Shown: piece after piece, positions 1 through 64,000 of the stretch | Position numbering within the stretch: the stretch's first letter is position 1 | How the letters are laid out: every line of letters begins with the position of its first letter | Sequence record: PZ534511.1 | DNA length: 64,000 nucleotides | Strand: one strand, 5' to 3' | Source: a phage | Notes under the pieces: generated by a model | Databases searched by the model: none | What the model was told of the DNA's origin: nothing | Seen by the model: the letters and a program-made list of their open reading frames with translations, nothing else | Translations under genes and position numbers: made by a program

Positions 1-298
1 TTTCTGTCACCTTAAAAGTTTTGCCGTGGTTTGTCCACGAAAACTGGTTAGGTTGGTAGACAATCTTTCTTATAGTGTCTGGGTATTTAGGGTGGGATTT
101 CCTGTTTAGTGTGGCAAACCCAGATGCCAGCATACCCATCGTGCCATCTCCTCTAGCTTCCCTGTAGATATTGCATGCCAGAATGTTTTCCTTAGTATCT
201 GATGGCTTGCAAGTATGATATACTTTTTGTTTTGGTGCTGCAACAACAGGCAGCGATAAAAGTGCGCTCAAAATAATAGCAAAGATCTTAATTTTCAC
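1..298 (-). CDS. Secreted cell-wall hydrolase, SleB/Hydrolase_2-like (partial; 3' end beyond window start)
   Basis: Own minus-strand translation: GTG start at 298-296 after GGAG; frame open to position 1; signal peptide MKIKIFAIILSALLSLPVVAAP; motifs IYREARGDG, ATLNR, YPDTI, QPNQFSW. Absent from track because no stop in window. Confidence 0.6.
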   Translation of the reverse strand, partial: MKIKIFAIILSALLSLPVVAAPKQKVYHTCKPSDTKENILACNIYREARGDGTMGMLASGFATLNRKSHPKYPDTIRKIVYQPNQFSWTNHGKTFKVTE

Positions 299-307
299 AA
301 TGACTCC

Positions 308-334
308 AAATAGAAAATCCCCGCCGAAGCGGGG
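308..334 (-). terminator. Rho-independent terminator
   Basis: Hairpin CCCCGC-cgaa-GCGGGG (319-334) followed on minus strand by ATTTTCTATTT. Confidence 0.5.
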
Positions 335-347
335 GAGGTCTTAGAAA

Positions 348-728
348 TTAATCGTAGTGTGCCAAAATCTCTCCATCGTTGCAAGTTCCCTCTACAAAGT
401 TATGAAGATTCATGCACTCATCTTGATAGAAGAATTTACCGCTTTTCAGCCGTAGGCCAAACAACTCCGCATCTCCACGATGGCAAGCCTCTACAAGTTC
501 ATAGATTTCATACGGCAACTCTCCGTCGTCATGGAAGAATCCAGCCTTATCGTTGACATAAATGAAGAAATAATCACTGCTATCGCAAGCGTCCAATATT
601 TTAAACCAGACTTCATCTACATCTTTTTCTCGGATATCGATCACGCAAGTGGAGCTGCATTCGTACTCCTTCTCCGGCTCCTCGGTCAATACCACCAGGT
701 AGTTTCCCCGCTTACCTACTTTAGCCAT
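348..728 (-). CDS. Hypothetical protein
   Basis: Track ORF 348..776; start moved to internal ATG (MAKVGKRGNY) preceded by G-rich RBS, removing overlap with ATPase gene. Confidence 0.5.
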   Translation of the reverse strand: MAKVGKRGNYLVVLTEEPEKEYECSSTCVIDIREKDVDEVWFKILDACDSSDYFFIYVNDKAGFFHDDGELPYEIYELVEACHRGDAELFGLRLKSGKFFYQDECMNLHNFVEGTCNDGEILAHYD

Positions 729-738
729 ACAACCCCCC

Positions 739-1923
739 TTAAGCTTTAGCCAAAATGGCGCTAAACTCTTCACCAAACTCTTTTACAATCTTCATCAGGT
801 TTGGGTATGCTTTGATCAGCTGAGCAACAATCTTGTCACGCCCTTTACCGATAAGCAAGGCATTTCCTAAGGCATTAGGTTTCATCATCGCCATAAAGAC
901 TGAGAATACAAAATCTCGGTTCTCGTCCTTGAAGTTTTCCCAAAGGAAATCGAGGAAGTTTGCCACGCAGCTGACAAGATCTTCGTCTGAGATACTTGCA
1001 TTTTCCATCATATTGCGAATAGCGATACAACCTTCAGATCCAAGAATCCACAAAATGTCTGGCTGCTTAGGACCTACGTATTCTTTGCAGCCACCTGCCA
1101 TAATCCGACCGATTTCCGGTAAATTACGTTTCTTGGTGTGGTAAGTCCAGATCTCTACCGCTGCAGTGTGACCAATAGCACCTTGTAGAAGAACACGGGC
1201 CATAGCGTCAGAAATAATACCGCTGTCAAAATCGTGCAAGATGTCAGATGCAGCAACCCAAGATCGTGGTGTGGCAAAAGATGGACAATTAATCTCAGCC
1301 ATAGCCTCATAATTATCAATAGCTGATGGAACTCTTTTCAGATACCCAATTACAGAGGAGTGAACCCCGTTGAGGAATGCGTAGTCCTCAATAAACACCT
1401 CTGCATTGCTTGTAACCTCTACAATGATAAAACGGTTAGCCAGAGGGGCTTCGAGCGCCGAAAGAACCGCACCATCTGTAGAACGGTTACCCGCAGCCAC
1501 AAAAACAGAACCTTTAGGGAATGCATAGGTGCCGCACTTGTGGTCAAGCATAATTTGCATTGCAACCTTTTGCAGGTAGTTATCTGCATGAGTGAGCTCA
1601 TCCAGAAAGATAATTCCGCTCCAGTCAGGATCCGCAGGCCAAAATTCTGGAATTGCAAACACTGTACGTGTAGTTCCATCCGCTTCTACAGGGATAGGTA
1701 GCCCAGATAAGTCGGCAGGATCTTTATCTGACAGTCGCACGTCAACAAGGTTGTCATCTCGCTCACCGAACATATTATCAGCGATCTGCTTCATCACCTG
1801 GCTTTTACCCACACCCATTGGTCCCAAAATTAGGACAGATCGGCTATGACGTTGGGCAAACTGAATAATAGCTGGCAACTCACGGACAGTGATTTGACCA
1901 CTTTCGAATACGTTTCTTGACAT
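739..1923 (-). CDS. AAA+ ATPase, MoxR/CbbQ-like (AAA_5 type)
   Basis: Walker A GPMGVGKS, Walker B IIFLDEL, VFVAAGNRS sensor region; 394 aa. Confidence 0.8.
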   Translation of the reverse strand: MSRNVFESGQITVRELPAIIQFAQRHSRSVLILGPMGVGKSQVMKQIADNMFGERDDNLVDVRLSDKDPADLSGLPIPVEADGTTRTVFAIPEFWPADPDWSGIIFLDELTHADNYLQKVAMQIMLDHKCGTYAFPKGSVFVAAGNRSTDGAVLSALEAPLANRFIIVEVTSNAEVFIEDYAFLNGVHSSVIGYLKRVPSAIDNYEAMAEINCPSFATPRSWVAASDILHDFDSGIISDAMARVLLQGAIGHTAAVEIWTYHTKKRNLPEIGRIMAGGCKEYVGPKQPDILWILGSEGCIAIRNMMENASISDEDLVSCVANFLDFLWENFKDENRDFVFSVFMAMMKPNALGNALLIGKGRDKIVAQLIKAYPNLMKIVKEFGEEFSAILAKA

Positions 1924-2192
1924 TAGTAAAAGTCCTCTACTTGTGTGTAAGTGTTTTCAAAGTTTTCCAAAACAGATATCACATCGAATCTGTCAATATC
2001 ATACGTGACTCTCCAGTTGTACGCAACCCTTTCTGCTGTTGCCTCTTCTGGCGCTAGTCGTCTGCTGGCATAAAAGAGTGTTGGAGTACACTTTCTTGCT
2101 TGCCCTCTAACTTTCCCATAATAATATCTGTGAATATCTTTGTCAAAATTTAACTCTTTTTCTGCACGAAGTTCATATTGCTGGTATAACAT
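1923..2192 (-). CDS. Hypothetical protein
   Basis: Track ORF in tightly packed minus-strand operon; no recognisable motif. Confidence 0.5.
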   Translation of the reverse strand: MLYQQYELRAEKELNFDKDIHRYYYGKVRGQARKCTPTLFYASRRLAPEEATAERVAYNWRVTYDIDRFDVISVLENFENTYTQVEDFY

Positions 2193-2236
2193 CTCTACTA
2201 CTCCTTAAGCAGCATCCTTGCCGCCATTCCTGCCCA

Positions 2237-2617
2237 CTAAAATGCAGTCCGAATCCAGACAAGGTTCTTATCTGCCCAATCATAGAGGCAAGTCATTGCA
2301 CTATTGAATTGCTCACACGGAGGATAATCTTCTTCCATCTGGCGCATAGCAGAGCCTTGTGGGTAAAGCTCCCGTGCTGCAAACCACGCGTCGTAGTCAT
2401 CAACGGTGTCGAAGTAGTATACAACATCCTCTAACTCAGGATCGAACTTTGAACTATCAGGATCCAGTTGTTCAGGGAACTTGGAGCGTAACTTGCCAGC
2501 CACAATACTTGCCAACTCGCTAACATGCTTATTGTCCCACTCCACTAGCTTCCCGTCTTCAGTGATGCGTCCTAACCACTGATCATGAAGGTCAACTGTT
2601 GTCTTCCACTGAGCCAT
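2237..2617 (-). CDS. Hypothetical protein
   Basis: Track ORF, same operon; acidic; no motif recognised. Confidence 0.5.
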   Translation of the reverse strand: MAQWKTTVDLHDQWLGRITEDGKLVEWDNKHVSELASIVAGKLRSKFPEQLDPDSSKFDPELEDVVYYFDTVDDYDAWFAARELYPQGSAMRQMEEDYPPCEQFNSAMTCLYDWADKNLVWIRTAF

Positions 2618-2619
2618 TA

Positions 2620-2877
2620 TCAGTCCACCTCTTCTTCTCGTTGTAGTTCAAGATACCCGTAGGTCTGGACATCTTGAAGGGTGTGGAACTCCCCCTCTGC
2701 CGCTAAGGCACGAACAACTTGGCACAAAACCTTATGAGGAACTTCATCCAAACCTAGATTCAGTGCAGGAAACACCTTATCTAAGTCAACAAAATAAACG
2801 AACTGTAGCTCACCAGCTTCAAAAGGTGTATCTTCAATAAACATCTTCTCGGCATTAGTCAAGATCTGCACTTTCAT
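2620..2877 (-). CDS. Hypothetical protein
   Basis: Track ORF; start/stop abuts neighbours. Confidence 0.5.
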   Translation of the reverse strand: MKVQILTNAEKMFIEDTPFEAGELQFVYFVDLDKVFPALNLGLDEVPHKVLCQVVRALAAEGEFHTLQDVQTYGYLELQREEEVD

Positions 2878-3233
2878 TATTCTACCTCCTCTTCTTTTTC
2901 TTCGGCATTAGTTTCATGGCTACCCCACTCGGGAGTTTCCACCTCGATAGTAAACTCACGCACTACACGGTAATTGCCCATGAAGCGCTCTACTTCGTCA
3001 AGGCTTATGGAGAGGCCATTGGCAACCAGGTCTGCAGCACCCTCTTCTACCAGGTAGTCCAGATTGGCTTCCAGAGCCTTAGGTTCAAACCCTGTCAATG
3101 CAATCAGATAACCTTCCCCTTCATCAGGGAGGACAATACAGCCCAATTGATTTTCTTTAAAAAGGCAGTGACCATCATTATTGATTGGGTGTTCATTGCA
3201 GTAAATAGCTGCACGATAAGTAACTTTAGACAT
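2877..3233 (-). CDS. Hypothetical protein
   Basis: Track ORF 2877..3254 (TTG); likelier start is ATG at 3233 (MSKVTYRA...) 9 nt after AAGGAG; this start region is one copy of a 29-bp inverted repeat. Confidence 0.5.
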   Translation of the reverse strand: MSKVTYRAAIYCNEHPINNDGHCLFKENQLGCIVLPDEGEGYLIALTGFEPKALEANLDYLVEEGAADLVANGLSISLDEVERFMGNYRVVREFTIEVETPEWGSHETNAEEKEEEVE

Positions 3234-3238
3234 CGGTA
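3210..3238 (-). repeat. 29-bp perfect inverted repeat, copy A (TACCGATGTCTAAAGTTACTTATCGTGCA on minus strand)
   Basis: Covers ATG and first 7 codons (MSKVTYRA) of gene 2877..3233; identical to 5072..5100 on plus strand. Confidence 0.85.
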
Positions 3239-3246
3239 AGGTCTCC

Positions 3247-3525
3247 TTAGGCAATTGTCATTTTACATTCTTGAAATTTTAACACAAGACGGTGATTGTG
3301 TCTAGTGTCTAAAAAGATTTTTTCAACCATCAGGCACACGGTATAACCGTCCATCTTGTTGACAACAAAATCTCCAGGATGAGGGAGGATGTCTCCCGGA
3401 TTGGGGAAACATAGTCCACTCAGAAAGGCATCGTCAGTGGTGGACTTAATAGATTTCCACACACTGTCTGCCTGAACATGTTCACCGACGTAATATACAT
3501 TACCACATGCCTTCATCATAGTCAA
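3247..3525 (-). CDS. Hypothetical protein
   Basis: Track ORF; 4-nt overlap with upstream gene. Confidence 0.45.
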   Translation of the reverse strand: MTMMKACGNVYYVGEHVQADSVWKSIKSTTDDAFLSGLCFPNPGDILPHPGDFVVNKMDGYTVCLMVEKIFLDTRHNHRLVLKFQECKMTIA

Positions 3526-4421
3526 ACCCTCGCATAAATTAAACTTGTATCAGTATACTTCTTTAATGGGTAAATATCCTGTCCATAGATGCAATCATTA
3601 AACACCTCATCTACCCAAAGGCTACACTTATATCCCATCATTTCTAAAACACCCATCTCTTCTTCGGTAAACTTATCACCGCTCTTGCAAGATGTCAATA
3701 CCTCATTCTGAACTCTTGCTACCTCGAAGCGGTTATTGGCAATATCGCTATTGGCGATCAAATACTCACCTAGAGGGTGTGCGGCATTAAAGATGCACAG
3801 CGGACGGCTGACGTAATAGTCTCCAGGTGTATAAAAATTGTTGAGGTCTTTCACTAGAACATTCTTATCAGTCACTTCATTTATAACATCATGCATATCG
3901 CACATCTTTATATGTTTGAGGATTCCATCCCCCATCACAAAATAAAAACTTGCTGAGACACTTTCGGCATAGATCTTACTAGATCCGTTGTAGTTGTATT
4001 TTACTCGGATGCTAACGGGGGTTTTTCCTGTCGCGTTAGCCATCATCCAAAGAAATGGCAGCTCATACTTCTCCTCTGAGGAAACAAAAGGTGAGGTAGC
4101 CAGAGATCGAAAACCTCCAGAGAAGTTGAAAGTTACAGAACCGCTCCGGCGGTATGATACCGCGTATTCTACTTTTATATCGACATACCCATTGGAATAG
4201 GTGTGTCCTTCATTATCTAAATATGTCCACTTATCAGACCCAGATACCAATCTACGCTCAATAACCTTCATCACTATAGGAATTAATGGGTTGGTACAAA
4301 CCGCTTTTGAAGTAGCTTTATCATCTAAAGCCTCGTAAATTGCAGAAAGGATGTCCCCAGCTGAAAGATTGGTTGTTATGTCCTGTTTCCACCGCGTACT
4401 AAAACTGTTAAGATTTGCCAT
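3522..4421 (-). CDS. Hypothetical protein
   Basis: Track ORF, 299 aa, first gene of minus-strand operon. Confidence 0.5.
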   Translation of the reverse strand: MANLNSFSTRWKQDITTNLSAGDILSAIYEALDDKATSKAVCTNPLIPIVMKVIERRLVSGSDKWTYLDNEGHTYSNGYVDIKVEYAVSYRRSGSVTFNFSGGFRSLATSPFVSSEEKYELPFLWMMANATGKTPVSIRVKYNYNGSSKIYAESVSASFYFVMGDGILKHIKMCDMHDVINEVTDKNVLVKDLNNFYTPGDYYVSRPLCIFNAAHPLGEYLIANSDIANNRFEVARVQNEVLTSCKSGDKFTEEEMGVLEMMGYKCSLWVDEVFNDCIYGQDIYPLKKYTDTSLIYARV

Positions 4422-4503
4422 AAGTAAGTGCTCCTATGTTAGTTTTCTTTCGAATGGGTGCACTATATTGTGGAGTTAGAGTAAAGTCAACACGTTTTTG
4501 ATG

Positions 4504-4532
4504 TTGACATCTGTTGAGACAATTGATACGAT
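4504..4532 (+). promoter_or_regulatory. Sigma70-like promoter (TTGACA-17-TACGAT)
   Basis: In divergent intergenic region; would place TSS about 25 nt upstream of ATG 4564. Confidence 0.4.
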
Positions 4533-4563
4533 TTCTTCACTTACAGAGCACGAGAGACGACTC

Positions 4564-5541
4564 ATGAATCTTGAAAAATATTATACACCAGAAGAGTTAG
4601 AGCGCTTGCTCAAAAAATATAGACGCAAACAGAATAACGCACGGAAACGAGATATAGAGTTCGACCTGTCATGGGAAGAATACCTCCTATTTGGTAAAAA
4701 ACTTTTAGGAGATGGAGTATGCGACTATACCCTTATACCTTTTGACATGCACACAGATGAAAACGGGCTGGGGAATCCTTTCTACCCATCTCTGGAGCGG
4801 ATAGATGATGAAGGTCCTTATGCGGCTGATAACTGTTGTGTGGTGGGATTGAGATGCAACTCTCTAAAGGACTGTCTGGTAGATAAAAAGACTGCAGTCT
4901 TGATTAAAGACGAAACTGATCGAAAAATTGTCCAGCAGATGATGCTCCACCTGAGCGAAGAGCGTATGGAGAAATTGAAAGGTGATTATACTTTTGAAGA
5001 TTTCATCTTGCAATATGGAACGGAAGAGGATAAACTAGCACTCTTTGACGAAGAAGAGGAGGAAGATATGCTACCGATGTCTAAAGTTACTTATCGTGCA
5101 CCCAAGAAGCACATTTCCGACATTGTAAACGAGCCTATCACAGAAGAGATTGAAGAAATGACGCAACAGGTGCATGAAGAGGAAAAAGAGACTCAGGAGG
5201 TCGAAGAGGAGCTTACAGAAGAGGTTCCTGCACTACCTGATGATGTTGAGATTGCCAAAGCTTACACTTTCTATTGTCAAACGTTCTACGATGTAGGTAT
5301 GAAAGTTGATCTGTCATTCAGCCAATTTAAGAGTTCGTATATTCGCAAATGCTGTGCTTTAACTGGTGAACGTCTTGGAGCTGGACTTAAACCCCTGTTG
5401 GTGACCGACTGGAATAAAGGTTTCACTAAAGGAAACTTTATGGTAGTATCTCCAATTATGGAGAAAGCTATGACAGATCTTATGAAGACCACCCGCATGA
5501 CAATGACCGAGTTGGCAGGTATTTTCAAACACGTTAAATAA
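4564..5541 (+). CDS. Hypothetical acidic protein
   Basis: Track ORF 4498..5541; start placed at ATG 4564 downstream of promoter-like element; Glu-rich centre; internal in-frame ATG at 5077 lies in second copy of the 29-bp repeat. Confidence 0.5.
   Translation: MNLEKYYTPEELERLLKKYRRKQNNARKRDIEFDLSWEEYLLFGKKLLGDGVCDYTLIPFDMHTDENGLGNPFYPSLERIDDEGPYAADNCCVVGLRCNSLKDCLVDKKTAVLIKDETDRKIVQQMMLHLSEERMEKLKGDYTFEDFILQYGTEEDKLALFDEEEEEDMLPMSKVTYRAPKKHISDIVNEPITEEIEEMTQQVHEEEKETQEVEEELTEEVPALPDDVEIAKAYTFYCQTFYDVGMKVDLSFSQFKSSYIRKCCALTGERLGAGLKPLLVTDWNKGFTKGNFMVVSPIMEKAMTDLMKTTRMTMTELAGIFKHVK
5072..5100 (+). repeat. 29-bp perfect inverted repeat, copy B
   Basis: Inside ORF 4564..5541 in frame (LPMSKVTYRA), preceded by GAGGAGG; flanking bases differ. 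Confidence 0.85.
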
Positions 5542-5546
5542 TGACA

Positions 5547-5572
5547 GGGGCCAATGGCCCCTTCTGGAGTTT
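5547..5572 (+). terminator. Terminator-like hairpin (weak)
   Basis: GGGGCC-aat-GGCCCC after stop of 4564..5541; short T-run. Confidence 0.3.
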
Positions 5573-5574
5573 TA

Positions 5575-7035
5575 ATGGATAGCAGAAGTTCAGAAATCAT
5601 TGCCTCGCAGAAAGATGATGCCCTGAGAATGTTGCAGGCTGCACGTATGTATCTCCTTGAAAAGCTGCCGTTTTATGGCACACTACTGTCAGGGTTGCAG
5701 TTCGTAGAAAACCACACATGGTGCTCCACCATGGCAACCGACCATAAACGCATCTACTACAGCCCTGAGTTCATTATGGGGTTGGCGGATGAGCGTAAAA
5801 CCATTCTTAAAGCATCTCTGACTGACAAGCAGTTTGAGATGGCTGAGGTTTTCTATTCCCCAAAATCTGTGAAAGAGGTGGCCTTTCTTCTGTCACATGA
5901 GGTGGGGCATATTATCTGTGATCATCTGGTCCGTGGTAAAAGCTTTGAGCCGGAACTGTTCAATATTGCTTGTGATCACGTTATCAACACAGGTCTTGTG
6001 GTTGACTTTAGCAAGCCTCCTTGTGTTTTCTTCCCGAAGGGGAAAAGCACTGAGTTCGTAAAAGGTAAGCCTTTTGGCTTCTTAGCTAATTGCTACTGCG
6101 ACATGAGGTTTCATGGATGGATTGCTGAGAACGTCTATGCAGTTCTTGATAAACAAAGAGATCAGAATGGCGGTAAAAGTAAGAACGGTAAAGGTGAGAA
6201 CTCCCAAGGAGATAAACGACAAACCGATGATCACATGAGCGGGAACGGTGGCACTAGTGATGATCTTGGAAAGGCTATGGGGTATGATCAGCCGCAACCA
6301 GTAATCAGTCAATCTGACAAAGATCAGGCCATGCAGGACTCTGGTGACATGTTGGAAGCAGCAATGCAAGCTTCAGGAGGTCGTTGCCCCGAGGCGGTGC
6401 GCGAGTTTGTCAAAAACAGAGGCAAGCCTGTAATCAATTATATAGATATTATTAAGCAACGTATGTTATCTAAAAGAAAGGCTGAGTTAACCTACAGAAA
6501 ACCTGGTCGCCGATCTGGGTCTTTGACCACCACAATGCGAAAAGTTGGAGCTATAAACAAGAATCAACACGTTATTGTTCCTGGTCGTAATCCGGAAAAC
6601 ACTATAGATATTGTAGTGGCTTTAGACGTTTCTGGGTCGATCTCACAAAGAACTTTAAAGAAAATGTTCAATGAGATCACCGGGTTGTGCAATTTGTATA
6701 AAGAGTTTAAGGTTACTATGTTCTGTTGGTCAACGGAGGTTGGAGAGGTTAAAGTATACACTCGCGGTAACATCGATGAGATGATTAACTATGAGGTCCA
6801 CTCAACATGGGGCACAACAGCCGCCTGCGTGTTCGAGTATCTGGATGCTAACATACCGAATGCAAAAGATGTCATCGTCCTTACCGACCTCTACTTTGAG
6901 CATAACTTTGAACAAAAGGCTGTTGACAACAAGTGGAAAAAGTACGATACTTTATGGGTTCTCACCGAAGGGTATAATAAAAATTATATCCCGAGCTTTG
7001 GGAAAACTGTGGAATTAATCGAGTACGCTAAGTAA
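5575..7035 (+). CDS. VWA-domain protein with N-terminal HExxH metallopeptidase-like motif
   Basis: HEVGHIICDH near residue 115; MIDAS-like VVALDVSGSIS near residue 350; start moved to ATG 5575 after GGAG (track start 5554 sits in a hairpin). Confidence 0.7.
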   Translation: MDSRSSEIIASQKDDALRMLQAARMYLLEKLPFYGTLLSGLQFVENHTWCSTMATDHKRIYYSPEFIMGLADERKTILKASLTDKQFEMAEVFYSPKSVKEVAFLLSHEVGHIICDHLVRGKSFEPELFNIACDHVINTGLVVDFSKPPCVFFPKGKSTEFVKGKPFGFLANCYCDMRFHGWIAENVYAVLDKQRDQNGGKSKNGKGENSQGDKRQTDDHMSGNGGTSDDLGKAMGYDQPQPVISQSDKDQAMQDSGDMLEAAMQASGGRCPEAVREFVKNRGKPVINYIDIIKQRMLSKRKAELTYRKPGRRSGSLTTTMRKVGAINKNQHVIVPGRNPENTIDIVVALDVSGSISQRTLKKMFNEITGLCNLYKEFKVTMFCWSTEVGEVKVYTRGNIDEMINYEVHSTWGTTAACVFEYLDANIPNAKDVIVLTDLYFEHNFEQKAVDNKWKKYDTLWVLTEGYNKNYIPSFGKTVELIEYAK

Positions 7036-7050
7036 GAGAGGATGGTATTT

Positions 7051-7308
7051 ATGGCAACAGAGGTAGTAATTAAAGCTGAACGCCCAGTTAAAAAAGCTAT
7101 CAACACGTTCCCTGTAGGAACCATTGTGAGCATGATTACAGAGTCAGGCCGTGTATCTACACTGCTAATCGTGAAATCTGCATGCTCATCTTGTGTGTGG
7201 GCATACGATCTTGACGAGAAAGAACTGAAAGATTTTGTTGGGGAGCTGAAAGCAACAGAGCTTGACGCTCGTATCGAAGTATTTGGTGAAACTATGAAGG
7301 AAGAGTAA
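7051..7308 (+). CDS. Hypothetical protein
   Basis: Track ORF 7042..7308; second ATG has better RBS spacing. Confidence 0.45.
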   Translation: MATEVVIKAERPVKKAINTFPVGTIVSMITESGRVSTLLIVKSACSSCVWAYDLDEKELKDFVGELKATELDARIEVFGETMKEE

Positions 7309-7571
7309 TGACTACAAAAATCACTATTGCAGAACCAAAAGCTAACACGCAACCTATCGAAAAGTTTAAATGCGGTGAGGTGGTAACATTCACACCGGAT
7401 AATGAAGATGCTAAGATTTTTGCCATGGTCACAGCCGAGTGGATGTGTGACAATACCACACAGGTGCTGCGTTTTGACACCTATCTTACAGATGAAATCA
7501 GGAACGACAAGATTGTGACTGGTGTGGATACTGAGATTATTTTCTACAAGAGCTTTTTAGAGGGTTTCTGA
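7308..7571 (+). CDS. Hypothetical protein
   Basis: Track ORF; start overlaps upstream stop. Confidence 0.45.
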   Translation: MTTKITIAEPKANTQPIEKFKCGEVVTFTPDNEDAKIFAMVTAEWMCDNTTQVLRFDTYLTDEIRNDKIVTGVDTEIIFYKSFLEGF

Positions 7572-7572
7572 T

Positions 7573-7806
7573 ATGGCAAAAATTCGTAAATTATCCAGCA
7601 ATCAGGTTGTGAAAGACTTTGAATCTGGAGAGATTTTGTATGTTCGTGATGCAGATGATGAAGGTGAAGATCTTGTTATGCTGGTAGGGCACGCTGAAGA
7701 CGGATGCATACAGGCTGTTTTTCTTGAAACAGCTATGGTGCACTGGATAGAGCTGGACCTGAAAGCACGAAAACCTAAAGCAGAAATCCTGATTTACGAA
7801 GATTAA
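7573..7806 (+). CDS. Hypothetical protein
   Basis: Track ORF, 77 aa. Confidence 0.45.
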   Translation: MAKIRKLSSNQVVKDFESGEILYVRDADDEGEDLVMLVGHAEDGCIQAVFLETAMVHWIELDLKARKPKAEILIYED

Positions 7807-7822
7807 CAAAAAGGAGATAACC

Positions 7823-8272
7823 GTGTTGAGCAAACGTGAATGCGACAGCATTAGCCTGAATTCTTATAAGAAACAATGGTTTGGGGTGGAAGTTTGCCGA
7901 CTGCGGCTAGGATCCTACCTGAACTTCGTCTATTATGAGAGTGACAGTCGTATCGTTTCTTATGAAGTGTTCTACACTAAGAACACATTCGAACTGCGCC
8001 GTAAAGTAGATGGCGGGAGAACTACCGCTCAGAATAATTGGGAAACTATCCTACCTACAGATGTTATAGGAAGTCCCCTGAATGTATCTGAAGATGAAAA
8101 TCTTATGGTTCATGCTATGATGGGACTTGACAGCTTAGAGCTGGCAATCTATGATATGTCCATCGAAGCAGTTAAGCTGGACTACATCGAAAACACTTTA
8201 GAGGAAGGTATCAAGAAGTTTCTCAGTGAGAAATTAAAAGACCACTTTCATAAGGAGCTATACCTGTTATGA
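7823..8272 (+). CDS. Hypothetical protein
   Basis: Track ORF; GTG start 7 nt after AAGGAGA. Confidence 0.5.
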   Translation: MLSKRECDSISLNSYKKQWFGVEVCRLRLGSYLNFVYYESDSRIVSYEVFYTKNTFELRRKVDGGRTTAQNNWETILPTDVIGSPLNVSEDENLMVHAMMGLDSLELAIYDMSIEAVKLDYIENTLEEGIKKFLSEKLKDHFHKELYLL

Positions 8273-8514
8273 AGACCCGTAAAGAACGTAACAAAATTTT
8301 ACCTGGAGCTCTAGAACACCTGATGAAGTGCAGATCTATTTGGCACTCTGCCAAGGAAGGGCAGAAGGTGGTTGTGGTTAGTGACAATACCAACCCGTTT
8401 GGAGATTATACCACTATGATGGCCCCGTATGTCCGTGATGGTGTTGTGGAAGTGGTCCCTTACAACGGTCTGCATGAACGGCACTTTGAAAGCACTTTGC
8501 TAGTGGAGCTATAG
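8269..8514 (+). CDS. Hypothetical protein
   Basis: Track ORF; 4-nt overlap with upstream gene. Confidence 0.45.
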   Translation: MKTRKERNKILPGALEHLMKCRSIWHSAKEGQKVVVVSDNTNPFGDYTTMMAPYVRDGVVEVVPYNGLHERHFESTLLVEL

Positions 8515-8516
8515 TC

Positions 8517-9083
8517 ATGGCGGTCAATGTGGCTTACAACACAGGAAAGCTTGACAGAGACATTGGGTGTCTTGTCCTTTCAGATACAGAAGAGTATTGG
8601 GGTTATGGGTTGCTGTCAGACCCACACCCGAGCAACCTTGTATCAACAGTGCTATACCGCTACGACCCTGTGCCAACGGTACACGACAAAGACATTCACG
8701 ACCTTCGGATCAAGTGTCTGGAAGATCTGCTGAACAATGGTTGCAACGATCTGCGGGTAGCCAAAGAGAAGCTTACAAACATTCACAAAGAGGAAGTGAT
8801 GAGCACCCTCAGTAAGAGATCAGTGCACAAAAAGATGATGCTGAACTTTGCAATGGGTATCTACATGGACGGGTATAAGGGAGGTGATCCGGTCCTCAAG
8901 CTTCGCTGCCCGACACTGTGGGAAAGAGTGGTTGACAGTAAGGACGGCACTGCCCTGCTCGAACTCCACACCGCAGGTTGGATTTGGCGGTATGTAGACG
9001 GATACCCTCTGTGGGCATGTGGACCTGGGGAATTTGTTGACAGACCTAGCGCGGTAGTGGACTTGCTATTACAGTTTGAATAA
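8517..9083 (+). CDS. Hypothetical protein
   Basis: Track ORF, 188 aa. Confidence 0.5.
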   Translation: MAVNVAYNTGKLDRDIGCLVLSDTEEYWGYGLLSDPHPSNLVSTVLYRYDPVPTVHDKDIHDLRIKCLEDLLNNGCNDLRVAKEKLTNIHKEEVMSTLSKRSVHKKMMLNFAMGIYMDGYKGGDPVLKLRCPTLWERVVDSKDGTALLELHTAGWIWRYVDGYPLWACGPGEFVDRPSAVVDLLLQFE

Positions 9084-9142
9084 AAGGTGAGTTATAAGGT
9101 ATTCATGCACCTACCAACAACAATACAACAGGAGAGACTGAG

Positions 9143-9418
9143 ATGACGAAAGAAGAGGCCGACGTATTAGATTTTGCACTAGAGGCTACGCAGGAGGCTT
9201 TGGTGTTAGCTTGGAAAATGAACCAGCGTGCTGCAGAATGCAACCGTCGCATCAATGAGATTCTGGGCATGTCTATGTATGATTTCACTATGCATGCCGG
9301 AGAGATTCCTGAACTAACTGCAGAGATGAATGATCTTGACAATAAAATTAATATCATTCTGAAGACAGCAGAAACAACCCACCAAACCGCCCGTAAATTT
9401 ATCAACGAGAAGGTGTGA
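9143..9418 (+). CDS. Hypothetical protein
   Basis: Track ORF; GGAGAG RBS upstream. Confidence 0.5.
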   Translation: MTKEEADVLDFALEATQEALVLAWKMNQRAAECNRRINEILGMSMYDFTMHAGEIPELTAEMNDLDNKINIILKTAETTHQTARKFINEKV

Positions 9419-9894
9419 ATATGGACTACAGCTACTGCGGGGAAGAAGTTCCTTTTAACTACAGTAATCTTACCACAAGCAATCCATACGAGACTCGCCA
9501 CGGCACACACATCATTGCCATCGACTTTGATGGAACGTTTAATGCGAGCCCTTTCATCTTCTCCCGCCTGATCAGGGATCTGAAGAAGGAGGGGTGGACA
9601 GTCTACCTTGTGACTTTCCGATTCATTACTCAAGACAATGTAGACATTGAGTATTGGCGCAAGGAGCTCGATGTTGGTGTGTTCTACACAGGCGGTGTGC
9701 AGAAGGCAGCCTACTTGGCGCAGTTTGATATCTACCCAGATATCTGGATTGATGATTCTCCGGCATGTATTCCGGCTAAGAATCAGTTAGAGTTTGCAAT
9801 GAAGGAGATTGAGTACAAGTCTGAGGCTAAGCGGAACGGATGGCCCTTTATTATTGAAGATTACCCAGATCCTGAACCGGAGAAAGAGCCATGA
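9415..9894 (+). CDS. HAD-like hydrolase candidate
   Basis: IAIDFDGTF resembles HAD motif I (DxDGT); function otherwise inferred. Confidence 0.4.
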   Translation: MNMDYSYCGEEVPFNYSNLTTSNPYETRHGTHIIAIDFDGTFNASPFIFSRLIRDLKKEGWTVYLVTFRFITQDNVDIEYWRKELDVGVFYTGGVQKAAYLAQFDIYPDIWIDDSPACIPAKNQLEFAMKEIEYKSEAKRNGWPFIIEDYPDPEPEKEP

Positions 9895-10061
9895 GGCGAA
9901 GATATCATTACCTGATGTGGAAGTTATATCATGGTGCTGCTAAAGCTTACCGCACCGTGTTTGGTAATGACAATCACTGCATTATGTTACACCTTACCGC
10001 CATTGAACATCACAATGAGTGGATTCGTGCAATCGTAATAGGTGACAAAGATTTTAAGTAA
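9891..10061 (+). CDS. Hypothetical small protein (56 aa)
   Basis: Own translation; ATG overlaps upstream TGA (ATGA coupling); below track length cutoff. Confidence 0.35.
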   Translation: MRRRYHYLMWKLYHGAAKAYRTVFGNDNHCIMLHLTAIEHHNEWIRAIVIGDKDFK

Positions 10062-10091
10062 AGTATTGCTTTCTAGATGGAGACTGATTAA

Positions 10092-10472
10092 ATGTGCAAG
10101 TGTAAATCCTATAATTGGAAAGTGAAAGGTGCCAAGCATCAAAATGTTATCGTTGATGTGCCTAAAAAGCTCCGTGACGGCAAAAAACGTGTGTGCCTTG
10201 ATAAGTGCATGGCTAAGCCTATCATGAGTCTATGGGCGGCAGGATTGAAAACTCTAAACTGCTGCTGTGGTCATAACAAAGATGTTCCAAGTATCATTAT
10301 CCCAGAGGATGCAGACCCTAAAGCTTATGCCAAAATACTGACCCGCTACCCCAGCACCTTCCTGATCGGAAAATGGTGTCACGATGAACTTCAATGGTGG
10401 GTAGCATACGGTAGTATAGGTACTGCTTTTGGCTTCCCAGCTTTGTCAGAGCGCTACGTCAAAGCGTCATAA
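10092..10472 (+). CDS. Cys-rich hypothetical protein
   Basis: Track ORF; CKCKS, CLDKC, NCCCGHN clusters; GGAG RBS. Confidence 0.5.
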   Translation: MCKCKSYNWKVKGAKHQNVIVDVPKKLRDGKKRVCLDKCMAKPIMSLWAAGLKTLNCCCGHNKDVPSIIIPEDADPKAYAKILTRYPSTFLIGKWCHDELQWWVAYGSIGTAFGFPALSERYVKAS

Positions 10473-10577
10473 CCTATTTTAAGGCCTCAAACGAGGCCTG
10501 TGCCTTCATAAATTGCCCTACCCTGTGTGATTACCCTCCTGAACAAAATACCCCCCCAGAATCGCTTAAAATTAAAC

Positions 10578-10606
10578 TTGACACCAACACCAGATCTATG
10601 TATGAT
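10578..10606 (+). promoter_or_regulatory. Sigma70-like promoter (TTGACA-17-TATGAT)
   Basis: Consensus -35 and near-consensus -10 with 17-nt spacer upstream of gene 10637..11044. Confidence 0.5.
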
Positions 10607-10636
10607 TATCTCACCAACCGAACAGAGGAGATCGTC

Positions 10637-11044
10637 ATGGATAATCTTGCGGATGTAAATGTCGAAATTGTTAAACTAAAGTTCTTAGGCTTTCGAGACC
10701 CTTATTCTTTAACAGCTATACTAATGGACACTCACTTCACACCAGGTAAAGAGTACACTGCCTTCCGTTATATTTGCGGAGATCACGAATCAGCTTATAG
10801 TGTGAATACAAACCTCGGTGAGGGATATTTCATCAGAGATATCGCAGATCACTTGTGGGGTATGTGGGAGTTGGTGGAGGAAGAGAATAAATCCCTTCCT
10901 AAAGAGATTTGGGTGCACACCTTCCACACAGGTAAGTTTGGAGGTACGGAACATAAATCTATCCACTATGATGAAGAAAGTGCCATTAAACAACAAGCTG
11001 TGCTTGGTGGATCTGTAGAAAAATTTGTTAAATGCGAGGACTGA
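10637..11044 (+). CDS. Hypothetical protein
   Basis: Track ORF 10598..11044; track ATG lies inside -10 hexamer of promoter; start placed at ATG 10637 after GAGGAG. Confidence 0.5.
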   Translation: MDNLADVNVEIVKLKFLGFRDPYSLTAILMDTHFTPGKEYTAFRYICGDHESAYSVNTNLGEGYFIRDIADHLWGMWELVEEENKSLPKEIWVHTFHTGKFGGTEHKSIHYDEESAIKQQAVLGGSVEKFVKCED

Positions 11045-11047
11045 GAA

Positions 11048-11248
11048 ATGGCTGATTTTTGCAAAGATTGTTCTGAAGAGTTGTTTGGTCGTGACTGCGG
11101 AGATCTGAAAGGACTGATCACAGAGGACCAGTGGAAGGAAGGTTATGCGGCCCCTGTTATCTGTGAAGGCTGTGGTTACACCTATGTCGATCATGAAGGT
11201 AAGCGTGTCCAGCCGTCTGAAGATGGGTCGTGTTGGGAATATTACTAA
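11048..11248 (+). CDS. Small zinc-ribbon-like protein
   Basis: Two CxxC pairs (CKDC, CEGC); 66 aa. Confidence 0.45.
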   Translation: MADFCKDCSEELFGRDCGDLKGLITEDQWKEGYAAPVICEGCGYTYVDHEGKRVQPSEDGSCWEYY

Positions 11249-11252
11249 TTAT

Positions 11253-11286
11253 AAAAAGAAAGGGGCCGTCTGGCCCCTTTTTATTT
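11253..11286. terminator. Bidirectional rho-independent terminator at convergent junction
   Basis: Hairpin GGGGCC-gtct-GGCCCC flanked by A-run upstream and T-run downstream. Confidence 0.6.
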
Positions 11287-11294
11287 GCCTCCTG

Positions 11295-14200
11295 TTAACT
11301 AGGGAAGTTTGTATAAGCTTCGAGATGGTATTGCTGGTTACCAGGTAGCATAACACCTATGCTTGCAACACCTAATGTTCTACCACCAGGGTTCCACTGA
11401 AACTTAAATCCAATCCAACCCGAGCTTCTGGCTGCATCAATGTTGTCACTGTACCCAAAAGTGGCTAGACCATCAACACCTGCTCCGAAAAGCAGTTGTA
11501 TCTGGTTCCTTGGTAGGCCAATAATTTCAGGTATGTAAGCACCAAAAAATGTAGGGTTGGTGGTTGTGGTCGGATTGTTCATGACCGGACCGGTAAAGAC
11601 CCTCATATTGGACGTTCCTGCAGGTCTAGGGTAAGCCCCGTCAAGAGGATTTCCTTCCCAAATAAACCACTGAGGTGCCATCTGTCTGACAGTAAACGAT
11701 GTTGAAGACGTTTTGCGGCCTGCATCATCTCTAACTACAAACTTTATGGTGACATTCCCAGTAGCTTTAAATGTTACCAGCCCTGTGGTGGCATCCACTG
11801 TTGCAATGTTGGTATTACTACTTTCCCAAGTCTTTCTAATCCCGGATACGTTGGAAGGGGTGATAGAAGGTTCCTGCATCTGCAGTTTACCGCCCACAAT
11901 CCCTATGCCGTTGCCCGGATTATACAGCACACCGACCTCGTCTATAATGTTCCCTGCTTTGAGACTATACTTCCTTGAGAAGTTGTAAGTTCCGTTATAA
12001 GTGTGTGTCCCTGAGAATGTGACATCTGCCTTCCCGTAAGAGATGCAAACCAACGCATACTTCCTGTCAGGCAACGTTTCTCCAGTCTCTGGGTGAGTTT
12101 TACCTACCTGGAACACACTCGGGTCAGTAGAGTCGTGACTATCACTAACGGAGCTTGGACCGCCCATCAACTGTGACAAACAATTCCTTACCCATGTCCA
12201 GTTATTATCGCTGGAGAAGTCCACAGTCAAATCAAACACAACCCACTCATTTGGCTTCCACACAGGTGTTGCAATGGACTTGCCTACACCGCCTCCTTGG
12301 AGTGTTGCCGACTGTTCGGTGATCAGTGCCGCATAGGCCAGAGTTCCTAAACTCAGAGTCTGGCTTGCTGTCCTCACTACCTTAGAATCAGCATCTGTGA
12401 AGTTGTTGATGATTTGGAATGTGCCATAAGTGTTTTTACAGGTAATTCTGGCGTTCAGCGTGTCAATCTTCCTCACATCTGCCATAGCAGTGTTAGACAC
12501 AGAGAAGTCAGAAGCTTTAGCTGAGTTTGCCGCAACAGCAGGATCAACGTTAAGAGTTGCGTTGAACTGACAGGCAGGGGTAACCAGCAGCTTGTTATCA
12601 CCTATTTGCTTCCATGAAATACTTTGGACAGGTAGATTCCATTTAATACCTGAGAAAACTTTAGCAACCCTTGGCCCCAAAGCTCCAGTCCTGTTGTCTT
12701 TACAGCACATAGACATGGTGATCGTTGACGGAGTTGCCTGACCGAACAATTCCTGTGCTTTTGCAGAGGACATGGTGTAGAAATTGTCCTTAACAAACTC
12801 ATCAGCGGCTAAAGATCCATCAGCCCTCCACCACTGGACCTGATACCCTGTTTTATCCCAGCCTCCAACCTGCTTCAAGTCCTCCCAAGAGATTTCCAGA
12901 TCCCCCGTGGTAGGGTTGATTGCAGCAGTTCCTGGTGTACCGGATGACCACAATGGGATATCAAACCACGCAGGTTTAACAGATTGCACTGCATTAGGAC
13001 CTATTGCAGCAGCAAGTTGTTGACCCATCAGCACGCGAGCATCTTTCACCAGGCCCCATTCTATCATAGACCCAGAGTAACCTTCTTTCTTGTAGGCAGA
13101 GGATCCGTTCAAATGGATGAGCCTGCTGCAGTCGAAGCCATACGCTCCACCACCGTTAGGATCTGCAAAGTTGGTTATGATTCTATCCCTAATATTTTTC
13201 CATGCCCTACCTCCAATCTCGTAGTCATGGTCATAACATCTTTGCAACGTTGTCCAGCAAATGATTGCCATTCTTCTGCCGCCTGTGAACCCGAAAGCGC
13301 CGTCATTCAGCTCTTTCCACAGGTAACAGTTGGTTGTCCACATAGCCCTGTGGATATTGAACCAGTTTATAGATTTGGCTGAGTTGTTCCACTGAGTCCC
13401 AGGTAATTCAGGCCACACTGCATTGACTAGCATGTCCTCTGTACCGGCATCTATTAAGAAGCCTCTTACCTTCTTGCCCATACCTACCCTGTCTTTAGCA
13501 ATCCAATTGCCAAACAGTCTCAGTTTTGGACCATAAACAACATCCTCTGGGTGCTCAAAAGAGACATACTTTAAGTAGATTGTTGGGTCACCGTAGGTGC
13601 CATCACAAACACTTTTGTGCATGTTTTCGCCAAGGTCTAGACGAAGCCCCGTCACTACTTTAGACGTGTCGGTGAATTTGTCTGTTAAGTCAAATTCATA
13701 CCACCACCACCCACCACCTAGCATAAATTTCTTGCATCGCACAGCGTCTGTGTCAGATATTCTCTTATCCCCTGCAAAAGGTGAATCAGCAAACTGATAG
13801 TGCAGAGCAGTCTCAAATAGGTGGGTGGAAGTTCCGTTCTCTGCAAGAACTTGCTTACCTATCAGATCGCACTTAATGATCATCACAACACGCTTGTATC
13901 CGTTTGTTACCGGAACTTGCATAGATATGGATGTTCCATCCATGTTCGATCTTAGATCACTCATGATGATATAGGGGTCGACAGCGTTGCCTAAAGTTTC
14001 AGGCCCTGGAATTATCTTGTATTTCTTGACCTGGCCCATAAATCTGTCACTGGCGTAAGTTGCAGCCTCAAAACAAGAGCCACCACCAGGTAATTCTCCA
14101 GGTCCCCAGAAAAATGCCCCATAGCAGTTATAGAACCACTTATTAGGGTCGTATTTGTTCTTGAAGGTCTGGACCTCGTTGGCCTGTTTTGTCAAGAAAA

Positions 14201-16922
14201 CCTGCGTGTCTGTGAAGATTGCAGGGTTTACTCTCGCCTGTCTTGGAGGGTAACCTGTAGTTTGGTTAAACCACAAATTACAAGAGTAATCCCTCATATA
14301 GTCATAATCAGAGTATTTGTTTACATCTTCGTTCCAACACATGTTTAGGTTGGTACCGCCCATGCATACAATATATTCTGCGACATACTTATCACTTCTG
14401 GTAGGAATACCTATGAACCATCTGTTAACAGGCTCATCCCAAGCTGTGCGCTCATCTTTAACGCAGATAGCAATCCAGTCATGTGTTCCTGTTTTCTTGC
14501 ACACATCTCGCTTCATACCATAGTAGAACTCTTTAGTATTCGGCTCAGGTGCATTTATCAGGTAACTCCATGCCTGATTTGCATAAGTTCCATTGGTGCG
14601 TGGATCATGATCAAAGGCATACATGATGATCCTTTCCCCACCAAGATGTTCGCCAAGAGTAACTTTGACATTCACATCGCCGTAACCATTGCGAACAACA
14701 TCCATATTATCAATAGAGATACCTCTGGGCGTGTAGGCAATTTTCAGCGAGTTATCTTCACTAGTGCCGCCAAGTGTAATCCCTATGTTGTTTGTTGTCC
14801 CGTCGACATATCTTACTGTAGCTTCCCAGCGTATTCCGAAATACCCTGCATCATGGCTGACAATTTTCAGTGTACGAGCTCCTGGGTGAGGTTTTCCAGG
14901 ATCAGGCCAAGGGTCTGGGTGTTCGTGAACAGTCAACGACGTTCCGTTCTGCTCATTAACCTGCAACATTTTACCACCCTTGCCATTAGGATTGAACTCC
15001 CACAAGGCTTGTGTTTTCACAATATTGTCATACGTGGCGCGTCTTTGATCGTAGATCTCTTGGGTCACATCATAAGTGACTGATCCAGCATCCATTCTGT
15101 GGAGTCTGACCATATACGATGTATCCCCTTCTACTGCAGGCTGGGTCCCATTCAGCCCAAAGTATACAGTATCATTAACATGGAACTGTTTGTTTCTACC
15201 GACAGTATGCCATTTACCATCAGACGGGTACGCAGGAACTATGGTGTTCCAGTTCAAAGTCCTTGTCGTATGGGTTCTGCCTGTGCCATGCTTGTCATGA
15301 TAGGTTATTTTTACAGAGTACAGGCCACGTCTGTTAACATTTCTGTTATACTGGGTGACAACAACTTCATTGGCCCCTCCGTGGTTCCAGTTGGTGGAGA
15401 ATTGGTAATTTGCATCTGTAACAACCGTGCCTGCAGCATTTACCAGTTCAATCTTGTCAATAATGAACGTAGCCCCCTCTGGCTGAGGCTTCAATTTCAT
15501 CTTGACCGTGTCACCAATGTAAATATTGCTAACGCTGCTAACACCGTTAACGTCGAAAATATCCTCAACACCCCAACTGTCTACCGGGACATTTTTATAC
15601 CAATTCTCCGGAATCTCTGTGAACCCTTGGCTGTTAAGTCTGCCGCCAAAGAGGTTATTAGATCCTGTAAAACTTCCCCTTGGGATACCTGACCACCAAA
15701 GTTTACCATTAACAACAGTAAAGGTACCTAAGAAACCTTCTCTGTGGATGCCTTGGAAATAAACACTCTCTGTCCAGCTGACTGGCAGGCGTTGCTCAAC
15801 ATATTTAGCTGTAGCAAGAGCTTGATAGTGGATAAAATCGGCCCTAGGACTATTGTTTGCAGATTGTGCACCAATATCATTACATAAGTTGCGAGAGAAC
15901 CCACGATACTGCTTAGTGCCATTATTGAAGAAAATGCCACTTGTGCCGTACCCACGAGCCATCATTACCTCATGGGTGTAGGTGATATTCAGTTCCCGCC
16001 ATGTATCATCTCCCCAAATGTTTTGACCATAAAATACGTTAACAAGCTGCTGGTCATCGGGTCTATGCATCCTCTGTGTAGCAATTACTGCCCCGTTAGG
16101 ACCACACATAAACCCTTTCCACTCCTCATCTGCAGGAATGCCCCTCAAATCGTTACGAGTAATCTGCACAGGAGGCCAAACAAGGTCGTTTCTACTGTTA
16201 TTTCTCAGAAAGTCGTAACCTGCAATCCAGAATCCGTTAGGACCACCAAAAATAACCGAGTTGTCATGAACTTCACAATTAATTCTTGGATTTTTCCAAG
16301 GACCTGTCTCTGGACTTTCAGATGTTTCACCGATCTTAACTGGAGTAGCGTGTTGACTTTTGTCAACATGAAGAGAGCCGTAAGTATTATTGCCAGAGCC
16401 GTACAGGTGAAGCATACCATCAGCCTCTGGTGCAGCAATTACCCACACGGTATTGTTTACGCCACCCATTACTTCAACAAGTCTCTCAGGATGGGTGTCC
16501 AAATGCAACCCTGTTACGATCTGTTCCGGCAAAGGTGTCCACTCTCTGACACAAACATCGTTTCCACCTGCTGCCTCCGATCCGATAAGACCAGCTGTGC
16601 AACCAATATAGAAAAATTTATTATCGAATGTGCGGATTACAAATGCACGGTCAGCTCTCCAAACATGGTCTACGTTCCAAGCTGCCTCATTAGGATAGTT
16701 TATTGTATCAAGATCTCCAGTCCGACACTCTCCGAACCTATTATAGCCAGTAATATTAAGCTGACCATCATCAAAAAGTATAGCTAAGCTATTTACATAG
16801 GATACTGTGTTGCTTGTACCATCACTGTTGTCTATTGGGTATGACAGAACAGCAAGTTCCTTAATTCCACCCCTCTTATCGAGGAAATGACGACCAAGTT
16901 TTAGCAAAGGGATTGGAAGCAT
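11295..16922 (-). CDS. Giant virion-associated fibre/adhesin-like protein (1875 aa) with N-terminal RCC1-like repeats
   Basis: Single uninterrupted ORF; N-terminal repeats GYNRFGECRTG / YGSGNNTYGSLHVD; last gene of structural block. Confidence 0.6.
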   Translation of the reverse strand: MLPIPLLKLGRHFLDKRGGIKELAVLSYPIDNSDGTSNTVSYVNSLAILFDDGQLNITGYNRFGECRTGDLDTINYPNEAAWNVDHVWRADRAFVIRTFDNKFFYIGCTAGLIGSEAAGGNDVCVREWTPLPEQIVTGLHLDTHPERLVEVMGGVNNTVWVIAAPEADGMLHLYGSGNNTYGSLHVDKSQHATPVKIGETSESPETGPWKNPRINCEVHDNSVIFGGPNGFWIAGYDFLRNNSRNDLVWPPVQITRNDLRGIPADEEWKGFMCGPNGAVIATQRMHRPDDQQLVNVFYGQNIWGDDTWRELNITYTHEVMMARGYGTSGIFFNNGTKQYRGFSRNLCNDIGAQSANNSPRADFIHYQALATAKYVEQRLPVSWTESVYFQGIHREGFLGTFTVVNGKLWWSGIPRGSFTGSNNLFGGRLNSQGFTEIPENWYKNVPVDSWGVEDIFDVNGVSSVSNIYIGDTVKMKLKPQPEGATFIIDKIELVNAAGTVVTDANYQFSTNWNHGGANEVVVTQYNRNVNRRGLYSVKITYHDKHGTGRTHTTRTLNWNTIVPAYPSDGKWHTVGRNKQFHVNDTVYFGLNGTQPAVEGDTSYMVRLHRMDAGSVTYDVTQEIYDQRRATYDNIVKTQALWEFNPNGKGGKMLQVNEQNGTSLTVHEHPDPWPDPGKPHPGARTLKIVSHDAGYFGIRWEATVRYVDGTTNNIGITLGGTSEDNSLKIAYTPRGISIDNMDVVRNGYGDVNVKVTLGEHLGGERIIMYAFDHDPRTNGTYANQAWSYLINAPEPNTKEFYYGMKRDVCKKTGTHDWIAICVKDERTAWDEPVNRWFIGIPTRSDKYVAEYIVCMGGTNLNMCWNEDVNKYSDYDYMRDYSCNLWFNQTTGYPPRQARVNPAIFTDTQVFLTKQANEVQTFKNKYDPNKWFYNCYGAFFWGPGELPGGGSCFEAATYASDRFMGQVKKYKIIPGPETLGNAVDPYIIMSDLRSNMDGTSISMQVPVTNGYKRVVMIIKCDLIGKQVLAENGTSTHLFETALHYQFADSPFAGDKRISDTDAVRCKKFMLGGGWWWYEFDLTDKFTDTSKVVTGLRLDLGENMHKSVCDGTYGDPTIYLKYVSFEHPEDVVYGPKLRLFGNWIAKDRVGMGKKVRGFLIDAGTEDMLVNAVWPELPGTQWNNSAKSINWFNIHRAMWTTNCYLWKELNDGAFGFTGGRRMAIICWTTLQRCYDHDYEIGGRAWKNIRDRIITNFADPNGGGAYGFDCSRLIHLNGSSAYKKEGYSGSMIEWGLVKDARVLMGQQLAAAIGPNAVQSVKPAWFDIPLWSSGTPGTAAINPTTGDLEISWEDLKQVGGWDKTGYQVQWWRADGSLAADEFVKDNFYTMSSAKAQELFGQATPSTITMSMCCKDNRTGALGPRVAKVFSGIKWNLPVQSISWKQIGDNKLLVTPACQFNATLNVDPAVAANSAKASDFSVSNTAMADVRKIDTLNARITCKNTYGTFQIINNFTDADSKVVRTASQTLSLGTLAYAALITEQSATLQGGGVGKSIATPVWKPNEWVVFDLTVDFSSDNNWTWVRNCLSQLMGGPSSVSDSHDSTDPSVFQVGKTHPETGETLPDRKYALVCISYGKADVTFSGTHTYNGTYNFSRKYSLKAGNIIDEVGVLYNPGNGIGIVGGKLQMQEPSITPSNVSGIRKTWESSNTNIATVDATTGLVTFKATGNVTIKFVVRDDAGRKTSSTSFTVRQMAPQWFIWEGNPLDGAYPRPAGTSNMRVFTGPVMNNPTTTTNPTFFGAYIPEIIGLPRNQIQLLFGAGVDGLATFGYSDNIDAARSSGWIGFKFQWNPGGRTLGVASIGVMLPGNQQYHLEAYTNFPS

Positions 16923-16930
16923 TGTGTTCT

Positions 16931-16962
16931 CCAGATAAGAAAACCGCCCCGTCAGGAGCGGT
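16931..16962 (-). terminator. Terminator-like hairpin
   Basis: ACCGC..GCGGT stem followed on minus strand by TTTTCTTATCT. Confidence 0.35.
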
Positions 16963-16972
16963 TAGATATATA

Positions 16973-18718
16973 TTAACGTTGTGCAATTACTACGTCTACG
17001 ATATCACCAACACCACAATATGTTAATTGCAGCAAGGTAACACTATTAGCCTTGTTATTAATAACAGGCGTTGCCGACAGGATAGCATACTTATCGTGCA
17101 AAGTCACGTTGTGACCTACAGCATCCTGAATGACATAGATAACCGCAGTGAATGGATAAGGTTTATCTTCCGCTGATGTACCAGGCCATTGTCCTATTGT
17201 AAAATCCCCTTTCGCGTGGACAACATACATACTGGCCTGCCCGTTAGGTGTCCATGTCCCACTGGACGCGTCAACCTCCTCTAAATCAAAATCTACCTTT
17301 CCTGCGTGGAAAGTAGGGGCAGTAATGGTTTTACCCGCCTCAATTTCTTGAGAGGTGGTTATCTTGCCACTGGAGTTAATGCCATTACAAACAAAGTTGA
17401 CATTAGAGAAGTCTGGCAGCCACCCAGTCACTGTGCCGGATATTTCAAGGTTGTGAAGGTAGGTGGTGCCCGTCCCTGCTGCGTTTAAACTAACATCTCC
17501 ATTTACCTGCAAGTTTCTGGTAACGTTGCAGTTTTCAGAGTTTGCAGTTGTTGCAGTTAAAGTAGTGGTTGTCAGCTCGGTAATTACACCTTTGTTGGCT
17601 GTAAGCCCTTCCCCTTCAAAAGTTGCACGCTCATTGACTCTTAGGGTATTCAGAGCTATGTTTTGGATAGAGGCTGTACCTCGAATAACTACAGATCCGC
17701 CAACTTCTAAATCACCATTTATTAATGCGTCCCCCGTGCTTTCAATATAGCTAGGGTAAATCATGGTGCCATCGACAGAGTAGGTTATCCCTGTAACAGT
17801 GCCTGTCACCTCAAGGTTCTTAACCCTGGTGGTTCCATCTACCTGCAATGTCGGTTCGGTTGCTGCCTTCATGGCATTACCACGAATGTACACGTAGTCA
17901 AAAAAGTTATTACCTAGACCATCAAAATGCACATCGTTATTATTAGCCACTGGTTTCCCAGAAGTTATAGTGTCAGCTATAACCCTGTGGGTGGACACTT
18001 CATGAGGTTGCAGCTCTGTGCTTCTCCAGTCTGCATGCTTAGGATCACTCCACGCAAAAGTAAGTGTAGAAGTATTTGCCGTGAGGATTAGGTTCCTGAA
18101 GCGTGCAGTAGAATCTGCTCCATTAACAGGCCCATGTAAGGTGAGTGTGCCACCAACTATAGTGTTAGCAAGTTCTGTAAGACCTTTTACCACCAAAGAT
18201 CCTACAGTAACTTTCATTCCCTCCATGGCTTCAAATATGCTATCCACATAGTCAACAACAAACTCTGTGTTTGCTATAGACTCGGATTTGTCGTCCATTG
18301 GAGGCGTAGGTACTCGCGGGTCACCTTCGAACCTCGGACTGTTAAGTTTTGCGTAGTATTTTGCCATTACTGCAGAATCGGTATATAATCTCCAGTTTGG
18401 AGATTGTGAAGGATCTGCTGGCATTCTAACCGGGTTAGATTTTGATGCTGCGGGAGCGTACCACCACTGAGGGCCTGTGTCCCCTTTAAACTCGTACAGC
18501 TGGTTAAAAACTGTTGTGGATGCACCATACGCCCAAGGGATCGGTGGCGTTTTAAAATAAAGGGTGTCAAGCATGGCTTTTCGTACCGTAGGGATGGTGG
18601 TCCCATCCTCTACGACAACTTCATCCACAGCGTTACCGTTGACAATCAGGTGCAAACGTTCAGAATCAACAATTACTTGATCTACCGCCTGCTCAAAGCT
18701 TGTCATGTCTTGCGCCAT
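16973..18718 (-). CDS. Tail fibre/tailspike-like protein (581 aa)
   Basis: Position in fibre cluster; Thr/Gly/Asn-rich repeat-like composition. Confidence 0.45.
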   Translation of the reverse strand: MAQDMTSFEQAVDQVIVDSERLHLIVNGNAVDEVVVEDGTTIPTVRKAMLDTLYFKTPPIPWAYGASTTVFNQLYEFKGDTGPQWWYAPAASKSNPVRMPADPSQSPNWRLYTDSAVMAKYYAKLNSPRFEGDPRVPTPPMDDKSESIANTEFVVDYVDSIFEAMEGMKVTVGSLVVKGLTELANTIVGGTLTLHGPVNGADSTARFRNLILTANTSTLTFAWSDPKHADWRSTELQPHEVSTHRVIADTITSGKPVANNNDVHFDGLGNNFFDYVYIRGNAMKAATEPTLQVDGTTRVKNLEVTGTVTGITYSVDGTMIYPSYIESTGDALINGDLEVGGSVVIRGTASIQNIALNTLRVNERATFEGEGLTANKGVITELTTTTLTATTANSENCNVTRNLQVNGDVSLNAAGTGTTYLHNLEISGTVTGWLPDFSNVNFVCNGINSSGKITTSQEIEAGKTITAPTFHAGKVDFDLEEVDASSGTWTPNGQASMYVVHAKGDFTIGQWPGTSAEDKPYPFTAVIYVIQDAVGHNVTLHDKYAILSATPVINNKANSVTLLQLTYCGVGDIVDVVIAQR

Positions 18719-18727
18719 GATTTCTCC

Positions 18728-18994
18728 TTAAGCTTTTTGCTCTTCGTTTTTAACGTGGTCAGGGTGCTGGCAACCCCACCGGAGCGAGATGAATTTGCTA
18801 ATAAGCTGGGGGCAAGCTACTGAAGGCGCGTATATCCACGCATACCATTCAGGAAGCGTATCATTATACCCCATATGAATAAACACCCCAGTCATCACCG
18901 CCATGCCTATGTTCGACCATAGCTTAGATTGGGACACTTTCGTAGGGTCATCAGATGCCGCAACCAGTCCCCATAAAAACTGAGTTAGTTTCAT
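18728..18994 (-). CDS. Small membrane protein (88 aa)
   Basis: Hydrophobic segment LWSNIGMAVMTGVFIHMGY; immediately downstream of fibre paralog B. Confidence 0.4.
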   Translation of the reverse strand: MKLTQFLWGLVAASDDPTKVSQSKLWSNIGMAVMTGVFIHMGYNDTLPEWYAWIYAPSVACPQLISKFISLRWGCQHPDHVKNEEQKA

Positions 18995-19005
18995 TTACCC
19001 TCTTT

Positions 19006-20052
19006 TTAAGCATAAGATATAGTGATCCATTGACCATTTACAAGTTTTTGGATAGCACCTGTCCAGTAATCACCTTGATAAGGGTGTTTATAAGCGTAGT
19101 TACCAGAGCACATCACATGTCCAGGGTAGACTCTTGACTCTCTGTAGGTGGTTTTAAAACGGTTTGCTATCCTTACATCATCAACCCCTCTGCTAGGCAT
19201 AGGGATAGTAAGGTTACCGCTACTGTCTGCGCCGTTACCATTTACCCTGCGGACCACGTTTCTTCCACCAACTGTTGCATATTGGCCCCTGACGGTTTCA
19301 TCGTTACAATCAACTCTTCCACCTATTTGAGCGCTTCCGCAGGATTGTTGTCCATTAACAGTGGCTCTTGGTATCGTGACCGCATTGGCATTTGCAGAGG
19401 AACTTTTTGCATCGTTGCATTCAAGATTTCCTTGGATAGCCAGTCTTGCACGGTTGGCAGTTATAGCATTGAGCTTCATAGCTGAAAACACAGGCTGCCC
19501 ACCAGAAGGTTGAAATCTCCAACGGAACCCATCTATTTGGTGAGAAGGATCATCAAGGTCTGTGCCGTCAGCACCACCGATGTTGTCCATAATCCAGAAA
19601 TCCATCGTCGTCTTGTCTGGAGTTATGGTGGTATATATTGCCGCACTGTCTGTTGACGCAGATGCAAACTCGATTCTTTGAAGACCTAAAGTTTGAGTCT
19701 GAGTCATTATGTCTCCAGACTTGTCAACATATAGATCGTCCATTTCTTCAGGTGAGTATACATTGAGAACTTGACGTGCAGCAGCTTTGTCTGGAACGTC
19801 TGCTAGATTATTAGTGACCCTTAAGAATCTATTATCCCATCCTGGGACAACATCTTCTGTTAAATGCTTCAACCACGCAGAAAGCATGTGAAGTTCAAAG
19901 TTAACAACTTCACATGCCATTCTTTGTGTCATATCCCAACCTTTCAATCTCTCTTCTTTTTTTGGTTGAGATTTATTCAACTCTCCCGTATTTTCAAGCA
20001 CAACATCCTGATTGGCCCAAATATCAAGAGGGATAACTGGTTTAGTCATCAC
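19006..20052 (-). CDS. Tail fibre protein, paralog B
   Basis: Homologous along its length to 21064..22104; GDIMTQTQTLGLQRIEF collar-like motif; shared C-terminus QKLVNGQWIT. Confidence 0.6.
   Translation of the reverse strand: MMTKPVIPLDIWANQDVVLENTGELNKSQPKKEERLKGWDMTQRMACEVVNFELHMLSAWLKHLTEDVVPGWDNRFLRVTNNLADVPDKAAARQVLNVYSPEEMDDLYVDKSGDIMTQTQTLGLQRIEFASASTDSAAIYTTITPDKTTMDFWIMDNIGGADGTDLDDPSHQIDGFRWRFQPSGGQPVFSAMKLNAITANRARLAIQGNLECNDAKSSSANANAVTIPRATVNGQQSCGSAQIGGRVDCNDETVRGQYATVGGRNVVRRVNGNGADSSGNLTIPMPSRGVDDVRIANRFKTTYRESRVYPGHVMCSGNYAYKHPYQGDYWTGAIQKLVNGQWITISYA
19021..19050 (-). repeat. 30-bp identical box at 3' end of fibre paralog B
   Basis: AGTGATCCATTGACCATTTACAAGTTTTTG also at 21079..21108; encodes QKLVNGQWIT. 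Confidence 0.8.
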
Positions 20053-20138
20053 GTTCTCCTGAGAAAATTCCTTAGGACTATTTTAACACTTTAGAGAACA
20101 AAATGCAAGAACGGAGTCCTTTCCGTTCTGACCTTTGT

Positions 20139-20453
20139 TTACCTTTTACTATGCTCTACGAGCATGTGCAAAATCTTTTGTACATCAGCTCGGATGCCGG
20201 AGACATCTGTCCTGACATCCTGCTTAAGGTCGTTAATATCGGCCTCTAGCTTGCTTAACCGAGTCTCGATAACGGAATCAAGTCTATCTTTTGTAACCAT
20301 ACTGTTTTTCACTAAGATGAGGTCTTTCTCCAGCTCATCCAACCTCTTGGAAATGCCTTTCCATTTGGTGTGCCACTGGTTGAAAGCCCATACACAGATC
20401 GGGACAACGGTACCCATGCAGATACCGTACAATGCCGCCAAATCCAACTCCAC
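20139..20453 (-). CDS. Membrane-anchored coiled-coil protein (104 aa)
   Basis: N-terminal hydrophobic helix LAALYGICMGTVVPICVWAF followed by heptad-like region. Confidence 0.4.
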   Translation of the reverse strand: MELDLAALYGICMGTVVPICVWAFNQWHTKWKGISKRLDELEKDLILVKNSMVTKDRLDSVIETRLSKLEADINDLKQDVRTDVSGIRADVQKILHMLVEHSKR

Positions 20454-20464
20454 AACACCTCCTC

Positions 20465-21049
20465 TTAGAGGGTAGGTCGCTCCGGGAAGAAAATGTCAGG
20501 GGCTTTAGATGTATCTATTTCAAGAAGTTTTACCCTGTACATTTTCAAATCTCTGATGTTACGTTTCTGGTCATCAGTAAGATCATATTCAAGGTCAATC
20601 ATGTCTTGATAGGCACCAATTCTAGCAGTAGCCCAAGCAAGTTCTGTCTCTATGACACCCTCTGCCTGTTGAACAAAGAATTCATTGTCTGTGACAAATT
20701 CATCACCAACTAAACGCAAAGCGTCGTGGTGAAGCATAATGTTTTCTGGTACCTCTTCTTTTTTGGCGATAACCACACGAAGACCTGGAGCAGGCCATAA
20801 GGCATCAGGTTCTTCTGTAGATGTCTTAAGAATTCCCTTCTCGTCAACAAGTAGGAAGATACACCCTGGATTTTCTTGTCGTAATGTTCGTGACTGCACA
20901 TACCAATCACCATCATCATTACGTAAAAAATACCCAGTGTATGCGGTGTAATCCTCGACCTCTTGAGGGGTCAGCTCCTTGGTTTCCTTGTTGGAGTAGT
21001 ATTCGCCAGATCCCGGTTGGTAAAGTTTAAACTCTTGAAGTATTTTCAT
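20465..21049 (-). CDS. Tail fibre assembly chaperone (Tfa-like)
   Basis: C-terminal MYRVKLLEIDTSKAPDIFFPERP matches Tfa-family signature; directly downstream of fibre paralog A. Confidence 0.6.
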   Translation of the reverse strand: MKILQEFKLYQPGSGEYYSNKETKELTPQEVEDYTAYTGYFLRNDDGDWYVQSRTLRQENPGCIFLLVDEKGILKTSTEEPDALWPAPGLRVVIAKKEEVPENIMLHHDALRLVGDEFVTDNEFFVQQAEGVIETELAWATARIGAYQDMIDLEYDLTDDQKRNIRDLKMYRVKLLEIDTSKAPDIFFPERPTL

Positions 21050-21063
21050 GCTAGTCCTCCGAT

Positions 21064-22104
21064 CTATGCATAATTAACAGTGATCCATTGACCATTTACA
21101 AGTTTTTGTAAAGGTCCTGCCCAGTAGGTTGAACCACGCATCTCTTTTTTGTCACCGAAATGCCAGCCTGTGACAACGTAGCCGTTGCGGATTGGAGATT
21201 CAGAAACGCCGTCCACAAGTCTTGCACCGATTCTGATGTCTTGCACACCTGTCTGCGGGATAGTGATCGTTACATCACCGTTACCGTTAGCCGTCACTCC
21301 ATTCACGGAGCGCACCACATTTCTGTTACCGACAACACAGTGCTGGCTTCTTACAACCATACTGTCACAACTTGCACCACCATTAACATATACTGACCCA
21401 GCCGTCAACTGACTAGCCACATTACAGTTGGTGAATGTTGCTGTATTGCTGATAGTAAGGTTATTGCACCTCATGTTATCGACAACTTCAACATTGCCTA
21501 CCACTTTCAACAGCGCACGATTAGCCGTGATCGCGTTAAGGTACATCAAAGTGAACTCTGGATTAATATCCGGCTGAGTTGGCTGGAATCTCCAACGAAA
21601 CGCATCTACTGTAGATGTACCACCATCATCAAACGACCCGGTATTATCACTTAACCCAAAGTCGAGAGTTGTCTTATCTGGGCCAATAGTTGTCTCTATC
21701 CAAGCCTTATCTGTCTCGGCAGCTTTAAAGTTGATACGTTGCAACCCCAAGGGGCCTGTCATTGTATCACCTGTAACTTTTACATACCTGGCGTCTGCCT
21801 CTTCCTTAGTGATAATCCCAAGGTTTCTACGGGCAACAGGGATGTTCAAAAGATCGCTCAAGTTATTATCACGTACCAGATAACGGCCTTCTTGAGCGGG
21901 GATCTGCTCGTCAGCAATGTATTTTGCCCAAGTTCCGAGCATATTGAAAATATAGTTAAGTTCTTCACAGGATGGCTTTTGACCAAGATCCCAACCTTTT
22001 CTCCACAAATCATCAATCGGGCGTAGCCTGTTCTGTCTGTGGGTGTTAGGCAGAACCTGATCCTCCTCTGCCCAAATCTCTAATGGAAAACTAGGTTTTG
22101 ACAT
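21064..22104 (-). CDS. Tail fibre protein, paralog A
   Basis: GDTMTGPLGLQRINF motif; C-terminus QKLVNGQWIT identical to paralog B. Confidence 0.6.
   Translation of the reverse strand: MSKPSFPLEIWAEEDQVLPNTHRQNRLRPIDDLWRKGWDLGQKPSCEELNYIFNMLGTWAKYIADEQIPAQEGRYLVRDNNLSDLLNIPVARRNLGIITKEEADARYVKVTGDTMTGPLGLQRINFKAAETDKAWIETTIGPDKTTLDFGLSDNTGSFDDGGTSTVDAFRWRFQPTQPDINPEFTLMYLNAITANRALLKVVGNVEVVDNMRCNNLTISNTATFTNCNVASQLTAGSVYVNGGASCDSMVVRSQHCVVGNRNVVRSVNGVTANGNGDVTITIPQTGVQDIRIGARLVDGVSESPIRNGYVVTGWHFGDKKEMRGSTYWAGPLQKLVNGQWITVNYA
21079..21108 (-). repeat. 30-bp identical box at 3' end of fibre paralog A
   Basis: Exact copy of 19021..19050; flanking bases differ. Confidence 0.8.
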
Positions 22105-22116
22105 TTTATCTCCTGA

Positions 22117-24189
22117 TTATGAGAAGTCTGGAGGGACAACATCTTCTACATACCCTTTCAGAGCAACCTGCCCCATATGAAGCACGGTAGAATCTCTGGC
22201 TGTAACAGTGATGCTGTCAGACATTACTTGCGGGTATGCCCACACATACTGTTTTACCTCAGGGTATCTATACTCTATGGTTGCCATGTTTCCGCAGATA
22301 CATCTCCATAAAAATTCTTGGTAATTCCTGGTTGGGTCGTAGCCATATACCGGAGCAAGCTCTTTACTAGGAACGAACCCTGCAAGGTATTGTATTTCAG
22401 ACGGTTGCCAACCTAACTTAACGATAGGTATGTTTACAGACTCTTTTGCCTTTTCAATACCTCCCTGCATCACCCAATCGTAGCACTCGGTGCAGAAGAA
22501 ATCAAGAGCACCTGCTTCTTTTTTATATTGGTCAGCAAGGTTCAGCTTTTGCGTAAGCTCTGTTTCCATAATGGTTGGGAAAAACAGCAGAGCTGTCATC
22601 TGAGCTGATGCAGCGTGTGCCTTTATTGCCTTTGAAATGGCCGCAATACGAGCGCCAAGCTTACCACGACAAAATGCTACATACTTGTCGTAAACACCGC
22701 CAGTTTTAGGATCGTCAATAGTCCCAATATCTAATGCATACTCACCTGTCTCATCATAAAACGCCTGCTTTGTAGGGTAATCATAAATACAAGGTCTACG
22801 AGTATCGGTATTGTACCACCACCACGGTTCACCAACCTGCATAATCACTGGCAGGTTGTTTCTCATAGCGGCTGATGCAAAATTCTTAAATACTGCAGTA
22901 AGGAAATTCATACCCTCTTCAATGGTTGGAGACAGGAGGTAGCTACAGGGTGTATACCCTGTTTTAGCGTAGTTATCGTTCCAGTCTCTTTGGGTCCATT
23001 CCAACGGGCAGGCATCGCTGAAAAGCTCAAAACTTACAGATTGCATAACGTCGAAGTTATGTCGTTTGGCATTGTACATAAAATCATCATGCCATTTATA
23101 AGCTGCAGCGTTTAGCGCCCCTGTTCTGTTTATAGACCATTGGGTTCCTGACCATGTGTAGTCATAATAATGACTCATACCAACATAATGGTTTATGGTT
23201 CCGGTATAGCCCAGACGCTTGATATTGTTCAACACCCTTAAAGGAGATACGTTCCACATATCGTCATATGCGGTGCAGATCCCAACGTCGTGCTCTTTAA
23301 CCTGAATATTGTTAAGTTGCATCATTTTCCAGCCTGTGTCTGGCTGGAGCAGATCTAGGCGCAACTCACACTCTACATTTTCCGTTCTCGGGTCTGTGCT
23401 ATTACTTACCCAGTCTTTAGGCATAAGCGGTATTAAAATCCTTCTCACCTGTCGAGGATCAACACCCATCATGTTGTTGTTCTGATCCATCCCGACGCAG
23501 TCCTCGAAATCAATATGAATCTCTGCAACATTCTTATCCTCTGAGATGCTGACAGCATATTGAGCTAAAGGAACATAGATGATTGTGCCATCAACAAGGT
23601 CTACAGTCATAATCATCTTTTCAGGGGTGGAGAAGTTGCTGGCATTGGTTATTGACATTCTGAACCAAAGCTTGGTGTTTCTCATCTCATAGTGATCATC
23701 AAACCCAATACCGAAATGGTCATACTTGTCAACTGTTTCCCAAATGCACCCAGCCATACCTCCATATGTTCTTGACACTAAACGGTTAATACAACAGTTG
23801 TTATCTGCAACAATACAGGTACTTTCAGTCTGCTGAGTAGTTGTAACCCAATACCTTGGGTGAAACATTCTCTCCTCAACAGTATCCCAAGATATCCTGT
23901 CAAGATTCTCATCTGAAACTATTGTACATTTCGCCCTTTGTGTTCCAATCATCACCCCTTGAGATTTTGATGAAAACTCCATAAAGAAGCTTCTTGGCAA
24001 CCTGTTGGGTAATTTGTCAACAATTTCCACTGGGATCTCAATACTGGTTGCCCCAATTGGGATAGTTACATCACCCTCAACATGATTATAATCCCTACCA
24101 GGAACGGCAGTATCCTGAACTGTGCGGTAATGAAACCGTGCAGCCATTGTAGAGTAATCACGGTAAGGTTTAAAAATAGCTGTTGCCAT
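22117..24189 (-). CDS. Baseplate-associated fibre/spike protein (690 aa)
   Basis: Position between gpI-like gene and fibre paralogs; no firm motif. Confidence 0.4.
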   Translation of the reverse strand: MATAIFKPYRDYSTMAARFHYRTVQDTAVPGRDYNHVEGDVTIPIGATSIEIPVEIVDKLPNRLPRSFFMEFSSKSQGVMIGTQRAKCTIVSDENLDRISWDTVEERMFHPRYWVTTTQQTESTCIVADNNCCINRLVSRTYGGMAGCIWETVDKYDHFGIGFDDHYEMRNTKLWFRMSITNASNFSTPEKMIMTVDLVDGTIIYVPLAQYAVSISEDKNVAEIHIDFEDCVGMDQNNNMMGVDPRQVRRILIPLMPKDWVSNSTDPRTENVECELRLDLLQPDTGWKMMQLNNIQVKEHDVGICTAYDDMWNVSPLRVLNNIKRLGYTGTINHYVGMSHYYDYTWSGTQWSINRTGALNAAAYKWHDDFMYNAKRHNFDVMQSVSFELFSDACPLEWTQRDWNDNYAKTGYTPCSYLLSPTIEEGMNFLTAVFKNFASAAMRNNLPVIMQVGEPWWWYNTDTRRPCIYDYPTKQAFYDETGEYALDIGTIDDPKTGGVYDKYVAFCRGKLGARIAAISKAIKAHAASAQMTALLFFPTIMETELTQKLNLADQYKKEAGALDFFCTECYDWVMQGGIEKAKESVNIPIVKLGWQPSEIQYLAGFVPSKELAPVYGYDPTRNYQEFLWRCICGNMATIEYRYPEVKQYVWAYPQVMSDSITVTARDSTVLHMGQVALKGYVEDVVPPDFS

Positions 24190-24875
24190 TAACCCTCCTG
24201 TCTAGTTGCGTTTACTGTAATACTTTCACAATAAATGGTTGTGGTGTCCCAATCAGGTCTTACGTCAGGAACATACAGCAAAGTAGCCAGCCCACCAACT
24301 CCGAATTGGTTTTCTTCCCACACTGATCCGAAGCCAAGAGCTGTAGAGTCCCCTTCAAAACCAAAAGCTTGCCCTTGCGATTCTGTAAGACGCAAATGAC
24401 AAGGTAATGGTAGCATATCTAAGATCTGATCGATAGACTGCAATATGTCAAAGCAAGTTTTTCTAATATTTATGTCAAACCTGAAGTTGTCTCCTTTCCA
24501 CGTATCGAAATTGTCTCTTCCGAACAATTGTCGCAAGGTGGAGATGACATCTTCGCGAGTCCCGCCCCTTGATGCTGCGGCCTGCTGAATAATTAGTGTG
24601 GCACGAAAATCAGCATCTGAAAGTCCATTCCTAAGAATACCAAGTTGATTACCAACTTCGTCAAGGTATCTTCCGCTGGCATTGTTAAGCAATCTTCCTT
24701 CAGCCAAACCTACCAGCATCTTATCAACATCCTCCAACCTTTTAAGGTATACGGTTAAGAATGTGACTAAATTAACCTTCTCAGCCAGAAAATCTCCAGG
24801 CAGGTAGTCAAGACCTCCCTGAACAAAATCTGGCAGAGTGTGGATGTGGTTAACATCCGACTTAATCTCTGCCAT
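24189..24875 (-). CDS. Baseplate protein, gpI-like
   Basis: Follows baseplate J-like gene with start/stop overlap; assignment by position and size. Confidence 0.4.
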   Translation of the reverse strand: MAEIKSDVNHIHTLPDFVQGGLDYLPGDFLAEKVNLVTFLTVYLKRLEDVDKMLVGLAEGRLLNNASGRYLDEVGNQLGILRNGLSDADFRATLIIQQAAASRGGTREDVISTLRQLFGRDNFDTWKGDNFRFDINIRKTCFDILQSIDQILDMLPLPCHLRLTESQGQAFGFEGDSTALGFGSVWEENQFGVGGLATLLYVPDVRPDWDTTTIYCESITVNATRQEG

Positions 24876-24886
24876 ATCTCGCCGCC

Positions 24887-26377
24887 TTAAATAGTTTGTT
24901 GGAAAGTTATATTACTTTCGTCGAGGTCAAACACCTCGGTCATGTTCGCAACAATATCGTTTGTAGTGTAAGCTTCATCAGAAGCTCCTACGGATTTAAC
25001 TTGAATTACCAGCCTATTAAATCTGCCTATTGACACAGCAGCAGATGCAGCACCTACCAATTGGATATTATACAACGTATCTGCAACATCCAGTCCGTTA
25101 ACAACCTGCAAAAGAGCCTCTATAATGGCATCTTTTTCGGTTGTAGAAAGCGCAGCACCGGAGTAGGTAATTCTTACATCTAGGCGGTAGGTGTTTGCCT
25201 TGGAGTAATAAATTCTTTCAGTTTGACCGTCAGATGTAGTGACATCGTAGAAAATATTACCATAAGTCCTGTTCGTACAGGCTATAGTTTGGTAAAGTGC
25301 TTGGCAAATGTCTTCCGTTGCACCACCAAACACAACCACTTGGAACTTGTAAGGGGGTATACCTTTAGCATCAGTTTTATCGGTGTTATTGGAGAACACT
25401 CTCACTTTCTCAACACCTTTCACCTCGCTTACAGCGCTAAGGATTGCAGGACGGGTAGCCTTAGATGTTAACTGTTTTGTGCTGGAAGCTCTTAAGCGAT
25501 ACTCTGAGTCTTTCTCAACATCCCTGCCCTCATTGAATCTTTCTCGGTTGGTAAGCTTGATAAATCCACTGGGAGTAGGTGACATTGTTGTCACGGTTTC
25601 TGCCTCTCTTGACAACTCACCCGCCTCGTTAGCGATAACATCCAGTGTGATAGTTCTTTCCCCTACAATCGGGGATACTCTGAAATCTACTCTACTATTA
25701 AGTCCAACTTGATCAAGATTCGAATTGTACCCTATCCACAACGTTCCTGTCAACATATCTATCTGAATCAAATCGTCGTTCAACAGGGTTGTATTATCGA
25801 CAATGAACTGCTTAATCTCTCCGTAAAAGCTTGGCAGATCAGAAGAGTCCAGAGACTTATCTGTTAAAACCAGACTTTTTGTTTTGATACTTCCATCTGT
25901 CTGGTTGGTAATTTGAAAGTTGTATTTACCAATCCTTAGGTCTGGGGCATTTATTCTGTGAGCAATAAGATTCCCTGCTACTTGCACATCGTTGCTAAGA
26001 ACAAAGTTGCCACTGTCCAGCGTATAAGTTTTGGAATCATAAATCATATTGTACGGCACAGTTGTGTTGATTGTCAACTGGCAGGTACCTGATGATTTAG
26101 AACGGCCTCTTCGGTAAATACCTTGTCTTCCAAGAAGCTCATCTAGGTAAATACCTTCTGCCCCATACAGCGTCTGTGATGCGTATACAGATGCTGCCAT
26201 AAGAATAAGTTGATACTCTCGCTCGTTGAAGATAGTGGTCAGCTTATCTGCAACGGAGTTACTCTGTACGTTGAAGTTTTCGCCAAAAGCACGGATCAGG
26301 CTTTGCTTAGTTTCAACGATTAGGTCATTTAGGGTTGGTATAACGAAACCAGCCTCTGTCAATCCATACTTAGCCAC
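24887..26377 (-). CDS. Baseplate J-like protein
   Basis: N-terminal pattern resembles Baseplate_J family (YGAEGIYLDELLGRQGIYRRG); GTG start after GGAGGAG. Confidence 0.5.
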   Translation of the reverse strand: MAKYGLTEAGFVIPTLNDLIVETKQSLIRAFGENFNVQSNSVADKLTTIFNEREYQLILMAASVYASQTLYGAEGIYLDELLGRQGIYRRGRSKSSGTCQLTINTTVPYNMIYDSKTYTLDSGNFVLSNDVQVAGNLIAHRINAPDLRIGKYNFQITNQTDGSIKTKSLVLTDKSLDSSDLPSFYGEIKQFIVDNTTLLNDDLIQIDMLTGTLWIGYNSNLDQVGLNSRVDFRVSPIVGERTITLDVIANEAGELSREAETVTTMSPTPSGFIKLTNRERFNEGRDVEKDSEYRLRASSTKQLTSKATRPAILSAVSEVKGVEKVRVFSNNTDKTDAKGIPPYKFQVVVFGGATEDICQALYQTIACTNRTYGNIFYDVTTSDGQTERIYYSKANTYRLDVRITYSGAALSTTEKDAIIEALLQVVNGLDVADTLYNIQLVGAASAAVSIGRFNRLVIQVKSVGASDEAYTTNDIVANMTEVFDLDESNITFQQTI

Positions 26378-26410
26378 GTCACTCCTCCGGTATGAAAATC
26401 TCTACAAGGT

Positions 26411-26439
26411 ATTTTACCAAATTTTGTAACAATAGTCAA
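26411..26439 (-). promoter_or_regulatory. Sigma70-like promoter (TTGACT-17-TAAAAT)
   Basis: Just downstream of fibre-gene terminator and upstream of baseplate J-like gene. Confidence 0.45.
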
Positions 26440-26445
26440 TCTGAG

Positions 26446-26473
26446 CATAAAAATAAACCCCGCCGAAGCGGGG
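26446..26473 (-). terminator. Rho-independent terminator
   Basis: CCCCGC-cgaa-GCGGGG then TTTATTTTTATG on minus strand; same stem-loop as at 319-334. Confidence 0.6.
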
Positions 26474-26482
26474 CTTTAAAGG

Positions 26483-29400
26483 TTAGTCGTGAGACTCGTT
26501 CCAAGGTCCCTGGAAGCTAGAGTTTGAACGACTTACTATCACAGTAGGACAGGATATTGTAACACCTGTTATAGCTGAGGTGGACCAGCGTGTGTAAATT
26601 TCAACAATAATGTCTATGGTCTGTTCACCCAGCCCTGTTATCCCGACTGCACACATACCATCGTTGTCGTTACCATACTTCTTGCCAGCGAGCAACTGGT
26701 GCCCCGCTATCCACACATTCAACTGGGAGCCTCCTAGAGTTCCGTTAAGCTTAAAGAAGAATGTTACGTTCTTACCTTGTCCTTGAACGTTATCCACGTA
26801 TCTCCATCTCCAACGGCAAACCTGCTGCTGAGAGTTGTATACTGGAGGACAGTCACCGTAGGTCTTGTGTGCAACTATTGCACCTTCGAACTGGTTAGCA
26901 CGAATAACAGAAGCCTCTACACGCCCACGGAAGGTACCTCCGGTTGCATCTATGGTGCCCCTAAAGCTACCGTTATTGGCATAAACATCCCCACGGAAGG
27001 TACCACTGGTGGCGTTAACTGCCCCTGTGAAGTTACCAGAACTGGCGTTGATGTTGCCTTTCACCCATACATCCATAAATTGGGCGTGCCCGTTCTTGTT
27101 AATATACCAACCGTATTTATGGTACCCGTTGCCATCGTAGTTGTTTGACGAAATTTCTTGTGCGATCTTGGCAGAAGAGATCGTGCCATTCTCTATAAAA
27201 GCGTCTTTCAAGAACGCTTGGTTGTTCTTGATTGCGAAAGCAAGGGTTGCTGTTCCATTTCCGGGGTTGTATACCGCAAAGTTGTTTGCACTAACCATGA
27301 AGTAGGATTGAACTTGGCCCCCAGACCCTTCCATCCCCAACTGGATACCTGCAACATATTTATTCCCTGCGGAGTCTACCTGTATTTTTGTGCCCCATTG
27401 AGCATTTACTTTACCCTCTAAGTCGGTTACAGCCTTAGATGTTGTAGCTACTGCAGCCCTAAGCTCAGATACATCCCCAACATCATTGATGATCTCCTGC
27501 TTAGCGACAGCAAGTTCTTGACGAATAGCTGACGCTGTGCCGTTGATAAGGTCCACAGTGGCTTTGTTGGTATCGGAAATTGTAGCATCCAGCGCTGTTT
27601 TTGTGGAGGTCAGTTTTCCATCCAAAGCATCAATCGCTTGCTTGTTGGTAGAGATCTCCCCACGTGCAGAAGTTATTTGCTCTGACAGTGCAGATGTTTT
27701 CTGATTCAACAAGTCAGTGGTGGCCTTGTTGGTATTGGCAATCAAGGTGTTGAGGTCAGTTTTTGCGGTAGTTATCTTGCCGTCAAGGGTGGTATAGTTT
27801 TTAGATACCGTCGCGTTTGTCTGACTAATCTTTTGATCCAGAGTTTCAGATGTCCTGTTCAAAAGATCTACAGTGGCTTGGTTAGTGCTCAAGATGCTTG
27901 CGTCAAGTTCTGTTCTCTGAGTATTGATCTTACCATCCAGAGTTTTATCTCCGGCTAAATACCCGCTCTCAACTCCCCCTATCTGCTCTACCAGCTCACC
28001 TTTGGCGGCAACCAATTTCTCATCTAAAGCCTCTGTCTTTTTGTTCAGAAGATCAGTAGTTGCTTTATTGGTTGTCTCGATTAGAGATGCCAGTCTGCCA
28101 CTTTCAGTGTTCAGATCGTTGGTGAATTTGTTCTGTGCAGCAACAAGTTTCCTATCCAGCGCTGTAATGTTACCATTGACATCTTCAAACTTCTGAGTTG
28201 TTTCTGTAACTACCGCACCTATTCTGTCCCCAAGTTGCTGGAACGCTTCATCTACCCTACCATCCATGTACCTGTTAAGTTCTGTGACACGATTTTCAAC
28301 CTCTTCAATAGAGGAATCCAAAGTGCTCATCAACTCTTTATAAGTTTCTGTCTTTTTGAATTCAGCATCTATCTGAGGCATCAAATCCTCAATAGAGGTG
28401 TAGCAGCGTGCAGCGCATTCTACAAACTGAGAACTACCAAAAGCGTTTGTGGTTCGAATATACCAATAATAAACCTTATCGTTCTGCAGACCTTCAGATG
28501 TCCAAGTTGAACCAACACCCATACGGGTGGCGTTTGAAGTAACGGTTGCATCACTGGTGTCTGGCAACCTTGTCATACCGGATGTCCAAAAGTCATACTG
28601 GGTGCTAACACTTGCTAAATCCCTACTATGCGGAATCAAGGTGATAGCAAAGTATCCTTGCTTAACCTCTACAGAAACCGGAGCTTCAGGTGCCTGAATG
28701 TTAAACTCACAATACGCTTCTGGAGATACACCACCTTTATAAGATGTTGCAACCACGGTTGCTGTGTATGACCCTTTGGTCAAACCTTCTACTCTGACAA
28801 ACTGCTCAACTGTCTGTGCTGTCCAAACAATCTCTCCGTTCTTTCTTACCTGCACAATATTTTGAGCGTAAGTCCCAACGTTGTCCCAAGCCAAAACACC
28901 GTGAGTTACTTCCCCAGCTTGGAGAACGGAGTATCTGAAGTTTTGCGGTTGAGCTACACCAGATGGAGATATCGGAATATCTACATTGCCAGAATCCGGA
29001 AGTTGCCCTGTGGCATCATTCCACTCTTTAGCATCTTGACGAAGTTTTACCTTGACACCACCCTTTTTGGTAAACTCCCATTCAAGAACCCTCATTTCTT
29101 GGCCCACTATACCTATACTTGGAAGGTTCATTGTAACGTAACGACCAGGTTTAAATTTAAAACCTCGCATATTGCAGGTGACTTCAATAATCCTGCCAGC
29201 TCTCGCGCGTCTTAAGAAGATTGCAGAAACACGCTGAGCTTGATAAGGGCTGGTAACAAAGCGATAGTCTATATCGATTATCTTTCTTTCTCCATCCTTC
29301 TCTATCCACTCTGGGACAAACACTGATGGAAAATCTGTTTCAGAATACCCTTTGGTCGGACTAGTGAATCTGCCGGTTATTGTGTTGGATCTTTTGTCAA

Positions 29401-30322
29401 ATGAGGCTTCCGGGTAGATCTTGACCTCACCACAGACACAATCCTCACTCAGTGTCATTGTTGCCGGGCCATAGTATGCACCAACCAGCAAACCATACTT
29501 ACCAGCTACATAGCTGAGATCTGCGCCACAAGCTTTCAGCATTTCTGCCATAATACTTGCTGGGGCCTCATCCATATCGAACTCGCCATTAATTGTGTAA
29601 CGACGCTCGCTGGTTCCGTCTGCGTTTCTTACAGCCTCGTCGCATATGTTGGCAGCCTCCTTGAAGGACTCCCAGTTGATGGTTTCGTCAGGACATTTAA
29701 GGTACGTTCTTAAATAGTCCAGAATCACCAAGGCAGCGTTATTGGTATACACCTCTTTACTAGTGCGAGGATCATAGCATTTTTTACCAACCTTGACGAG
29801 TGTGACGTTTGGCAACCCAAAAGGAAACTTGTTAGGGTCAAACCTAAAGCTGACCCGTAGCCAACTGATCCCTCTACCTATCATGTCCGGTGACCACGAT
29901 GGGCAGTGTGTGCCCATGAAAGGATCAGAGGTTTTTCTATCGTTATGTAGCTCCCACGATACCAAATCCCCATACGAAGAAATAGGATTACCGTCGATAA
30001 GTATATCTTCTATACCTTCCAGAGGGTGATTGGCAAGAACAATAGCACAATGAAGGGTTCTGTCCCTGTCCTGCTCCAAAAACGCAAGCAATCCAGATGT
30101 ACGTGTCTTCCCATACACTACAGAGCAAGGTGCAGCAGAAGATCTGAGAAGCTTTTGTCTATCTTGCTGACTTCTGTAAGATTTGTTTCCCTCGAAAATC
30201 TTATCCAGAGTTCTGGTGGTAACAGTGTTCAGGCTGTCAGCCAGAGCTGCCTTGGATGCGTTCCAGTCATAACTTGAAGATCTTGCAGAAGCAACGATGT
30301 TATCAATCATTGCAATTGGCAT
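26483..30322 (-). CDS. Long tail fibre protein with FN3-like region and repeated coiled-coil shaft (1279 aa)
   Basis: Tandem ~50-aa repeats (NKATTDLLNQKT variants); C-terminal G-x-F-x-G repeats. Confidence 0.55.
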   Translation of the reverse strand: MPIAMIDNIVASARSSSYDWNASKAALADSLNTVTTRTLDKIFEGNKSYRSQQDRQKLLRSSAAPCSVVYGKTRTSGLLAFLEQDRDRTLHCAIVLANHPLEGIEDILIDGNPISSYGDLVSWELHNDRKTSDPFMGTHCPSWSPDMIGRGISWLRVSFRFDPNKFPFGLPNVTLVKVGKKCYDPRTSKEVYTNNAALVILDYLRTYLKCPDETINWESFKEAANICDEAVRNADGTSERRYTINGEFDMDEAPASIMAEMLKACGADLSYVAGKYGLLVGAYYGPATMTLSEDCVCGEVKIYPEASFDKRSNTITGRFTSPTKGYSETDFPSVFVPEWIEKDGERKIIDIDYRFVTSPYQAQRVSAIFLRRARAGRIIEVTCNMRGFKFKPGRYVTMNLPSIGIVGQEMRVLEWEFTKKGGVKVKLRQDAKEWNDATGQLPDSGNVDIPISPSGVAQPQNFRYSVLQAGEVTHGVLAWDNVGTYAQNIVQVRKNGEIVWTAQTVEQFVRVEGLTKGSYTATVVATSYKGGVSPEAYCEFNIQAPEAPVSVEVKQGYFAITLIPHSRDLASVSTQYDFWTSGMTRLPDTSDATVTSNATRMGVGSTWTSEGLQNDKVYYWYIRTTNAFGSSQFVECAARCYTSIEDLMPQIDAEFKKTETYKELMSTLDSSIEEVENRVTELNRYMDGRVDEAFQQLGDRIGAVVTETTQKFEDVNGNITALDRKLVAAQNKFTNDLNTESGRLASLIETTNKATTDLLNKKTEALDEKLVAAKGELVEQIGGVESGYLAGDKTLDGKINTQRTELDASILSTNQATVDLLNRTSETLDQKISQTNATVSKNYTTLDGKITTAKTDLNTLIANTNKATTDLLNQKTSALSEQITSARGEISTNKQAIDALDGKLTSTKTALDATISDTNKATVDLINGTASAIRQELAVAKQEIINDVGDVSELRAAVATTSKAVTDLEGKVNAQWGTKIQVDSAGNKYVAGIQLGMEGSGGQVQSYFMVSANNFAVYNPGNGTATLAFAIKNNQAFLKDAFIENGTISSAKIAQEISSNNYDGNGYHKYGWYINKNGHAQFMDVWVKGNINASSGNFTGAVNATSGTFRGDVYANNGSFRGTIDATGGTFRGRVEASVIRANQFEGAIVAHKTYGDCPPVYNSQQQVCRWRWRYVDNVQGQGKNVTFFFKLNGTLGGSQLNVWIAGHQLLAGKKYGNDNDGMCAVGITGLGEQTIDIIVEIYTRWSTSAITGVTISCPTVIVSRSNSSFQGPWNESHD

Positions 30323-30759
30323 TAATACCTCCAGACATCAACAACGATAGAATCTTTCATGTCGAACATAAAGACCCCTTTATCACCTTTAGCCCAAATC
30401 TGGTTGTTCCAGAACACACCAGCGGTGAGCCCGTTCAGACCTTCGAAAATGACAATATCTCCACGCTGAGCCTGTTTAGGAGTATCCAGCCGAGTCATAA
30501 AGAGATCAAAAATAGTAGGCAGGTGTGTGGTTTTGAAACGAAGCATGCACCATCTTTTGCTTTCCAACTCTGTTTTATACGTTCCTTCAAAGTTAGAAAG
30601 AAAATCTGTTCCGTATTGGGCATCAACACACTTAGCCGCAAAGGTGCAACAATCGTGGAATCCCCATTCAAAAGGTATGGTGGCCTCTTCGTCAAACACT
30701 TTCCACAATCTTTCTTGCCAATCCACTAAACGAGGATGTGTGCTCATTAAACCTCCCAA
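30322..30759 (-). CDS. Tail-associated protein, possible NlpC/P60-like fold
   Basis: EWGFHDCCTF Cys/His cluster; position before long fibre gene; weak. Confidence 0.3.
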   Translation of the reverse strand: MGGLMSTHPRLVDWQERLWKVFDEEATIPFEWGFHDCCTFAAKCVDAQYGTDFLSNFEGTYKTELESKRWCMLRFKTTHLPTIFDLFMTRLDTPKQAQRGDIVIFEGLNGLTAGVFWNNQIWAKGDKGVFMFDMKDSIVVDVWRY

Positions 30760-31313
30760 ATGATCGGGCGGCTCGCCACCTGATCCACATATTTAAAAAA
30801 TCTGTCGTTATCGTTTCTTGAGCTGTGGCTTTCCTCCGTGTACCGATAAGGAAAACCTCTTAACCAGCTGTTGAAGATGGAGGAGATGGATATGGACAAA
30901 GCACTATTCTCGCCTGTCTGAATAGCCATATCTGTTATAAGGCCGTCAAACAAGCCATTAGTTGTAACAGGCAGACCATTCTCCATAGCGGTAATGTACA
31001 ACGTGGCACGACAACCAGAATACTCCGTCTTCAGCAGATCACCCACATACTTAGGATCAAACCCGTTCAATGTCGCTACCACAGATCCGAAGTTGGTGGC
31101 ATCTTTCTCAGACACAGCAGTTAACGTTGCTGATCCACCTATCCCTATAAAATGTTGCCCCTCAATTACTACAACACCAGTGCCTGAGCACACCCTGACA
31201 GTTCCTGTCGGTAGCTCCAGCTTTGCAGCAATTAAGATCTCAACACCATCAAGCTCCAGCTTTTCAAGAAATAAATTATCTAATGGCGCTCTGATCATCT
31301 TAGAAATCCTCAA
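30747..31313 (-). CDS. Tail/baseplate structural protein
   Basis: Track ORF overlapping neighbours by 13-14 nt. Confidence 0.4.
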   Translation of the reverse strand: MRISKMIRAPLDNLFLEKLELDGVEILIAAKLELPTGTVRVCSGTGVVVIEGQHFIGIGGSATLTAVSEKDATNFGSVVATLNGFDPKYVGDLLKTEYSGCRATLYITAMENGLPVTTNGLFDGLITDMAIQTGENSALSISISSIFNSWLRGFPYRYTEESHSSRNDNDRFFKYVDQVASRPIIWEV

Positions 31314-31890
31314 AGAAGTTGATAACTATATTATCACCTTTTTGCATAGCATCGACTTTTTGCTTAATTTTATAAATATCTCTGATATGAAACCTACCCT
31401 TCGGAGATTGAGTTATTATCTTCATGGTGTCCCCTGCGGCAATAGGCTTTCTAAGTCTTGGAGATATGCCTATAACAGCAGACCCAACACCATCACTACG
31501 CACTGGAGCTGTTACCACTTTCAATTCATCATTGACAGATATTTTATCCCCAGCTCTAGCTATGTCTCTGTTTGGCTCCCATCCGACCGTCTTCAAAAAA
31601 TCGTCGTTACCAGTAGGCCCAAGGGCGATTGGCTCATTAGTTGTTACTGAGTGACCGTAAGTTTTAATAAGAAAGATGTTTCCATCTTTATACACCTGAT
31701 CAACAAAGCTCTTAAGCTCTAGCAACTGTGACTCGCTGATATTGGAGACCGTCAAAGTGCCTTTCCAGTTAGGTGTGGCATAGGTTACTTTTTGCGTTTT
31801 ACCTGTAAATGGACTTTTAAACGTAACAATATCTGCCAGCAGCTCCAATCTAATATCTGGAAGATATCTAGGCCTTTCCCATAAAAACAT
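31300..31890 (-). CDS. Tail/baseplate structural protein
   Basis: Track ORF; first gene after terminator. Confidence 0.4.
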   Translation of the reverse strand: MFLWERPRYLPDIRLELLADIVTFKSPFTGKTQKVTYATPNWKGTLTVSNISESQLLELKSFVDQVYKDGNIFLIKTYGHSVTTNEPIALGPTGNDDFLKTVGWEPNRDIARAGDKISVNDELKVVTAPVRSDGVGSAVIGISPRLRKPIAAGDTMKIITQSPKGRFHIRDIYKIKQKVDAMQKGDNIVINFFEDF

Positions 31891-31950
31891 TGTGCCTCCG
31901 GGTTAAACAATCATGATAGCTATTTTACCAGATTTTAAGTTAATACGCAA

Positions 31951-31982
31951 TACAAACAAAAAGCCCCCGCCGAAGCGAGGGC
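31951..31982 (-). terminator. Rho-independent terminator
   Basis: Hairpin GCCCCCGCcgaaGCGAGGGC (one mismatch) then TTTTTGTTTG. Confidence 0.5.
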
Positions 31983-31989
31983 AAAACAG

Positions 31990-34900
31990 TTACTTCAGTT
32001 TCTCTTGCAACCCAGTAACAACCTCTGTCAATTTTTTAACCTGCTCCTCAAGGGCGGTTATTTTATCATCTTGTTCTCTGCAAACCTGAACAAGCAATCC
32101 TGTTACAGCCGCATAGTCAACATTATAGAATCTTTCCTCGGTCATCAGAGGAATACCATCTTGAGTAGGACCAGGAACCTCTTTCCTTTTCACGAAAGAA
32201 CCAACCGCTTCAGGCAATGCTTCCATAACCTCTTGAGCAATTACCCCCGCGTGAGGCATACCATTCTCTTTTAGAGTGTAGGTATAGCCTTTCATCTTAC
32301 GGATAGCTTCCAACGCGTTAGGAATAACCTCTATGTTATCCTTCAGGTCACGGTCAGAGCTCTGGCTGACAGCGGTGCACTCTACTACGCCGTTGACAGC
32401 AAAGTACCTTGACTTGGCCTCATCTGTCTTAGCACCACAATGCCATACCCAACTGGCAGATGTAGCGTTGTCGTTTATCTGAAACTCAAGCACGTTCTTC
32501 CTGTCTGCGCCATTACCCCAGTAGTACATTCTGCCTGTATTAGAAGGCATGTTGGAAGTGTTGGTAACATCGGTCCCACCACCTGTATGTATCATGAACT
32601 CTGGGTCAAGATTGGAACCTGCGGTTTTAAGAGTAATTCCCTTACCACCAAGCTGCTGCCAAGGTCCCCATGTGAAAACACTACCTATTGTTGTTCCATA
32701 ACGCAGGAATTTTTCCCCAAGATATGATATATACTCCTGTACGCAACTCTCTGGAACATTGGCGTAGTTCCTGTACACGATAAGCGTACCTGCCCGGGAG
32801 CATGGGTAGTTTCTATCAGGTGTGGCTTGAGCATTGGCCTCCTGATGATAAAAACCTTCCCTATCCCCTTTGTAGTCGTTAAGGTCATTAATCCCCAGAC
32901 CTTGCCCTCTGTGTTGTATGACCTTGTTCCACGCTCTATGGTTACCACCCTCGATAGATCTGGTGTATAACTGATCAAGGCGTCCAGCCATTTGGAAAGC
33001 ATAGTTTCCAGAGAACGCCACAGACAGTCCACCAACAACCATCGAGCCTTCTGGTCCGTTAACATTACCCGCCATTATTTTTGACGGGTTATTAGACCCA
33101 AACTGGTTGTTCCAGTCTCCACCAGTATGACATACAAAACCACCAGGGGCCGAGAAAGTACCGTCTTTGTTGAAATTGTAGAATCTGTGAGCTGTGCCCA
33201 CAACATCGCGAACAATAACTTGACCAGCTTCTGGGGTAGATCTGAACTCTGCCTGACCTTTGAGGCCAGCACCATTACCGCATTTAGAGGTAAACGTACC
33301 GTTAGTTAGATCCTCTGTTCCATCTGATGCACACTGGAATCCTGCATTAGAGAATAACGCCTTTCTAGGGCTGCCATAGCACAAATAGTCAATACCGTCA
33401 GCCCATAGTTCGACTTTAGGCATGTTCATTTTGCTCATCACCGCATAGCGTTCAGCAGTGCCTATATAGTGCCACTGTGTGCCGCCGCCAGTGTAGAACC
33501 CAGAGGTACCTTTGAAGTCAACAATAGGTCTGGTGTTGGTATTGTTATCTCCAAGAACAGCAAGATTCAAATCTGCTGACTGGAGAGGCGCAACAAACTT
33601 AACACCGTCCTGATTGTCTGTTACAGCTCCGACCTGGTAATCTTGCTCTCTGGTAAACACTTCTACAACATTTCTACTTGCGTATACGCTGACAGGGAAA
33701 GCACGAGCCTCTACATAGAAAGCAACATACTCTTGTTTACCCCTTGTTGGAGCAACCATCCCAAGAAGTGCTTTTTCATTCTGGTAGAAATTTACTACCC
33801 CGTAGAAAGAGTCTCCTCTGTCTGTCCAGCCCCCAGTTCTGTAATGGCACTGCAGAGTAGCGCAGTTCATAGGGTCACTGCCGGATGACGATCTGGTAAC
33901 TATGGTAATATCAGTACCAGTTGCTGGAGCATAGTACGGATCTGTTCTAACGATGATTGGGTAGTATTTCCCATCTTCCATCCCTGCAGTTCTTGGCAGT
34001 GTTAAGAAATCTTTGACACCCGCAGCTATAGGAACTTTGAACAGATTCTGAGCATCTGCCAGGGTTGTAGCCCCAGTGCCACCTGCGGCGTGAGATAAAG
34101 GTTCCCACTTGGCCTTCCGGTTGTTATAAACACCCCATTCCAGAGTGCCGTTACCGGACTCATCCATCCCACCATCCCAGACGACCATCTTGGCGGCTTT
34201 CTTGGACCCCCAGAAGCCTCTTTCTGCTCCTGAACTACGAATCCACTCTCCAAGTCCCCAGTTTGTCAGCTGACCAGTAAGATCCCCAACCTGCATGTAT
34301 TTAGGGCAGTCTAACACGCCGTCTTCGCGTAAACCTAAATATCTATGAGTTTCAGATCCTTTTGCACCTTTGTGCAGGTGGATTGTCAACCAAGCCTTAT
34401 TGTCGTTTCTTACCTCAGAATAGATCCTATATCCATGCTCAAGGACACCGTCAGTATTATATTTATCTCCATGGAGAATACCTGAGGCCGATTTAACATC
34501 TCCCGAGTATTGAGCTAAGTAAAGGTGCCCGAAGGCTGGCGAGTTGTTTTTACCAAGGCCAATATGAGATCTGAAGGTATCATCGTTACGAGGTCTGACC
34601 ATCGGCTGCCATGCAGTCCACTGATTTGTGTTGGCCTGATAGGTTCTCAAATACCAAACATCTACGTTAGAGAATGGATAGTATTCCTGACGACAACCTG
34701 TACCGCCGTTAGCATTGTTCTGCCAAACAATCAAGTGACCAGCACCAGAACCTGCAGGGTAACCATTTGCCTCAGTTGCATTAGCAGTCATCGGCTGGTA
34801 GTATATACCATCCTGATTACCAGTCAAATTATTGATATTGAAATTTGCATCAAGCGCAGCACGCTGCTTATAGAAAGCACCGATATTGATACGGACTCCA

Positions 34901-35790
34901 GCGGCATCTCTAGCCCCTGTGCCGCCTTGCTCTATAGCAAGAGGTTGCCACGAAGCTGTTTGTTGGTTCCACATACCCCAACGGCCTGTTGCATCAAGCT
35001 GCAAGTACCCTGCCGTATTTAAATCATCTCCAGCACGGATAACTGTTCTTGTTGGGTTATTTGTCTCTAGGCGTTTAAATTCATCACGAAGTGCTATTCT
35101 TTTTGTTGTTGCTACACCGTTGGTTACTGCAATGGTGTACATAGCTCCGGTGGTAGCGCCACGGAAAATACCATCAACAGTTGTAGTATCACGACGAGAT
35201 ACCACACCGTTCAGAAATTTTTCACCAGCTGCTACAGAAGGGTAGTTGGTAGTTCTTCCCTCTTCAATAACTGCAGGGCCAACAAAGTTATCAAGGTGAA
35301 TAACATCGCCTACAGTGTGCACTGTACCAAAATCTACACGCTGTGCAAGTGCTTTAGCATCGTTAGCTGTCTGAACAGTAACATCCATTACATCCTGGAC
35401 AGACTGCCCTTCGGCTGTCATGATCATAGATGCGCCAATGGTAGATTCCAGCTCCTCCCTTAGGGACGGGTCAGTATATACCATCCATGCAGCGTCAGTA
35501 ATCCCACCATCAGCGTACGGTGAAGACAGTGCAGGAACAGTGTGTGGAAATTCGCCTTTCCAACGCAGGTAGAGGTCTTCCTCTTCGAAGTAGGCAAAAT
35601 CCATTGGGCCGTTTAACTTACCACCTTCCTTAAAGGAGATTACATGAGAAACAGTCCCATCCACATGGACAACATCGCCAATTTTTACACGACGAGTCAG
35701 GTCTGGTTGTTGAACAACCAGGTAATCATCCTCTGTCACTGCGGTAGTGGCAGGAAGAGATTCAATTCTGACAACTTTAATATCAGCCAT
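31990..35790 (-). CDS. Tail fibre/tailspike with C-terminal intramolecular chaperone (peptidase S74-like) domain
   Basis: C-terminal SSDRDLKDNIEV motif and trailing coiled coil; N-terminal anchor domain shared with 38425..39093. Confidence 0.6.
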   Translation of the reverse strand: MADIKVVRIESLPATTAVTEDDYLVVQQPDLTRRVKIGDVVHVDGTVSHVISFKEGGKLNGPMDFAYFEEEDLYLRWKGEFPHTVPALSSPYADGGITDAAWMVYTDPSLREELESTIGASMIMTAEGQSVQDVMDVTVQTANDAKALAQRVDFGTVHTVGDVIHLDNFVGPAVIEEGRTTNYPSVAAGEKFLNGVVSRRDTTTVDGIFRGATTGAMYTIAVTNGVATTKRIALRDEFKRLETNNPTRTVIRAGDDLNTAGYLQLDATGRWGMWNQQTASWQPLAIEQGGTGARDAAGVRINIGAFYKQRAALDANFNINNLTGNQDGIYYQPMTANATEANGYPAGSGAGHLIVWQNNANGGTGCRQEYYPFSNVDVWYLRTYQANTNQWTAWQPMVRPRNDDTFRSHIGLGKNNSPAFGHLYLAQYSGDVKSASGILHGDKYNTDGVLEHGYRIYSEVRNDNKAWLTIHLHKGAKGSETHRYLGLREDGVLDCPKYMQVGDLTGQLTNWGLGEWIRSSGAERGFWGSKKAAKMVVWDGGMDESGNGTLEWGVYNNRKAKWEPLSHAAGGTGATTLADAQNLFKVPIAAGVKDFLTLPRTAGMEDGKYYPIIVRTDPYYAPATGTDITIVTRSSSGSDPMNCATLQCHYRTGGWTDRGDSFYGVVNFYQNEKALLGMVAPTRGKQEYVAFYVEARAFPVSVYASRNVVEVFTREQDYQVGAVTDNQDGVKFVAPLQSADLNLAVLGDNNTNTRPIVDFKGTSGFYTGGGTQWHYIGTAERYAVMSKMNMPKVELWADGIDYLCYGSPRKALFSNAGFQCASDGTEDLTNGTFTSKCGNGAGLKGQAEFRSTPEAGQVIVRDVVGTAHRFYNFNKDGTFSAPGGFVCHTGGDWNNQFGSNNPSKIMAGNVNGPEGSMVVGGLSVAFSGNYAFQMAGRLDQLYTRSIEGGNHRAWNKVIQHRGQGLGINDLNDYKGDREGFYHQEANAQATPDRNYPCSRAGTLIVYRNYANVPESCVQEYISYLGEKFLRYGTTIGSVFTWGPWQQLGGKGITLKTAGSNLDPEFMIHTGGGTDVTNTSNMPSNTGRMYYWGNGADRKNVLEFQINDNATSASWVWHCGAKTDEAKSRYFAVNGVVECTAVSQSSDRDLKDNIEVIPNALEAIRKMKGYTYTLKENGMPHAGVIAQEVMEALPEAVGSFVKRKEVPGPTQDGIPLMTEERFYNVDYAAVTGLLVQVCREQDDKITALEEQVKKLTEVVTGLQEKLK

Positions 35791-35794
35791 TCTT

Positions 35795-35821
35795 TCTCCT
35801 GAAAGGGGGCAAACAGCCCCC
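35795..35821 (-). terminator. Terminator/attenuator-like hairpin
   Basis: GGGGGC-aaaca-GCCCCC with short T-run overlapping next gene RBS. Confidence 0.35.
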
Positions 35822-35825
35822 TATG

Positions 35826-38423
35826 TTAAAGGTACAATCCACGGTATTGAGCATAAAGACCCAGACCGCGAAGGATTTCGCCAGAGTGATAGCCAACCGG
35901 ATCAGAAACTGCCCAGCAGCCGTTTAAAATATTATCCCCATTAATGAAGTGGTGCTTTTGCAGTAGCTTCACACAGGCTTCTACAACAATATCTATTTGA
36001 GGTATTGTCTCTGAATACCCGCACAGACCTAGCCAGCAGCAACCTGCAAGCCATTCACCTACCACCCACATCCTGTCCCCTCTGTCTTGATAAGAGTATC
36101 CCCCAGAGGTGTTAAAGTCTGTAGGCAGATTTCCTGAATGAGATGACTGGAATCTGTTGAGGAACCATGCCCATTTCTGGCAGAACAGGAACAGTCTTTC
36201 ATCAACAGGTTCTTTATGTTTCTTGAGCTCATATATTGTGCGGCACGCAGCAACAAAAGATCTTGACTGGAGCTTAGAGTTATCTACCATCTCCCACCAA
36301 CCAGTCAACCCTTCATTGCCTCTCTGCCATACATAACGTGAGGCAACTGGACCCTCTGTCCTAAATGTATTATTATACCAGACTTGAGCGTCATACAGAA
36401 AGCCTATTGTATTTGACAATCTATGGCGATCTATGTTTTCTGCACCCATGCAGTAGACTGCTGGGTATTGCATGCCAGGGTAGGGCCAATTTGGCTTTTC
36501 CTCTAAGAGATAGTTTTCCTTATCTATCACCTTTCCGGCAGGGAACACACCCGGTGTGTGCCTGTATGCACCTTGCTTGTAGTTTCTGACATAGCAATCG
36601 CCAACCTTAGCGGTTGATTCTGTCTTGCTTGCCATCCACACGCTAAACCAGATTAGATAAGCATCCCTATCTGCAATATAGAATTGCGGCAGCGTGTTGA
36701 CGCAATACAGATCAAACAAGCCATTACCTATCTGCCTGTCGCTTAGACTGAAATCTACAGAGGTTAGTCCCTTAGGATTAGCAAAGAAAGGTTTAATCTC
36801 TTCTTCGGTGTGATGAGGTTGTGTCGGATCTAGTTTGAAATCTCCTAGAGTAAGAGTTTCTGTTATCCATTGTCCATTGGTGGCATATAGATCAGCATAC
36901 CATAACCACCTGTCTTTGTCAAGAAATTTGACCCTTACCATCTCATCATCTGATCGATAAGTTACTGAGTTTAAAGAAATCTCTCTTCCAAAATTGAAAG
37001 TTACTTTACCTCTTGCTATATTACAACGGGTGAAGTTGTCAGAGTGGTTGTAAATGTCGGTATCATACTGCATACTAACACTAGCACCACCGCTTACGGC
37101 AATGTTTTCCTCTTTAGGTAAGAGATACGGATTACCGTCTTTACCAACCACCTCTACGAAATCGGTAACCTTGGCAACTATTTCTGTTACCTCTGCCCTT
37201 CCAAAAGGAACCCCTATCCTGTACTGTTTTTTGTTATTGTTGCCATCATTAAGGATGAAATGTGGCTGGAACAGAACCCCCTCTCCTCCGAAATTCATAA
37301 CAATTTCAGCATCTCTGCCTATTTTGTATGTAGTCCCTTTTTGGATTATTTCGCAAGGCTGGCGTGCGTTCATTCTAAAATTGATATACCCGTCACTGTC
37401 CCTGCTCATGACAGGAACTGTTCCTGCAACAAGACAAGTACCATCTGTAAACGGTGCCTTAATCAACGTGGTCTTTCTAAACAATTTGTCGTAGGCGTTT
37501 ATATCACTGAAATTAAGCAGTTTGTTGTAAGACTGTTCAAACGCGGTGTAATACTTTTCCTCACCTGTCAAGGTGTAGAGTTGATAACAAGCGTCACACC
37601 ACATTTCTTCCCCGTCCAACTCTGGGGCCTGATTATCTGCAACCACGTTTATAGGATTTACAATTACAGGGGATCCTGCAGGTATCACCGATCCACCCTG
37701 CTCCTGAGGTAATCTTACACAATAGGTCACCTTGTGGCTGCCTGTAACACCCTTATCTTGTAATTGGATTGTGCCGAACTCTACAGACGTATGACCACTG
37801 TCGGCTATGCTACCGTTAGCCCAATAGCGGTTACCATCCCATGCTATGTACCACTCAACCCACCAACTTAATCCGGATGTTGTCCAATCTGGGTTAGCAT
37901 CTGTGCCACCGTAAACATCAGAGTCTACAGTGTTTCTTCCTAACACACCGTTATACGCTTGGAATGCCTTGTCCAGGTATTCCCCCCATGTCGGAGATCC
38001 AGCTGGGATTTTTCCTCTACCGTTGGTAAAAGACACCACCACATCTTTAAACCCACCGTGTGATGGAACCCCATCTGTGGATAGAGGGTAGTGGGACAAT
38101 CTTTGCATTTTACTTTCTACGGCATATGCACCCAGAAGATGACTATTGTAAGCTTCCCAAGCATCTTTTGCCCTATCCAGATAGAAATCGCTTTTCGATG
38201 CCCTGTATGCTTCAATGTATCCCAGAATCAACACAGCTTGGGACTCATGCATTGCCCAATCGTTATTTATCTTATTACCTGCCCACCCTGCAGCTATAAG
38301 ACCATCAGGGTTTACTAGCTTATTTTGTGTAGGTGTGTTGGTAATACCTGTGTTGTTATCGAGGCACTTCCTGTGCCCCTCAATCATCTGAAATACGTTA
38401 TCAATGTTGTGTTGAATACGCAT
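35826..38423 (-). CDS. Tail-associated protein (865 aa), possible glycan-degrading domain
   Basis: Large ORF in baseplate/fibre region; aromatic-rich; enzymatic function is speculation. Confidence 0.4.
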   Translation of the reverse strand: MRIQHNIDNVFQMIEGHRKCLDNNTGITNTPTQNKLVNPDGLIAAGWAGNKINNDWAMHESQAVLILGYIEAYRASKSDFYLDRAKDAWEAYNSHLLGAYAVESKMQRLSHYPLSTDGVPSHGGFKDVVVSFTNGRGKIPAGSPTWGEYLDKAFQAYNGVLGRNTVDSDVYGGTDANPDWTTSGLSWWVEWYIAWDGNRYWANGSIADSGHTSVEFGTIQLQDKGVTGSHKVTYCVRLPQEQGGSVIPAGSPVIVNPINVVADNQAPELDGEEMWCDACYQLYTLTGEEKYYTAFEQSYNKLLNFSDINAYDKLFRKTTLIKAPFTDGTCLVAGTVPVMSRDSDGYINFRMNARQPCEIIQKGTTYKIGRDAEIVMNFGGEGVLFQPHFILNDGNNNKKQYRIGVPFGRAEVTEIVAKVTDFVEVVGKDGNPYLLPKEENIAVSGGASVSMQYDTDIYNHSDNFTRCNIARGKVTFNFGREISLNSVTYRSDDEMVRVKFLDKDRWLWYADLYATNGQWITETLTLGDFKLDPTQPHHTEEEIKPFFANPKGLTSVDFSLSDRQIGNGLFDLYCVNTLPQFYIADRDAYLIWFSVWMASKTESTAKVGDCYVRNYKQGAYRHTPGVFPAGKVIDKENYLLEEKPNWPYPGMQYPAVYCMGAENIDRHRLSNTIGFLYDAQVWYNNTFRTEGPVASRYVWQRGNEGLTGWWEMVDNSKLQSRSFVAACRTIYELKKHKEPVDERLFLFCQKWAWFLNRFQSSHSGNLPTDFNTSGGYSYQDRGDRMWVVGEWLAGCCWLGLCGYSETIPQIDIVVEACVKLLQKHHFINGDNILNGCWAVSDPVGYHSGEILRGLGLYAQYRGLYL

Positions 38424-38424
38424 C

Positions 38425-39093
38425 TTAGATAGCTCCTGCGATAATCAGTGCCCCGTACCAAGTTAACCCGTTGTCGTAGGTTTCCAACTTGAAAATATCT
38501 GTTGCACCAGCTGTAAATGTTAGGATAGGATCTCTTCCGTAGGACCATTTAACATTACCAGGCCAATAGACTTTGTTGCCGCCAGAGGTCTGAGTAATGC
38601 ATACGGTTATAGTCCTCGCCACCCCTTCAAGACCTTCTGTTTGATTTTCAAAAGAGATTGTGGTATTTGAAGTTAGTCGAACCTTAAAGGTATCCGCAAC
38701 TTCAAGATCCATATCAAGCTGACCACCGATAGATCCGTAATCAACTATTCTGCCAGAAGAAGTTGCAGCAAGCTCACCAAAAACAGACCAGGCATTTGCA
38801 GACACACCCCCAGCACCCTCTACAGTGGAGTCTGGGAGGATTATTTTAGGATAATCCCCGTTCCACGTGTAGTAGCGCTTAGTTTCTGGATCATAAGCAA
38901 AGTCCTTCTTGCTCTTAAGATAACCACCCTCTGTGAAATAGACTATCTTAGTGATGCTAAGATCGTTGACAACATCGTCAATCTTAGCCTTTCTTGTCCC
39001 ATCAGTCTGGTTGACAACCAAGAAGTCATCACTCAGGACTGTTTCTGCATCTTCAAGATCTGGAATTGGTATTGTAGGATAAGCTACAGCCAT
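38425..39093 (-). CDS. Short fibre/adaptor protein with tailspike-type N-terminal anchor domain
   Basis: N-terminus (DFLVVNQTDGTRKAKIDDVV..FTEGGYLKSKKDFAY) parallels N-terminus of 1266-aa fibre. Confidence 0.45.
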   Translation of the reverse strand: MAVAYPTIPIPDLEDAETVLSDDFLVVNQTDGTRKAKIDDVVNDLSITKIVYFTEGGYLKSKKDFAYDPETKRYYTWNGDYPKIILPDSTVEGAGGVSANAWSVFGELAATSSGRIVDYGSIGGQLDMDLEVADTFKVRLTSNTTISFENQTEGLEGVARTITVCITQTSGGNKVYWPGNVKWSYGRDPILTFTAGATDIFKLETYDNGLTWYGALIIAGAI

Positions 39094-39102
39094 GATTTCT
39101 CC

Positions 39103-39819
39103 TTAGTTAACATCAATAGCACGACCAGACTGGTTGGCAATAGCCTCATCATTGGAGGTAGCAATAACACCAGAGTATTCGCGCTCATCTGGAGCAAGCG
39201 TCCAGGTATTGCGGTTAATGGTTTGTTCTGCCTCAGTCATCAGCAGATCTTTATCCTGAGTCAACAGAGAGCCTACAGGGATCGGGTTTTCCATCTCAGG
39301 ACCAGCATACTGGTTCCACCATGTGGCATCTCCGGTTCTAGGCAATCTGAAGTTGATCAGATAGTACAGTTTATTAGCCCACTTAATCCAACCCTCATCA
39401 TCACAGAGGGAGGTTGTCCCAGAATCAGGCTGTGGGTAGGTGAACTGATCAAGACCTACAAAAGCCAGCCTTACAATCTCGTTCTCTTTGGTAACAACCT
39501 CAAAGAACGCTTGGTATGTTCTCGATCTTCTATCCATGGTGGATTGGAAGTTTATGATGTTTAGCACATCCGGCTCTTGTCTTGCCACTTCCATAATCTT
39601 GTTATCAAGAACAGTCTTCATGACCTTCTTGCTGAGAAAGTCCATATAAGGGAAGCCAAACAGCTCGTCAAAGTACCAGCTCCCCTTCCACGTATTAAAT
39701 CTCATCCACAAGCGCTGGCGCAGACTTACCTGGTTTGAATCTATCAACTCAAGACCTTTGTCTATCGCCAAATCGCCTGTCTGTGGGTCCATCAATATAT
39801 CACTATAAAGCGTAGCCAT
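39103..39819 (-). CDS. Baseplate wedge protein with gp25/GPW-like N-terminal domain
   Basis: DPQTGDLAIDKG...WMRFNTWKGSWYFDELFGFP pattern. Confidence 0.5.
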   Translation of the reverse strand: MATLYSDILMDPQTGDLAIDKGLELIDSNQVSLRQRLWMRFNTWKGSWYFDELFGFPYMDFLSKKVMKTVLDNKIMEVARQEPDVLNIINFQSTMDRRSRTYQAFFEVVTKENEIVRLAFVGLDQFTYPQPDSGTTSLCDDEGWIKWANKLYYLINFRLPRTGDATWWNQYAGPEMENPIPVGSLLTQDKDLLMTEAEQTINRNTWTLAPDEREYSGVIATSNDEAIANQSGRAIDVN

Positions 39820-39831
39820 GAAAGCCCTCTA

Positions 39832-40509
39832 TTAGTGCGGTCCACTTGTCTCGCCATCAGGGCAAGAGTGGGTATGACCTTTATATTCTGCATAGAATGA
39901 ATCCAAATCCACGCCAGCAGCAGTTATAATTCTACCAGATGGGTCTATTGTGGCACCATTCATTCTGATATTTCCATCCACAGCAGCTCGCAAATTGGCA
40001 GCACCGTTAGTGAAAGAAAACTCCCCGCTGCTGTCGCACCGTAATGTTCCACCCGGTGTCTGAAGCTCAAAATCGCCAGAAGGTGTCAGTTTAAAATAAA
40101 CCCTATCATTCCATAACTCTACGTTATCAGGATCGATCTGTAAAGCGTTTGAGTCTGAATGAACGGAGGTGATTGCCCACCCTGGAAACAGGCCGTGAGT
40201 TTGTTGATCGTCGTTATTGTTTTCATTCCTCTCTGAAAACTGCAATCCTACAACATCTCCGGCCTTAATAGGAAGTGTTAACCTTGCCTTTCCGCTGTTT
40301 GCAGACATCACCTGAATTGGAACGTCATAGATAAGGGGGTATCTCTCCACATCTCCGTCATCAAACGTGGTTTCAGCTATTGGCTGCACAGATGCAGAAG
40401 GGATACTGTAGTCTACACTGACAACTCTGGCCCTGATACTGGTGTGGTAGTCCCTCATTATTTTTTCTATGAAGGATCTTACAGCAGCATCTTTCCTATT
40501 TATTGCCAT
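39832..40509 (-). CDS. Baseplate central spike protein, gpV-like
   Basis: Size 225 aa; C-terminal HTHSCPDGETSGPH resembles metal-binding spike tip. Confidence 0.5.
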   Translation of the reverse strand: MAINRKDAAVRSFIEKIMRDYHTSIRARVVSVDYSIPSASVQPIAETTFDDGDVERYPLIYDVPIQVMSANSGKARLTLPIKAGDVVGLQFSERNENNNDDQQTHGLFPGWAITSVHSDSNALQIDPDNVELWNDRVYFKLTPSGDFELQTPGGTLRCDSSGEFSFTNGAANLRAAVDGNIRMNGATIDPSGRIITAAGVDLDSFYAEYKGHTHSCPDGETSGPH

Positions 40510-41513
40510 TATACCTCCTCAGTTTTGTCAACAACTCCACCCACTGTTTCCCCAAGGCCAAGCTCTGTAGTGTAATCACCTCCTTCTATGGTGCCCTTAT
40601 GATGCACCGTGATCACCTTATAGAATCCTGTATATTGCTTGCTTTTAAGATAAATAGTGGACTCTGGGAGGATAGCTCCGTTAAGGCATGTGGTTACAGT
40701 AAGGCCAACATCCTCTCTCGGGTTTTTCTTTTTCTTTTTAGATGTCGAACCGCCTTTGGCAGCAGCTTTAGCTTTTCGTTTTTTAGCAGGTTCTGGGTTT
40801 TTAGGGGTAGGCGATCCGTGCATCCCAGACTCTGCACTTATTTCAAACACAGAGTCTTTGAACCTTTTTCCAACCTTGGTCCAATACAAAGCTCCATCCT
40901 GAACGCTAAATGTGGAGTTGGTCAGCCTTGCAAACCTGCGGAGGTTCTCTGCAGTGTTTCCAGAGAAAGCCATAGAGTATTGCAAAGTCTGGTTTCCAAA
41001 ACCCACAACCCTACCTTTTGGCAAGTTCATATCCTTCAGCAGGTCATTAAGCACAGAGTTCAGAGGTGTACCTTTCTGATAAGATCTTGTGCTTTGGCAC
41101 TTAATAATGTTCTCAGTACCATCTCCAAAGATGAACTTAGTTTTTCTGGTCGGACCTTCCCATCTGTCTTCAACAAACTCTACAGTTCCGGAGAATATTA
41201 ACTGGTTCTCATCATCATATCCAGCTTCAAACATAACTGCAAGGGCATCAGCCTGATGCATATCCAGATAGTTAACTGTATCGTCAGACAGGTTGTAAAC
41301 TGTCACATAACCTTTGTTTGGCTCTTTGGTATTATCCTTTTGTATGTCAAACTCTATATTGGCAGCACCAGTGTCAGAGCTAACTTCATAAACTCCGGAA
41401 TCACTCTCCCCTTTCTTTTCAACAGATTTTGGGATATTGGTTTTTGATTTACCGCCATGTTCTACAGGACGACCAAACAATAATCGCCATGTTCTACGTC
41501 TGTACTCCGCCAT
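40509..41513 (-). CDS. Baseplate hub-like protein
   Basis: Position upstream of spike; internal Lys/Ala-rich linker; weak. Confidence 0.35.
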   Translation of the reverse strand: MAEYRRRTWRLLFGRPVEHGGKSKTNIPKSVEKKGESDSGVYEVSSDTGAANIEFDIQKDNTKEPNKGYVTVYNLSDDTVNYLDMHQADALAVMFEAGYDDENQLIFSGTVEFVEDRWEGPTRKTKFIFGDGTENIIKCQSTRSYQKGTPLNSVLNDLLKDMNLPKGRVVGFGNQTLQYSMAFSGNTAENLRRFARLTNSTFSVQDGALYWTKVGKRFKDSVFEISAESGMHGSPTPKNPEPAKKRKAKAAAKGGSTSKKKKKNPREDVGLTVTTCLNGAILPESTIYLKSKQYTGFYKVITVHHKGTIEGGDYTTELGLGETVGGVVDKTEEV

Positions 41514-41893
41514 TATTCTAACCCTTGCTGTTCCTTGTAAAGATCAACCGGGGTGCCGTATACAAGTTGTAGCTCAGATCTCGCCCCAAGGTTATATCTT
41601 CCAACCCTGCCCCAATATTGATCGTCTTTAAACGACAGCGCCATCAGTCTACCTTTCGGTAAATCATCTCGGTAATGCAGTCCGTCTAAAATATCTTGAC
41701 AAGCTGTTACTTTTCTGGTTACTAAAGGGCTGTCACCTACCGGACCAAGAGATAACCACCAGGACTCATCCCTCTCATTCCATTGCATACGCATTTCATA
41801 CGTTTCGTTGTCTAAAACAACACGCATGGTTTGATCAGGAAAGCCGTCAATGTCCCACACAAAGGTGATTATGCACCAATCTTTAAGCTCCAT
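41513..41893 (-). CDS. Tail/baseplate protein
   Basis: Track ORF; start/stop coupled to downstream gene. Confidence 0.4.
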   Translation of the reverse strand: MELKDWCIITFVWDIDGFPDQTMRVVLDNETYEMRMQWNERDESWWLSLGPVGDSPLVTRKVTACQDILDGLHYRDDLPKGRLMALSFKDDQYWGRVGRYNLGARSELQLVYGTPVDLYKEQQGLE

Positions 41894-41905
41894 TATACGC
41901 TCCCC

Positions 41906-42817
41906 TTATTTCCCGTTAACTTTGTTGTAGTTCCCCTGCTCAGATGGGACTATGGTAGAAGGTCTTCCATATTCCTGATAATACCAATCCGCAGCCGATT
42001 GGGTAACACCGTTTTCATCTGTCCACATCATGGATTTGTATGGCTGCCACTCCTCTGCAGCATTTGTGGATGCAGTGTCTGCGAATGCTCCTGTGTCCCT
42101 CTTGTTACCTACGTTACTACCATTCTTACAGTCGTTGACAGCACCTTTTTGTTGGGTCTTGCCTACTTTCTTAGGATTGCTGTATACAGTTGCATTAACA
42201 ACCTTGTTCAAGTAGAATGTGCGGAACTCTGTAAGTTCTACATCAAAAACCATTGCAGCACCTTCACCAACAGACTTGCTGGCAGAAAGGCTGGTTATAA
42301 TGTAGTTCTCAAGGAGTCTTTCCTCGGTAACCAAAGAAACCAATTGGCGCTTATTAATGATCTCAGTCAAAGCCTCCAGTGCAGCGCCCGGTCGCATAGA
42401 TGCTGCAGGGTTTTTAGAGTCAGTATTCCTGTCAATGTAGTTTTGCTCATAGATTATATGTGGTGATGTATTTACCCTACCAGTAAAAGAAAATACACCA
42501 TCTTTAATTACAGCGTGGTCTGACAGGGTAGACTTATCTTCCACTGCAAAACTAGTTTTATCAACAGAATGTTTGAAAGAATAGTTCTCAACCTGGTCGA
42601 AGATAATGGCAAGATCGTTAGTAAAGTTTTTACCCTTCATCTCCGTATTGCGACCACCATAGTTAAGACCGCTGACAAACATAGTGTACTTTACATCGCT
42701 TTCAGTTTGCTGCTCTGCCTTTTCAGCCTTTGGAGATTTAACCTCTTGAGGCTTGTACAGGTCTTTTTCATCAACTATATTGCTTGGCATAACCTCTCCA
42801 GGACACTCCGATACCAT
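41906..42817 (-). CDS. Tail/baseplate protein (303 aa)
   Basis: First gene after tape-measure terminator; true start may be internal ATG (MPSNIVDE) after GGAGAGG. Confidence 0.4.
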   Translation of the reverse strand: MVSECPGEVMPSNIVDEKDLYKPQEVKSPKAEKAEQQTESDVKYTMFVSGLNYGGRNTEMKGKNFTNDLAIIFDQVENYSFKHSVDKTSFAVEDKSTLSDHAVIKDGVFSFTGRVNTSPHIIYEQNYIDRNTDSKNPAASMRPGAALEALTEIINKRQLVSLVTEERLLENYIITSLSASKSVGEGAAMVFDVELTEFRTFYLNKVVNATVYSNPKKVGKTQQKGAVNDCKNGSNVGNKRDTGAFADTASTNAAEEWQPYKSMMWTDENGVTQSAADWYYQEYGRPSTIVPSEQGNYNKVNGK

Positions 42818-42823
42818 CTAGAT

Positions 42824-42852
42824 ATTGTATCATAAAATAGCCGTTTTTACAA
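42824..42852 (-). promoter_or_regulatory. Sigma70-like promoter (TTGTAA-17-TACAAT)
   Basis: Immediately after tape-measure terminator, upstream of baseplate genes. Confidence 0.35.
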
Positions 42853-42855
42853 CAC

Positions 42856-42883
42856 CGATAAAATAAAGGGGGCCGGAGCCCCC
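42856..42883 (-). terminator. Rho-independent terminator
   Basis: GGGGGC-cgga-GCCCCC then TTTATTTTAT on minus strand. Confidence 0.6.
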
Positions 42884-42896
42884 CCTGCACAGTTTA

Positions 42897-45233
42897 TTAC
42901 CAAAGGTCGGTAGACATGAAGTTGATATCTTTATTGTTCTCCCACTCAAGTTTTGCATCAAATATTTTGTTAAACTCACCCTCATCTATTGAAATCGTGA
43001 TTTTCCCATCACTGATCTCTAAAGGTAGCATTTCCATAGTTCTTAATTGAGAAGCAAAACCAGGGCCACCCGGCAACGGAAGAGTCCCGCCCGGTAAGGT
43101 GTCCAAAGGATTAACAAACCCGTTACCTCCCGATATGATATCTTTGCGAATCATATCGCTGATAGTATCCAGCTGCTGATTTCTTTCACTTAGTGGGTTG
43201 TAACGGTCATTAAATAATTCCCCGGCGCTTAGTATTGTACCGATAATGCCCAGCTTACCGAGCAGACCAACTTTGCCACCAGGTGTCTTGAGGCCACCTC
43301 CACCTTTTCCTGCCGGAGCTCCACCACCAGATCCTTCTGTAGTAGCGGCACCCGCTGCTCCAGCTGCACCCCTTAGAGAGTTAAGGAATTTAAAGGTTTT
43401 TACAAGCATAGATGCCATGACAAAACCTTTTGTTAGGGCGTTGACGACCAGCATGATGGCAGCAGCAAACCCTGCCCATTTAGCATAGCTAAAGGTGTCA
43501 TGAAGCTCTTCAGAATATTCCTTCGTCTTGGCTGTTATGAACCCCCATTTAATCCCCCATTCAAGGAAAAACATGCGGATCTTGACTATAGTGTTGTTTA
43601 GTTCACCAACTACCCAGTTAAGGCCTCTCACAAACCCGCTAACAAAATCACCAGAGGCATCCCACACAAATTGCAGAGTCTCACCCGTGCGGATCAGTGT
43701 ATAATAGAACTCTGTTAGTTCGTCAGACCAACGGGTGAACAGTTTCTGACGAGTCAGTTCGATGAAGGTTTTCAGTCTGTTTTCTGCCAGCACGTTAGAC
43801 TTCTGCATTCTTTCATAACCAGCTGCAGATGCCTCGTTCATGTACTTAGCCACATACTTCATGATCTTGGCTGTTTTAACCTCACCTTTCTTCATCATGT
43901 CCATGAACTGATCCATGGAGAGTTCAGAAAGACCAAAAGCCTCTTTGGTGGCCTTGATAAAAGGTTCGTATGCACCAGGCAATGCTTCAGCAAGTTGTTG
44001 CTTCAGTTCTTCGGACATTACTTGCCCTTTACCGAGCATTTGCTGGATTGCCATAATACCGCGCTGGTATTTTACCTCATCGGCACCATAAGCAGCAGCA
44101 TACTGGGAGTATGCAGAAAACAGCTCATGCACTTCCTGATTTGTCATCTGGTTTTTGGCGTTTACCGACATCTGGGCGTAACCTTGAAGACCAGATTTGA
44201 GATCAAAACCAAGACGCATAGCCTCTTGCTGGACAAACGCAACCTCACTGTTAGCTTTGTTTGGATCTCCAGTAACAGCAGTAAGAGCAGCACTTGCCCC
44301 CTCCATCATGTGACCGGATCTATTAACTGCAGCAAATCCAGAAAAAGCTGTATACGCAGCTGTTGCATTAATAACAGATCTACGTAAGTCTCTCATGGCA
44401 TCGCCTAGTGTAAGCGTTTGGCTGGTGGCGCTTTTAAACCCAGACTGCAGCGCTGACAGGTGGGCGTTAAAGGTTGACTTCTTCATCTCCCCGCGAGCAA
44501 ACCTGGACTCTAACTCTGAGTATCCTGGCAAGCTTCCACGGAATCCGGCCCCATACTTGGCAGAAAGTCTTATCGCGGAGTTGTAGAGGTGGGTTCTCCT
44601 TGCCTCACGATCCGACATAAGCCTATTATCCATACCAGCTTTACTGTCTCTTCTTAGCTGTCTATGATAACGATTCATGGCAGCGGTCTGGGCTTTCACA
44701 AGATTAGGATCTGAAGCCACTCCACCCATGTTCGGGTTGCCTGGAATATATCTGAAAGACTTGGCGTTAGCAAGAACTCTTGCCTTAGGTGCCTTATAAC
44801 CCCCATAGGATACTGGTGCAGATTTGGCAGCTTTTTTAGCCTCTTTAGCTTGCTGCTGGTAGAACTTACGCATCCTAGCCATCTCTGGGTTTTTGGCGGT
44901 AAGATTGCCTACAGCTTGCCTACGTCTTGCATTCTCCCTACGCTCTATTGCAGCCTTTACTGCAGCCTCTTTCTTAGCCTGAGCAACGCTCTCCCTGTGC
45001 AGTTTAGCATTTGCTTGAGATTGTTGTCTGGCAACACGTTGCATTGTCTGCTGAGTTTTAACCGCCACTGCCTGCCATCTACTCATGGGGTTGGCTGAGT
45101 TAAAATCCTCGCCCAGTTTCCTGAACTCCCTCCCAATACTGCGAATTTTCTCTACAGCTTTTTTGTAGGAGGAGTTCTCTATCTCAAAGCCAATCTTGTT
45201 GACTGTTGTGGCAACTATTTTGTTTGTAGCCAT
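42897..45233 (-). CDS. Tail tape measure protein
   Basis: 778 aa, follows chaperone pair; helical Ala/Lys/Gln-rich N-terminus; Gly-rich GAAGAAGAATTEGSGGG and hydrophobic segments. Confidence 0.65.
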   Translation of the reverse strand: MATNKIVATTVNKIGFEIENSSYKKAVEKIRSIGREFRKLGEDFNSANPMSRWQAVAVKTQQTMQRVARQQSQANAKLHRESVAQAKKEAAVKAAIERRENARRRQAVGNLTAKNPEMARMRKFYQQQAKEAKKAAKSAPVSYGGYKAPKARVLANAKSFRYIPGNPNMGGVASDPNLVKAQTAAMNRYHRQLRRDSKAGMDNRLMSDREARRTHLYNSAIRLSAKYGAGFRGSLPGYSELESRFARGEMKKSTFNAHLSALQSGFKSATSQTLTLGDAMRDLRRSVINATAAYTAFSGFAAVNRSGHMMEGASAALTAVTGDPNKANSEVAFVQQEAMRLGFDLKSGLQGYAQMSVNAKNQMTNQEVHELFSAYSQYAAAYGADEVKYQRGIMAIQQMLGKGQVMSEELKQQLAEALPGAYEPFIKATKEAFGLSELSMDQFMDMMKKGEVKTAKIMKYVAKYMNEASAAGYERMQKSNVLAENRLKTFIELTRQKLFTRWSDELTEFYYTLIRTGETLQFVWDASGDFVSGFVRGLNWVVGELNNTIVKIRMFFLEWGIKWGFITAKTKEYSEELHDTFSYAKWAGFAAAIMLVVNALTKGFVMASMLVKTFKFLNSLRGAAGAAGAATTEGSGGGAPAGKGGGGLKTPGGKVGLLGKLGIIGTILSAGELFNDRYNPLSERNQQLDTISDMIRKDIISGGNGFVNPLDTLPGGTLPLPGGPGFASQLRTMEMLPLEISDGKITISIDEGEFNKIFDAKLEWENNKDINFMSTDLW

Positions 45234-45240
45234 GGTTTCC

Positions 45241-45282
45241 TCATAATAAAAAGGGCCAGATCCCAGAAAAGGAATCCGGCCC
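45241..45282 (-). terminator. Terminator/attenuator between chaperone and tape-measure genes
   Basis: Imperfect 9-bp hairpin GGGCCAGAT..ATCCGGCCC then TTTTTATTATG. Confidence 0.4.
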
Positions 45283-45287
45283 TTAGA

Positions 45288-45536
45288 TTATCCTCTCCTG
45301 CGCTTAGCTTTCGCAGCAGCTGCGGCAGCCTTCTGCTCCCGCTCCATTTCCCTGTTTTGGACGGTATCTAGGAATTCTTCGATATCAAGATACTCACATA
45401 GCTTCAGGAAATACGCCATATCTGCAAGATTTAGCGATTCAAAATTTTCCCCTTTGAAATTCTTGAGCACCCTGCACCAAAGAAAGTCGAACCAGTTTAG
45501 TGAACTGTTCTTGGCTGCCCACTCACTGGCCCTCAC
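45288..45536 (-). CDS. Tail assembly chaperone, downstream frame (gpT-like)
   Basis: Frame stays open about 42 codons upstream of GTG, overlapping 45548..46021 in -1 frame. Confidence 0.4.
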   Translation of the reverse strand: MRASEWAAKNSSLNWFDFLWCRVLKNFKGENFESLNLADMAYFLKLCEYLDIEEFLDTVQNREMEREQKAAAAAAKAKRRRG

Positions 45537-45547
45537 AACAACCTTGC

Positions 45548-46021
45548 TTATTCCTGCTCTTCCGGAGTCTGATCCAGATTGTTCACCTGCTGAATCATAC
45601 CCATCTGCTGTAACATCTCCAGAAGGCTTCCTAAACCGTCTTGTGTGAAAAAACAGCCGTAGTTAACCTCCAGAACCTTACCTGCCAGCTTAATCATCTC
45701 CAGCAGATGCCCTGCAAACACAACATCCGGGTTAAGCCTATCCACACCATCTACGGTAATATCTTCGAACAAGATTTTAAATAGCTCTTCAATGGAGTTA
45801 TCATCAAGTTCTTGGAACAGGTAAGCCAGGGCTGTAGGAAGGACCTCTGCCATATTCTGACCACCTGAGAGAATAGATCCACCGATAGCACCTAGCGGGA
45901 CAGCCACAATCTTACCGATTTTAGGCATGTTTTTCATTGCTTTCATCGGCCCCCAGTGGGTGATCACAAAGTTGTGCCCTGCTAAATCAATCTCTGTTGT
46001 AGGTCTAAAGTTTATAGCCAT
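45548..46021 (-). CDS. Tail assembly chaperone (gpG-like)
   Basis: Position between tube and tape measure genes; 157 aa acidic. Confidence 0.45.
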   Translation of the reverse strand: MAINFRPTTEIDLAGHNFVITHWGPMKAMKNMPKIGKIVAVPLGAIGGSILSGGQNMAEVLPTALAYLFQELDDNSIEELFKILFEDITVDGVDRLNPDVVFAGHLLEMIKLAGKVLEVNYGCFFTQDGLGSLLEMLQQMGMIQQVNNLDQTPEEQE

Positions 46022-46064
46022 TTTATAGCATCCTTATTAGTCATGTTGTGCACCATATTTGTGT

Positions 46065-46093
46065 ATTTTACCATGATTATGGTGCATTGTCAA
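46065..46093 (-). promoter_or_regulatory. Sigma70-like promoter (TTGACA-17-TAAAAT)
   Basis: Consensus hexamers after tube-gene terminator, upstream of chaperone/tape-measure genes. Confidence 0.5.
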
Positions 46094-46130
46094 TTTAACC
46101 TTTCAAGCAATTCAAGAACGTGTGTCAAAA

Positions 46131-46164
46131 CCATAAAAGCAAAAAGCCCCACCCGAAGGTGAGG
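46131..46164 (-). terminator. Rho-independent terminator
   Basis: Hairpin GCCTCACC-ttcg-GGTGGGGC (one mismatch) then TTTTTGCTTTT. Confidence 0.5.
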
Positions 46165-46183
46165 CTTATGCTAAAGTGTGCCC

Positions 46184-46657
46184 TTAAATAATACCTGCAA
46201 GACCTGCGAGGCCAGTAAGAGCACCAGTGATGTTATCACGGTTGAGCCATGCATCCAGAATACCGATATCCCAGTCCAGTTGACCTACTTCGGTTCCGTA
46301 AGTCAGGTCAGGCTGTTTCTGGATCCAACCGATTGTGGAAATACCAGGGCCCTGGCTACCTTCCAGCAGAACCGGGAAGAATACCAGGCCAGTAATAGAT
46401 GCCTGTTTCTGCCAGTCAGAAAGGTAAGCGTTCCATACAGAAGTGTTCTGCAAAGATACAGTCATAACACCGGATTGGTTACGGGACAGAGCCGCAGACA
46501 TTTCACCATCCACACCGACGTGAGGATAAATGTTGTCTTCGTTTCTTGAAACAACAATCTTGGTGTCAGCAGCGAAGCCAGTGACACGCTGCTGCATCAG
46601 ATACAGTTTGACCTTTTTAGGGTCATACGCATAAGGAGTTAAAATTTGAGTTTCCAT
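46184..46657 (-). CDS. Tail tube protein
   Basis: 157 aa directly downstream of sheath candidate; terminator follows. Confidence 0.45.
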   Translation of the reverse strand: METQILTPYAYDPKKVKLYLMQQRVTGFAADTKIVVSRNEDNIYPHVGVDGEMSAALSRNQSGVMTVSLQNTSVWNAYLSDWQKQASITGLVFFPVLLEGSQGPGISTIGWIQKQPDLTYGTEVGQLDWDIGILDAWLNRDNITGALTGLAGLAGII

Positions 46658-46667
46658 CTAGGCTTCC

Positions 46668-48044
46668 TTATTCAGTCATTGCAACAGCATTGGTGGATTT
46701 AGAACCAACTTTGTCCAGAAGGACGTTGATCCGGATACGGACGAAGTGCAGGGCGTTGTTATACACCAGTTCTACTTTCACACCTTCCAGAACACGAGCA
46801 GCCAACTGATTGGTTGGGATTTCTGCACGTTTAGGAACTGTGATGATCGGGTCGTAGAATACATTATTGTCTTCGTCGAAACCTGTCAGGATCGCACCAT
46901 TCTTAATGCCAGTGTTGATTGGGTTGTTCATCAGGACAGACTTGATAACCGGAAGATCATCATCAGACATCTTCATGCTTAAACCCATGTTGGAGCGACG
47001 ATGCATGTACCCAAACATAGATTCTTCAGATCTGAACTTGATCCAGTGTGCAAAACGAATAGCGTCTGCATACTGACCTGAAGCACACTTACCTTCCCAG
47101 AAAGCGCCAACACCGTTAATCATTCTGTAGAAGTTAACGTGGTTTTCCCAAATAGCCATACGCTGAGTTAAAGTCAGAGACGGTGCAATCACACCTGGCA
47201 TCTGTTTTAAGTGCAAGCTGTCGCCGTAAGACGGATCGTTGGATGCCATAGCACCTATGATACCACCCTCCGGGAAGTCCTTATCTGCACGAGGATCGTA
47301 CATGCCAACACTGTCATATTGTGCAGCCATCAGTTTGGTGGCGATGTTATTATCTTTGCCAGTCACATCTTCTGCAGTAGAGTAGACATGCAGCTTGTAG
47401 TTAGCCTGAGCCCACTTCGCACATGCTTCAATGTCGGTGTGGTCTTCATGGCACAGGAAGTACCAATTGTCACGCTCAGCATTGATCTTATCAACTACTG
47501 TAGAAGGTTTTTCAGCATTGGCGATATTTTTGATTGTATAGTTACCAGTATGATAACCAACAGTACAGTCACCCGTGATGGTGAGAACACCGTCTTCAGC
47601 CGCTACAGTGATATCGTCCAAGTTATCATCTGCTTCGATTTTAGTCTTCATGGACTCTGCAATCTGAGTTGCACCTGTTCCACCAGAGATAGGCACTATC
47701 AGAGAAGTATTGTAGCCACCTTTTGCAATAGTCATTACGACATCGGTATCAGCTGCGGCAGCAATACCTTTAAAATCTACAGTGGTTTTTTCTTTTGCCT
47801 GTCTGCCGATCATAACATACTGCGGAGGGAATACACCGCCGAAAGCTTTTGCTGCAAACTCATAAGCTGCAGAGCCTTGTGCGAAACCGTCTTCCACCAT
47901 CTGATCCAGCTCAGCATATACACGAGCTCGCTCAGTAAAGTTGTTGTGGATAGCGATGAACAGCGGAGTTTCGAAACCTACAGTGTCAATAGGCTGGGTT
48001 CCGAGGTTAACTGTAACATCTACCACTTTATCTAAATATGGCAT
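46668..48044 (-). CDS. Tail sheath protein
   Basis: 458 aa; C-terminal VNFYRMINGVGAFWEG pattern resembles sheath core; position. Confidence 0.5.
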   Translation of the reverse strand: MPYLDKVVDVTVNLGTQPIDTVGFETPLFIAIHNNFTERARVYAELDQMVEDGFAQGSAAYEFAAKAFGGVFPPQYVMIGRQAKEKTTVDFKGIAAAADTDVVMTIAKGGYNTSLIVPISGGTGATQIAESMKTKIEADDNLDDITVAAEDGVLTITGDCTVGYHTGNYTIKNIANAEKPSTVVDKINAERDNWYFLCHEDHTDIEACAKWAQANYKLHVYSTAEDVTGKDNNIATKLMAAQYDSVGMYDPRADKDFPEGGIIGAMASNDPSYGDSLHLKQMPGVIAPSLTLTQRMAIWENHVNFYRMINGVGAFWEGKCASGQYADAIRFAHWIKFRSEESMFGYMHRRSNMGLSMKMSDDDLPVIKSVLMNNPINTGIKNGAILTGFDEDNNVFYDPIITVPKRAEIPTNQLAARVLEGVKVELVYNNALHFVRIRINVLLDKVGSKSTNAVAMTE

Positions 48045-48116
48045 TTGTTTCCTCTTAATATCTGTGCACGGATATCAAACACGCAGTGTAATCATTACAC
48101 TACACAATTATAACGA

Positions 48117-48668
48117 TTACTGACCACTGTCTGTAACCGCTTTACCAGAATTGGGTGAAGGGAAGTGTGTGGTTATTTCAGCCTTAATTCCCTGAAGATC
48201 CTCAAAAGCCCCAATGTCTGTTTCAACAAACCTTACGTTAAATGTCAGCATCACAGTGGCTCTATTTTCATACGTCTGCTTATTCAACGGCACTCTTTGA
48301 GGTGAGATTGTTGAATTGTTAGAGTAGGCAAAGCACGATCCCAGAGGGAAATACTTGTCATAAAACATTGGAAGGTTTATTGCTTGCAATACTCTGCTAA
48401 GTGCAGCATATGCTCTGCCACGATAAGCTGTTAACAGATAAGTAACAGTGTAACTGTGGGTGACGTAAGCATTACCCTCTGCATCTTGAAACTCATTATC
48501 TTCCCAAGTTGTGGGATTGATCGCCAAGGTTTGTAAAAGTACAAACTCACCTTCCGGCTTCGGTATGGTAGAGCTTTCTGCCAGAACTACAGTTCTTCCT
48601 GTGGCAACCTTGACGAGCTTAGCAATGGTTGTTTCAAGATCAGAAAAAACTTTTTCGAAAGCTTCCAT
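48117..48668 (-). CDS. Tail completion/neck protein
   Basis: Position between head and sheath genes. Confidence 0.4.
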   Translation of the reverse strand: MEAFEKVFSDLETTIAKLVKVATGRTVVLAESSTIPKPEGEFVLLQTLAINPTTWEDNEFQDAEGNAYVTHSYTVTYLLTAYRGRAYAALSRVLQAINLPMFYDKYFPLGSCFAYSNNSTISPQRVPLNKQTYENRATVMLTFNVRFVETDIGAFEDLQGIKAEITTHFPSPNSGKAVTDSGQ

Positions 48669-49093
48669 CAGTTTTCTCCTTCAGGCTCTTCTACTACAAA
48701 AAATCTATATCTCCCACCACCAGAGGTAACATATGCATCGCATTTTAAAACGGTAAACCATTTCAAGTCACCACGAATGTCAGGAAGTTGAATTTGATCA
48801 GCCATTGCATATGTCCCTTCATCCGGACTATACAACTTGGTTGAAGAGTAAACTGTAAAAGCCTCGTACTGTCTGTCACCTTCAGGGTTTATTTGAGAGG
48901 AGTAATCTTTAGCTGCCCTTCCTGTCAACGGCTGCACAACACACTCTAAGACATCAAACTCTTCATACTCAAGTTCTAACCCCTCGTTGGCAAAAGGGCC
49001 ACCAACTGTTTTGTTATACACTCTGTGGCGACCTTTGAATGTTTTACGAGGTATTAGTCTGTTCTTTCCTATCAGCTTATAACCTGCTGCCAC
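48668..49093 (-). CDS. Tail completion/neck protein
   Basis: Position; coupled start/stop. Confidence 0.4.
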   Translation of the reverse strand: MAAGYKLIGKNRLIPRKTFKGRHRVYNKTVGGPFANEGLELEYEEFDVLECVVQPLTGRAAKDYSSQINPEGDRQYEAFTVYSSTKLYSPDEGTYAMADQIQLPDIRGDLKWFTVLKCDAYVTSGGGRYRFFVVEEPEGEN

Positions 49094-49108
49094 TCAACCC
49101 CCTTATTT

Positions 49109-49579
49109 TTACTGTCCGATTTTAAAGGTTGCAGATTCAAGCAGCACATCGTAATGCCGCATAGCCTCGTTGAAGCCCTTTTCTTGTGCCCACTGCTCAC
49201 TAACAGTAGGATTACTAAACTGCCCAGCCTCAATAACAAACTGGATAGCTTTGGCCCCTGTGTCCCCCATCTGCTTAAGAATAGCCTCTGCACTTGATCC
49301 TCTAGCCATAGCTCTCAACAATTTTTCTGTCAAGGTCTGTAGTTGAGTACTATGAAATGCAAAGGCTGTCTCCATGAAATTGCGAACAGGCAGCCCGTTC
49401 CAACCGAAGTTGTGAATGGCTGCCAATGTTGCCATATTTAAGCCTGACGGGTGAGGTTCGTCATAAAAGCCGTAGGTTATTGTTTTACTTTCAAGTCTCA
49501 CAAGTTCTTTGTAGAAGCGATCTAAACGCTTTAGGTTGAACCTTGTTTGACATTTAACCTTTAGCATTATATCCCTCAC
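49109..49579 (-). CDS. Head-tail connector/neck protein
   Basis: Position; 156 aa. Confidence 0.4.
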   Translation of the reverse strand: MRDIMLKVKCQTRFNLKRLDRFYKELVRLESKTITYGFYDEPHPSGLNMATLAAIHNFGWNGLPVRNFMETAFAFHSTQLQTLTEKLLRAMARGSSAEAILKQMGDTGAKAIQFVIEAGQFSNPTVSEQWAQEKGFNEAMRHYDVLLESATFKIGQ

Positions 49580-49620
49580 TAATGTATTTTACCACAAAGA
49601 TACATCAAAAGCAACAATTT

Positions 49621-50298
49621 TTAAAAACTGCGTTTGCGTCTTGGGTGGCGAGGAGGTTGGTTATTTAGACCACTGATAGGTGTAATCCCCTGGACATCGA
49701 ACGGTCCGTTGCTGTTTTCATTAAATTTAACCCGAATTCCTTCGTCTACACGAACACCACCAATGATAATCATTCTGCTGTAAGCATCTAGCTCAGAATC
49801 TACATAGTCTGGGTGTGCCAGCAGCCAATCAAGGAAATCCTTCCATTGGGCGTAGGAAGATCCACCACGAATCTCTATGGTCTCATCACCTATTTTTTCC
49901 AGACGGGAAGTTATACTTGCATTACCACTGGACACTTCCTGCATCATCAGCCACCGCACAAGCTGCACAAGCACATTGTACTTAAGCAGGGGCAGCTTAT
50001 CAGGATCTGCCGGATAATTTAGTTTCAACTTCTCCATGTCAAGGAATGTTTTAATTACCTCATCAGGGAGGGTTTCCTCATCAACATTGCCAAGTAACAA
50101 CCTCATAATATTAATAAGAGGTTGGTCTGGATCAGGTTCCGGAGGTACAGGATCTTCTTTTGGTGGTTCTTCTGGGGTATCGACTACACCATCATGGTTA
50201 GGCGGTGACGGGATAATCTCTTCATCTTCATACCATGCCATTTGAAAATACCTCGTAAAAATAAAGCCCCATTCCTGATTTGGAAGGGGCCTTAACAA
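49621..50298 (-). CDS. Virion structural protein with Pro/acidic-rich N-terminal region
   Basis: Track ORF; PPKEDPVPPEPDPDQP; true start may be internal. Confidence 0.4.
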   Translation of the reverse strand: MLRPLPNQEWGFIFTRYFQMAWYEDEEIIPSPPNHDGVVDTPEEPPKEDPVPPEPDPDQPLINIMRLLLGNVDEETLPDEVIKTFLDMEKLKLNYPADPDKLPLLKYNVLVQLVRWLMMQEVSSGNASITSRLEKIGDETIEIRGGSSYAQWKDFLDWLLAHPDYVDSELDAYSRMIIIGGVRVDEGIRVKFNENSNGPFDVQGITPISGLNNQPPRHPRRKRSF

Positions 50299-50300
50299 AA

Positions 50301-51128
50301 TTATGCCAGTGCAGCCTCAAAATCTTTCATCATATTTTGGAAAGTTTTTGCCTTACTTAAGGTAACACCGTACTCTTTAGCGAAGGCTTGAAGTGCATCT
50401 TTTGAACCACTTTTGTCATCTTCGTTGTTAAGAGCTGCGGCCTGTTTAAGGATTTCATCCTTATTCTCAATGGCTACAAATGAGGAAGAGGATACAGTCA
50501 CATCTTGCGGATCTGCTACAGTAACTTCACCGTCACCACCAGGTTCAGTAGGACCTACAGGCGGCTCCGGCTCTGGTTCAGGCGGTGGAGCTATCGTAGA
50601 GACCAGTCCAAGATTTACAACCTGAGAACGTTTCTTAGGCCACTCAATGGTGAAAGTTTGGGTATCTTCTTCATAAACAATGTTGCATTGCTCATCGTTT
50701 ATGGTCACTTTTTTAGGCATCCCTACAGGGTCCCATAGATGGCCCTCTGCCACGGAAACTTGGAAAGCAGCATCTACCTCTTTAAACACTGAAGGAGTTA
50801 GTGTGATATTGACATCCCCGCTTTGCAGTGTTAAAGTGCTTTCATCAAGGTTCTCTGTGAAGAACAGAAGAATAACACCCATACGGATAGTTGAAATACC
50901 AGTATCAATTGGCAGGCCTGTGTGTTTTGCAATCTTCTGGAAGAAGTCTACAATCGTTCTGCATGGATAGTGAACACTGCCAATAACGAATTCTGTTGGT
51001 GGCAGAAGAGCTGATAAACCAACATTGATTTCTGGATTGTATTGTGCTAAAAATTGATAAAAACTTAACTGATTGTTGAAAACTCTTAATAGAGGATCAT
51101 ACTCAACTGGATATACGGCTCTCTTCAC
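50301..51128 (-). CDS. Virion structural protein with (PE)n linker
   Basis: PPPEPEPEPPVGPTEPGG linker; follows major capsid terminator. Confidence 0.4.
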   Translation of the reverse strand: MKRAVYPVEYDPLLRVFNNQLSFYQFLAQYNPEINVGLSALLPPTEFVIGSVHYPCRTIVDFFQKIAKHTGLPIDTGISTIRMGVILLFFTENLDESTLTLQSGDVNITLTPSVFKEVDAAFQVSVAEGHLWDPVGMPKKVTINDEQCNIVYEEDTQTFTIEWPKKRSQVVNLGLVSTIAPPPEPEPEPPVGPTEPGGDGEVTVADPQDVTVSSSSFVAIENKDEILKQAAALNNEDDKSGSKDALQAFAKEYGVTLSKAKTFQNMMKDFEAALA

Positions 51129-51149
51129 GGGACACTCCTGTTAAACCCT

Positions 51150-51184
51150 AATAAATAAAAAGGGGAGGGGAGAACCCCCTCCCC
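51150..51184 (-). terminator. Strong rho-independent terminator after major capsid gene
   Basis: 9-bp GC stem GGGGAGGGG/CCCCTCCCC then TTTTTATTTATT on minus strand. Confidence 0.7.
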
Positions 51185-51208
51185 GTATGGGATGAATCAC
51201 CTTAGTGA

Positions 51209-52219
51209 TTAGCCACCGTTTTTCAGAGTTACTTTAACAACCAGCTCCGGACGGGTGTTAACTGCCAGCATAGAAGTTTCAGATTCAATCTTCTCTTCAC
51301 GCAGGTATGCAGAGTGTTTATACCACATATACAGTTCCTGTGCTGGAGTATTTGCTTCGTTAACATCGTCTGCCGGAGCAAAGTGCAGCTGGAACATCTG
51401 ATCAATACCCATCGGCAGAATGCGAGCTTCTTTCTTAGGAATATTGCCAGAGATATCTTCGATAAAGGTGATACCTTTATGTTCGAACACACGATAAACG
51501 CTGTCCTGACCGCCAGCACCCAGACGACGACGCAGAGGTTCCTGAGCAGAGCCGTAGTAGGTGTATGCCAGCTCTACCAGAGGGTGGTGAGTGATTGCAC
51601 TGAAGAACTCAGGAGAGCACAGAGCCACGATACGGTAGCCAGCAGCGTTGTCACCAGCTTGCAGGGCGATATGCAGACGAGCGTCTTCCAGAACTTCCAT
51701 CGGGTCCTGATCTGCTTTTGCTGGATCGATTTCTACAGATTTCTGATCTACGCCCCACAGAGTGTAGTAGTCATACTGACAGGTTGTGTCACCAGGTGCA
51801 TAGGATTTACCCAGAATAGCCTGGAACAGCGCTTTCTCACGCAGTGCTTCATGAGAAACACGGATACGGCGAACAACGCGGGTTACTACGTCCTGAACAG
51901 TTTTCGGAGCATCAGGGGTGAAGTAACGACGGAAGTTCTGAACATCTGCTGCGGTGATGCCTTTGTCCAGAGGGAAGAACGGGATGTTCAGGTTTTTAAC
52001 CTGAGCACGTTCACTACCAACGTAGTTACGCTCACCACCACGACGGCGTGCCGGAATGTCGGTTACAACTTCATCAACACGCTCAATCTGAGCAATTGTT
52101 GAGGTGCCGAGACGGGTTTCGAACAGATCCATACCAGTAATCAGGCGGAATTGACGTGGAACAAGGTCCAGAGTAGCACCTAAATCAACAATGCCAAATT
52201 CATCTTTACGAGTAATCAT
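51209..52219 (-). CDS. Major capsid protein
   Basis: 336 aa after decoration and scaffold genes, followed by strong terminator; lambda gpE-like size. Confidence 0.65.
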   Translation of the reverse strand: MITRKDEFGIVDLGATLDLVPRQFRLITGMDLFETRLGTSTIAQIERVDEVVTDIPARRRGGERNYVGSERAQVKNLNIPFFPLDKGITAADVQNFRRYFTPDAPKTVQDVVTRVVRRIRVSHEALREKALFQAILGKSYAPGDTTCQYDYYTLWGVDQKSVEIDPAKADQDPMEVLEDARLHIALQAGDNAAGYRIVALCSPEFFSAITHHPLVELAYTYYGSAQEPLRRRLGAGGQDSVYRVFEHKGITFIEDISGNIPKKEARILPMGIDQMFQLHFAPADDVNEANTPAQELYMWYKHSAYLREEKIESETSMLAVNTRPELVVKVTLKNGG

Positions 52220-52267
52220 TTATTTCTCCAAAGTAAAACTTAAATATTTTCCCGAACAATTTAGGAC

Positions 52268-52657
52268 TTACTCTTCACCAAGAGTCTGGACGTGAACTTT
52301 GTTACCCAGAGCTTCCAGCTTTTCAAGAACAGCCTGCTTAGCTGCTTCACCGTTAGACCCCAGCAGCTTATCTTTTGCAAAGGTAACACCGTGAACTGCA
52401 ACAACCAGTTTATATTTCTGACCTGTTTGCAGAGGCTCAGCAAGATGAACTTTTCCTGCATCTTTTACCAAAGCTCGGTCTACAAGAACACCATAAACGT
52501 CTGAGCCATCATCGTTAGCGATAGTGCCAGTTTTTGTTACAACAGTACCCGCATGGTGGTGCTCTGTCAGTGTAATTTCCATCTCTTTAAAATTGTAGCC
52601 AGCATCGCTAGAATCAACTTTGCCGAGCACGATATCAGAATATTGAGCGGTAATCAT
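52268..52657 (-). CDS. Head decoration protein
   Basis: 129 aa immediately upstream of major capsid gene. Confidence 0.55.
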   Translation of the reverse strand: MITAQYSDIVLGKVDSSDAGYNFKEMEITLTEHHHAGTVVTKTGTIANDDGSDVYGVLVDRALVKDAGKVHLAEPLQTGQKYKLVVAVHGVTFAKDKLLGSNGEAAKQAVLEKLEALGNKVHVQTLGEE

Positions 52658-52677
52658 TTATTTCCCCCGTTAATGTC

Positions 52678-53655
52678 TTATTTGTTAGATTCTGCACGTG
52701 CACGAGCAAGTGCTTTTGCAACGTTTTCAGCAAGAATTTCTTCTGCGGATTTCGCAATATCATCCACAACAGGTTCGCCATCATTACCATGTTCAGTGGT
52801 GGCAAACTCTTCTTTAGTTTTATGCACCTCTGCTTCCAGCTCTTCAATTTTTGCTTGAGCTTTCTCCAGCATAGCTACGATAGGTTCGTTAGCTTTTTCC
52901 AGCATGAAGTTAACCAGGGTTGCGTGATCTTCTTCACCAACAAAGCTTAAAGCTTGAGCCTTAGTCAGCATTTTAGCTTTTTCAACTTCAACCTGGGCCT
53001 TGATGATTTCTTCAGCTTTACTCTGGGTTGCTTTCAGCTCTTCTACTTGCTTCAGCAGATCCAGATACTCTTTAGTTTTGGTTACGTCCACCGGATTCTC
53101 CTCGGTATTTGCGGATTTTGCAACATCATCCACCTCGGTAGTTTTATCCACCTCAGCAGGTTCCTGTACCGCCTTGATCAGGTTCCCTTCTTTATCGAAG
53201 AGATCAGCGGTTACTTGTTCAAAAATCTGTTGTGTTTTTAACAGGCTGTATTGATCTACCACACTAAGCTGCTTGCCTTCTTTTGCAGCTTTATGAATGG
53301 TCACGTTATCACAACGCTCTTCCAGCCATGCAATACAAGACTCTGCGTCAGCTTGCGCCCATTCCCAATCAGGATGCTCTTTAGCCCAAGCCTCCTCTTC
53401 AATCTCAAAACCAAGCATGTGTGCAAGTGCTTTAGCATCATCATACCACATATCGAAGAAACGACGCAGGTATTCTTCAAAACTAAGCTCCACAGTAACT
53501 TGGCGAAGTGCCTTAACAATGTCGTCTGTTAACTGCTCAGGCTTAAGATCACTCTTCATTAAAAGAGATACAGGTCTGTTGTTAGCGCTATAGCCTTGCG
53601 CCTTATGGCACAGGGCAATCCCCTTCTCTTTAATAGTAATCGTTTTTTCAGACAT
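52678..53655 (-). CDS. Scaffolding protein
   Basis: 325 aa, acidic, helical/coiled-coil character; between portal region and decoration gene. Confidence 0.5.
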   Translation of the reverse strand: MSEKTITIKEKGIALCHKAQGYSANNRPVSLLMKSDLKPEQLTDDIVKALRQVTVELSFEEYLRRFFDMWYDDAKALAHMLGFEIEEEAWAKEHPDWEWAQADAESCIAWLEERCDNVTIHKAAKEGKQLSVVDQYSLLKTQQIFEQVTADLFDKEGNLIKAVQEPAEVDKTTEVDDVAKSANTEENPVDVTKTKEYLDLLKQVEELKATQSKAEEIIKAQVEVEKAKMLTKAQALSFVGEEDHATLVNFMLEKANEPIVAMLEKAQAKIEELEAEVHKTKEEFATTEHGNDGEPVVDDIAKSAEEILAENVAKALARARAESNK

Positions 53656-54230
53656 TATTCATTGCCCTCTTCTACAACACTGATTCCGAAGTTTACGTTG
53701 GTAATTTCACCAGTTTCTTCATCAACATTACCTGTTGCCTGAATGCTTAGGCCACCAACAATGCCAGCCTTCTTAGCTTCCCATAGTTCAGGATTATTGT
53801 ATTTAACTTTAGCAACCCAAGAGCCAGCCTTGATGACCTGCTCAGTGCCAATTACTACAACATCAAACTCTTCTTGAATCCACGTCTTTTCAATAGTGAA
53901 AGCATCTGTAGAGGTCAAGTGAAAAAGGTTTTCAGAAACTAGGCCTGCGGCGTATGCTGCGTCCCAGTTATCTTTAGCCTTTTTGATGGTGTCTTTACTC
54001 ATCCACTCACCGTGAGCATCTTTAGTGTCAGGCTCGTAGATGATTTCGTAGGAAATCATTTCTTCCTGTGGCATCTTATTCCCCATGTGGATTATTTTAT
54101 CACGCCAAAGGAGGTTTTGCAACCCCCTGTGTTGATAATTTTTAATTTTCCATGTTGGATATGGAATTATCTCTGGTTGATGACATCTTAGAAGTGCCGT
54201 TACCAGTGGATCCTGCAGCCATTCCATCAC
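53655..54230 (-). CDS. Head morphogenesis/prohead protease candidate
   Basis: Position between portal and scaffold; N-terminus overlaps portal 3' end so start is probably internal. Confidence 0.3.
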   Translation of the reverse strand: MMEWLQDPLVTALLRCHQPEIIPYPTWKIKNYQHRGLQNLLWRDKIIHMGNKMPQEEMISYEIIYEPDTKDAHGEWMSKDTIKKAKDNWDAAYAAGLVSENLFHLTSTDAFTIEKTWIQEEFDVVVIGTEQVIKAGSWVAKVKYNNPELWEAKKAGIVGGLSIQATGNVDEETGEITNVNFGISVVEEGNE

Positions 54231-55698
54231 CAGCCCTACTGATGTCCTGGCCCAAGAGCTTCATCAGCTCTTCCTGATCCATGTCCTCGTCAAATCTTTC
54301 ATCAAACCCGCCTACTTCAAGAATCTTATTAATTACTGCAGGAGTTTTTGGCAAGTAACCTACAGCACCGATCCTCTGGACAAATTTGGAGAAGCTCTCC
54401 ATGTCCACCTCTTCAATCAGACCAGGTTTCAGTTTAGGCATATCATCATCTTCAAGGATGATACCATTCAATGCCAGAAGCTGTGGAATAAGATCCTTAT
54501 TGAAGGCTTCAGTGATAATATCTATATCACGCTGAACAAAATGACCATGGATAGACTGTTTTGACTCAGACAGAGAGAAGGATCCAACGTTATCGTTACC
54601 GAGGTTAATAAAGCCAGCACCGAAACGGTCAAGAATCGCCTTCTTACGGGCATCAATCAAATCTTTAGTCGAATACTGCTTACCCATACCATCAACCCCC
54701 TTCAGGGTCATGGAGTAAAGCTCTTTACCAGACTTATCTCTATCAGACGGAAGTATAAAGAAACTTTGCTCACCACTATGGGCGTTTGCTGCGTCAAGCA
54801 TAAGGTCTGCAACCATTCTCCCTTCCATTGAATTCGGGTCAATGCTGGCCTTGTTCAAAATATTGGAAGGAATTTTCAGCTCAAGCACGCCACCAAGGTC
54901 TTTGGAACAGCCAACAACCTCAAGGTTTTCAATCAGAACTTTCTCACGGAAAGATCTGTAGCAACCTATCATCGGTGACACACCTGCAGGGTTAGATTCT
55001 GTTCCTGACAGGGTCATGAGCATAAGCTTTTTAGCAGGGATGAAAATTTCAGGCTCATTAAAGCCTTTTGAAGGCATTGCAGCAAGAGGTCCAGCCCAGC
55101 GTGCATTCTGAGTGTTTAGAAATGCATTAGGTGACTGATAAATACCTGTCAGTGTTCTACTATTCTTGTCAAAAACAAACGGCTCTGATCTGGACAGGCT
55201 GGCCTGAGGTCGGAATGCAATTTTATCAATAAGAAGCATCCCGGCATATTTACCTTCTTTCTCTCTGCGGTATACTTTCTCAAACAGTGAAAAACCATAC
55301 TCGTTAAAGGTAGCTGCGCTTCTTGCAATATCTCGAAGAGTTTGTTGGTTTGCCAAATTACGCAAAGAATACTCTATAAGCTCGGCAGCTTTCTTAGAGT
55401 CTTCACTTTTAACATTATAAAGGATCTTAAAATCATTGAATGCTTTCGTGATGAAAACATATTTTGTATCTAAGGCAGTAGCAACTGTGGAATCACATTT
55501 CATAGTCTCCACTGTGGCAATCAGCTGAGGCCAACGCAATTCCTCAACCATCATAGATTGCGATTCTGCCATAATTTGGGAAAGTGCGCCAGAACCGATC
55601 TCACTCATACGAACATTATGAGTTGGTGCGCCTGCGTTCCCAGATTTATTCACAGTTTTGGCTGTGGCGTTGTGTTTCCTGCGGTTCTTTTTGGACAC
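54142..55698 (-). CDS. Portal protein
   Basis: 518 aa directly downstream of terminase. Confidence 0.65.
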   Translation of the reverse strand: MSKKNRRKHNATAKTVNKSGNAGAPTHNVRMSEIGSGALSQIMAESQSMMVEELRWPQLIATVETMKCDSTVATALDTKYVFITKAFNDFKILYNVKSEDSKKAAELIEYSLRNLANQQTLRDIARSAATFNEYGFSLFEKVYRREKEGKYAGMLLIDKIAFRPQASLSRSEPFVFDKNSRTLTGIYQSPNAFLNTQNARWAGPLAAMPSKGFNEPEIFIPAKKLMLMTLSGTESNPAGVSPMIGCYRSFREKVLIENLEVVGCSKDLGGVLELKIPSNILNKASIDPNSMEGRMVADLMLDAANAHSGEQSFFILPSDRDKSGKELYSMTLKGVDGMGKQYSTKDLIDARKKAILDRFGAGFINLGNDNVGSFSLSESKQSIHGHFVQRDIDIITEAFNKDLIPQLLALNGIILEDDDMPKLKPGLIEEVDMESFSKFVQRIGAVGYLPKTPAVINKILEVGGFDERFDEDMDQEELMKLLGQDISRAGDGMAAGSTGNGTSKMSSTRDNSISNMEN

Positions 55699-55798
55699 AA
55701 GCTTTACCCCTCAAAACAGTATAACAAAATAGCCCTCGTCAGAGGGCTAGTATCTCCAATTACTTTATTGTACCACATCTAATTAAGATTGGCAACAC

Positions 55799-56605
55799 TT
55801 AGATAAAACGCTTGAACATAGAAGGTGATGAGATTGATGGAATCACACAAGGAAGTGCTACCTCCTCTTTCTCCAGGAAATTAATCGCAGAAGCTACGCA
55901 GTCGGCCCAGTCGTCTTTTCTGTTAAATGTTGATCTTTCCCCGTTGAATTTTTCAAGTTCAGTCAGAAATGCTTCCAGAGTATCAGGATGGAAACTGGAT
56001 TTTACAATCCTCACCATTCCTTGTTGGGCAAGATTGGCAAAAGGTGAGAACCTTGTCAGTTTAGACTTGTTGGAAGGCATTGGGTCTTCTTCAACCCTGA
56101 ACCCTTCGGCAAGCAAGGATCTGGAGGAGGTTAAGAACTCACTCTTACCTGCCTGCCCTGGGTCCACAGAGAAGACGATTATGCAATCATCACCATCGAA
56201 CTGCGCCTGTTTCCTGATGATCACATCTCGTTCACCAGCCTTTTTACAGAACTTGCCTTCCAGACCTGTGGAATACCTCCCGTCATCCACGTTCTCAGGA
56301 CAATAATCACCGGACAGGTAATAAAAGCCGTCGCTATCTTTACTTACCTTAATACTGGCAGTAAAGTCAGGAAATTTATTACCGGAAGTTCTCTCGGTTC
56401 CTGCCTTATCCCATGCCCTGCAAGATACTGACCCAAGAGGTACTCTATCGGCATCACGAAGGAAAGATCTTTGAAAATAGTTTGCACCCTCAGGCTTTGC
56501 AAACCAGTTACCATGGAGAAGCTGAGCTTTTTCCAGCTCTGGTAGACCTTCAAGGAAAGCAAGGTATTCTGGGTTATCTCTCAGGCAGACAGGATTATCG
56601 AATCC
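55799..56605 (-). CDS. terL: Terminase large subunit, exon 3 (nuclease domain)
   Basis: Frame open from in-frame stop at 56606-56608; GFDNPVCLRD..LLHGNWFAKPEG..SVSCRAWDKAG..DDWADCVASAINFL; track ORF 55799..56290 is its 3' part. Confidence 0.7.
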   Translation of the reverse strand, partial: GFDNPVCLRDNPEYLAFLEGLPELEKAQLLHGNWFAKPEGANYFQRSFLRDADRVPLGSVSCRAWDKAGTERTSGNKFPDFTASIKVSKDSDGFYYLSGDYCPENVDDGRYSTGLEGKFCKKAGERDVIIRKQAQFDGDDCIIVFSVDPGQAGKSEFLTSSRSLLAEGFRVEEDPMPSNKSKLTRFSPFANLAQQGMVRIVKSSFHPDTLEAFLTELEKFNGERSTFNRKDDWADCVASAINFLEKEEVALPCVIPSISSPSMFKRFI

Positions 56606-57578
56606 TTATATTCAAAGGTGGTCGCAACACCACCTTCCGCACCTTTACGTGCTGCTGCATGTTACCATGCAGAGTAGACTATATCACCACCCATTTCAGG
56701 GTGCTTCGCTTTTCGAGCGCCATAAGCTTGCGCCCTACTCCCTCTCGGGATAGTCGTTGAACTACATTACCAATCGTAATTGTTTGAAATATAGGTGTAA
56801 GTCTTACGGTCTTTTATTCCTTTAACAACACTAAAACTTACTCCCCACTTCTTAGCTATTTTATTGACACACAAGACCTTATCACTAAGATCCTCGCAGA
56901 TACCTATTATCTTGTGCTCACTTATCCGATTAGAGGTTGGCACTTTTCTAAAGTTAAACTCTTTAGAAATATCTGGGTATACTGAGCCATTCTTTATACC
57001 ACTTACAAGTGGTTGATTGACACCGAACATTTCACAAATGTCTTTTACCCTTGCGCCTTGTTCTAACAGCCTACATATTTCAAGAGCAGTGGCATCATCC
57101 AGGGACCTGTATTTATTGACATAGTCCTTTTTAAGTCCCATTTCATGAGCGTGATGTGTGTTTTCCTCAGGCGTTGTCCACTCAAGGTTCCATGCGGCGT
57201 TATTCAACTTATTACCATCTAGGTGGTTTACTTGAGTTTTCACGCTGGGATTGTCATTATCAACAAAAGTCATAGCAATCACTCTGTGAACGAGCACTTG
57301 GAACTTTTTACCGTCCTCGCACAAAGTTACCATAGCATAGCCAGTCTTTTTCTGCACATTAGGATGGAGGAATTTATTAGAATACAGACTGTAAATTCTG
57401 CCATCGTATGTAGCACAATAATGATTGTAGCCTAAAAAGCCTAAATTTTTCATTTCAAACATCTCCCTACTACAGGTTCGGAAGGGTAATTATAGCTGCT
57501 GATTGTCCGTTTAGCAATCGGATTTCCCAGCAATTAACGAAGTTATTCGACGTGCATTTCTGCACGAAGCCACTATCA
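56606..57578 (-). mobile_element. Group I intron 2 in terL, with HNH endonuclease ORF
   Basis: P AATTGCTGGGAAA (~57523-57535), Q AATCAGCAGC (~57495-57504, compensatory to P), R GTTCAACGACTATCC (~56748-56762), S GATATAGTC (~56677-56685); boundaries approximate. Confidence 0.65.
56767..57462 (-). CDS. HNH homing endonuclease (HNH_3-like), intron-encoded
   Basis: NHLDGNKLNNAAWNLEWTTPEEN motif; C-terminal HTH-like region; between Q and R elements of intron 2. Confidence 0.75.
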   Translation of the reverse strand: MFEMKNLGFLGYNHYCATYDGRIYSLYSNKFLHPNVQKKTGYAMVTLCEDGKKFQVLVHRVIAMTFVDNDNPSVKTQVNHLDGNKLNNAAWNLEWTTPEENTHHAHEMGLKKDYVNKYRSLDDATALEICRLLEQGARVKDICEMFGVNQPLVSGIKNGSVYPDISKEFNFRKVPTSNRISEHKIIGICEDLSDKVLCVNKIAKKWGVSFSVVKGIKDRKTYTYISNNYDW

Positions 57579-57902
57579 TTTAATGGTTGCGCCTATAAAC
57601 GAGAATGACAACGGTCTTGGCTTGATCTCAACACCCAGTCCGTTAACCGTGGTGTATTTCTCTATCAACTCTTCTTTAGAGTCTCCCCAGATAAATTCAC
57701 CGTCGCGTCGGATAAAATATCTTTTCTTACCGCATTTCTCCGGATCTGGATACCCTTCATCGTCCAACCACCATCTAACCAGTTTGGCAAGCATGTGTTC
57801 TGAATCGGGGTTACAGCTGATAACCATTCTTGATGGATACTTTGACTGAGATCGCAGACGAGACATCAGATAGTCTATCTGCTCCCATTCGAATTGTGTC
57901 GT
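57576..57902 (-). CDS. terL: Terminase large subunit, exon 2 (ATPase C-terminal part)
   Basis: Frame open from stop near 57903-57905: TTQFEWEQIDYLMSRLRSQSKYPSRMVISCNPD; exact 3' end (5' splice site) probably just upstream of 57579. Confidence 0.55.
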   Translation of the reverse strand, partial: TTQFEWEQIDYLMSRLRSQSKYPSRMVISCNPDSEHMLAKLVRWWLDDEGYPDPEKCGKKRYFIRRDGEFIWGDSKEELIEKYTTVNGLGVEIKPRPLSFSFIGATIK

Positions 57903-58782
57903 TTATGTTCGGGCAAGGTCGCTAGTCTTGCCCCGCCATTTTCAGGCAGCTGCATGTCTCCATGCAGACCAGACTATATCTTATGAATGTGTAAATACTC
58001 TGCCGCTCTAAGAATAGTTTCCTCATCCTCTTGGAAGAAACCTAAAGCTCTGTTGCATTTATCACAAAGCAACCCTCTTACAGCACCAGTTTTATGGTCA
58101 TGATCAACACAAAAGAAATCTCTATACCCTTGCGTCCTATACTCATCAAGGGATATTCTACAAATGGCACACTTATGATCTTGATCTGAGAGTAGACGAT
58201 AGTATTCATCTTTTGTTATGTGAAATTTCTTCTCAATCTGATAAAACTTTTCACACATCTTACACCTGTTCGTAACCAGATATACTTTACCATAGTCACG
58301 TTTTGTGTAAAAACTATCAGCGAGCATACTTTCATGACAAGATTTGCATTCAAAAAGTTCACCTTTCTTCAGCAAGTCTTGAATAAACAATGCTGCGTCA
58401 TCTCTCTTAACCATATTTTTGTTTTTACGAGATCCACCCTTCCTGTAGTACATATAGCATTCCTTGCATGTACCTGAGTATCCATCCTTGCTCTTAGATG
58501 ATAAAAAGAAATCATCAATAGGTAGAACTCTTTGGCAATCCATACATTTTTTAGTATTACACATTCACCCTCCCGTTTCGAATCGCTTGATTCTACGTCT
58601 TTCGACTAGTCGTTGAACGTTCATCCTCTCGGATGCTTCGCTGCGGATTATCTAAATTAACACACTGTTACCATACCTTCGATCTCTCTTCGAAGCCTCT
58701 ATCATGTTACCATGACAGGTTGGTGGTGTCAATAATAAAGATTTCCCCGCAATTAGGGAGGTTTTACGAGAGCTACAAATTA
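57903..58782 (-). mobile_element. Group I intron 1 in terL, with HNH endonuclease ORF
   Basis: Minus-strand core elements: P AATTGCGGGGAAA (~58742-58754), Q AATCCGCAGC (~58640-58649), R GTTCAACGACTAGTC (~58604-58618), S AAGATATAGTC (~57972-57982); boundaries approximate. Confidence 0.7.
57974..58564 (-). CDS. HNH endonuclease (endonuclease VII-like) with CxxC zinc fingers, intron-encoded
   Basis: CVDHDHKTGAVRGLLCDKCNRALG motif; several CxxC pairs; between R and S elements of intron 1. Confidence 0.75.
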   Translation of the reverse strand: MCNTKKCMDCQRVLPIDDFFLSSKSKDGYSGTCKECYMYYRKGGSRKNKNMVKRDDAALFIQDLLKKGELFECKSCHESMLADSFYTKRDYGKVYLVTNRCKMCEKFYQIEKKFHITKDEYYRLLSDQDHKCAICRISLDEYRTQGYRDFFCVDHDHKTGAVRGLLCDKCNRALGFFQEDEETILRAAEYLHIHKI

Positions 58783-59208
58783 ACCCTCATCGAAGCAAAC
58801 CATGGTATACTCAAGCCCTTGATGGTTAAGCTTATCTTGTACATACTCCATGTGGCAGTATTTTACAACAGCTCCCTTTTTGCTTCTATCCCACTTGCCG
58901 GTGTTCGGATCAAACCGTGGAAAAATGAACTTATGATCCTTCTCTCTGAACTTTGGCTTAATGTTTTCAGGCAGATCACTATAAATAGCTACTGCTTTAG
59001 GCCATAGTCCACCCTCACCTTCCAACTGTGGGGTTGTTCTTCGGAACATAACCACAGAGCTGTGGGGGTCATCAATAATTTTAAGTGGCATCAATTGCAA
59101 GAGGAACGACTTGCCAGACCCTGCGGCACCGCCGATTACCAAAATATCTGCATCGTTTTCAAGGATCATCTTCTGCTTTTCAGAACACGGTCCGTAAATC
59201 TTAGACAT
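58780..59208 (-). CDS. terL: Terminase large subunit, exon 1 (ATPase N-terminal part)
   Basis: Walker A GGAAGSGKS; Walker B MVCFDE just before stop at 58780-58782, followed by intron P element. Confidence 0.75.
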   Translation of the reverse strand: MSKIYGPCSEKQKMILENDADILVIGGAAGSGKSFLLQLMPLKIIDDPHSSVVMFRRTTPQLEGEGGLWPKAVAIYSDLPENIKPKFREKDHKFIFPRFDPNTGKWDRSKKGAVVKYCHMEYVQDKLNHQGLEYTMVCFDEG

Positions 59209-59495
59209 TAACCTCTCTCCTTTGGAAACAGTGTTCTAATATAGTCTTGCAAAATGATCAATTTAGCTCTATCATTGCTACAAGACAGATTATTATCCCT
59301 CATAATGCCAGAATTCACTGCATCTGGCGCACCTTTCTTCAAAGGCATAGCTTTAGCAGGTGGTTTCATGGCACCTTCCGGGGGTTTAACAATCAACCTT
59401 CCTACATCAGGAGGGTCAATCTTGTATTCTCTCTCAACGCTGGTTGCACACCCACATAATAACAAGCACACAATAAACAGTGCAGCAACTCTCAT
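59208..59495 (-). CDS. Outer-membrane spanin (o-spanin, Rz1-like lipoprotein)
   Basis: Signal peptide with lipobox-like LLLCGC; Pro-rich mature region; overlaps i-spanin by 4 nt. Confidence 0.55.
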   Translation of the reverse strand: MRVAALFIVCLLLCGCATSVEREYKIDPPDVGRLIVKPPEGAMKPPAKAMPLKKGAPDAVNSGIMRDNNLSCSNDRAKLIILQDYIRTLFPKERG

Positions 59496-59890
59496 CGACC
59501 CTCCTGATTAATACTCTCATTATAAATATCTATAAGCTGATCAGGGAGTGTTGACTTCTTACCCTCAGGTGATTGGAGGTAAATAATCTGCTTTTCTTTA
59601 CCTGCCCTCTCAGCTATATTTAATTTATCCTGCAGATCAGAAAGAGATTTTTCAAGGTTTTTAACCTCCTCTGCGTGGCCCATTTTAATCTTGTCGGCCT
59701 GCTTTTGTTGCTGATCAAGGATCCGTTCCCACTTTAACTCTGTTGCTGACACACCCTCCTGGTAGGCATCATTAAGCTTGGAGTTAAACCAATACACGGC
59801 CCCAAGATAAGCTGTACCTATCGCAGCTGCAAAAACTAAACCTTTTATGATCCCTTTATACCTACTCAGCCATGTTAAAACTGAAATCAT
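59492..59890 (-). CDS. Inner-membrane spanin (i-spanin, Rz-like)
   Basis: N-terminal TM helix IIKGLVFAAAIGTAYLGAVYWF plus coiled-coil periplasmic domain. Confidence 0.55.
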   Translation of the reverse strand: MISVLTWLSRYKGIIKGLVFAAAIGTAYLGAVYWFNSKLNDAYQEGVSATELKWERILDQQQKQADKIKMGHAEEVKNLEKSLSDLQDKLNIAERAGKEKQIIYLQSPEGKKSTLPDQLIDIYNESINQEGR

Positions 59891-59900
59891 TTTAAGGCTC

Positions 59901-59939
59901 CAGAAACGAAAAAACCCCGCAGCTATGCAGCTAACGGGG
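59901..59939 (-). terminator. Rho-independent terminator
   Basis: CCCCG...CGGGG stem enclosing CAGCTATGCAGCTG, then TTTTTTCGTTTC. Confidence 0.45.
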
Positions 59940-59995
59940 CGGGTTAAAATTGAGTAACCTAAATAGATCGAAACTAACTAAAAGGAGACTAATAC

Positions 59996-60265
59996 TTATC
60001 GAGGCACTCGGTGGATGATTCTAACAGTAACTGCATTTTCATTCATCAAGTATGCATCTACATCTCTGTAAATATAAAACTTCTGCTCACTATCAACAAC
60101 ACAAGCTACTGCCCCTTCAGAGTTGTCTTCAAAAAAGACCACCACTGCATCGCAGCTGAGTTCATGATATGACTCTCGAAGATTTACAGCCAGAGGATTG
60201 AAATCGTCACGAAAATCTACAGTATGGGTTGGATTTACACGCTCTACAATTTTAAGTGTATACAT
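59996..60265 (-). CDS. Hypothetical protein (89 aa)
   Basis: Track ORF 59996..60355 would overlap tRNA-Pro; start set at internal ATG 60265 after AAGGAA. Confidence 0.45.
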   Translation of the reverse strand: MYTLKIVERVNPTHTVDFRDDFNPLAVNLRESYHELSCDAVVVFFEDNSEGAVACVVDSEQKFYIYRDVDAYLMNENAVTVRIIHRVPR

Positions 60266-60311
60266 TTTAAAGGTTCCTTTTGTTTGTATATGTTTAAAGT
60301 ATAACTGAAAG

Positions 60312-60388
60312 TGGTCTCCACGGAGTGATTCGAACACTCGACCTCCTGATCCCAAATCAGGCGCTCTACCAAGCTGAGCTACGCGGAG
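60312..60388 (-). tRNA. tRNA-Pro (anticodon UGG)
   Basis: Hand-folded cloverleaf: 7-bp acceptor CUCCGCG/CGUGGAG, T-loop GUUCGAAUC, anticodon loop UUUGGGA, encoded CCA. Confidence 0.7.
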
Positions 60389-60399
60389 TATTTATTATT

Positions 60400-60474
60400 T
60401 GGTGGCCCTGGGTGGAATTGAACCACCGTCTGGCGATTATGAGTCGCTTGCTTGAACCTTCCAGCTACAGGGCC
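60400..60474 (-). tRNA. tRNA-Met or Ile2 (anticodon CAU)
   Basis: Acceptor GGCCCUG/CAGGGCC, anticodon loop CUCAUAA, T-arm GGUGG-UUCAAUU-CCACC, encoded CCA. Confidence 0.65.
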
Positions 60475-60475
60475 A

Positions 60476-60551
60476 TGGTGCTGATAGCAGGACTCGAACC
60501 TGCAACCTATTGATTACAAATCAATTGCACTACCAATTGTGCTACATCAGC
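60476..60551 (-). tRNA. tRNA-Thr (anticodon UGU)
   Basis: Acceptor GCUGAUG, D-arm GCAC-AAUUGGUA-GUGC, anticodon loop UUUGUAA, T-loop UUCGAGU, CCA. Confidence 0.7.
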
Positions 60552-60556
60552 AAAAA

Positions 60557-60655
60557 GGTGCTAGGTGATGGAATCGAACCACCTATGTATTCAACGACTA
60601 CCTCGTCTATTTTCAGGATTAAAAATCCTCGCCCTTGCCAAAGGGCTTACCTAGC
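60557..60655 (-). tRNA. Atypical tRNA-like gene (about 99 nt; possible UUU anticodon; about 30-nt variable region)
   Basis: Perfect acceptor GCUAGGU/ACCUAGC, D-arm GCCC-UUUGGCAA-GGGC, T-arm GGUGG-UUCGAUU-CCAUC, but anticodon arm non-canonical and extra hairpin ACGAGGUAGUCGU; 3' CC only. Confidence 0.4.
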
Positions 60656-60753
60656 TCAGTATGTTGACCATGTTGCTAGTCGGCGATGACGACTGTAACA
60701 TTTGATAATCCGGTTCTGCTTCCGGCTTTCGCTTAATTACAAGGTCAACAATA

Positions 60754-60844
60754 TGGCTGAGGGTAATGGAATCGAACCATCATCGAGTCATCCTCAACGG
60801 GACGGTTTTCAAGACCGCTTGAGCACCATTGCTCCCTACCCTCA
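60754..60844 (-). tRNA. tRNA-Ser (anticodon UGA), long variable arm
   Basis: Acceptor UGAGGGU/ACCCUCA, anticodon loop CUUGAAA, long variable arm, T-loop UUCGAUU, CCA. Confidence 0.65.
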
Positions 60845-60958
60845 TTTATAAACAATACTGATAATGACACTGATTTTCGAGCAGTTAGTGACTAGTATAA
60901 ACGACGATAAATATCAATGCCATTATCTGTATGATTTATGCATTTAAAAATGTAAATT

Positions 60959-61045
60959 TGGTGGGGAGTGGTGGAGTCGAACCACCCGAGTCGCAATGAC
61001 AATAGATTTACAGTCTACACCGCTACCTCTACGGGATAACTCCCC
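60959..61045 (-). tRNA. tRNA-Tyr (anticodon GUA), long variable arm
   Basis: Acceptor GGGGAGU/ACUCCCC, anticodon loop CUGUAAA, T-arm GGUGG-UUCGACU-CCACC, CCA. Confidence 0.65.
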
Positions 61046-61049
61046 AATT

Positions 61050-61124
61050 TGGCACCCCGTACTGGACTCGAACCAGTGTCAACGGCTTAGAAGGCCGCTG
61101 CTTTATCCACTAAGCTAACAGGGC
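61050..61124 (-). tRNA. tRNA-Arg (anticodon UCU)
   Basis: Acceptor GCCCUGU/ACGGGGU (G-U pairs), D-arm GCUU-AGUGGAUAA-AGC, anticodon loop CUUCUAA, T-loop UUCGAGU, CCA. Confidence 0.65.
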
Positions 61125-61182
61125 ACTGGGTGGCTTTCTTTTACACCTTAGCCGCCAGAAAAGGTGGGAGACCATGTTTACA

Positions 61183-61211
61183 ATATTACACTGTTAAGCA
61201 AAGTTTGTCAA
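61183..61211 (-). promoter_or_regulatory. Sigma70-like promoter (TTGACA-17-TAATAT) for tRNA cluster
   Basis: About 60 nt upstream of tRNA-Arg. Confidence 0.45.
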
Positions 61212-61220
61212 GAAAATATT

Positions 61221-61559
61221 TTAACTATTGCCAACAGGCTGTATTTCTGTGGTAAATGGCATAAAAGGTGCTGGTTTTTCAGCCTCTTCTACTACCACCT
61301 CTTCCTCTTCACCGAACATCTCATCATATTCTTCCTGCATTCGGTCTGCCTTATCAAGAACATACTCTGCAATGCTTTGACGAATATTTTGTTTGGTTTT
61401 CGGGTCCAACATCAGCTCTCTTAAAACTTTGTGAGCTTCTGGAACCATCGCTATAAAAGATTCCTTCATATCAAGGATGTTCTTCTCTAGCTGAATGGCG
61501 TTGGACTCCTCTTTCAGAGGTCTGCCTCTACGGCGACGCTTTTTAGTTGTATCCGCCAT
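61221..61559 (-). CDS. Basic DNA-binding protein candidate (AT-hook-like N-terminus)
   Basis: Start at internal ATG 61559 after GGAGG and consensus promoter; N-terminus TTKKRRRRGRP; acidic C-terminus. Confidence 0.45.
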   Translation of the reverse strand: MADTTKKRRRRGRPLKEESNAIQLEKNILDMKESFIAMVPEAHKVLRELMLDPKTKQNIRQSIAEYVLDKADRMQEEYDEMFGEEEEVVVEEAEKPAPFMPFTTEIQPVGNS

Positions 61560-61587
61560 GTTTCCTCCATTATCACGTGATAGGTGG

Positions 61588-61616
61588 ATTTTATCATAGC
61601 AAATACTGATTGTCAA
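61588..61616 (-). promoter_or_regulatory. Sigma70-like promoter (TTGACA-17-TAAAAT)
   Basis: Consensus hexamers about 30 nt upstream of ATG 61559. Confidence 0.45.
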
Positions 61617-61903
61617 GTTCGCCGCAGGGTGGTATTCCCTGCGACTTGTCCAGCGTCCTAGACCAGCAAGACCCAACAAGTGGGTTACCAGAGCCCATTA
61701 CCGCACTTTGGCTCGACCTTATTACAGGTTGGCTGGGGTCACATCGTCATGTGCTGGCTGCCCCTACCATTTTAAGTGTGGTGCACTATCAAGCCCTCTA
61801 AGGGGAACTCAGTCTTCTCCGAACCCTGTTTCAAAGCATCCGGAGATAAAGCCATCAAATTCATCTTTAAATTGGATATTCATCATGATACACGAAAACA
61901 ACC

Positions 61904-62146
61904 TCATTGTAAAGCACAAATAAATAAAACATACTTAATTTGTTTGTTATCAGGCTCAGGGTAGAAGTAGAAGATCTTGCTATCACCGATCTGAACACCA
62001 CCATCCCAACAGCATAGCCCATAACCCGTATTCATACAAGCTAAGTCGTTGGCAAAATCTATTGCATCATCCAGTGCACGAAATTCACCTTCATCTTCTA
62101 AATAATCCTCATTCATGGAACGAAAAACGAGCTTAACCTTAAACAT
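61904..62146 (-). CDS. Hypothetical protein
   Basis: Track ORF, 80 aa. Confidence 0.4.
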   Translation of the reverse strand: MFKVKLVFRSMNEDYLEDEGEFRALDDAIDFANDLACMNTGYGLCCWDGGVQIGDSKIFYFYPEPDNKQIKYVLFICALQ

Positions 62147-62222
62147 AGCATTACCTGTAGACCTCGTAAGTTAAAATTGTATCACATCATATTGCAGATC
62201 TTATCAGGTAACATTATTTTTG

Positions 62223-62432
62223 TCAACAGATTCCGGCCTTATCTCGCCTGTCTGCGTATTCTTTAATCGCAACCTCCTCTGCATTGGTGACTAAATCTTC
62301 AAAGTAACTCTCAAGCTCCTCGTCAATGTCAGGAAACCAACTCTTTTTCCTGTCAGTGTGAATCGCAGACTTGTTGAATTTATTACAGTTCTTTGCTACC
62401 GGATTATTCATTAATAGCCCCTCAGCGTTCAT
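62223..62432 (-). CDS. Hypothetical protein
   Basis: Track ORF, 69 aa, overlaps upstream gene stop. Confidence 0.4.
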   Translation of the reverse strand: MNAEGLLMNNPVAKNCNKFNKSAIHTDRKKSWFPDIDEELESYFEDLVTNAEEVAIKEYADRRDKAGIC

Positions 62433-63000
62433 AGTAAATCTTATTTAACATTACCTCATCCTTTGCAGAAAGAATACCGAGATATGCATCACCGAACCTG
62501 CCTGCAACAACCTCTACATGATACATCACTTCGTTAATATCGTCAAGAGTGATAACTGGATGACCGTATCTCTCTGAGTATTGTCTCAGAGTGCGATGTA
62601 GGGAATCATCATCGTAGGCAGACTTTTTAATATCACAAACACGACGAATAGCCTTGATGTCGAAAAACCCTGTGCGATACCAACCAAGAAAAAGGTTTCG
62701 TGCAGTGTCAACACCTACATCAACACCGTCAAGAACCTTATCTACAAGATAGCTGTCATCCTTTGGACCTGCTTCCTTAGTTCGAATGTAGTTGCCATCT
62801 TTTCCAGGTGACAGCTCCTTCTCATCACCAACCTGAATGCCATCATTTGGCGGTGTTAACCACTTATCCGGATGCTTACGATCACGAGCGTTAGAATGAT
62901 TACGCTGGAAACCTGGCTTCCACTTGAAAGTTTTCTCCATCTGTTCTTCATTCTGATAACGTTTTGCAATCTTTTCACGGTCATCTTTGCGTGGACTCAT
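62422..63000 (-). CDS. Hypothetical protein
   Basis: Track ORF, 192 aa; GGAGG RBS; downstream of iteron/AT-rich region. Confidence 0.45.
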   Translation of the reverse strand: MSPRKDDREKIAKRYQNEEQMEKTFKWKPGFQRNHSNARDRKHPDKWLTPPNDGIQVGDEKELSPGKDGNYIRTKEAGPKDDSYLVDKVLDGVDVGVDTARNLFLGWYRTGFFDIKAIRRVCDIKKSAYDDDSLHRTLRQYSERYGHPVITLDDINEVMYHVEVVAGRFGDAYLGILSAKDEVMLNKIYYER

Positions 63001-63359
63001 AGCTGCCTCCTCTTCAAGTTATAGAAAAACTCACTGTATCGCTTTGTAACGAGCTTTTCTATCAAACTGGTGCGATTGCCTTACCTGATATAGTTTATAT
63101 AGCTGTGGAGCGATTTAGGGGCCTTCTTGTCCGTTTCCACACATAAACTTCATCCAAGCTCGCGCGGGAGACTCTCAACCGACTCCTTCCGGCGCTGGCA
63201 AGCTTTCGTCGGTGGTCCACATCAGTGCTCGGCCTTTGGCCTGCGCTATCGCTTCGCTCCCACACATGTTAACAGACCTGCATGTATGCACTTCTGTTAT
63301 TGTGTGCACCAGAGAGGCCCGGCATCTCGCCCCTCGTAGGCGAGTGCCAATGAAGGGCC

Positions 63360-63500
63360 GACACTACCAATAGTAAGTAATAAATTTAAAACATGGTACT
63401 TAGGATCTAATATATTCTACATAAGTTAAGTATATGTACTTAGTACCATAAGTACTAGATCTTTTGTTTTTTATTATTTAGTTATTTTAGTTATATTCTT
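63360..63500. promoter_or_regulatory. AT-rich tract with short GTACT-type repeats next to iterons; origin/operator candidate
   Basis: Sharp drop in GC; repeats GGTACTTAGGATCT / GTACTTAGTACC / AGTACTAGATCT. Confidence 0.35.
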
Positions 63501-63504
63501 TATG

Positions 63505-63585
63505 TGTCCGTATCACGGACAGTTAGTGTCCGTATTACGGACAGATTTGTCCGCGTGACGGACAGTAGTGTCCGTATCACGGACA
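63505..63585. repeat. Four 17-bp palindromic iterons TGTCCGTATCACGGACA at 21-22 bp spacing
   Basis: Copies ~63505-63521, 63527-63543 (1 mismatch), 63548-63564 (3 mismatches in central spacer), 63569-63585; half-sites TGTCCG/CGGACA invariant. Confidence 0.8.
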
Positions 63586-63660
63586 GTTACTAACCTCTGT
63601 TCCAGAGCGAACATAAAACATACGAATCCTTATAGTACAGATATTTAAGTTTTTACTGGT

Positions 63661-63957
63661 CTAACCAGTTGTTGACATTCGAATAACTTCTTCTGGTGGC
63701 AAAACTTTGGAAAATGTGCATCTTTTACCTCTCCCTTGTGTGGATATTTCAACCACTCCCGCACATTCTAAAGTTTTAACGCACGCTGCTGCTTTTGTTT
63801 TCTTTATTCCAACATCTGCTGCAATTTTCCTTGTGCTGGGTGTGAAGCGTGAACTTCCTCCAAGCTTATACCAGTTGTGCAGGTAGCAGTATACGATCTT
63901 GTCATACAAGTCAAGAACAACAACCTCCCCAGTTGTGTCATTCAAAACTTTTGACAT
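63661..63957 (-). CDS. Winged-helix DNA-binding regulator candidate
   Basis: STRKIAADVGIKKTKAAACVKTLECAGVV resembles an HTH recognition region; iterons lie just downstream. Confidence 0.4.
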   Translation of the reverse strand: MSKVLNDTTGEVVVLDLYDKIVYCYLHNWYKLGGSSRFTPSTRKIAADVGIKKTKAAACVKTLECAGVVEISTQGRGKRCTFSKVLPPEEVIRMSTTG

Positions 63958-64000
63958 AGACAGTATTTCAAGGGGGACTTTAAGATATAGCAGCTTATCC

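Follow-up and report, generated by a model that had tools for sequence, protein, structure and literature searches.

The DNA analysed here, referred to as the window, is a 64-kb stretch (64,000 nucleotides) of sequence record PZ534511.1. It is part of a Vequintavirus (rV5-like) Escherichia coli myophage, and Murica, LL12 and rV5 are 97-100% identical to it. Murica matches positions 1-2000 with 100% identity, O157 typing phage 14 matches positions 58700-61200 with 98.9% identity, and rV5-like genomes match positions 39001-64000 with 97.6-97.9% identity. The window probably represents the rIIA-proximal, structural and packaging half of this virulent phage. The features that bear on lysis are the following:

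1-298, minus strand: first 99 codons of a SleB-like (Hydrolase_2) hydrolase gene with a GTG start at 298, assigned from the translation and from profile and structure matches.
319-334, minus strand: GC-rich intrinsic-terminator hairpin, CCCCGCTTCGGCGGGG, with a T-run, found by scan and also annotated as a terminator in Murica.
18728-18994, minus strand: gene between two tail-fibre genes for an 88-amino acid protein of phrog_1322 ('membrane protein', E 7.9e-32); a weak candidate for a holin or antiholin.
20139-20453, minus strand: gene for a 104-amino acid protein of phrog_5345 (no assigned function), hydropathy 1.91; weak holin candidate.
58780-59208, minus strand: N-terminal terL segment (Pfam Terminase_6N, E 1.1e-5; phrog_9526, E 1.9e-75).
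59208-59495, minus strand: o-spanin of 95 amino acids (phrog_1267 'Rz-like spanin', E 2.3e-22), with a lipobox-like LLCG ahead of C16.
59492-59890, minus strand: i-spanin of 132 amino acids (phrog_4297 'Rz-like spanin', E 1.4e-48; hydropathy).
59917-59930, minus strand: terminator-like hairpin with a T-run, found by scan as a consensus match only, just upstream of the i-spanin ribosome-binding site.

The spanin pair (59208-59890) lies directly upstream of the terminase, as the first-pass annotation had proposed, and both the PHROG matches and the gene overlaps bear this out. The i-spanin has the expected build of its class, being small, with a single N-terminal hydrophobic segment (residues 14-32) preceded by basic residues, in keeping with an N-in orientation, and a charged, helical remainder that is predicted to be periplasmic. 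Its counterpart is called I-spanin in the LL12 annotation and Rz-like spanin in that of slur16. The N-terminus of the o-spanin, MRVAALFIVCLLLCG followed by C16-A-T, provides a lipobox Cys with no Asp at +2, and the protein is predicted to be lipidated; its mature part is Pro-rich and contains one further Cys, and the LL12 counterpart is annotated as O-spanin. The two genes share a 4-nt ATGA overlap, and at a TAATG junction the o-spanin stop codon overlaps the ATG of the first terL segment. These overlaps couple the spanin pair translationally to terL. Since a terminator-like hairpin lies upstream of the i-spanin, the spanins would open the spanin-terL gene string, and the gene order puts a two-component, 'separated' spanin pair in front of the packaging and structural genes. 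The spanins of rV5 have been catalogued in the same 'separated' class (PMC6139136). In the window terL is interrupted by two insertions, each with an endonuclease ORF, whereas the gene is intact in Murica, has one intron in LL12, and is in three segments in rV5, one with a homing endonuclease.

The SleB-like gene had been described as the only cell-wall hydrolase recognised. Within the window this is correct: the annotations of Murica and LL12 place no other hydrolase there, and a Pfam scan of 10 tail, baseplate and neighbouring window proteins detected no peptidoglycan-hydrolase domain. For the phage as a whole the statement is not borne out: every well-annotated close relative carries a soluble, signal-less homologue of lambda R outside the window region, ∼6 kb past its right end (rV5 gp89, LL12 gp90). 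LL12 gp90 (71587-72057, 10.06 kb from the i-spanin start) has a hydrophilic N-terminus with no hydrophobic segment and no export signal. The enzyme matches PDB 1am7 (lambda lysozyme, E 3.4e-56), shares ∼62% identity with lambda R, and is found at at least 95% identity in 80 phage records, including Murica, LL12 and rV5_ev146. From these relatives we infer that the phage from which the window derives also has the gene. A soluble endolysin of the lambda R kind gains access to the wall only through holes made by a holin, and the rV5-like enzyme, having no export signal, would therefore need one. The rV5 authors called gp89 'an obvious lysin' (PMC3606486), and LysECP26, a purified member of the family, degrades the cell wall in vitro and is active on EDTA-treated cells (PMC9728275). 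A holin-endolysin cassette just outside the window had been named as one finding that would speak against an unusual lysis pathway; the classical endolysin is there in the relatives, but the cassette is not.

Where, then, is the holin? No holin-like gene flanks the spanins or the SleB-like gene, in agreement with the first-pass annotation, which had pointed to two small membrane proteins as candidates by hydropathy. As judged by the Kyte-Doolittle 19-residue mean, the 20139-20453 product does have a clear transmembrane segment (1.91), but that of the 18728-18994 product is marginal (1.05). The former, whose transmembrane segment is N-terminal and whose C-terminal part resembles a coiled coil, is encoded directly after the tail-fibre assembly gene and is kept in 224 phage records across the Vequintavirinae. 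In the latter, the single marginal segment is accompanied by an amphipathic stretch that is conserved and a charged tail that varies; its family, with 374 phage records, is invariably located in tail-fibre or tailspike clusters and extends to phi92-like and Aeromonas phages. Neither protein matched a holin family in Pfam or PHROG; the 104-amino acid protein had no Pfam family above the cut-off, and the 88-amino acid protein no Pfam match at all. We conclude that the two are, on sequence and synteny, conserved members of the tail-fibre module.

That these two proteins form a holin or a holin-antiholin pair would parallel phage T4, in which the holin gene t comes after tail-fibre genes 37 and 38. 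Both genes sit in the tail and head structural string, which is presumably transcribed late, both are kept across the subfamily, and PVP-SE1 has three consecutive membrane-protein genes at the same spot. The strong N-terminal segment of the longer protein and the conserved hydrophobic core and highly variable charged C-terminal tail of the shorter family would suit such a role, and the missing holin-family match is shared with the other small membrane proteins of these genomes. However, the genes travel with tail-fibre, assembly and tailspike genes, never with lysins or spanins, throughout the 224 and 374 phage records as well as the distant metagenome contigs. The 88-amino acid protein is barely hydrophobic, the large number of invariant Trp, Tyr and Pro positions points to interaction with a particular protein, and its AF2 model is of low confidence (pLDDT 58). 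The coiled-coil part of the 104-amino acid protein is cytoplasmic by charge distribution, which fits a membrane-anchored assembly factor equally well. We therefore regard a holin within the tail-fibre module as highly improbable.

The only published candidate is rV5 gp129, ∼28 kb beyond the window, which Kropinski et al. proposed as a holin 'separated ... as in phage T4' (PMC3606486). It has 78 amino acids, two strong transmembrane segments and a basic C-terminus, i.e., the architecture of a class II holin, and is found in 116 Vequintavirus records. Nevertheless, gp129 sits among small unassigned genes on the same strand as nucleotide-metabolism genes, is restricted to the genus and just 54-100% identical within it, and matches no holin family. 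Later annotators with lysis expertise left it 'hypothetical', and several other small membrane proteins of the genome have similar features. Its assignment as the holin is doubtful.

The first-pass annotation had asked for the truncated hydrolase to be completed beyond the window. With the sequence of Murica the protein is 166 amino acids long and belongs to Hydrolase_2; the remaining codons, and rIIA, lie to the left of the window. The full-length Murica protein, of which residues 1-99 are encoded in the window, matches Pfam Hydrolase_2 with E 2.1e-19 (70.5 bits against a 27-bit cut-off), phrog_938 'endolysin' with E 1.6e-27 and the SleB structure PDB 4f55 with E 2.4e-6; RefSeq names the gene 'endolysin'. 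Glu47, in the motif YREARG, is invariant in the homologue alignment and aligns with the Glu of YGESRGE in 4f55 and 4fet, which we take to be the catalytic residue.

The N-terminus of the hydrolase, KIKIFAIILSALLSLPVVA followed by AP, looks like a Sec signal peptide, with KIK as n-region, IFAIILSALLSL as h-region and a putative cleavage site after PVVA and before A. Cleavage was judged by a rule of thumb (an n-region with basic residues, 10-15 residues in the h-region, and small side chains at -3 and -1), and by this heuristic the protein carries an export signal. Four divergent homologues share the Pro at -5 and the Ala at -1. An N-terminal hydrophobic signal was present in ∼76 of the 80 phage SleB-like homologues sampled; the lipobox that takes its place in some of them speaks for true export and also against a SAR endolysin. 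The SAR class was considered separately and rejected: the best 19-residue hydropathy is 2.34, the Gly/Ala/Ser/Thr fraction is 0.32, and the site is AXA-like. The homologue of Certrevirus CB7 has a signal peptide as well and was reported to be toxic in E. coli, with data not shown (PMC7344957). The terminator hairpin at 319-334 lies ∼20 nt upstream of the hydrolase start, and a scan between the two revealed no promoter-like site. In rV5 the gene shares transcription unit 10-1-238-164 with replication genes (PMC3606486).

In the sister genera the next gene after the SleB-like one is a small ORF whose product has one or two hydrophobic stretches. These ORFs, seen in PVP-SE1, Klebsiella phages, SSBI34 and Certrevirus-type contigs, encode 51-77 amino acids, often with a charged C-terminus, start between -49 and +25 nt from the hydrolase stop, and fall into several unrelated families. 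In the rV5-like genus the hydrolase stop overlaps the rIIA start, no membrane ORF was found there in an alternative frame, and the window, Murica and LL12 contain no homologue of the sister-genus ORFs (best E 0.6). It had been suggested that a Sec-exported lysin with spanins could mean holin-independent or pinholin-type lysis. This suggestion is weakened because it rests on the SleB-like enzyme as the only lysin, which is an artefact of the window edge; its pinholin variant keeps some support from the small ORFs of the sister genera.

In its full form, the suggestion makes the SleB-like enzyme the true endolysin, exported by Sec, building up in the periplasm and unleashed by membrane depolarisation, whether of the pinholin type or holin-independent, with the spanins finishing lysis and the lambda-R-type enzyme as a later, redundant acquisition. 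The conserved signal peptide, the toxicity reported for CB7 and the RefSeq label agree with this, and the small ORFs at the hydrolase stop are conserved in place and diverse in sequence, as is typical of holins. SleB-like genes occur in all Vequintavirinae genera and the second hydrolase differs between genera (PMC7344957), an observation that tells against a merely accessory role. The holin-like ORFs suggest that the SleB-like enzyme may be the ancestral lysin. Yet the rV5-like genus lacks the small ORF, its members have a functional soluble endolysin, and the SleB-like gene, preceded by a terminator, shares its transcription unit with rII and replication genes and not with the late ones, an arrangement that favours an accessory role. 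T5 (L085) and T5-like phages also carry a signal-bearing SleB-like gene of this kind, and T5 pairs it with a separate endolysin, an L-Ala-D-Glu peptidase (PMC7344957). On balance, we consider it unlikely that the SleB-like enzyme is the principal lysin here.

A related and tentative picture, which we likewise hold to be unlikely, is that the ancestral lysis module of the Vequintavirinae comprised the Sec-exported SleB-like lysin, a small pinholin-like protein with two hydrophobic segments, and rIIA-rIIB. Loss of the small membrane gene in the rV5-like genus would have brought rIIA up against the lysin, and an unlinked gene (gp129 or the tail-fibre-module membrane proteins) would have taken over as holin. 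Speculatively, the lambda-R-type endolysin may have been gained as the small gene was lost. If so, the coupling of a secreted lysin to rIIA/rIIB would point to rII control of a periplasmic lysin.

The explanation that we favour, and consider probable, is a dispersed lysis system of the rV5-like type, with spanins at terL, a lambda-R-type principal endolysin, a separate holin and an accessory, exported SleB-like enzyme. The lysis functions would thus occupy four or more separate sites, a scatter like that of T4. The principal endolysin would be the soluble enzyme encoded ∼6 kb to the right of the window, released by a holin for which gp129 is the published candidate, and lysis would follow the ordinary order of holin, endolysin and spanin. 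The SleB-like hydrolase, produced from transcripts that read through the strong terminator and on into rIIA and rIIB, would be exported by Sec, have its signal cleaved, and act in the periplasm as a second wall-degrading enzyme that supplements rather than replaces this sequence. The genus-confined distribution of gp129, its missing holin-family match and its later 'hypothetical' annotation weigh on the holin part of the scheme.

The scatter of lysis genes noted in the first-pass annotation (spanins adjoining terL, the secreted SleB-like enzyme at the far end, no adjacent holin) is therefore real but ordinary. The dispersal, the spanins next to terL, the secreted SleB-like enzyme and a holin without assignment are all described in the rV5, LL12 and CB7 papers (PMC3606486, PMC6658697, PMC7344957). 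What is added here is the export signal in nearly all phage SleB-like genes sampled, the small hydrophobic ORF that follows the gene in sister genera and is absent in rV5-like phages, and the placement of the two flagged small proteins, which match no holin family, in the conserved tail-fibre module.

Export signals on phage wall enzymes have precedents in Lys44 of Oenococcus phage fOg44, with a cleavable Sec signal, and in the SAR endolysins Lyz of P1 and R21 of phage 21, the latter working with pinholin S21. As with these enzymes, a large-hole holin would in principle be dispensable for the SleB-like protein. It differs from them in its Hydrolase_2 fold, in having no adjacent pinholin-like gene, and in coexisting with a second, soluble endolysin; in contrast to the SAR type, its signal is strongly hydrophobic, with an AXA-like site and no Gly/Ala-rich SAR segment. 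Closer counterparts are CB7_83/CB7_82 of Certrevirus CB7 and gp243/gp244 of Seunavirus PVP-SE1, each with an orthologous signal-bearing SleB-like gene; orthologues from Vequintavirinae outside the genus Vequintavirus are 48-58% identical. In PVP-SE1 rIIA and rIIB follow the SleB-like gene, as in rV5-like phages, but in both CB7 and PVP-SE1 the hydrolase is immediately followed by the small ORF, here with two hydrophobic segments. The 'putative cell wall hydrolase' of T5 and T5-like phages is likewise a signal-bearing Hydrolase_2 protein in a large virulent phage with a different principal endolysin; it is ∼40% identical and has different neighbours, with no adjacent rII genes.

With the lambda S-R-Rz/Rz1 cassette the rV5-like phage shares an R-type endolysin (∼62% identity) and a two-component spanin, but it has neither the cassette nor an S homologue, its spanin genes are separate rather than embedded, and its lysis genes are 10-30 kb apart. 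The lysis genes of T4 comprise e, t, rI, rIII, the spanin genes pseT.3/pseT.2 and rIIA/rIIB. Like the window phage, T4 has dispersed lysis genes in a large virulent myophage genome, rIIA and rIIB, and spanin genes of the 'separated' architecture (PMC6139136). Unlike T4, the rV5-like phage has a lambda-R-type endolysin and not T4 E, an extra Sec-exported Hydrolase_2 enzyme and spanins fused to the terL gene string, and no homologue of the T4 T holin or of RI was found for it. The closest match is the published lysis set of rV5, LL12 and Murica (PMC3606486, PMC6658697). It has the gene content and gene order of the window phage, at 97-100% nucleotide identity: the SleB-like gene adjoins rIIA, the spanin genes adjoin terL, the lambda-R-type endolysin and gp129 are encoded at other sites, and there is no identified holin.

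The first 2000 nt of the window are 100% identical to positions 2183-4182 of Escherichia phage Murica, 58700-61200 shares 98.9% identity with O157 typing phage 14, and the 25 kb at 39001-64000 are 97.6-97.9% identical to several rV5-like genomes. From these identities the window is therefore assigned to Vequintavirus, as a portion of the ~137-kb genome of a virulent, rV5-like E. coli myophage. Most of its genes are carried by the minus strand. Some 16-20 GenBank records labelled 'Campylobacter phage' (e.g., MG065654 and MG065655) share 97-99% identity with rV5-like phages of E. coli, which probably reflects mislabelling or propagation on contaminating hosts.

The first-pass annotation had placed an i-/o-spanin pair beside the terminase, and both the profile matches and the gene overlaps bear this out:

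59492-59890, minus strand: i-spanin, 132 aa, basic residues followed by a single N-terminal hydrophobic segment; PHROG 4297 'Rz-like spanin', E 1.4e-48
59208-59495, minus strand: o-spanin, 95 aa, lipoprotein-type signal MRVAALFIVCLLLCG before C, proline-rich mature part; PHROG 1267, E 2.3e-22
58780-59208, minus strand: N-terminal segment of terL, Terminase_6N; phrog_9526, E 1.9e-75
60312-61124: cluster of seven tRNAs

The two spanin genes overlap by ATGA, and the o-spanin stop codon shares TAATG with the ATG of the terL segment. Just upstream of the i-spanin gene is a terminator-like hairpin; its upstream neighbours are an 89-aa protein lacking any hydrophobic stretch and then the tRNAs, and terL lies downstream. 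The same genes are annotated as spanins in LL12 and slur16, the spanin catalogue of Kongari et al. classes rV5 among the 'separated' two-component spanins (PMC6139136), and in CB7, rV5 and PVP-SE1 the pair adjoins the large terminase and is not in a lysis cassette (PMC7344957).

The terL gene (55799-59208, minus strand) is in at least three coding segments, 58780-59208 (Terminase_6N), 57576-57866 and 55799-56290 (Terminase_6C), and is split by two insertions with one endonuclease ORF each (57974-58564, Endonuclease_7; 56767-57462, HNH_3 plus helix-turn-helix). By comparison, terL is intact in Murica, has one intron in LL12 and is in three segments in rV5. An Rfam scan of 55500-61300 at the gathering score detected tRNAs only, and no group I introns in terL. 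One tRNA-like gene of 99 nt (60557-60655, minus strand; Rfam tRNA score 35.5 bits) was given a four-base anticodon, 'atcc', by ARAGORN; its LL12 counterpart is labelled tRNA-Lys, with an inconsistent isotype noted. The gene could contain an intron or be unusual in some other way.

At the other end of the window, the minus-strand frame 1-298 translates to VKIKIFAIILSALLSLPVVAAPKQ..., and Murica completes the gene (166 aa), confirming the truncated, signal-bearing SleB-like hydrolase proposed there. The full Murica product scores 70.5 bits for Pfam Hydrolase_2 (E 2.1e-19; cut-off 27 bits) and also matches PHROG 938 'endolysin' and the Bacillus SleB catalytic domain (PDB 4f55, E 2.4e-6), with Glu47 of YREARG aligned to the Glu of YGESRGE. 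When the Murica protein was aligned with homologues from a Klebsiella phage, Salmonella phage SSBI34 and the phi92-like phage VEcB, the signal-peptide layout was kept (Pro at -5, Ala at -1), and two Cys residues and the Glu were invariant. An N-terminal hydrophobic signal, replaced in some cases by a lipobox, was found in ~76 of the SleB-like ORFs at 80 loci sampled from viral contigs. Because the segment is strongly hydrophobic (hydropathy 2.34) with a Gly/Ala/Ser/Thr fraction of just 0.32, the N-terminus looks like a cleavable Sec signal and not like a SAR anchor. A SAR endolysin was accordingly rejected, on hydrophobicity and cleavage-site pattern; a virion-associated lysin was rejected too, given the export signal and because the rV5 paper, in its main text, does not name the protein as a virion component.

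About 20 nt ahead of the hydrolase start lies a strong GC-rich terminator (minus strand, 334 to 319). Since it precedes the gene and a scan found no promoter-like site between the two, the SleB-rIIA-rIIB message probably arises by read-through. In rV5, genes 10-1-238-164 were assigned to one transcription unit (PMC3606486). Close to the SleB-rII end, ~3.6 kb apart on opposite strands, are a gene at 739-1923 (minus strand), whose equivalent is annotated as an ATPase in Murica and named MoxR ATPase in rV5_ev146 (the Pfam scan yields only a sub-threshold AAA_14 match), and one at 5554-7035 (plus strand), whose Murica equivalent is annotated as a metallopeptidase with a von Willebrand factor domain.

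The statement that the SleB-like protein is the only cell-wall hydrolase holds for the window itself: neither the Murica nor the LL12 annotation shows another lysin there, and a Pfam scan of ten tail, baseplate and neighbouring window proteins revealed no peptidoglycan-hydrolase domain. It does not hold for the phage, as judged from relatives that carry a lambda-R-type endolysin further on. In LL12 this is gp90 (71587-72057), located 10.06 kb from the i-spanin start, i.e., ~6 kb past window position 64000; it lacks a hydrophobic N-terminus and matches lambda lysozyme (PDB 1am7) with E 3.4e-56. The endolysin is present at ≥95% identity in 80 phage records, including Murica, LL12 and rV5_ev146, and its presence in those relatives makes the gene expected in this genome. 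The LL12 announcement lists endolysin gp90, i-spanin gp66 and o-spanin gp65 (PMC6658697), rV5 gp89 was called 'an obvious lysin' (PMC3606486), and the purified orthologue LysECP26 (156 aa, ~62% identity to lambda R) lyses EDTA-treated E. coli (PMC9728275). The second hydrolase varies from phage to phage (PMC7344957). Right after the LL12 endolysin gene, gp91 (L004 16122-16328, outside the window) encodes a 68-aa protein whose N-terminus (MKDFLLAILFMAACLAC...) reads as a signal or lipobox-like segment and which matches phrog_4641, of unknown function; this small, predicted periplasmic protein could be a lysis regulator.

The neighbours of both loci in the window and Murica agree with the earlier observation that no holin-like gene sits beside the spanins or the hydrolase. 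The Murica hydrolase gene runs directly into rIIA, its stop codon overlapping the rIIA start; a search of all minus-strand frames at this junction for a small membrane ORF, overlapping or embedded, found none. In subfamily members other than Vequintavirus, a small ORF with one or two hydrophobic segments, and often a charged C-terminus, starts -49 to +25 nt from the hydrolase stop codon:

PVP-SE1: gp244, 54 aa, followed by rIIA and rIIB
Klebsiella phages: 51 aa, before rIIA; the P8734 copy (L009 2952-3107) is missing from the GenBank annotation
SSBI34: L007 2932-3162, 76 aa, two hydrophobic segments; missing from the GenBank annotation
Certrevirus-type and other Vequintavirinae-type contigs: 62-77 aa, after the SleB-like gene

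A Certrevirus protein of 65 aa with two transmembrane segments, whose gene overlaps the SleB-like gene, has been named a class II holin candidate (PMC7344957). The small ORFs belong to several unrelated families and match only 'membrane protein' or 'unknown function' entries in PHROGs; diverse sequence at a conserved position is the pattern expected of holins. This gene order speaks for the main rival reading, raised in the first-pass annotation as holin-independent or pinholin-type lysis, in which the primary lysin would be the SleB-like enzyme and a pinholin-type trigger would release it. That reading is weakened, however, by the coexisting soluble endolysin and by the rV5-like genus itself: the small ORF is absent after the SleB-like gene in the rV5-like genomes compared (L010, L011 and Murica), and tblastn of the window, Murica and LL12 found no homologue of the sister-genus ORFs (best E 0.6). 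The hydrolase without an adjacent holin therefore appears specific to rV5-like phages and Av-05, probably as a derived condition.

Two small proteins had been put forward as holin candidates by hydropathy:

20139-20453, minus strand: 104 aa, clear N-terminal transmembrane segment, coiled-coil-like remainder
18728-18994, minus strand: 88 aa, marginally hydrophobic, conserved core and variable charged tail

The membrane assignment thus stands for the first and is marginal for the second. Neither matches a holin family in Pfam or PHROGs, nor do the PVP-SE1 four-segment protein and nine other LL12 small membrane proteins, including gp129. The 104-aa gene, conserved across the subfamily (224 phage records), comes directly after a tail-fibre assembly gene (Caudo_TAP), with a hairpin after it. 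The 88-aa protein has 374 records, phi92-like and Aeromonas phages among them, and in all of these its gene lies among tail-fibre or tailspike genes; its AF2 model (pLDDT 58) was too poor for a fold search. The database name 'DUF2644' of one 88-aa homologue was not reproduced by hmmscan, was found in no paper and was discarded. A recurrent gene order, found in PVP-SE1 and in distant metagenome contigs, runs from the assembly protein through a ~105-aa protein, an optional 156-aa membrane protein with four segments and a ~85-aa protein to the tail fibre. PVP-SE1 (L006 1810-6383) has three such genes in a row, the 104-aa and 88-aa types flanking one for a 157-aa protein that crosses the membrane four times; in the window module (16973-22104, minus strand) an extra 348-aa tail-fibre gene (19006-20052) takes the place of the 157-aa gene. 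Nearby, in the baseplate/tail-fibre region of this contractile-tailed phage, 22117-24189 (minus strand, 690 aa) matches the Pfam 'non-contractile tail sheath protein' TIM barrel (E 4e-80), its N-terminal domain and Calx-beta.

The T4 holin gene t follows genes 37 and 38, and by analogy the 104-aa and 88-aa proteins are possible holins; the data are at least equally consistent with a function in tail-fibre assembly. The phiTE cryo-EM paper apparently does not discuss the small proteins gp238-gp241 as virion parts. The rV5 paper reported no holin homologue and proposed gp129 (78 aa, two transmembrane segments, basic C-terminus) as the holin, 'separated ... as in phage T4' (PMC3606486). This protein is restricted to Vequintavirus and is 'hypothetical' in nearly all records.

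Given these gene identities, domain contents, signal features, gene order and conservation, we consider the ordinary order most likely: a holin would be followed by the soluble lambda-R-type endolysin and then by the two-component spanin, with genes scattered around the genome in the manner of T4. Beside this pathway the SleB-like enzyme, exported through Sec, would serve as a second wall hydrolase in the periplasm, produced at low level together with rIIA and rIIB. We infer that it is exported and cleaved, with an accessory and not a primary role, and that a holin exists in this phage. The earlier observation of dispersed lysis genes is accurate, incomplete and previously published for the rV5-like group; its interpretation is only partly supported. 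What is added to published descriptions is the survey of export signals, the neighbours of the SleB-like gene and the context of the two hydropathy candidates. As a practical lesson, the inventory of a 64-kb window from a ~137-kb genome missed the principal endolysin.

Phages of the rV5 type are used in typing sets and in food-safety and therapy cocktails, and are present in the BASEL collection; knowing which enzyme and membrane protein set lysis timing would help in engineering them and in picking lysins from them. Signal-bearing SleB-like hydrolases are widespread in large virulent phages (Vequintavirinae, T5-like, phi92-like). T5 and T5-like phages carry such a gene, and T5 has a separate peptidase endolysin (cited in PMC7344957), a combination that fits an accessory role for the SleB-like enzyme.

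Follow-up and report, generated by a model that had tools for sequence, protein, structure and literature searches.

A known, widespread and functionally uncharacterised pair of a MoxR-class ATPase and a predicted zincin–VWA protein in a Vequintavirus

The closest described counterparts of the protein pair considered here are gp24 (AAA) and gp25 (vWFA) of phage N4 (Schitoviridae), a conserved pair of N4-like phages that has been listed since 2009, and whose function is given as 'Unknown' (PMC2784036). The same two domains, with the same invariant residues, are encoded by a bacterial AAA_5/DUF2201 operon ('predicted metal-dependent peptidase'), which is equally uncharacterised. Unlike the phage genes, this operon is chromosomal, and sulfur and iron oxidisers among the Gamma- and Betaproteobacteria carry it in a housekeeping-looking context, with thioredoxin and ferrochelatase nearby. 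Among MoxR–VWA couples with assigned clients, NorQ–NorD inserts Fe into nitric oxide reductase, and the helix-2 insert of NorQ contacts the VWA finger (PMC13036017). CbbQ–CbbO and Midasin/Rea1 likewise combine a MoxR-class ring with a MIDAS-VWA domain for capture of an acidic client residue; these systems differ from the phage pair in having no peptidase domain, and their clients, Rubisco and pre-60S factors, are irrelevant to it. Finally, MoxR–vWA ternary conflict systems share the MoxR and vWA core, and occasional metallopeptidase effectors are fused to their vWA protein (Kaur et al. 2020, PMC7159879); there the effector lies C-terminal to the vWA domain, whereas the predicted phage zincin is N-terminal.

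The 64,000-nt window analysed here (sequence record PZ534511.1) comes from a Vequintavirus, an rV5-like E. coli phage with 98.5% identity to phage JeffSchatz. All of the open reading frames reported in a first-pass annotation, which was made from the sequence alone, were recovered at the coordinates it gave. The two genes of the pair lie on divergent strands, 3.6 kb apart, and the principal genes of the locus are as follows:

739–1923, minus strand: predicted MoxR-class AAA+ ATPase, 394 aa, N4 gp24 ortholog (PHROG 1297 'ATPase', 2e-110)
1923–2192, minus strand: ORF5, 89 aa, genus-level accessory gene whose stop overlaps the ATPase start (TAATG)
4564–5541, plus strand: ORF11, labelled 'anti-sigma factor' or 'HNH' (PHROG 3118), clade-specific and not a core part
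5575–7035, plus strand: DUF2201 protein, 486 aa, N4 gp25 ortholog, with a predicted zincin domain, a flexible linker and a VWA/MIDAS domain (N- to C-terminal)

The first-pass annotation had presented these genes as an unrecognised module, a description that does not hold, as they are the Vequintavirus form of the N4 gp24/gp25 pair. Specifically, both proteins are homologous to their N4 counterparts: the ATPase aligns with gp24 by hhalign at 99.9% (E 1e-34), and tblastn with the DUF2201 protein retrieves gp25 at 2e-10 over 84% of the query. Pfam already catalogues the partner as DUF2201_N/DUF2201, and GenBank relatives bear the labels 'MoxR ATPase' and 'putative metallopeptidase'. Nothing here is new as a discovery, since near-identical genomes carry annotations for both genes; the pair is an already known, widespread and functionally uncharacterised module. 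The earlier remark that its function cannot be read off the sequence is still true. Literature searches on DUF2201, Vequintavirus MoxR, Schitoviridae vWFA and N4 gp25 essentiality yielded no functional study, and experimental data on peptide-bond hydrolysis by DUF2201 zincins were likewise not found in the literature. The genome-wide CRISPRi-ART screen does not cover the pair, rII being the only N4 target, and the SUSP1 phage of that screen is presumably FelixO1-like rather than a Vequintavirus. A phage Tn-seq preprint mentions neither the ATPase nor the DUF2201 gene.

Some details of the gene layout were revised. For the DUF2201 gene, the originally proposed ATG at 5575 is preferred over the ATG at 5554 annotated in GenBank relatives, because the former has a GGAG Shine-Dalgarno sequence 6 nt upstream and the latter lies within a GC hairpin. 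The ATPase does not end the minus-strand unit, as had been supposed: ORF3 (348–728) comes after it, and the sole strong terminator-like hairpin (319–334) lies beyond ORF3. The six minus-strand ORFs at 1923–4421 are present as described, yet they do not travel with the ATPase/DUF2201 pair and are genus-level cargo; ORF5, for example, is kept only in loci L003–L008.

Placement of the ATPase relied on a profile built from homologs and on a modelled structure, because direct searches of Pfam, NCBIfam, PADLOC and PDB sequences returned P-loop-level matches only. Of the MoxR-type Pfam models, AAA_5 (PF07728) reached 16.7 bits, below its cut-off of 22, while AAA_3 (PF07726) was not listed; CobS/CobT and RavA/ViaA models in Pfam/NCBIfam gave no match at E ≤ 0.1. 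Homologs retrieved at E~1e-44 bear Pfam AAA_3/AAA_5/bpMoxR, and the family profile matches the AAA modules of Midasin (AAA_5) at 4e-9. Fold comparison was made with an AF2 model (pLDDT 86.6), and thus with a predicted rather than a solved structure; Foldseek placed NorQ (9.5e-9) and CbbQ2 (3.9e-8) at the top, with CHU_0153 at rank 21 (2.5e-6). These homolog models, Midasin profile matches and structural matches bear out the proposed MoxR-type identity, and the ATPase is, as judged from sequence and modelled fold, a divergent member of the MoxR class.

Active-site conservation was assessed in 57–58 diverged sequences at 20–30% identity. The core features of an AAA+ enzyme (Walker A, Walker B, sensor 1, arginine finger and sensor 2) are present in the ATPase, with sensor-1 N146, R164 and R220 retained in 57/57 sequences and S or T at Walker A position S41 in all 57. 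Its main motifs are:

1597–1602, minus strand: Walker B, D108-E109 (D in 57/57 and E in 55/57 sequences)
1624–1743, minus strand: helix-2-insert region, aa 61–100, where the family is most strongly conserved
1801–1824, minus strand: Walker A P-loop GPMGVGKS, aa 34–41 (G37 and K40 in 56/57, the other being a gap)

The invariant positions of the helix-2-insert region are D61, R63, L64, D71, G74, A90, P92, P96 and P99. In the AF2 model, a β-hairpin (E75-81/E84-90) is predicted between β2 and β3 and short strands at 129–134 precede β4, consistent with the helix-2-insert and pre-sensor-1 hairpins of MoxR proteins.

The partner was correctly described at first pass as combining an HExxH motif (HEVGH, aa 108–112) with a MIDAS-type VWA domain (D351, S353, S355, T414 and D438). 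It belongs to the DUF2201 family, with PF13203 and PF09967 both above gathering thresholds and in N-to-C order (DUF2201_N, 2.3e-28, 100 bits versus 23.2; DUF2201, 3.6e-11, 43.7 bits versus 26.4). It carries a complete MIDAS motif, DxSxS...T...D, on a Rossmann-like VWA fold (AF2 model, pLDDT 81.2), as expected of VWA domains with a functional MIDAS. Its features are:

5896–5925, plus strand: zinc-site motif HExxHxxxxH (H108, E109, H112, H117), predicted from sequence
6508–6513, plus strand: basic dipeptide R312-R313 before the VWA domain (R or K at both positions in 56–57/58)
6592–7032, plus strand: VWA domain, aa ~340–486, with MIDAS residues D351xS353xS355, T414 and D438

The HExxH and MIDAS residues are invariant in a 39-sequence family alignment, and among 58 diverged DUF2201 sequences the sole exceptions are one E109Q substitution and one gapped row; H108, H112, H117 and D134 occur in 58/58, and E109 in 57/58. 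Insofar as the catalytic and MIDAS residues of both proteins are invariant or nearly so across the 57–58 sequences, their conservation argues for retained enzymatic function. Profile comparisons gave weak matches (0.011–0.14) to the HExxH helix of minigluzincin MJ1213 (0.011) and to M48 BepA/HtpX (~0.1), and the partner's matches also include the NorD VWA domain and the Rea1 MIDAS. The R312-R313 stretch falls in a low-confidence loop (pLDDT 55–67) and could act as a pore-engaging element or as a cleavage site.

The proposal that the ATPase and VWA proteins form a functional pair was evaluated by co-occurrence, which revealed near-obligate linkage in both phages and bacteria. In viral loci the ATPase lies within 10 kb of a DUF2201 gene in 37/39 cases, and the reverse is true in 36/37 (73/76 in total); in bacteria the ATPase is upstream on the same strand in 69/71 assessable loci, adjoining in 66. 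The lone real viral exception still carries both genes on one contig, tens of kb apart. Outside the Vequintavirus-like clade the pair is adjacent and co-directional (N4, Certrevirus CR8 and uncultured large phages), an order, ATPase then VWA, that the present phage does not have. The split arrangement is a derived rearrangement, because the genes are adjacent in Certrevirus, which belongs to the same subfamily. Opposite strands, the intervening distance, different promoters and the wide separation in that one contig could be taken to mean that two unrelated genes are neighbours by chance in the present phage; this is extremely improbable, and is effectively refuted by the viral and bacterial counts and by the adjacent, co-directional order seen in all lineages beyond the split clade. 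An apparent natural ATPase–DUF2201 fusion ORF in one locus (L101), potentially Rosetta-stone evidence, was discarded as an artefact because it reads through 10 masked N's.

Comparison with N4 extends beyond homology. The two phage pairs share the same Walker, HExxHxxxxH and MIDAS residues, and the surroundings of both are non-structural, with rIIA and nucleotide-metabolism genes close by. They differ in gene arrangement and show only 20–27% identity, and the Vequintavirus proteins are longer (394 versus 352 aa for the ATPase, 486 versus 380 aa for the partner), their C-terminal helical region being larger and their low-complexity linker more extended. Across 25 diverse phage loci, the neighbours include ThyX, helicases, 5'-3' exonuclease, PolA/PolB, nucleases and RNA ligase, and no structural family is among the 25 commonest neighbour families. 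No recurrent third partner emerged, with no family occurring in more than 3 of 146 neighbours. The pair is present in 682 of 50,697 deposited phage genomes, spanning at least three major lineages, and is also chromosomal in many proteobacteria; ~15,000 protein clusters (50% identity) match at E ≤ 1e-30. In bacteria, neighbour clustering was too noisy for a conserved third gene to be named, owing to antisense ORFs in GC-rich DNA.

Our preferred explanation, which we regard as reasonably probable from sequence, structure models and analogy, is that the pair constitutes one conserved MoxR–VWA machine of the N4 gp24/gp25 type with a zinc-peptidase output, remodelling a client early or midway through infection. 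By analogy with NorQ–NorD, CbbQ–CbbO and Midasin, a hexameric ATPase ring would dock the VWA domain, the MIDAS ion would capture an acidic residue on the client protein, and ATP hydrolysis would twist or stretch the linker between the VWA and N-terminal domains. As the N-terminal domain is a predicted zinc peptidase, the most likely output would be an ATP-gated step in which the captured client is cleaved or processed. Expression is probably early and from host-type promoters, and since the module sits with replication and nucleotide-metabolism genes across lineages, its client, whether of host or phage origin, probably matters in that phase. Two modelled or analogous features count in favour of such a machine, namely the order of N-terminal domain, linker and C-terminal VWA domain, as in NorD, and the position of the helix-2 insert, conserved also in NorQ, as the ATPase's most conserved block. 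NorD differs from the partner in that its N-terminal domain is not a zincin and lacks HExxH, its cNOR client is absent from the phage context, and its long pore-inserting finger is not evident in the partner's compact ~145-aa VWA domain; sequence identity is ~15–19%. More tentatively, the pair may represent a distinct class of in-trans ATP-gated protease, in which a MoxR ring and a MIDAS-VWA adaptor hand the client to a fused zincin, used early by virulent phages; N4-like, rV5-like and jumbo phages would then direct it at a key protein of the replication phase, of host or phage origin, which would be processed or destroyed. To our knowledge, no characterised MoxR–VWA couple has proteolysis as its output.

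Most characterised MoxR–VWA pairs work as chaperones (PMC13036017, PMC7159879), and the phage pair could similarly serve metal insertion or maturation, like NorQD, CobST/BchID (chelatases) and CoxDE. HExxHxxxxH would then hold a metal for delivery instead of catalysing proteolysis, and the metalloenzyme loaded or activated might be, for example, a phage or host enzyme of nucleotide metabolism. The rank of NorQ and CbbQ as best structural matches of the modelled ATPase, the adjoining nucleotide-metabolism enzymes of phages, and the placement of the pair between thioredoxin and ferrochelatase in Sulfurivermis-type bacteria would all fit such a role. However, the general-base Glu, unneeded for mere metal binding, is kept in all but one of the 58 sequences, the Pfam/PDB profiles matched belong to peptidases (the M48 and minigluzincin families), and no single candidate client enzyme recurs beside the pair, so that we consider a chaperone unlikely.

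A function in conflict, as a counter-defence or host-takeover protease directed against an immunity or housekeeping protein of the host, or in superinfection exclusion akin to the MoxR–vWA ternary systems, appears more doubtful again. In its favour, conflict systems described in bacteria are built around MoxR–vWA couples (PMC7159879), an early region near rIIA that is rich in accessory genes harbours the pair, and the phage ATPase has a weak match to the bpMoxR model. That match is sub-threshold, however, at 15.1 bits against a cut-off of 27, and a third component of the ternary systems (VMAP, iSTAND, FtsH or β-propeller) was absent by Pfam among the neighbours, where no third gene recurs. Searches of PADLOC with ten proteins of the locus gave P-loop-level matches only (E ≥ 0.0028), and the defence or counter-defence role that the first-pass annotation had entertained gained no positive support. 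Moreover, the pair is kept across whole phage families and in housekeeping-looking bacterial contexts (52–70% identity), unlike patchy conflict genes.

Finding the client would annotate thousands of genes at once, and would also test MoxR–VWA-driven proteolysis against metal insertion. The active sites are essentially frozen across a very common module, and such work could be done with E. coli phages open to genetic manipulation, namely N4 and the BASEL Vequintavirinae.

Candidate promoters were located at two positions:

2118–2146, minus strand: sigma70-like promoter TTGACA-17-TATTAT (11/12), inside ORF5, ~195 nt upstream of the ATPase start
4462–4532, both strands: back-to-back sigma70-like promoters in the ORF10/ORF11 intergenic region, with a common palindrome at 4486–4508 (both 10/12)

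The former is also annotated as a promoter in phage ECML-10. The intergenic sites, TTGACA-17-TACGAT with TG on the plus strand and TTGACT-17-TATAGT on the minus strand, are consensus matches only, and the total of sigma70-like sites is not above that of shuffles. In every locus with the split arrangement, ORF11 directly precedes the DUF2201 gene, with 37–39% identity in the more distant ones, and it is absent from Certrevirus-like, N4 and other loci; an internal domain duplication suspected by eye was unsupported (BLASTP E = 1.9). The duplicated start region once thought to tie the pair together is real, as a perfect 29-nt inverted repeat (3210–3238/5072–5100) with 0 expected by chance, and it joins ORF8 and ORF11 instead. 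An inversion site was also rejected, as the 30 best records listed all align as a single collinear piece. Among 13 loci, the ORF11 copy occurs only in the present phage and FFH2, where it replaces part of a variable linker as a lineage-specific patch.

The ATPase gene (739-1923, minus strand, 394 aa) and the DUF2201 gene (5575-7035, plus strand, 486 aa) form a pair, which is a known, widespread and uncharacterised module of phages and bacteria. When DUF2201 homologs in IMG/VR were taken as the starting point, an ATPase recognized by the family HMM lay within 10 kb in 37/39 loci, and 36/37 loci found from ATPase homologs had a DUF2201 gene inside the same distance; the exceptions were a locus truncated upstream (L040) and one contig (L010 and L053) carrying both genes far apart. 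In bacterial genomes, the ATPase gene is upstream on the same strand in 69 of the 71 assessable loci, and adjacent in 66 of these. The pairing proposed in the first-pass annotation is thus upheld by co-occurrence across relatives. Every lineage outside the Vequintavirus-like clade, including Certrevirus CR8 of the same subfamily (CR8_116/117), N4 (gp24/gp25) and uncultured large phages, shows ATPase followed by DUF2201, adjacent and co-directional, and the divergent 3.6-kb split in the window is therefore a rearrangement derived from an ancestral two-gene operon. The contig (IMGVR_UViG_3300045988_163358) is the sole phage contig with the two genes not within 10 kb (~99 kb as assembled, or ~36 kb should its 136 kb be a circularly permuted genome); upstream of its DUF2201 gene, ORF11 is still in place. 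In a Nitrosomonadales MAG (L101:4948-7248), ATPase and DUF2201 seemed to be fused in frame; this was rejected as evidence of natural fusion, because 10 consecutive N's of masked sequence form the junction.

A tblastn search with the DUF2201 protein gave matches in 682 of 50,697 phage records, among them N4 gp25, Schitoviridae 'N4 gp25-like' proteins and 121Q/GAP32-type jumbo phages; the alignment of N4 gp24 with the ATPase profile has a probability of 99.9%, and the family comprises ~15,000 clusters (50% identity, E ≤ 1e-30). Two papers (PMC2784036, PMC6992544) already count gp24 (AAA ATPase) and gp25 (vWFA, pfam13203) among the conserved N4-like genes whose function is unknown, and phage MoxR-type two-subunit pairs were remarked as early as 2007 (PMC2147016). 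No functional study was found in the literature; the module is uncharacterised, as first described, but not new. Overall, the original observation was confirmed and its interpretation partly supported.

Direct HMM searches with the ATPase returned only sub-threshold matches centred on the P-loop (AAA_5, 16.7 bits, cut-off 22; bpMoxR, 15.1 bits, cut-off 27), with similar outcomes for NCBIfam, PADLOC and PDB sequence searches. Homolog searches reached, beyond a clade of phage proteins with 35-99% identity, others at E~1e-44 bearing Pfam AAA_3/AAA_5/bpMoxR, and a 39-sequence family profile matched Midasin AAA modules at 4e-9. The best solved structural matches of the AlphaFold model (pLDDT 86.6), in which the helix-2-insert and pre-sensor-1 hairpins are visible, were NorQ (9.5e-9) and CbbQ2 (3.9e-8), with the MoxR protein CHU_0153 at rank 21 (2.5e-6). 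Of 57 unique sequences, 55-57 retain Walker A, Walker B, N146, R164 and R220, and residues 61-100 (helix-2 insert) are the family's most conserved block. The MoxR class first proposed for this protein is accordingly accepted on profile and structural grounds, with direct Pfam matches below cut-off.

The partner matches Pfam DUF2201_N ('putative metallopeptidase domain', 2.3e-28) and DUF2201 ('VWA-like domain', 3.6e-11), both well over threshold. Across 58 unique sequences, including copies from N4 and from bacteria (20-25% identity), H108, H112, H117 and D134 are invariant, E109 is kept in 57, and the MIDAS (D351, S353, S355, T414, D438) is complete in 57, the remaining one having a gap; the predicted combination of HExxH motif and MIDAS-type VWA domain therefore holds. 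Matches of the family profile touch the helix carrying HExxH in minigluzincin MJ1213 (0.011) and in M48 proteases (~0.1). Three parts make up the model (pLDDT 81.2): an N-terminal domain of helices, a disordered, low-complexity linker (aa 201-228) with a helical segment after it, and a compact VWA domain, preceded by a flexible loop with a conserved basic pair (R312-R313).

In the NorQD structures (2026), the VWA domain is docked in the ring with a finger touching the helix-2 inserts, while rotation powered by ATP stretches the linker that leads to the client-holding N-terminal domain, a general mode (PMC13036017). The DUF2201 protein shares the N-terminal domain/linker/VWA layout of NorD; unlike in NorD, the N-terminal domain is a putative zincin with the catalytic Glu intact. 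We somewhat favour a MoxR-VWA remodeller driven by ATP, in which a client captured by the MIDAS would undergo zinc-dependent cleavage or processing. The ATPase would form a ring and dock the VWA domain, the MIDAS would capture the client for ATP-driven remodelling, and the zincin would then cleave or process it, probably in early or middle infection. The chief alternative is a chaperone for metal insertion or activation whose HExxH site holds metal; it seems unlikely. A conflict role, possible but unsupported, is less probable still: PADLOC gave nothing for defence systems, and the third component defining MoxR-vWA conflict systems was not found at the relatives' loci.

In 25 diverse non-Vequintavirinae phage loci, neighbours include ThyX, helicases, 5'-3' exonuclease, PolA/PolB, PD-(D/E)XK nucleases, RNA ligase and phosphoesterases; the 25 commonest neighbour families include no structural one, and no family of any kind recurs above 3/146 neighbours, so the module is self-contained and moves with the replication and nucleotide-metabolism block. 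N4 (gp33; L042, N4 6212-17171) and Vequintavirus (ORF1; L001, FFH2 1-12680), whose genome architectures are otherwise unrelated, each have an rIIA gene no more than a few kb from the pair; this may be coincidence or a leftover of shared early-region synteny.

Escherichia phage JeffSchatz shares 98.5% identity with the 7-kb region, and >100 other Vequintavirus (rV5-like) genomes share 95-98%; the region is the counterpart of ORF4-ORF12 in phage FFH2 and contains all ORFs as first described. Of its genes, those for the ATPase and the DUF2201 protein are the only ones kept in all relatives. The six minus-strand ORFs (ORF5-ORF10, 1923-4421) had been counted as co-operonic module parts, which their distribution contradicts: ORF5 and ORF7-ORF10 are restricted to Vequintavirus and the nearest genus, and ORF6 is somewhat wider. 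ORF11 (4564-5541, plus strand) accompanies the DUF2201 gene only inside the split-arrangement clade. The duplicated start region exists as a perfect 29-nt inverted repeat (3210-3238/5072-5100) that copies the RBS-proximal ORF8 start (LPMSKVTYRA) into the ORF11 acidic linker; it does not tie the pair together, since it joins ORF8 and ORF11. Among 13 loci checked, the ORF11 copy, which replaces part of the variable linker, occurs only in the window and FFH2, ruling out a regulatory link between the pair. Other Vequintaviruses have the ORF8 copy only, and ECML-10 and two IMG/VR Vequintaviruses carry 'MSPMQDFKNFMADRA...' at the ORF11 site. The repeat is a small recombination patch and looks like recent micro gene-conversion.

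The ORF5 stop and ATPase start overlap (TAATG). The ATPase gene does not end the minus-strand operon, as had been supposed; ORF3 follows it, and a strong terminator-like hairpin occurs only past ORF3.

Expression-related features of the region
319-334, strong terminator-like hairpin, after ORF3
348-728, ORF3, after the ATPase gene
2118-2146, sigma70-like promoter (11/12 match), inside ORF5; also an annotated promoter in phage ECML-10
4462-4532, back-to-back promoter-like sites (10/12 each), ORF10/ORF11 intergenic region

Promoter-like consensus matches (24, versus 18.1 ± 4.1 in shuffled sequence) are not commoner than in shuffled sequence, and from such hits we can therefore only infer expression timing. 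A palindrome at 4486-4508 (GTCAACACGTTTTTGATGTTGAC), each of whose two arms is the -35 box of one divergent promoter-like site, could be an operator common to both divergent units. A perfect GC-rich palindrome at 5546-5562 (AGGGGCCAATGGCCCCT), in the gap from the ORF11 stop (5541) to the DUF2201 start, might serve for attenuation or processing between the two genes; the GenBank start of the DUF2201 gene, ATG 5554, falls within this hairpin, and GGAG lies 6 nt 5' of ATG 5575.

In existing records, the ATPase is labelled 'MoxR ATPase' (FFH2) and its partner 'hypothetical protein' (FFH2) or 'putative metallopeptidase' (BASEL-collection phages). Several propagated annotations lack support: 'putative alpha 1-3 fucosyltransferase' for ORF10 (3522-4421), which has no Pfam or NCBIfam match; 'ATPase' for ORF5 (1923-2192, 89 aa; PHROG 13164); and 'HNH endonuclease' (PHROG 1314), 'DNA repair ATPase' and 'anti-sigma factor' for the DUF2201 protein. 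Sixteen GenBank MG0656xx records that match window positions 500-7500 bear the name 'Campylobacter phage' (host C. jejuni); nine among the matches listed are unannotated and 95-97% identical across the full 7 kb, and wrong host labels or contamination by coliphages is likely.

What the first reader, a model, noticed from the sequence alone, without database searches (positions are those of the whole stretch)
11295..16922. Single 1875-aa ORF with RCC1-like repeats closing the structural block
One uninterrupted 5.6-kb ORF ends the late operon against the bidirectional terminator. Its N-terminus has propeller-like repeats (GYNRFGECRTG; YGSGNNTYGSLHVD), unusual for a fibre protein, and the remainder is Gly/Asn/Thr/Trp-rich, consistent with carbohydrate-binding or adhesin domains. 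It may be a giant adhesin, a depolymerase, or an ejected protein.
Basis: partly seen in the sequence, partly recalled or inferred. Interest (0 to 1): 0.5.

Follow-up and report, generated by a model that had tools for sequence, protein, structure and literature searches.

The report
Giant accessory phage tail adhesin
This is the already catalogued giant last gene of the tail-fibre cluster of an rV5-like coliphage: a protein that is dispensable on laboratory E. coli K-12, probably sits on the virion as an adhesin, and is built from an RCC1-like propeller, Ig-like domains and a sugar-binding-type domain. It is notable mainly because about 1200 of its residues have no relatives outside its own family and its place on the virion is still unassigned.

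Summary
The ORF is real: 11295-16922 on the minus strand, 1875 aa, 208 kDa. The window is a Vequintavirus, 99.4% identical here to phage DrSchubert. The gene is the orthologue of rV5 gp27 and bas54_0041, annotated "lateral tail fiber protein with intimin domain".

A profile of residues 1-460 plus syntenic homologues hits solved RCC1-like propellers (HERC1, E=1e-8), and the homologues pass Pfam RCC1 at the quoted YGSGNN motif.

dN/dS is 0.06-0.08 along the whole gene, so it is not a pseudogene fusion. Published transposon data show the orthologue is dispensable on K-12, and three K-12-isolated relatives carry null alleles. Short syntenic homologues (CB7_37, W70_106) are virion proteins by mass spectrometry.

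A hairpin with a U-tract always separates the gene from the upstream fibre gene, whose C-terminal head is co-conserved.

Best reading: a low-copy, conditionally useful virion adhesin, possibly docked on that fibre head. Depolymerase and ejected-protein readings are unsupported. The gene is known; interest is modest.

The parts
11295..16922 (-). Giant ORF of 1875 aa and 208 kDa; orthologue of rV5 gp27, bas50_0041 and bas54_0041; PHROG 15684
15573..16922 (-). Residues 1-450: conserved MxPIP N-terminal peptide plus an RCC1-like repeat domain. About seven repeats by inspection; the propeller fold is inferred from homology, not from a model. This is the most conserved part of the family.
   Evidence: the AF2 model of this part failed
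14388..15560 (-). Residues 455-845: beta-rich region, probably tandem Ig/FN3-like sandwiches (low confidence)
   Evidence: pLDDT 60-80 only for residues 486-564 and 735-840; Foldseek hits to multi-Ig chains, low TM-scores
14031..14387 (-). Residues 846-964: conserved region predicted helical, fold unknown
   Evidence: pLDDT below 50
13548..14030 (-). Residues 965-1125: beta-jelly-roll of carbohydrate-binding-module type
12933..13535 (-). Residues 1130-1330: Trp-rich domain with many invariant E/D/H/R/C/W residues (GTEDMLVNAVWP, INWFNxHRAMW, ICWTxLxRCYD, EGYSGSMIEWG). No detectable homologue and fold unknown.
11898..12932 (-). Residues 1331-1675: the most variable part of the family (16-35% identity between subgroups). 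Candidate specificity region.
11682..11879 (-). Residues 1682-1747: Big_2 (intimin/invasin-type) Ig-like domain
11298..11681 (-). Residues 1748-1875: variable C-terminal domain, only 73% identical even in the 93%-identical relative. It is truncated by a frameshift in DrSchubert.
16942..16963 (-). GC-rich tetraloop hairpin with a U-rich tail, placed between the upstream fibre gene and the ORF's ribosome-binding site (rV5 t028). Candidate attenuating terminator.
16929..16932 (-). GGAG ribosome-binding site, 6 nt before the ATG
11259..11280 (.). Bidirectional intrinsic terminator shared with the convergent early block (rV5 t026/t027)
16973..18718 (-). Upstream partner gene of 581 aa, the rV5 gp28 / bas54_0040 fibre. 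Orthologues in relatives carry Pfam Phage_phiTE_241_N/C.
16976..17290 (-). C-terminal ~105-aa head of the upstream fibre. It is conserved at 43-65% identity in every lineage, including those where the rest of the fibre is unrelated. Proposed docking site.

Best explanation
The ORF encodes a low-copy, conditionally useful, virion-borne adhesin of the multivalent Vequintavirus tail apparatus. It is probably a monomeric chain of globular domains ('beads on a string') rather than a classical trimeric fibre.

Proposed roles of the parts:
- The conserved N-terminal module (MxPIP peptide plus RCC1-like repeat domain) is the constant part. It most likely anchors the protein to the virion. My specific proposal is that it docks on the conserved C-terminal head of the fibre encoded immediately upstream (gp28 / phiTE_241 family).
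- The Ig-like sandwiches act as spacers.
- The CBM-type jelly roll, the conserved Trp-rich domain, the variable region and the Big_2/C-terminal end contact surface glycans of particular hosts or of the environment.
- The hairpin with a U-tract between the two genes lowers expression relative to the fibre.

Shown: gene identity, domain content, selection, dispensability on K-12, virion presence of short homologues, and the conserved gene pair with its hairpin.
Inferred: virion attachment of the giant form, the docking partner, the monomeric state, glycan binding and attenuation.
For: Identity and context:
- 99.4% nucleotide identity to DrSchubert bas50_0041, and the gene is the last one of the lateral tail-fibre cluster.
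- The position is the same in relatives that are 40-58% identical.

Domains:
- RCC1-like repeats.
- Big_2.
- CBM-type jelly roll.
- No coiled coil, beta-helix, S74 chaperone or enzyme family was detected.

Family modularity:
- The same N-terminal module heads the syntenic last gene in Seunavirus (567-604 aa: propeller plus Big_2) and Phapecoctavirus (890 aa).
- It also heads the stand-alone ~410-aa proteins of Certrevirus and Septuagintavirus. hhalign gives probability 94% and E=1e-7, with the alignment starting at Met1.
- A constant N-terminus with variable distal parts is the pattern expected of virion-anchored receptor-binding proteins.

Virion presence:
- CB7_37 is marked 'MS/MS confirmed'.
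- W70_106 gave 115 spectra against 996 for the adjacent fibre W70_107. Per kDa this is a ratio of about 1:3.4.
- rV5 gp27 itself gave 3 peptides, 9 spectra and 3.1% coverage in the raw data.

Function is real but conditional:
- dN/dS is 0.057-0.078 overall and at most 0.11 in every region.
- bas54_0041 tolerates transposon insertions on K-12, and other hosts make different fibre genes conditionally essential.
- Null alleles occur in K-12 isolates.
- Variability is concentrated in the C-terminal third.

Partner and attenuator:
- The upstream fibre's C-terminal ~105 aa is conserved in all lineages, even where the rest of the fibre is unrelated.
- A hairpin with a U-tract but different stem sequences precedes the gene in five lineages, with z-scores of -2.5 to -5.4. 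It is annotated as a terminator in phiTE.
- No late promoter is predicted between rV5 gp28 and gp27.
Against: - The giant protein has never been located on a virion. The rV5 authors did not count their 3 weak, partly non-tryptic peptides as MS evidence.
- Only three of nine annotated fibres were seen by cryo-EM.
- That TC8 is the gp28 orthologue is my inference from its description and the absence of domain annotation in both. It is not verified, because the supplement is not held.
- The phi92-like syntenic protein JLBYU50_144 keeps the MYPIP peptide but goes straight into Big_2 without a propeller. If docking exists it may therefore use the N-terminal peptide rather than the propeller.
- The fibre-head domain occurs in more phage records (385) than the N-terminal 460-aa query finds (214), so the pairing is not strictly one-to-one.
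- Both AF2 models were poor outside one domain, so the seven-blade propeller and the Ig chain are not structurally confirmed.
- A CBM-like fold does not prove sugar binding.
- A hairpin with a U-tract can also stabilise the upstream mRNA rather than attenuate transcription.
Confidence: 0.55

Rival explanations
1. It is a classical homotrimeric lateral tail fibre, as in the BASEL annotation. It attaches directly to the baseplate through its N-terminus and recognises a host receptor with its C-terminus.
For: It is annotated 'lateral tail fiber protein with intimin domain' and sits in the fibre cluster. The BASEL paper counts it among three large fibre genes that show allelic variation. The N-terminus is conserved and the C-terminus is variable.
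Against: No trimerisation hallmark was found: no coiled coil, triple beta-helix, S74 intramolecular chaperone or adjacent assembly chaperone. The N-terminus is an RCC1-like repeat domain, and the solved relatives of that domain are propellers; that these act as single-chain units rather than trimerising rods is my own knowledge, not tested here. The rest is made of globular beta-sandwich and jelly-roll domains. No density could be assigned to it in Bas54. The short family members are only 410-600 aa of globular domains.
Confidence: 0.15
2. It is a Hoc-like environmental adhesin: a dispensable virion decoration whose Ig-like and CBM-like domains hold the phage in mucus, biofilm matrix or faecal glycans. 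It would not act in host recognition.
For: It has a Big_2 Ig-like domain and a CBM-type domain. It is dispensable in the laboratory yet under strong purifying selection in nature. It is repeatedly lost in K-12 isolates. These phages come from gut and sewage sources. The comparison with T4 Hoc rests on my own knowledge, not on a test here.
Against: It lies in the tail-fibre cluster, paired with a fibre gene, not among the head genes. Allelic variation in the distal third suggests a variable, that is bacterial, ligand. Some Bas54 fibre genes are conditionally essential depending on the host, although the text does not say whether 0041 is one of them.
Confidence: 0.15
3. It is an enzyme-bearing fibre component, a depolymerase or glycan-modifying enzyme. 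The strongly conserved Trp-rich domain at 1130-1330 (perhaps together with 846-964) would be a new catalytic domain, with the CBM-like domain targeting it to substrate.
For: Residues 1130-1330 are the most conserved stretch outside the N-terminus and are rich in invariant E, D, H, R and C residues. They lie next to a CBM-type module, the usual arrangement in glycoside hydrolases. Neighbouring fibre genes of this cluster carry glycosidase or deacetylase domains.
Against: No enzyme family matches in Pfam, NCBIfam, PHROGs or PDB profiles. There is no homologue at all outside the family. AF2 gave no usable model of this region. Conservation alone does not indicate catalysis.
Confidence: 0.1
4. It is an internal or ejected virion protein, or a non-virion protein released at lysis.
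For: It is very large and was not firmly detected in rV5 virions.
Against: Its domain types are those of surface proteins: Big_2, CBM-like, propeller. No hydrolase or ejection-protein family matches in Pfam, NCBIfam or PHROGs; no transmembrane-segment predictor was run. It is dispensable for infective virions. Its short homologues are virion proteins encoded next to a fibre gene.
Confidence: 0.03
5. It is a decaying gene, a fusion of pseudogenised fragments kept open by chance.
For: Three relatives carry a frameshift or nonsense mutation. The gene is dispensable on K-12.
Against: The 5.6-kb frame is open in the window, in MaxBurger and in MaxTheCat, and 108 of 122 phage records match at least 80% of the gene's length at the DNA level; their reading frames were not checked. 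dN/dS is 0.057-0.078 overall and at most 0.11 in every region. Full-length homologues exist at 40% identity.
Confidence: 0.01

Closest known systems
rV5 gp27 / BASEL bas50_0041 and bas54_0041 (PHROG 15684; 'lateral tail fiber protein with intimin domain', 'Ig-like domain-containing protein')
   Same: Orthologues at 92-99% nucleotide identity, with the same length and the same position. bas54_0041 is experimentally dispensable on K-12.
   Different: Nothing material; this is the same gene. The published annotation names only the Big_2 domain. I did not find the RCC1-like N-terminus, the CBM-type domain, the orphan status or the flanking hairpin described in the papers I could read.
phiTE_242 / CB7_37 / W70_106: stand-alone ~410-aa virion proteins of Certrevirus and Septuagintavirus
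   Same: Homologous N-terminal module starting at Met1 (hhalign 94%, E=1e-7). Weak RCC1-like signal. Same position after a phiTE_241-type fibre gene, with a terminator in between.
   Different: They are only ~410 aa and lack the ~1400-aa extension. They are detected in virions by MS, which is not firmly shown for the giant form.
Seunavirus 4MG_038 / SSE121 gp048 (567-604 aa) and Phapecoctavirus tuntematon gp128 (890 aa) 'tail proteins'
   Same: Same syntenic slot. The N-terminal ~450 aa aligns throughout (30-39% identity over the first ~200 aa). The same Big_2 domains follow. These proteins pass the Pfam RCC1 cut-off.
   Different: In those proteins Big_2 follows the propeller directly. Here about 1200 orphan residues are inserted between the two.
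RCC1-like domains (RCC1, HERC1/2 RLD, RPGR, UVR8; Pfam PF00415 and PF25390)
   Same: Repeat sequence signature, with significant profile matches to the solved propellers.
   Different: The protein's own Pfam scores are far below the cut-offs. The context is a phage structural protein. No guanine-nucleotide-exchange or chromatin role is implied. The blade number is unverified.
Tip adhesins carried on trimeric fibres (T4 / S16 gp38 type). Comparison from my own knowledge, prompted by the remark.
   Same: The working analogy is a separate polypeptide, encoded just after the fibre gene, sitting on the fibre's distal end and providing specificity at lower stoichiometry.
   Different: No sequence relation. 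The protein here is 10 times larger, has a different fold set, and is dispensable on the laboratory host. Attachment is not demonstrated.
Carbohydrate-binding modules of the beta-jelly-roll type (CBM4, 11, 15, 17, 22, 27, 28, 29, 30, 86 and others)
   Different: Only 4-15% identity, no family assignment, and the binding site and ligand are unknown.
T4 Hoc and other Ig-domain decorations of phage particles (my own knowledge)
   Same: An Ig-like domain on a dispensable structural protein.
   Different: The gene here is in the tail cluster, is much larger, and has extra domains.

Membership tests
RCC1-like repeat domain (Pfam PF00415 RCC1, PF13540 RCC1_2, PF25390 WD40_RLD) | The protein's own score reaches the curated Pfam cut-off | tested here: not met
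   WD40_RLD scored 20.2 bits against a cut-off of 150 (E=4e-4). RCC1_2 scored 13.7 against 22. PF00415 was not reported.
RCC1-like repeat domain (Pfam PF00415 RCC1, PF13540 RCC1_2, PF25390 WD40_RLD) | Significant profile-level homology to proteins with solved RCC1-like propellers | tested here: met
   Profile A4 against PDB sequences: HERC1 1.1e-8, HERC2 6.4e-7, RPGR 4.3e-6, UVR8 7e-4, plus RCC2 and ATS1. PHROG 4219 matched at E=4e-7.
RCC1-like repeat domain (Pfam PF00415 RCC1, PF13540 RCC1_2, PF25390 WD40_RLD) | Alignable homologues pass the RCC1 gathering score at the equivalent repeat | tested here: met
   P0019 scored 36.6 bits, P0023 31.5, P0020 28.6 and tuntematon gp128 23.9, against a cut-off of 21.7. 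The hits fall at the repeat that aligns with residues 171-187 here.
RCC1-like repeat domain (Pfam PF00415 RCC1, PF13540 RCC1_2, PF25390 WD40_RLD) | Seven-bladed beta-propeller made of ~50-60-aa repeats | tested here: inconclusive
   Seven repeats can be delimited by eye, but the AF2 model of this region had pLDDT of 20-60.
Big_2 bacterial Ig-like domain (PF02368) | Score above the gathering cut-off | tested here: met
   34.7 bits in the whole protein and 39.2 bits in the fragment, against a cut-off of 22.8, at residues 1682-1733. Weak intimin matches support this.
Beta-jelly-roll carbohydrate-binding modules | CBM-type jelly-roll fold | tested here: met
Beta-jelly-roll carbohydrate-binding modules | Sequence membership of a CAZy or Pfam CBM family | tested here: not met
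   No Pfam or NCBIfam hit. Identity to the matched structures is 4-15%.
Beta-jelly-roll carbohydrate-binding modules | Demonstrated glycan binding | not testable with these tools
   Needs glycan arrays or ITC with the purified domain.
Classical trimeric phage tail fibre or tailspike | Encoded within the tail-fibre gene cluster and expressed late | tested here: met
   It is the last gene of the cluster, on the same strand. Late expression is inferred from position only.
Classical trimeric phage tail fibre or tailspike | Trimerisation elements: coiled coil, triple beta-helix or beta-helix, S74 intramolecular chaperone, or a dedicated assembly chaperone | tested here: not met
   None was found by Pfam, PHROGs, NCBIfam or PDB profile searches. 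A terminator, not a chaperone gene, lies downstream. The oligomeric state itself was not tested.
Classical trimeric phage tail fibre or tailspike | Present in purified virions | tested here: inconclusive
   rV5 raw MS data give 3 peptides, 9 spectra and 3.1% coverage, which the authors did not claim as evidence. The short homologues CB7_37 and W70_106 are confirmed.
Classical trimeric phage tail fibre or tailspike | Required for adsorption to at least some hosts | not testable with these tools
   It is dispensable on K-12. The text gives no data for this gene on other hosts.
Phage depolymerase | A recognisable glycosidase, lyase or esterase catalytic domain | tested here: not met
   No such family appears in any library or in PDB profiles. 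Residues 1130-1330 remain unassigned.
Ejection or internal virion protein | Essential for infection; membrane-active or peptidoglycan-degrading segments | tested here: not met
   It is dispensable on K-12, and no peptidoglycan-degrading or ejection-protein family matches. Membrane-active segments were not tested: no transmembrane predictor was run.

The most novel reading that the evidence does not exclude
The MxPIP peptide plus RCC1-like domain is a previously undescribed plug-in module. Through it, monomeric adhesins ranging from 410 to 1976 aa would be mounted on the conserved C-terminal head of the gp28 / phiTE_241-type baseplate fibre. This would hold across Vequintavirinae and Stephanstirmvirinae, with an intervening terminator setting roughly 1:3 stoichiometry. 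It would also explain the unassigned density on the TC8 fibre head in Bas49 and Bas54. In addition, the 1200-residue orphan insert of the Vequintavirus version would contain a new glycan-binding or glycan-processing domain (residues 1130-1330).
Probability: 0.3. Interest if true: 0.55.

Novelty: already known. Interest (0 to 1): 0.3.

Why it matters
Vequintaviruses are among the most commonly isolated broad-host-range coliphages and are used in therapeutic cocktails. They encode about nine fibre-like proteins, and published work states that it is unclear which gene makes which fibre. Only three of those fibres have been placed by cryo-EM.

Three points make the apparatus easier to dissect and to engineer. 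First, this 208-kDa gene is a dispensable, modular, probably tip-mounted adhesin. Second, its anchor module is shared with much shorter proteins in five genera. Third, its partner may be the head of the upstream fibre. Together these suggest swapping the distal part while keeping residues 1-450.

The gene is also a clean example of about 1200 residues of orphan sequence under strong purifying selection. In addition, isolating phages on K-12 appears repeatedly to yield null alleles of accessory host-range genes. That is a caveat for phage collections built on laboratory strains.

None of this overturns current views, so the interest is that of a useful annotation refinement.

Tried and rejected
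- AF2 of residues 1-950 with a 16-sequence alignment failed, with mean pLDDT 41.5. Its Foldseek hits are used only as a weak hint of tandem beta-sandwiches.
- AF2 of residues 841-1330 gave a usable model only for residues 965-1125. The helical and Trp-rich flanks remain unassigned.
- Word-indexed homologue searches with the N-terminal domain alone, or with its profile, returned few sequences.
- An exhaustive phmmer search of residues 451-1650 found only family members.
- A full-length profile search against PDB sequences found nothing.
- NCBIfam found nothing beyond intimin-type Ig hits.
- The phi92 cryo-EM paper and the PVP-SE1 proteome paper are not held, and the RBPseg supplement is not held. 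The phi92 orthologue's location and the identity TC8 = bas54_0040 could therefore not be checked.
- The phiTE structure paper does not mention RCC1 or gene 242.
- I considered that the two amber alleles in relatives might be read through by a phage suppressor tRNA. No CUA-anticodon tRNA is present in the window.
- I considered a promoter between the hairpin and the start codon. Only about 20 nt are available, and rV5 has no predicted promoter there.
- Depolymerase, ejected-protein and pseudogene-fusion readings are rejected for the reasons given under the rival explanations.
Full report
**Observation**

The window contains one uninterrupted ORF at 11295-16922 on the minus strand. It has an ATG start, encodes 1875 aa and ends in TAA. 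The calculated mass is 208.4 kDa. GGAG lies 6 nt before the start codon. The N-terminus MLPIPLL is conserved in every homologue, which fixes the start.

They are largely invariant in a 16-member family that is 40-93% identical to the window protein.

Downstream, 11259-11280 is a GC hairpin that reads as a terminator on both strands. It separates the ORF from convergent plus-strand genes and corresponds to the published rV5 terminators t026/t027.

Of the claimed compositional bias, only Trp is clearly raised, at 3.1% against 1.7% in the other structural proteins.

**Identity**

The gene matches 122 phage records by megablast. The best matches are Vequintavirus DrSchubert (Bas50) and Mangalyan, both at 99.4%. 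The window is therefore an rV5-like myovirus.

The gene is the orthologue of several annotated genes:
- bas50_0041 and bas54_0041, 'lateral tail fiber protein with intimin domain'.
- rV5 gp27, 1878 aa, listed as a conserved hypothetical protein with Big_2.
- PHROG 15684, function unknown.

It is the last gene of the lateral tail-fibre cluster. The same order holds in metagenomic relatives that are only 40-58% identical.

**A real gene, not a fusion of dead fragments**

Compared with MaxBurger and MaxTheCat, dN/dS is 0.078 and 0.057 overall. It is at most 0.11 in each of five regions. dS ranges from 0.03 to 0.38 between regions, which indicates a recombination mosaic.

**Domain content**

*N-terminus (residues 1-450).* Pfam gives only sub-threshold RCC1 hits for the protein itself: WD40_RLD E=4e-4 at 20 bits against a cut-off of 150, and RCC1_2 E=0.058. 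PHROG 4219, 'regulator of chromosome condensation', matches at 4e-7.

tblastn showed that the first ~200 residues recur at 30-39% identity at the start of the syntenic last gene in two other genera:
- Phapecoctavirus (tuntematon gp128, 890 aa).
- Seunavirus (4MG_038, GAP31_232, SSE121 gp048; 567-604 aa).

The alignment extends over the whole ~450-residue domain. Those homologues pass the Pfam RCC1 gathering score at exactly the repeat equivalent to LYGSGNNTYGSL. A profile of the domain hits solved RCC1-like propellers: HERC1 1.1e-8, HERC2 6e-7, RPGR 4e-6 and UVR8 7e-4.

Seven repeats can be marked by eye, but AF2 did not give a usable model of this region.

*Big_2.* Residues 1682-1747 pass the Pfam Big_2 cut-off. 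This is the 'intimin' part of the annotation.

*Middle of the protein.*
- Residues 451-1650 found only two proteins, both family members, among 1.84 billion representatives.
- A full-length family profile found nothing in PDB sequences.
- Residues 455-845 are beta-rich, with two moderately confident sandwiches. They weakly resemble chains of Ig/FN3 domains.
- Residues 1130-1330 are Trp-rich and are the best conserved stretch outside the N-terminus, with many invariant acidic, basic, His and Cys residues. No fold or family can be assigned to them.

*Variability.* The family is most variable from about residue 1330 onward. This matches the 'moderate allelic variation' noted for this gene in the BASEL paper.

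**Experimental evidence from the literature**

- In the HIDEN-SEQ transposon study, bas54_0041 tolerated disruptive insertions. [quoted passage not shown] Other hosts made different fibre genes conditionally essential. bas54_0041 is the 95.6%-identical, full-length orthologue.
- Three relatives isolated on K-12 carry null alleles. DrSchubert has a T6-to-T5 frameshift that truncates the last ~85 residues. magaca has TAT-to-TAG at codon 617 and nomine has TGG-to-TAG at codon 82. No suppressor tRNA is present in the window.
- In rV5 virion proteomics, the raw table lists locus 27 with 3 peptides, 9 spectra and 3.1% coverage. The authors did not flag gp27 as MS-supported.
- Cryo-EM of Bas49 and Bas54 placed only three of nine annotated fibres.

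**A wider family and a conserved gene pair**

The C-terminal ~105 residues of the upstream fibre (rV5 gp28, bas54_0040, window 16973-18718) are conserved at 43-65% identity in every lineage. This includes Phapecoctavirus, where the rest of that fibre is unrelated. The head domain occurs in 385 phage records.

In Certrevirus, the gene after the head-bearing fibre is a ~420-aa protein with the same weak RCC1-like signal (CR3_gp034). Its orthologues are phiTE_242, CB7_37 and W70_106. A profile of these four aligns with the N-terminal profile of the giant protein's family from Met1 onward, with hhalign probability 94% and E=1e-7.

CB7_37 is annotated 'MS/MS confirmed'. W70_106 was found in virions with 115 spectra, against 996 for the adjacent fibre W70_107. 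Per kDa that is roughly 1:3.4.

The N-terminal module therefore heads a family of virion proteins of very different length, always encoded right after a fibre that ends in the same head domain. In phi92-like JLBYU50, the syntenic 939-aa protein keeps MYPIP but continues directly into Big_2. The extreme N-terminal peptide may therefore matter more than the propeller.

The RBPseg paper reports a Vequintavirinae fibre class, TC8, that has no InterPro annotation. It has an alpha-helical N-terminus, two beta-helices and a C-terminal head. [quoted passage not shown] The gp28 orthologue is the fibre gene here that lacks any Pfam hit, and its relatives carry Phage_phiTE_241_N/C. I infer that TC8 is this protein, but I could not verify it.

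**A conserved hairpin in front of the gene**

Between the fibre's stop codon and the ORF's ribosome-binding site lies a 9-bp GC hairpin with a tetraloop and a U-rich tail (16942-16963). It corresponds to rV5 t028, with a published free energy of -12.4 kcal/mol.

The same feature, with different stem sequences, occupies the same place in the distant relatives, in Phapecoctavirus and in Seunavirus. The fold z-scores are -2.5 to -5.4. In the phiTE RefSeq record it is annotated as a terminator.

There is no room for a promoter after it, and rV5 has none predicted there. The simplest reading is partial termination that lowers expression of the downstream protein relative to the fibre. This fits the low peptide counts. 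It is an inference, not a measurement.

**Interpretation**

The evidence fits a low-copy, conditionally useful, virion-borne adhesin:
- a constant N-terminal anchor module;
- spacer sandwiches;
- a CBM-type domain;
- a conserved domain of unknown function;
- a variable distal third ending in Big_2.

I put this at about 0.55. The specific claim that it docks on the gp28 head is lower, at roughly 0.3-0.35.

A classical trimeric fibre is less likely, because no trimerisation element is detectable and the building blocks are globular. A Hoc-like environmental adhesin cannot be excluded. An enzymatic role for residues 1130-1330 is possible but has no positive support. The ejected-protein and pseudogene readings are rejected.

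**Novelty and score**

The gene is already catalogued in more than 100 genomes, already annotated as a putative lateral fibre, and already tested for essentiality. What is added here is:
- the verified RCC1-like N-terminus and its family links across five genera;
- the CBM-type domain;
- the orphan status of about 1200 residues;
- the conserved fibre-head / hairpin / adhesin arrangement;
- the recurrent null alleles in K-12 isolates.

This is a useful refinement and gives a testable docking hypothesis, but it would not surprise a specialist. Interest is 0.3.

Noticed in passing
window 11295-16922 compared with L001 (DrSchubert), L011 (magaca) and L012 (nomine): Three relatives isolated on E. 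coli K-12 carry independent null alleles of this gene. DrSchubert has a T6-to-T5 frameshift at gene nt 5374. magaca has an amber codon at 617 and nomine an amber codon at 82. This suggests loss during isolation or propagation on the laboratory host, or sequencing error in the homopolymer case.
   Followed up: partly
window 16942-16963; L004, L005-L008, L009, L010, L018: A hairpin with a U-tract lies directly before the ribosome-binding site of the RCC1-type gene. It is conserved as a structure, with different stem sequences, in five lineages. It is annotated as a terminator in phiTE.
   Followed up: yes
window 16976-17290 (C-terminal 105 aa of the upstream fibre gene): This head domain occurs in 385 phage records. 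They include phi92-like phages and jumbo Asteriusvirus phages (SP27, slurp01, CMSTMSU), where it ends the 'long tail fiber proximal subunit'. A related jumbo phage (phAPEC6) is reported to encode eleven RCC1-like proteins; it was not itself among the listed hits, and that SP27/slurp01/CMSTMSU share this trait was not checked.
   Followed up: partly
phage collection hits: Fifteen GenBank records named 'Campylobacter phage' (C9, A112b, C12 and others) carry this gene at about 93% nucleotide identity to coliphages. They are probably mislabelled or contaminant rV5-like genomes.
   Followed up: no
protein P0018: A 318-aa fragment 97% identical to residues ~394-710 is labelled 'Eggerthella lenta' at NCBI. 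This is probably phage contamination of that assembly.
   Followed up: no
window 60557-60655 (-): ARAGORN reports a 99-nt 'tRNA-???' with a four-base anticodon, inside the cluster of six ordinary tRNA genes (Pro, Met, Thr, Ser, Tyr, Arg).
   Followed up: no
L010 13163-14008 (-): A distant relative encodes a 281-aa protein with a YadA_anchor (trimeric autotransporter) Pfam hit. It lies in the convergent early block just beyond the giant gene.
   Followed up: no
window 11295-16922 compared with L002 (MaxBurger): Synonymous divergence varies more than tenfold along the gene: dS is 0.38 for residues 1-450 and 0.03 for residues 851-1330. This indicates recent recombination between alleles.
   Followed up: partly
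window 22117-24189 (-): The rV5 gp34 orthologue matches Pfam 'non-contractile tail sheath protein' TIM barrel at E=4e-80, plus a Calx-beta domain. This is a different description from its GenBank note of 'glycosidase and deacetylase domains'.
   Followed up: no
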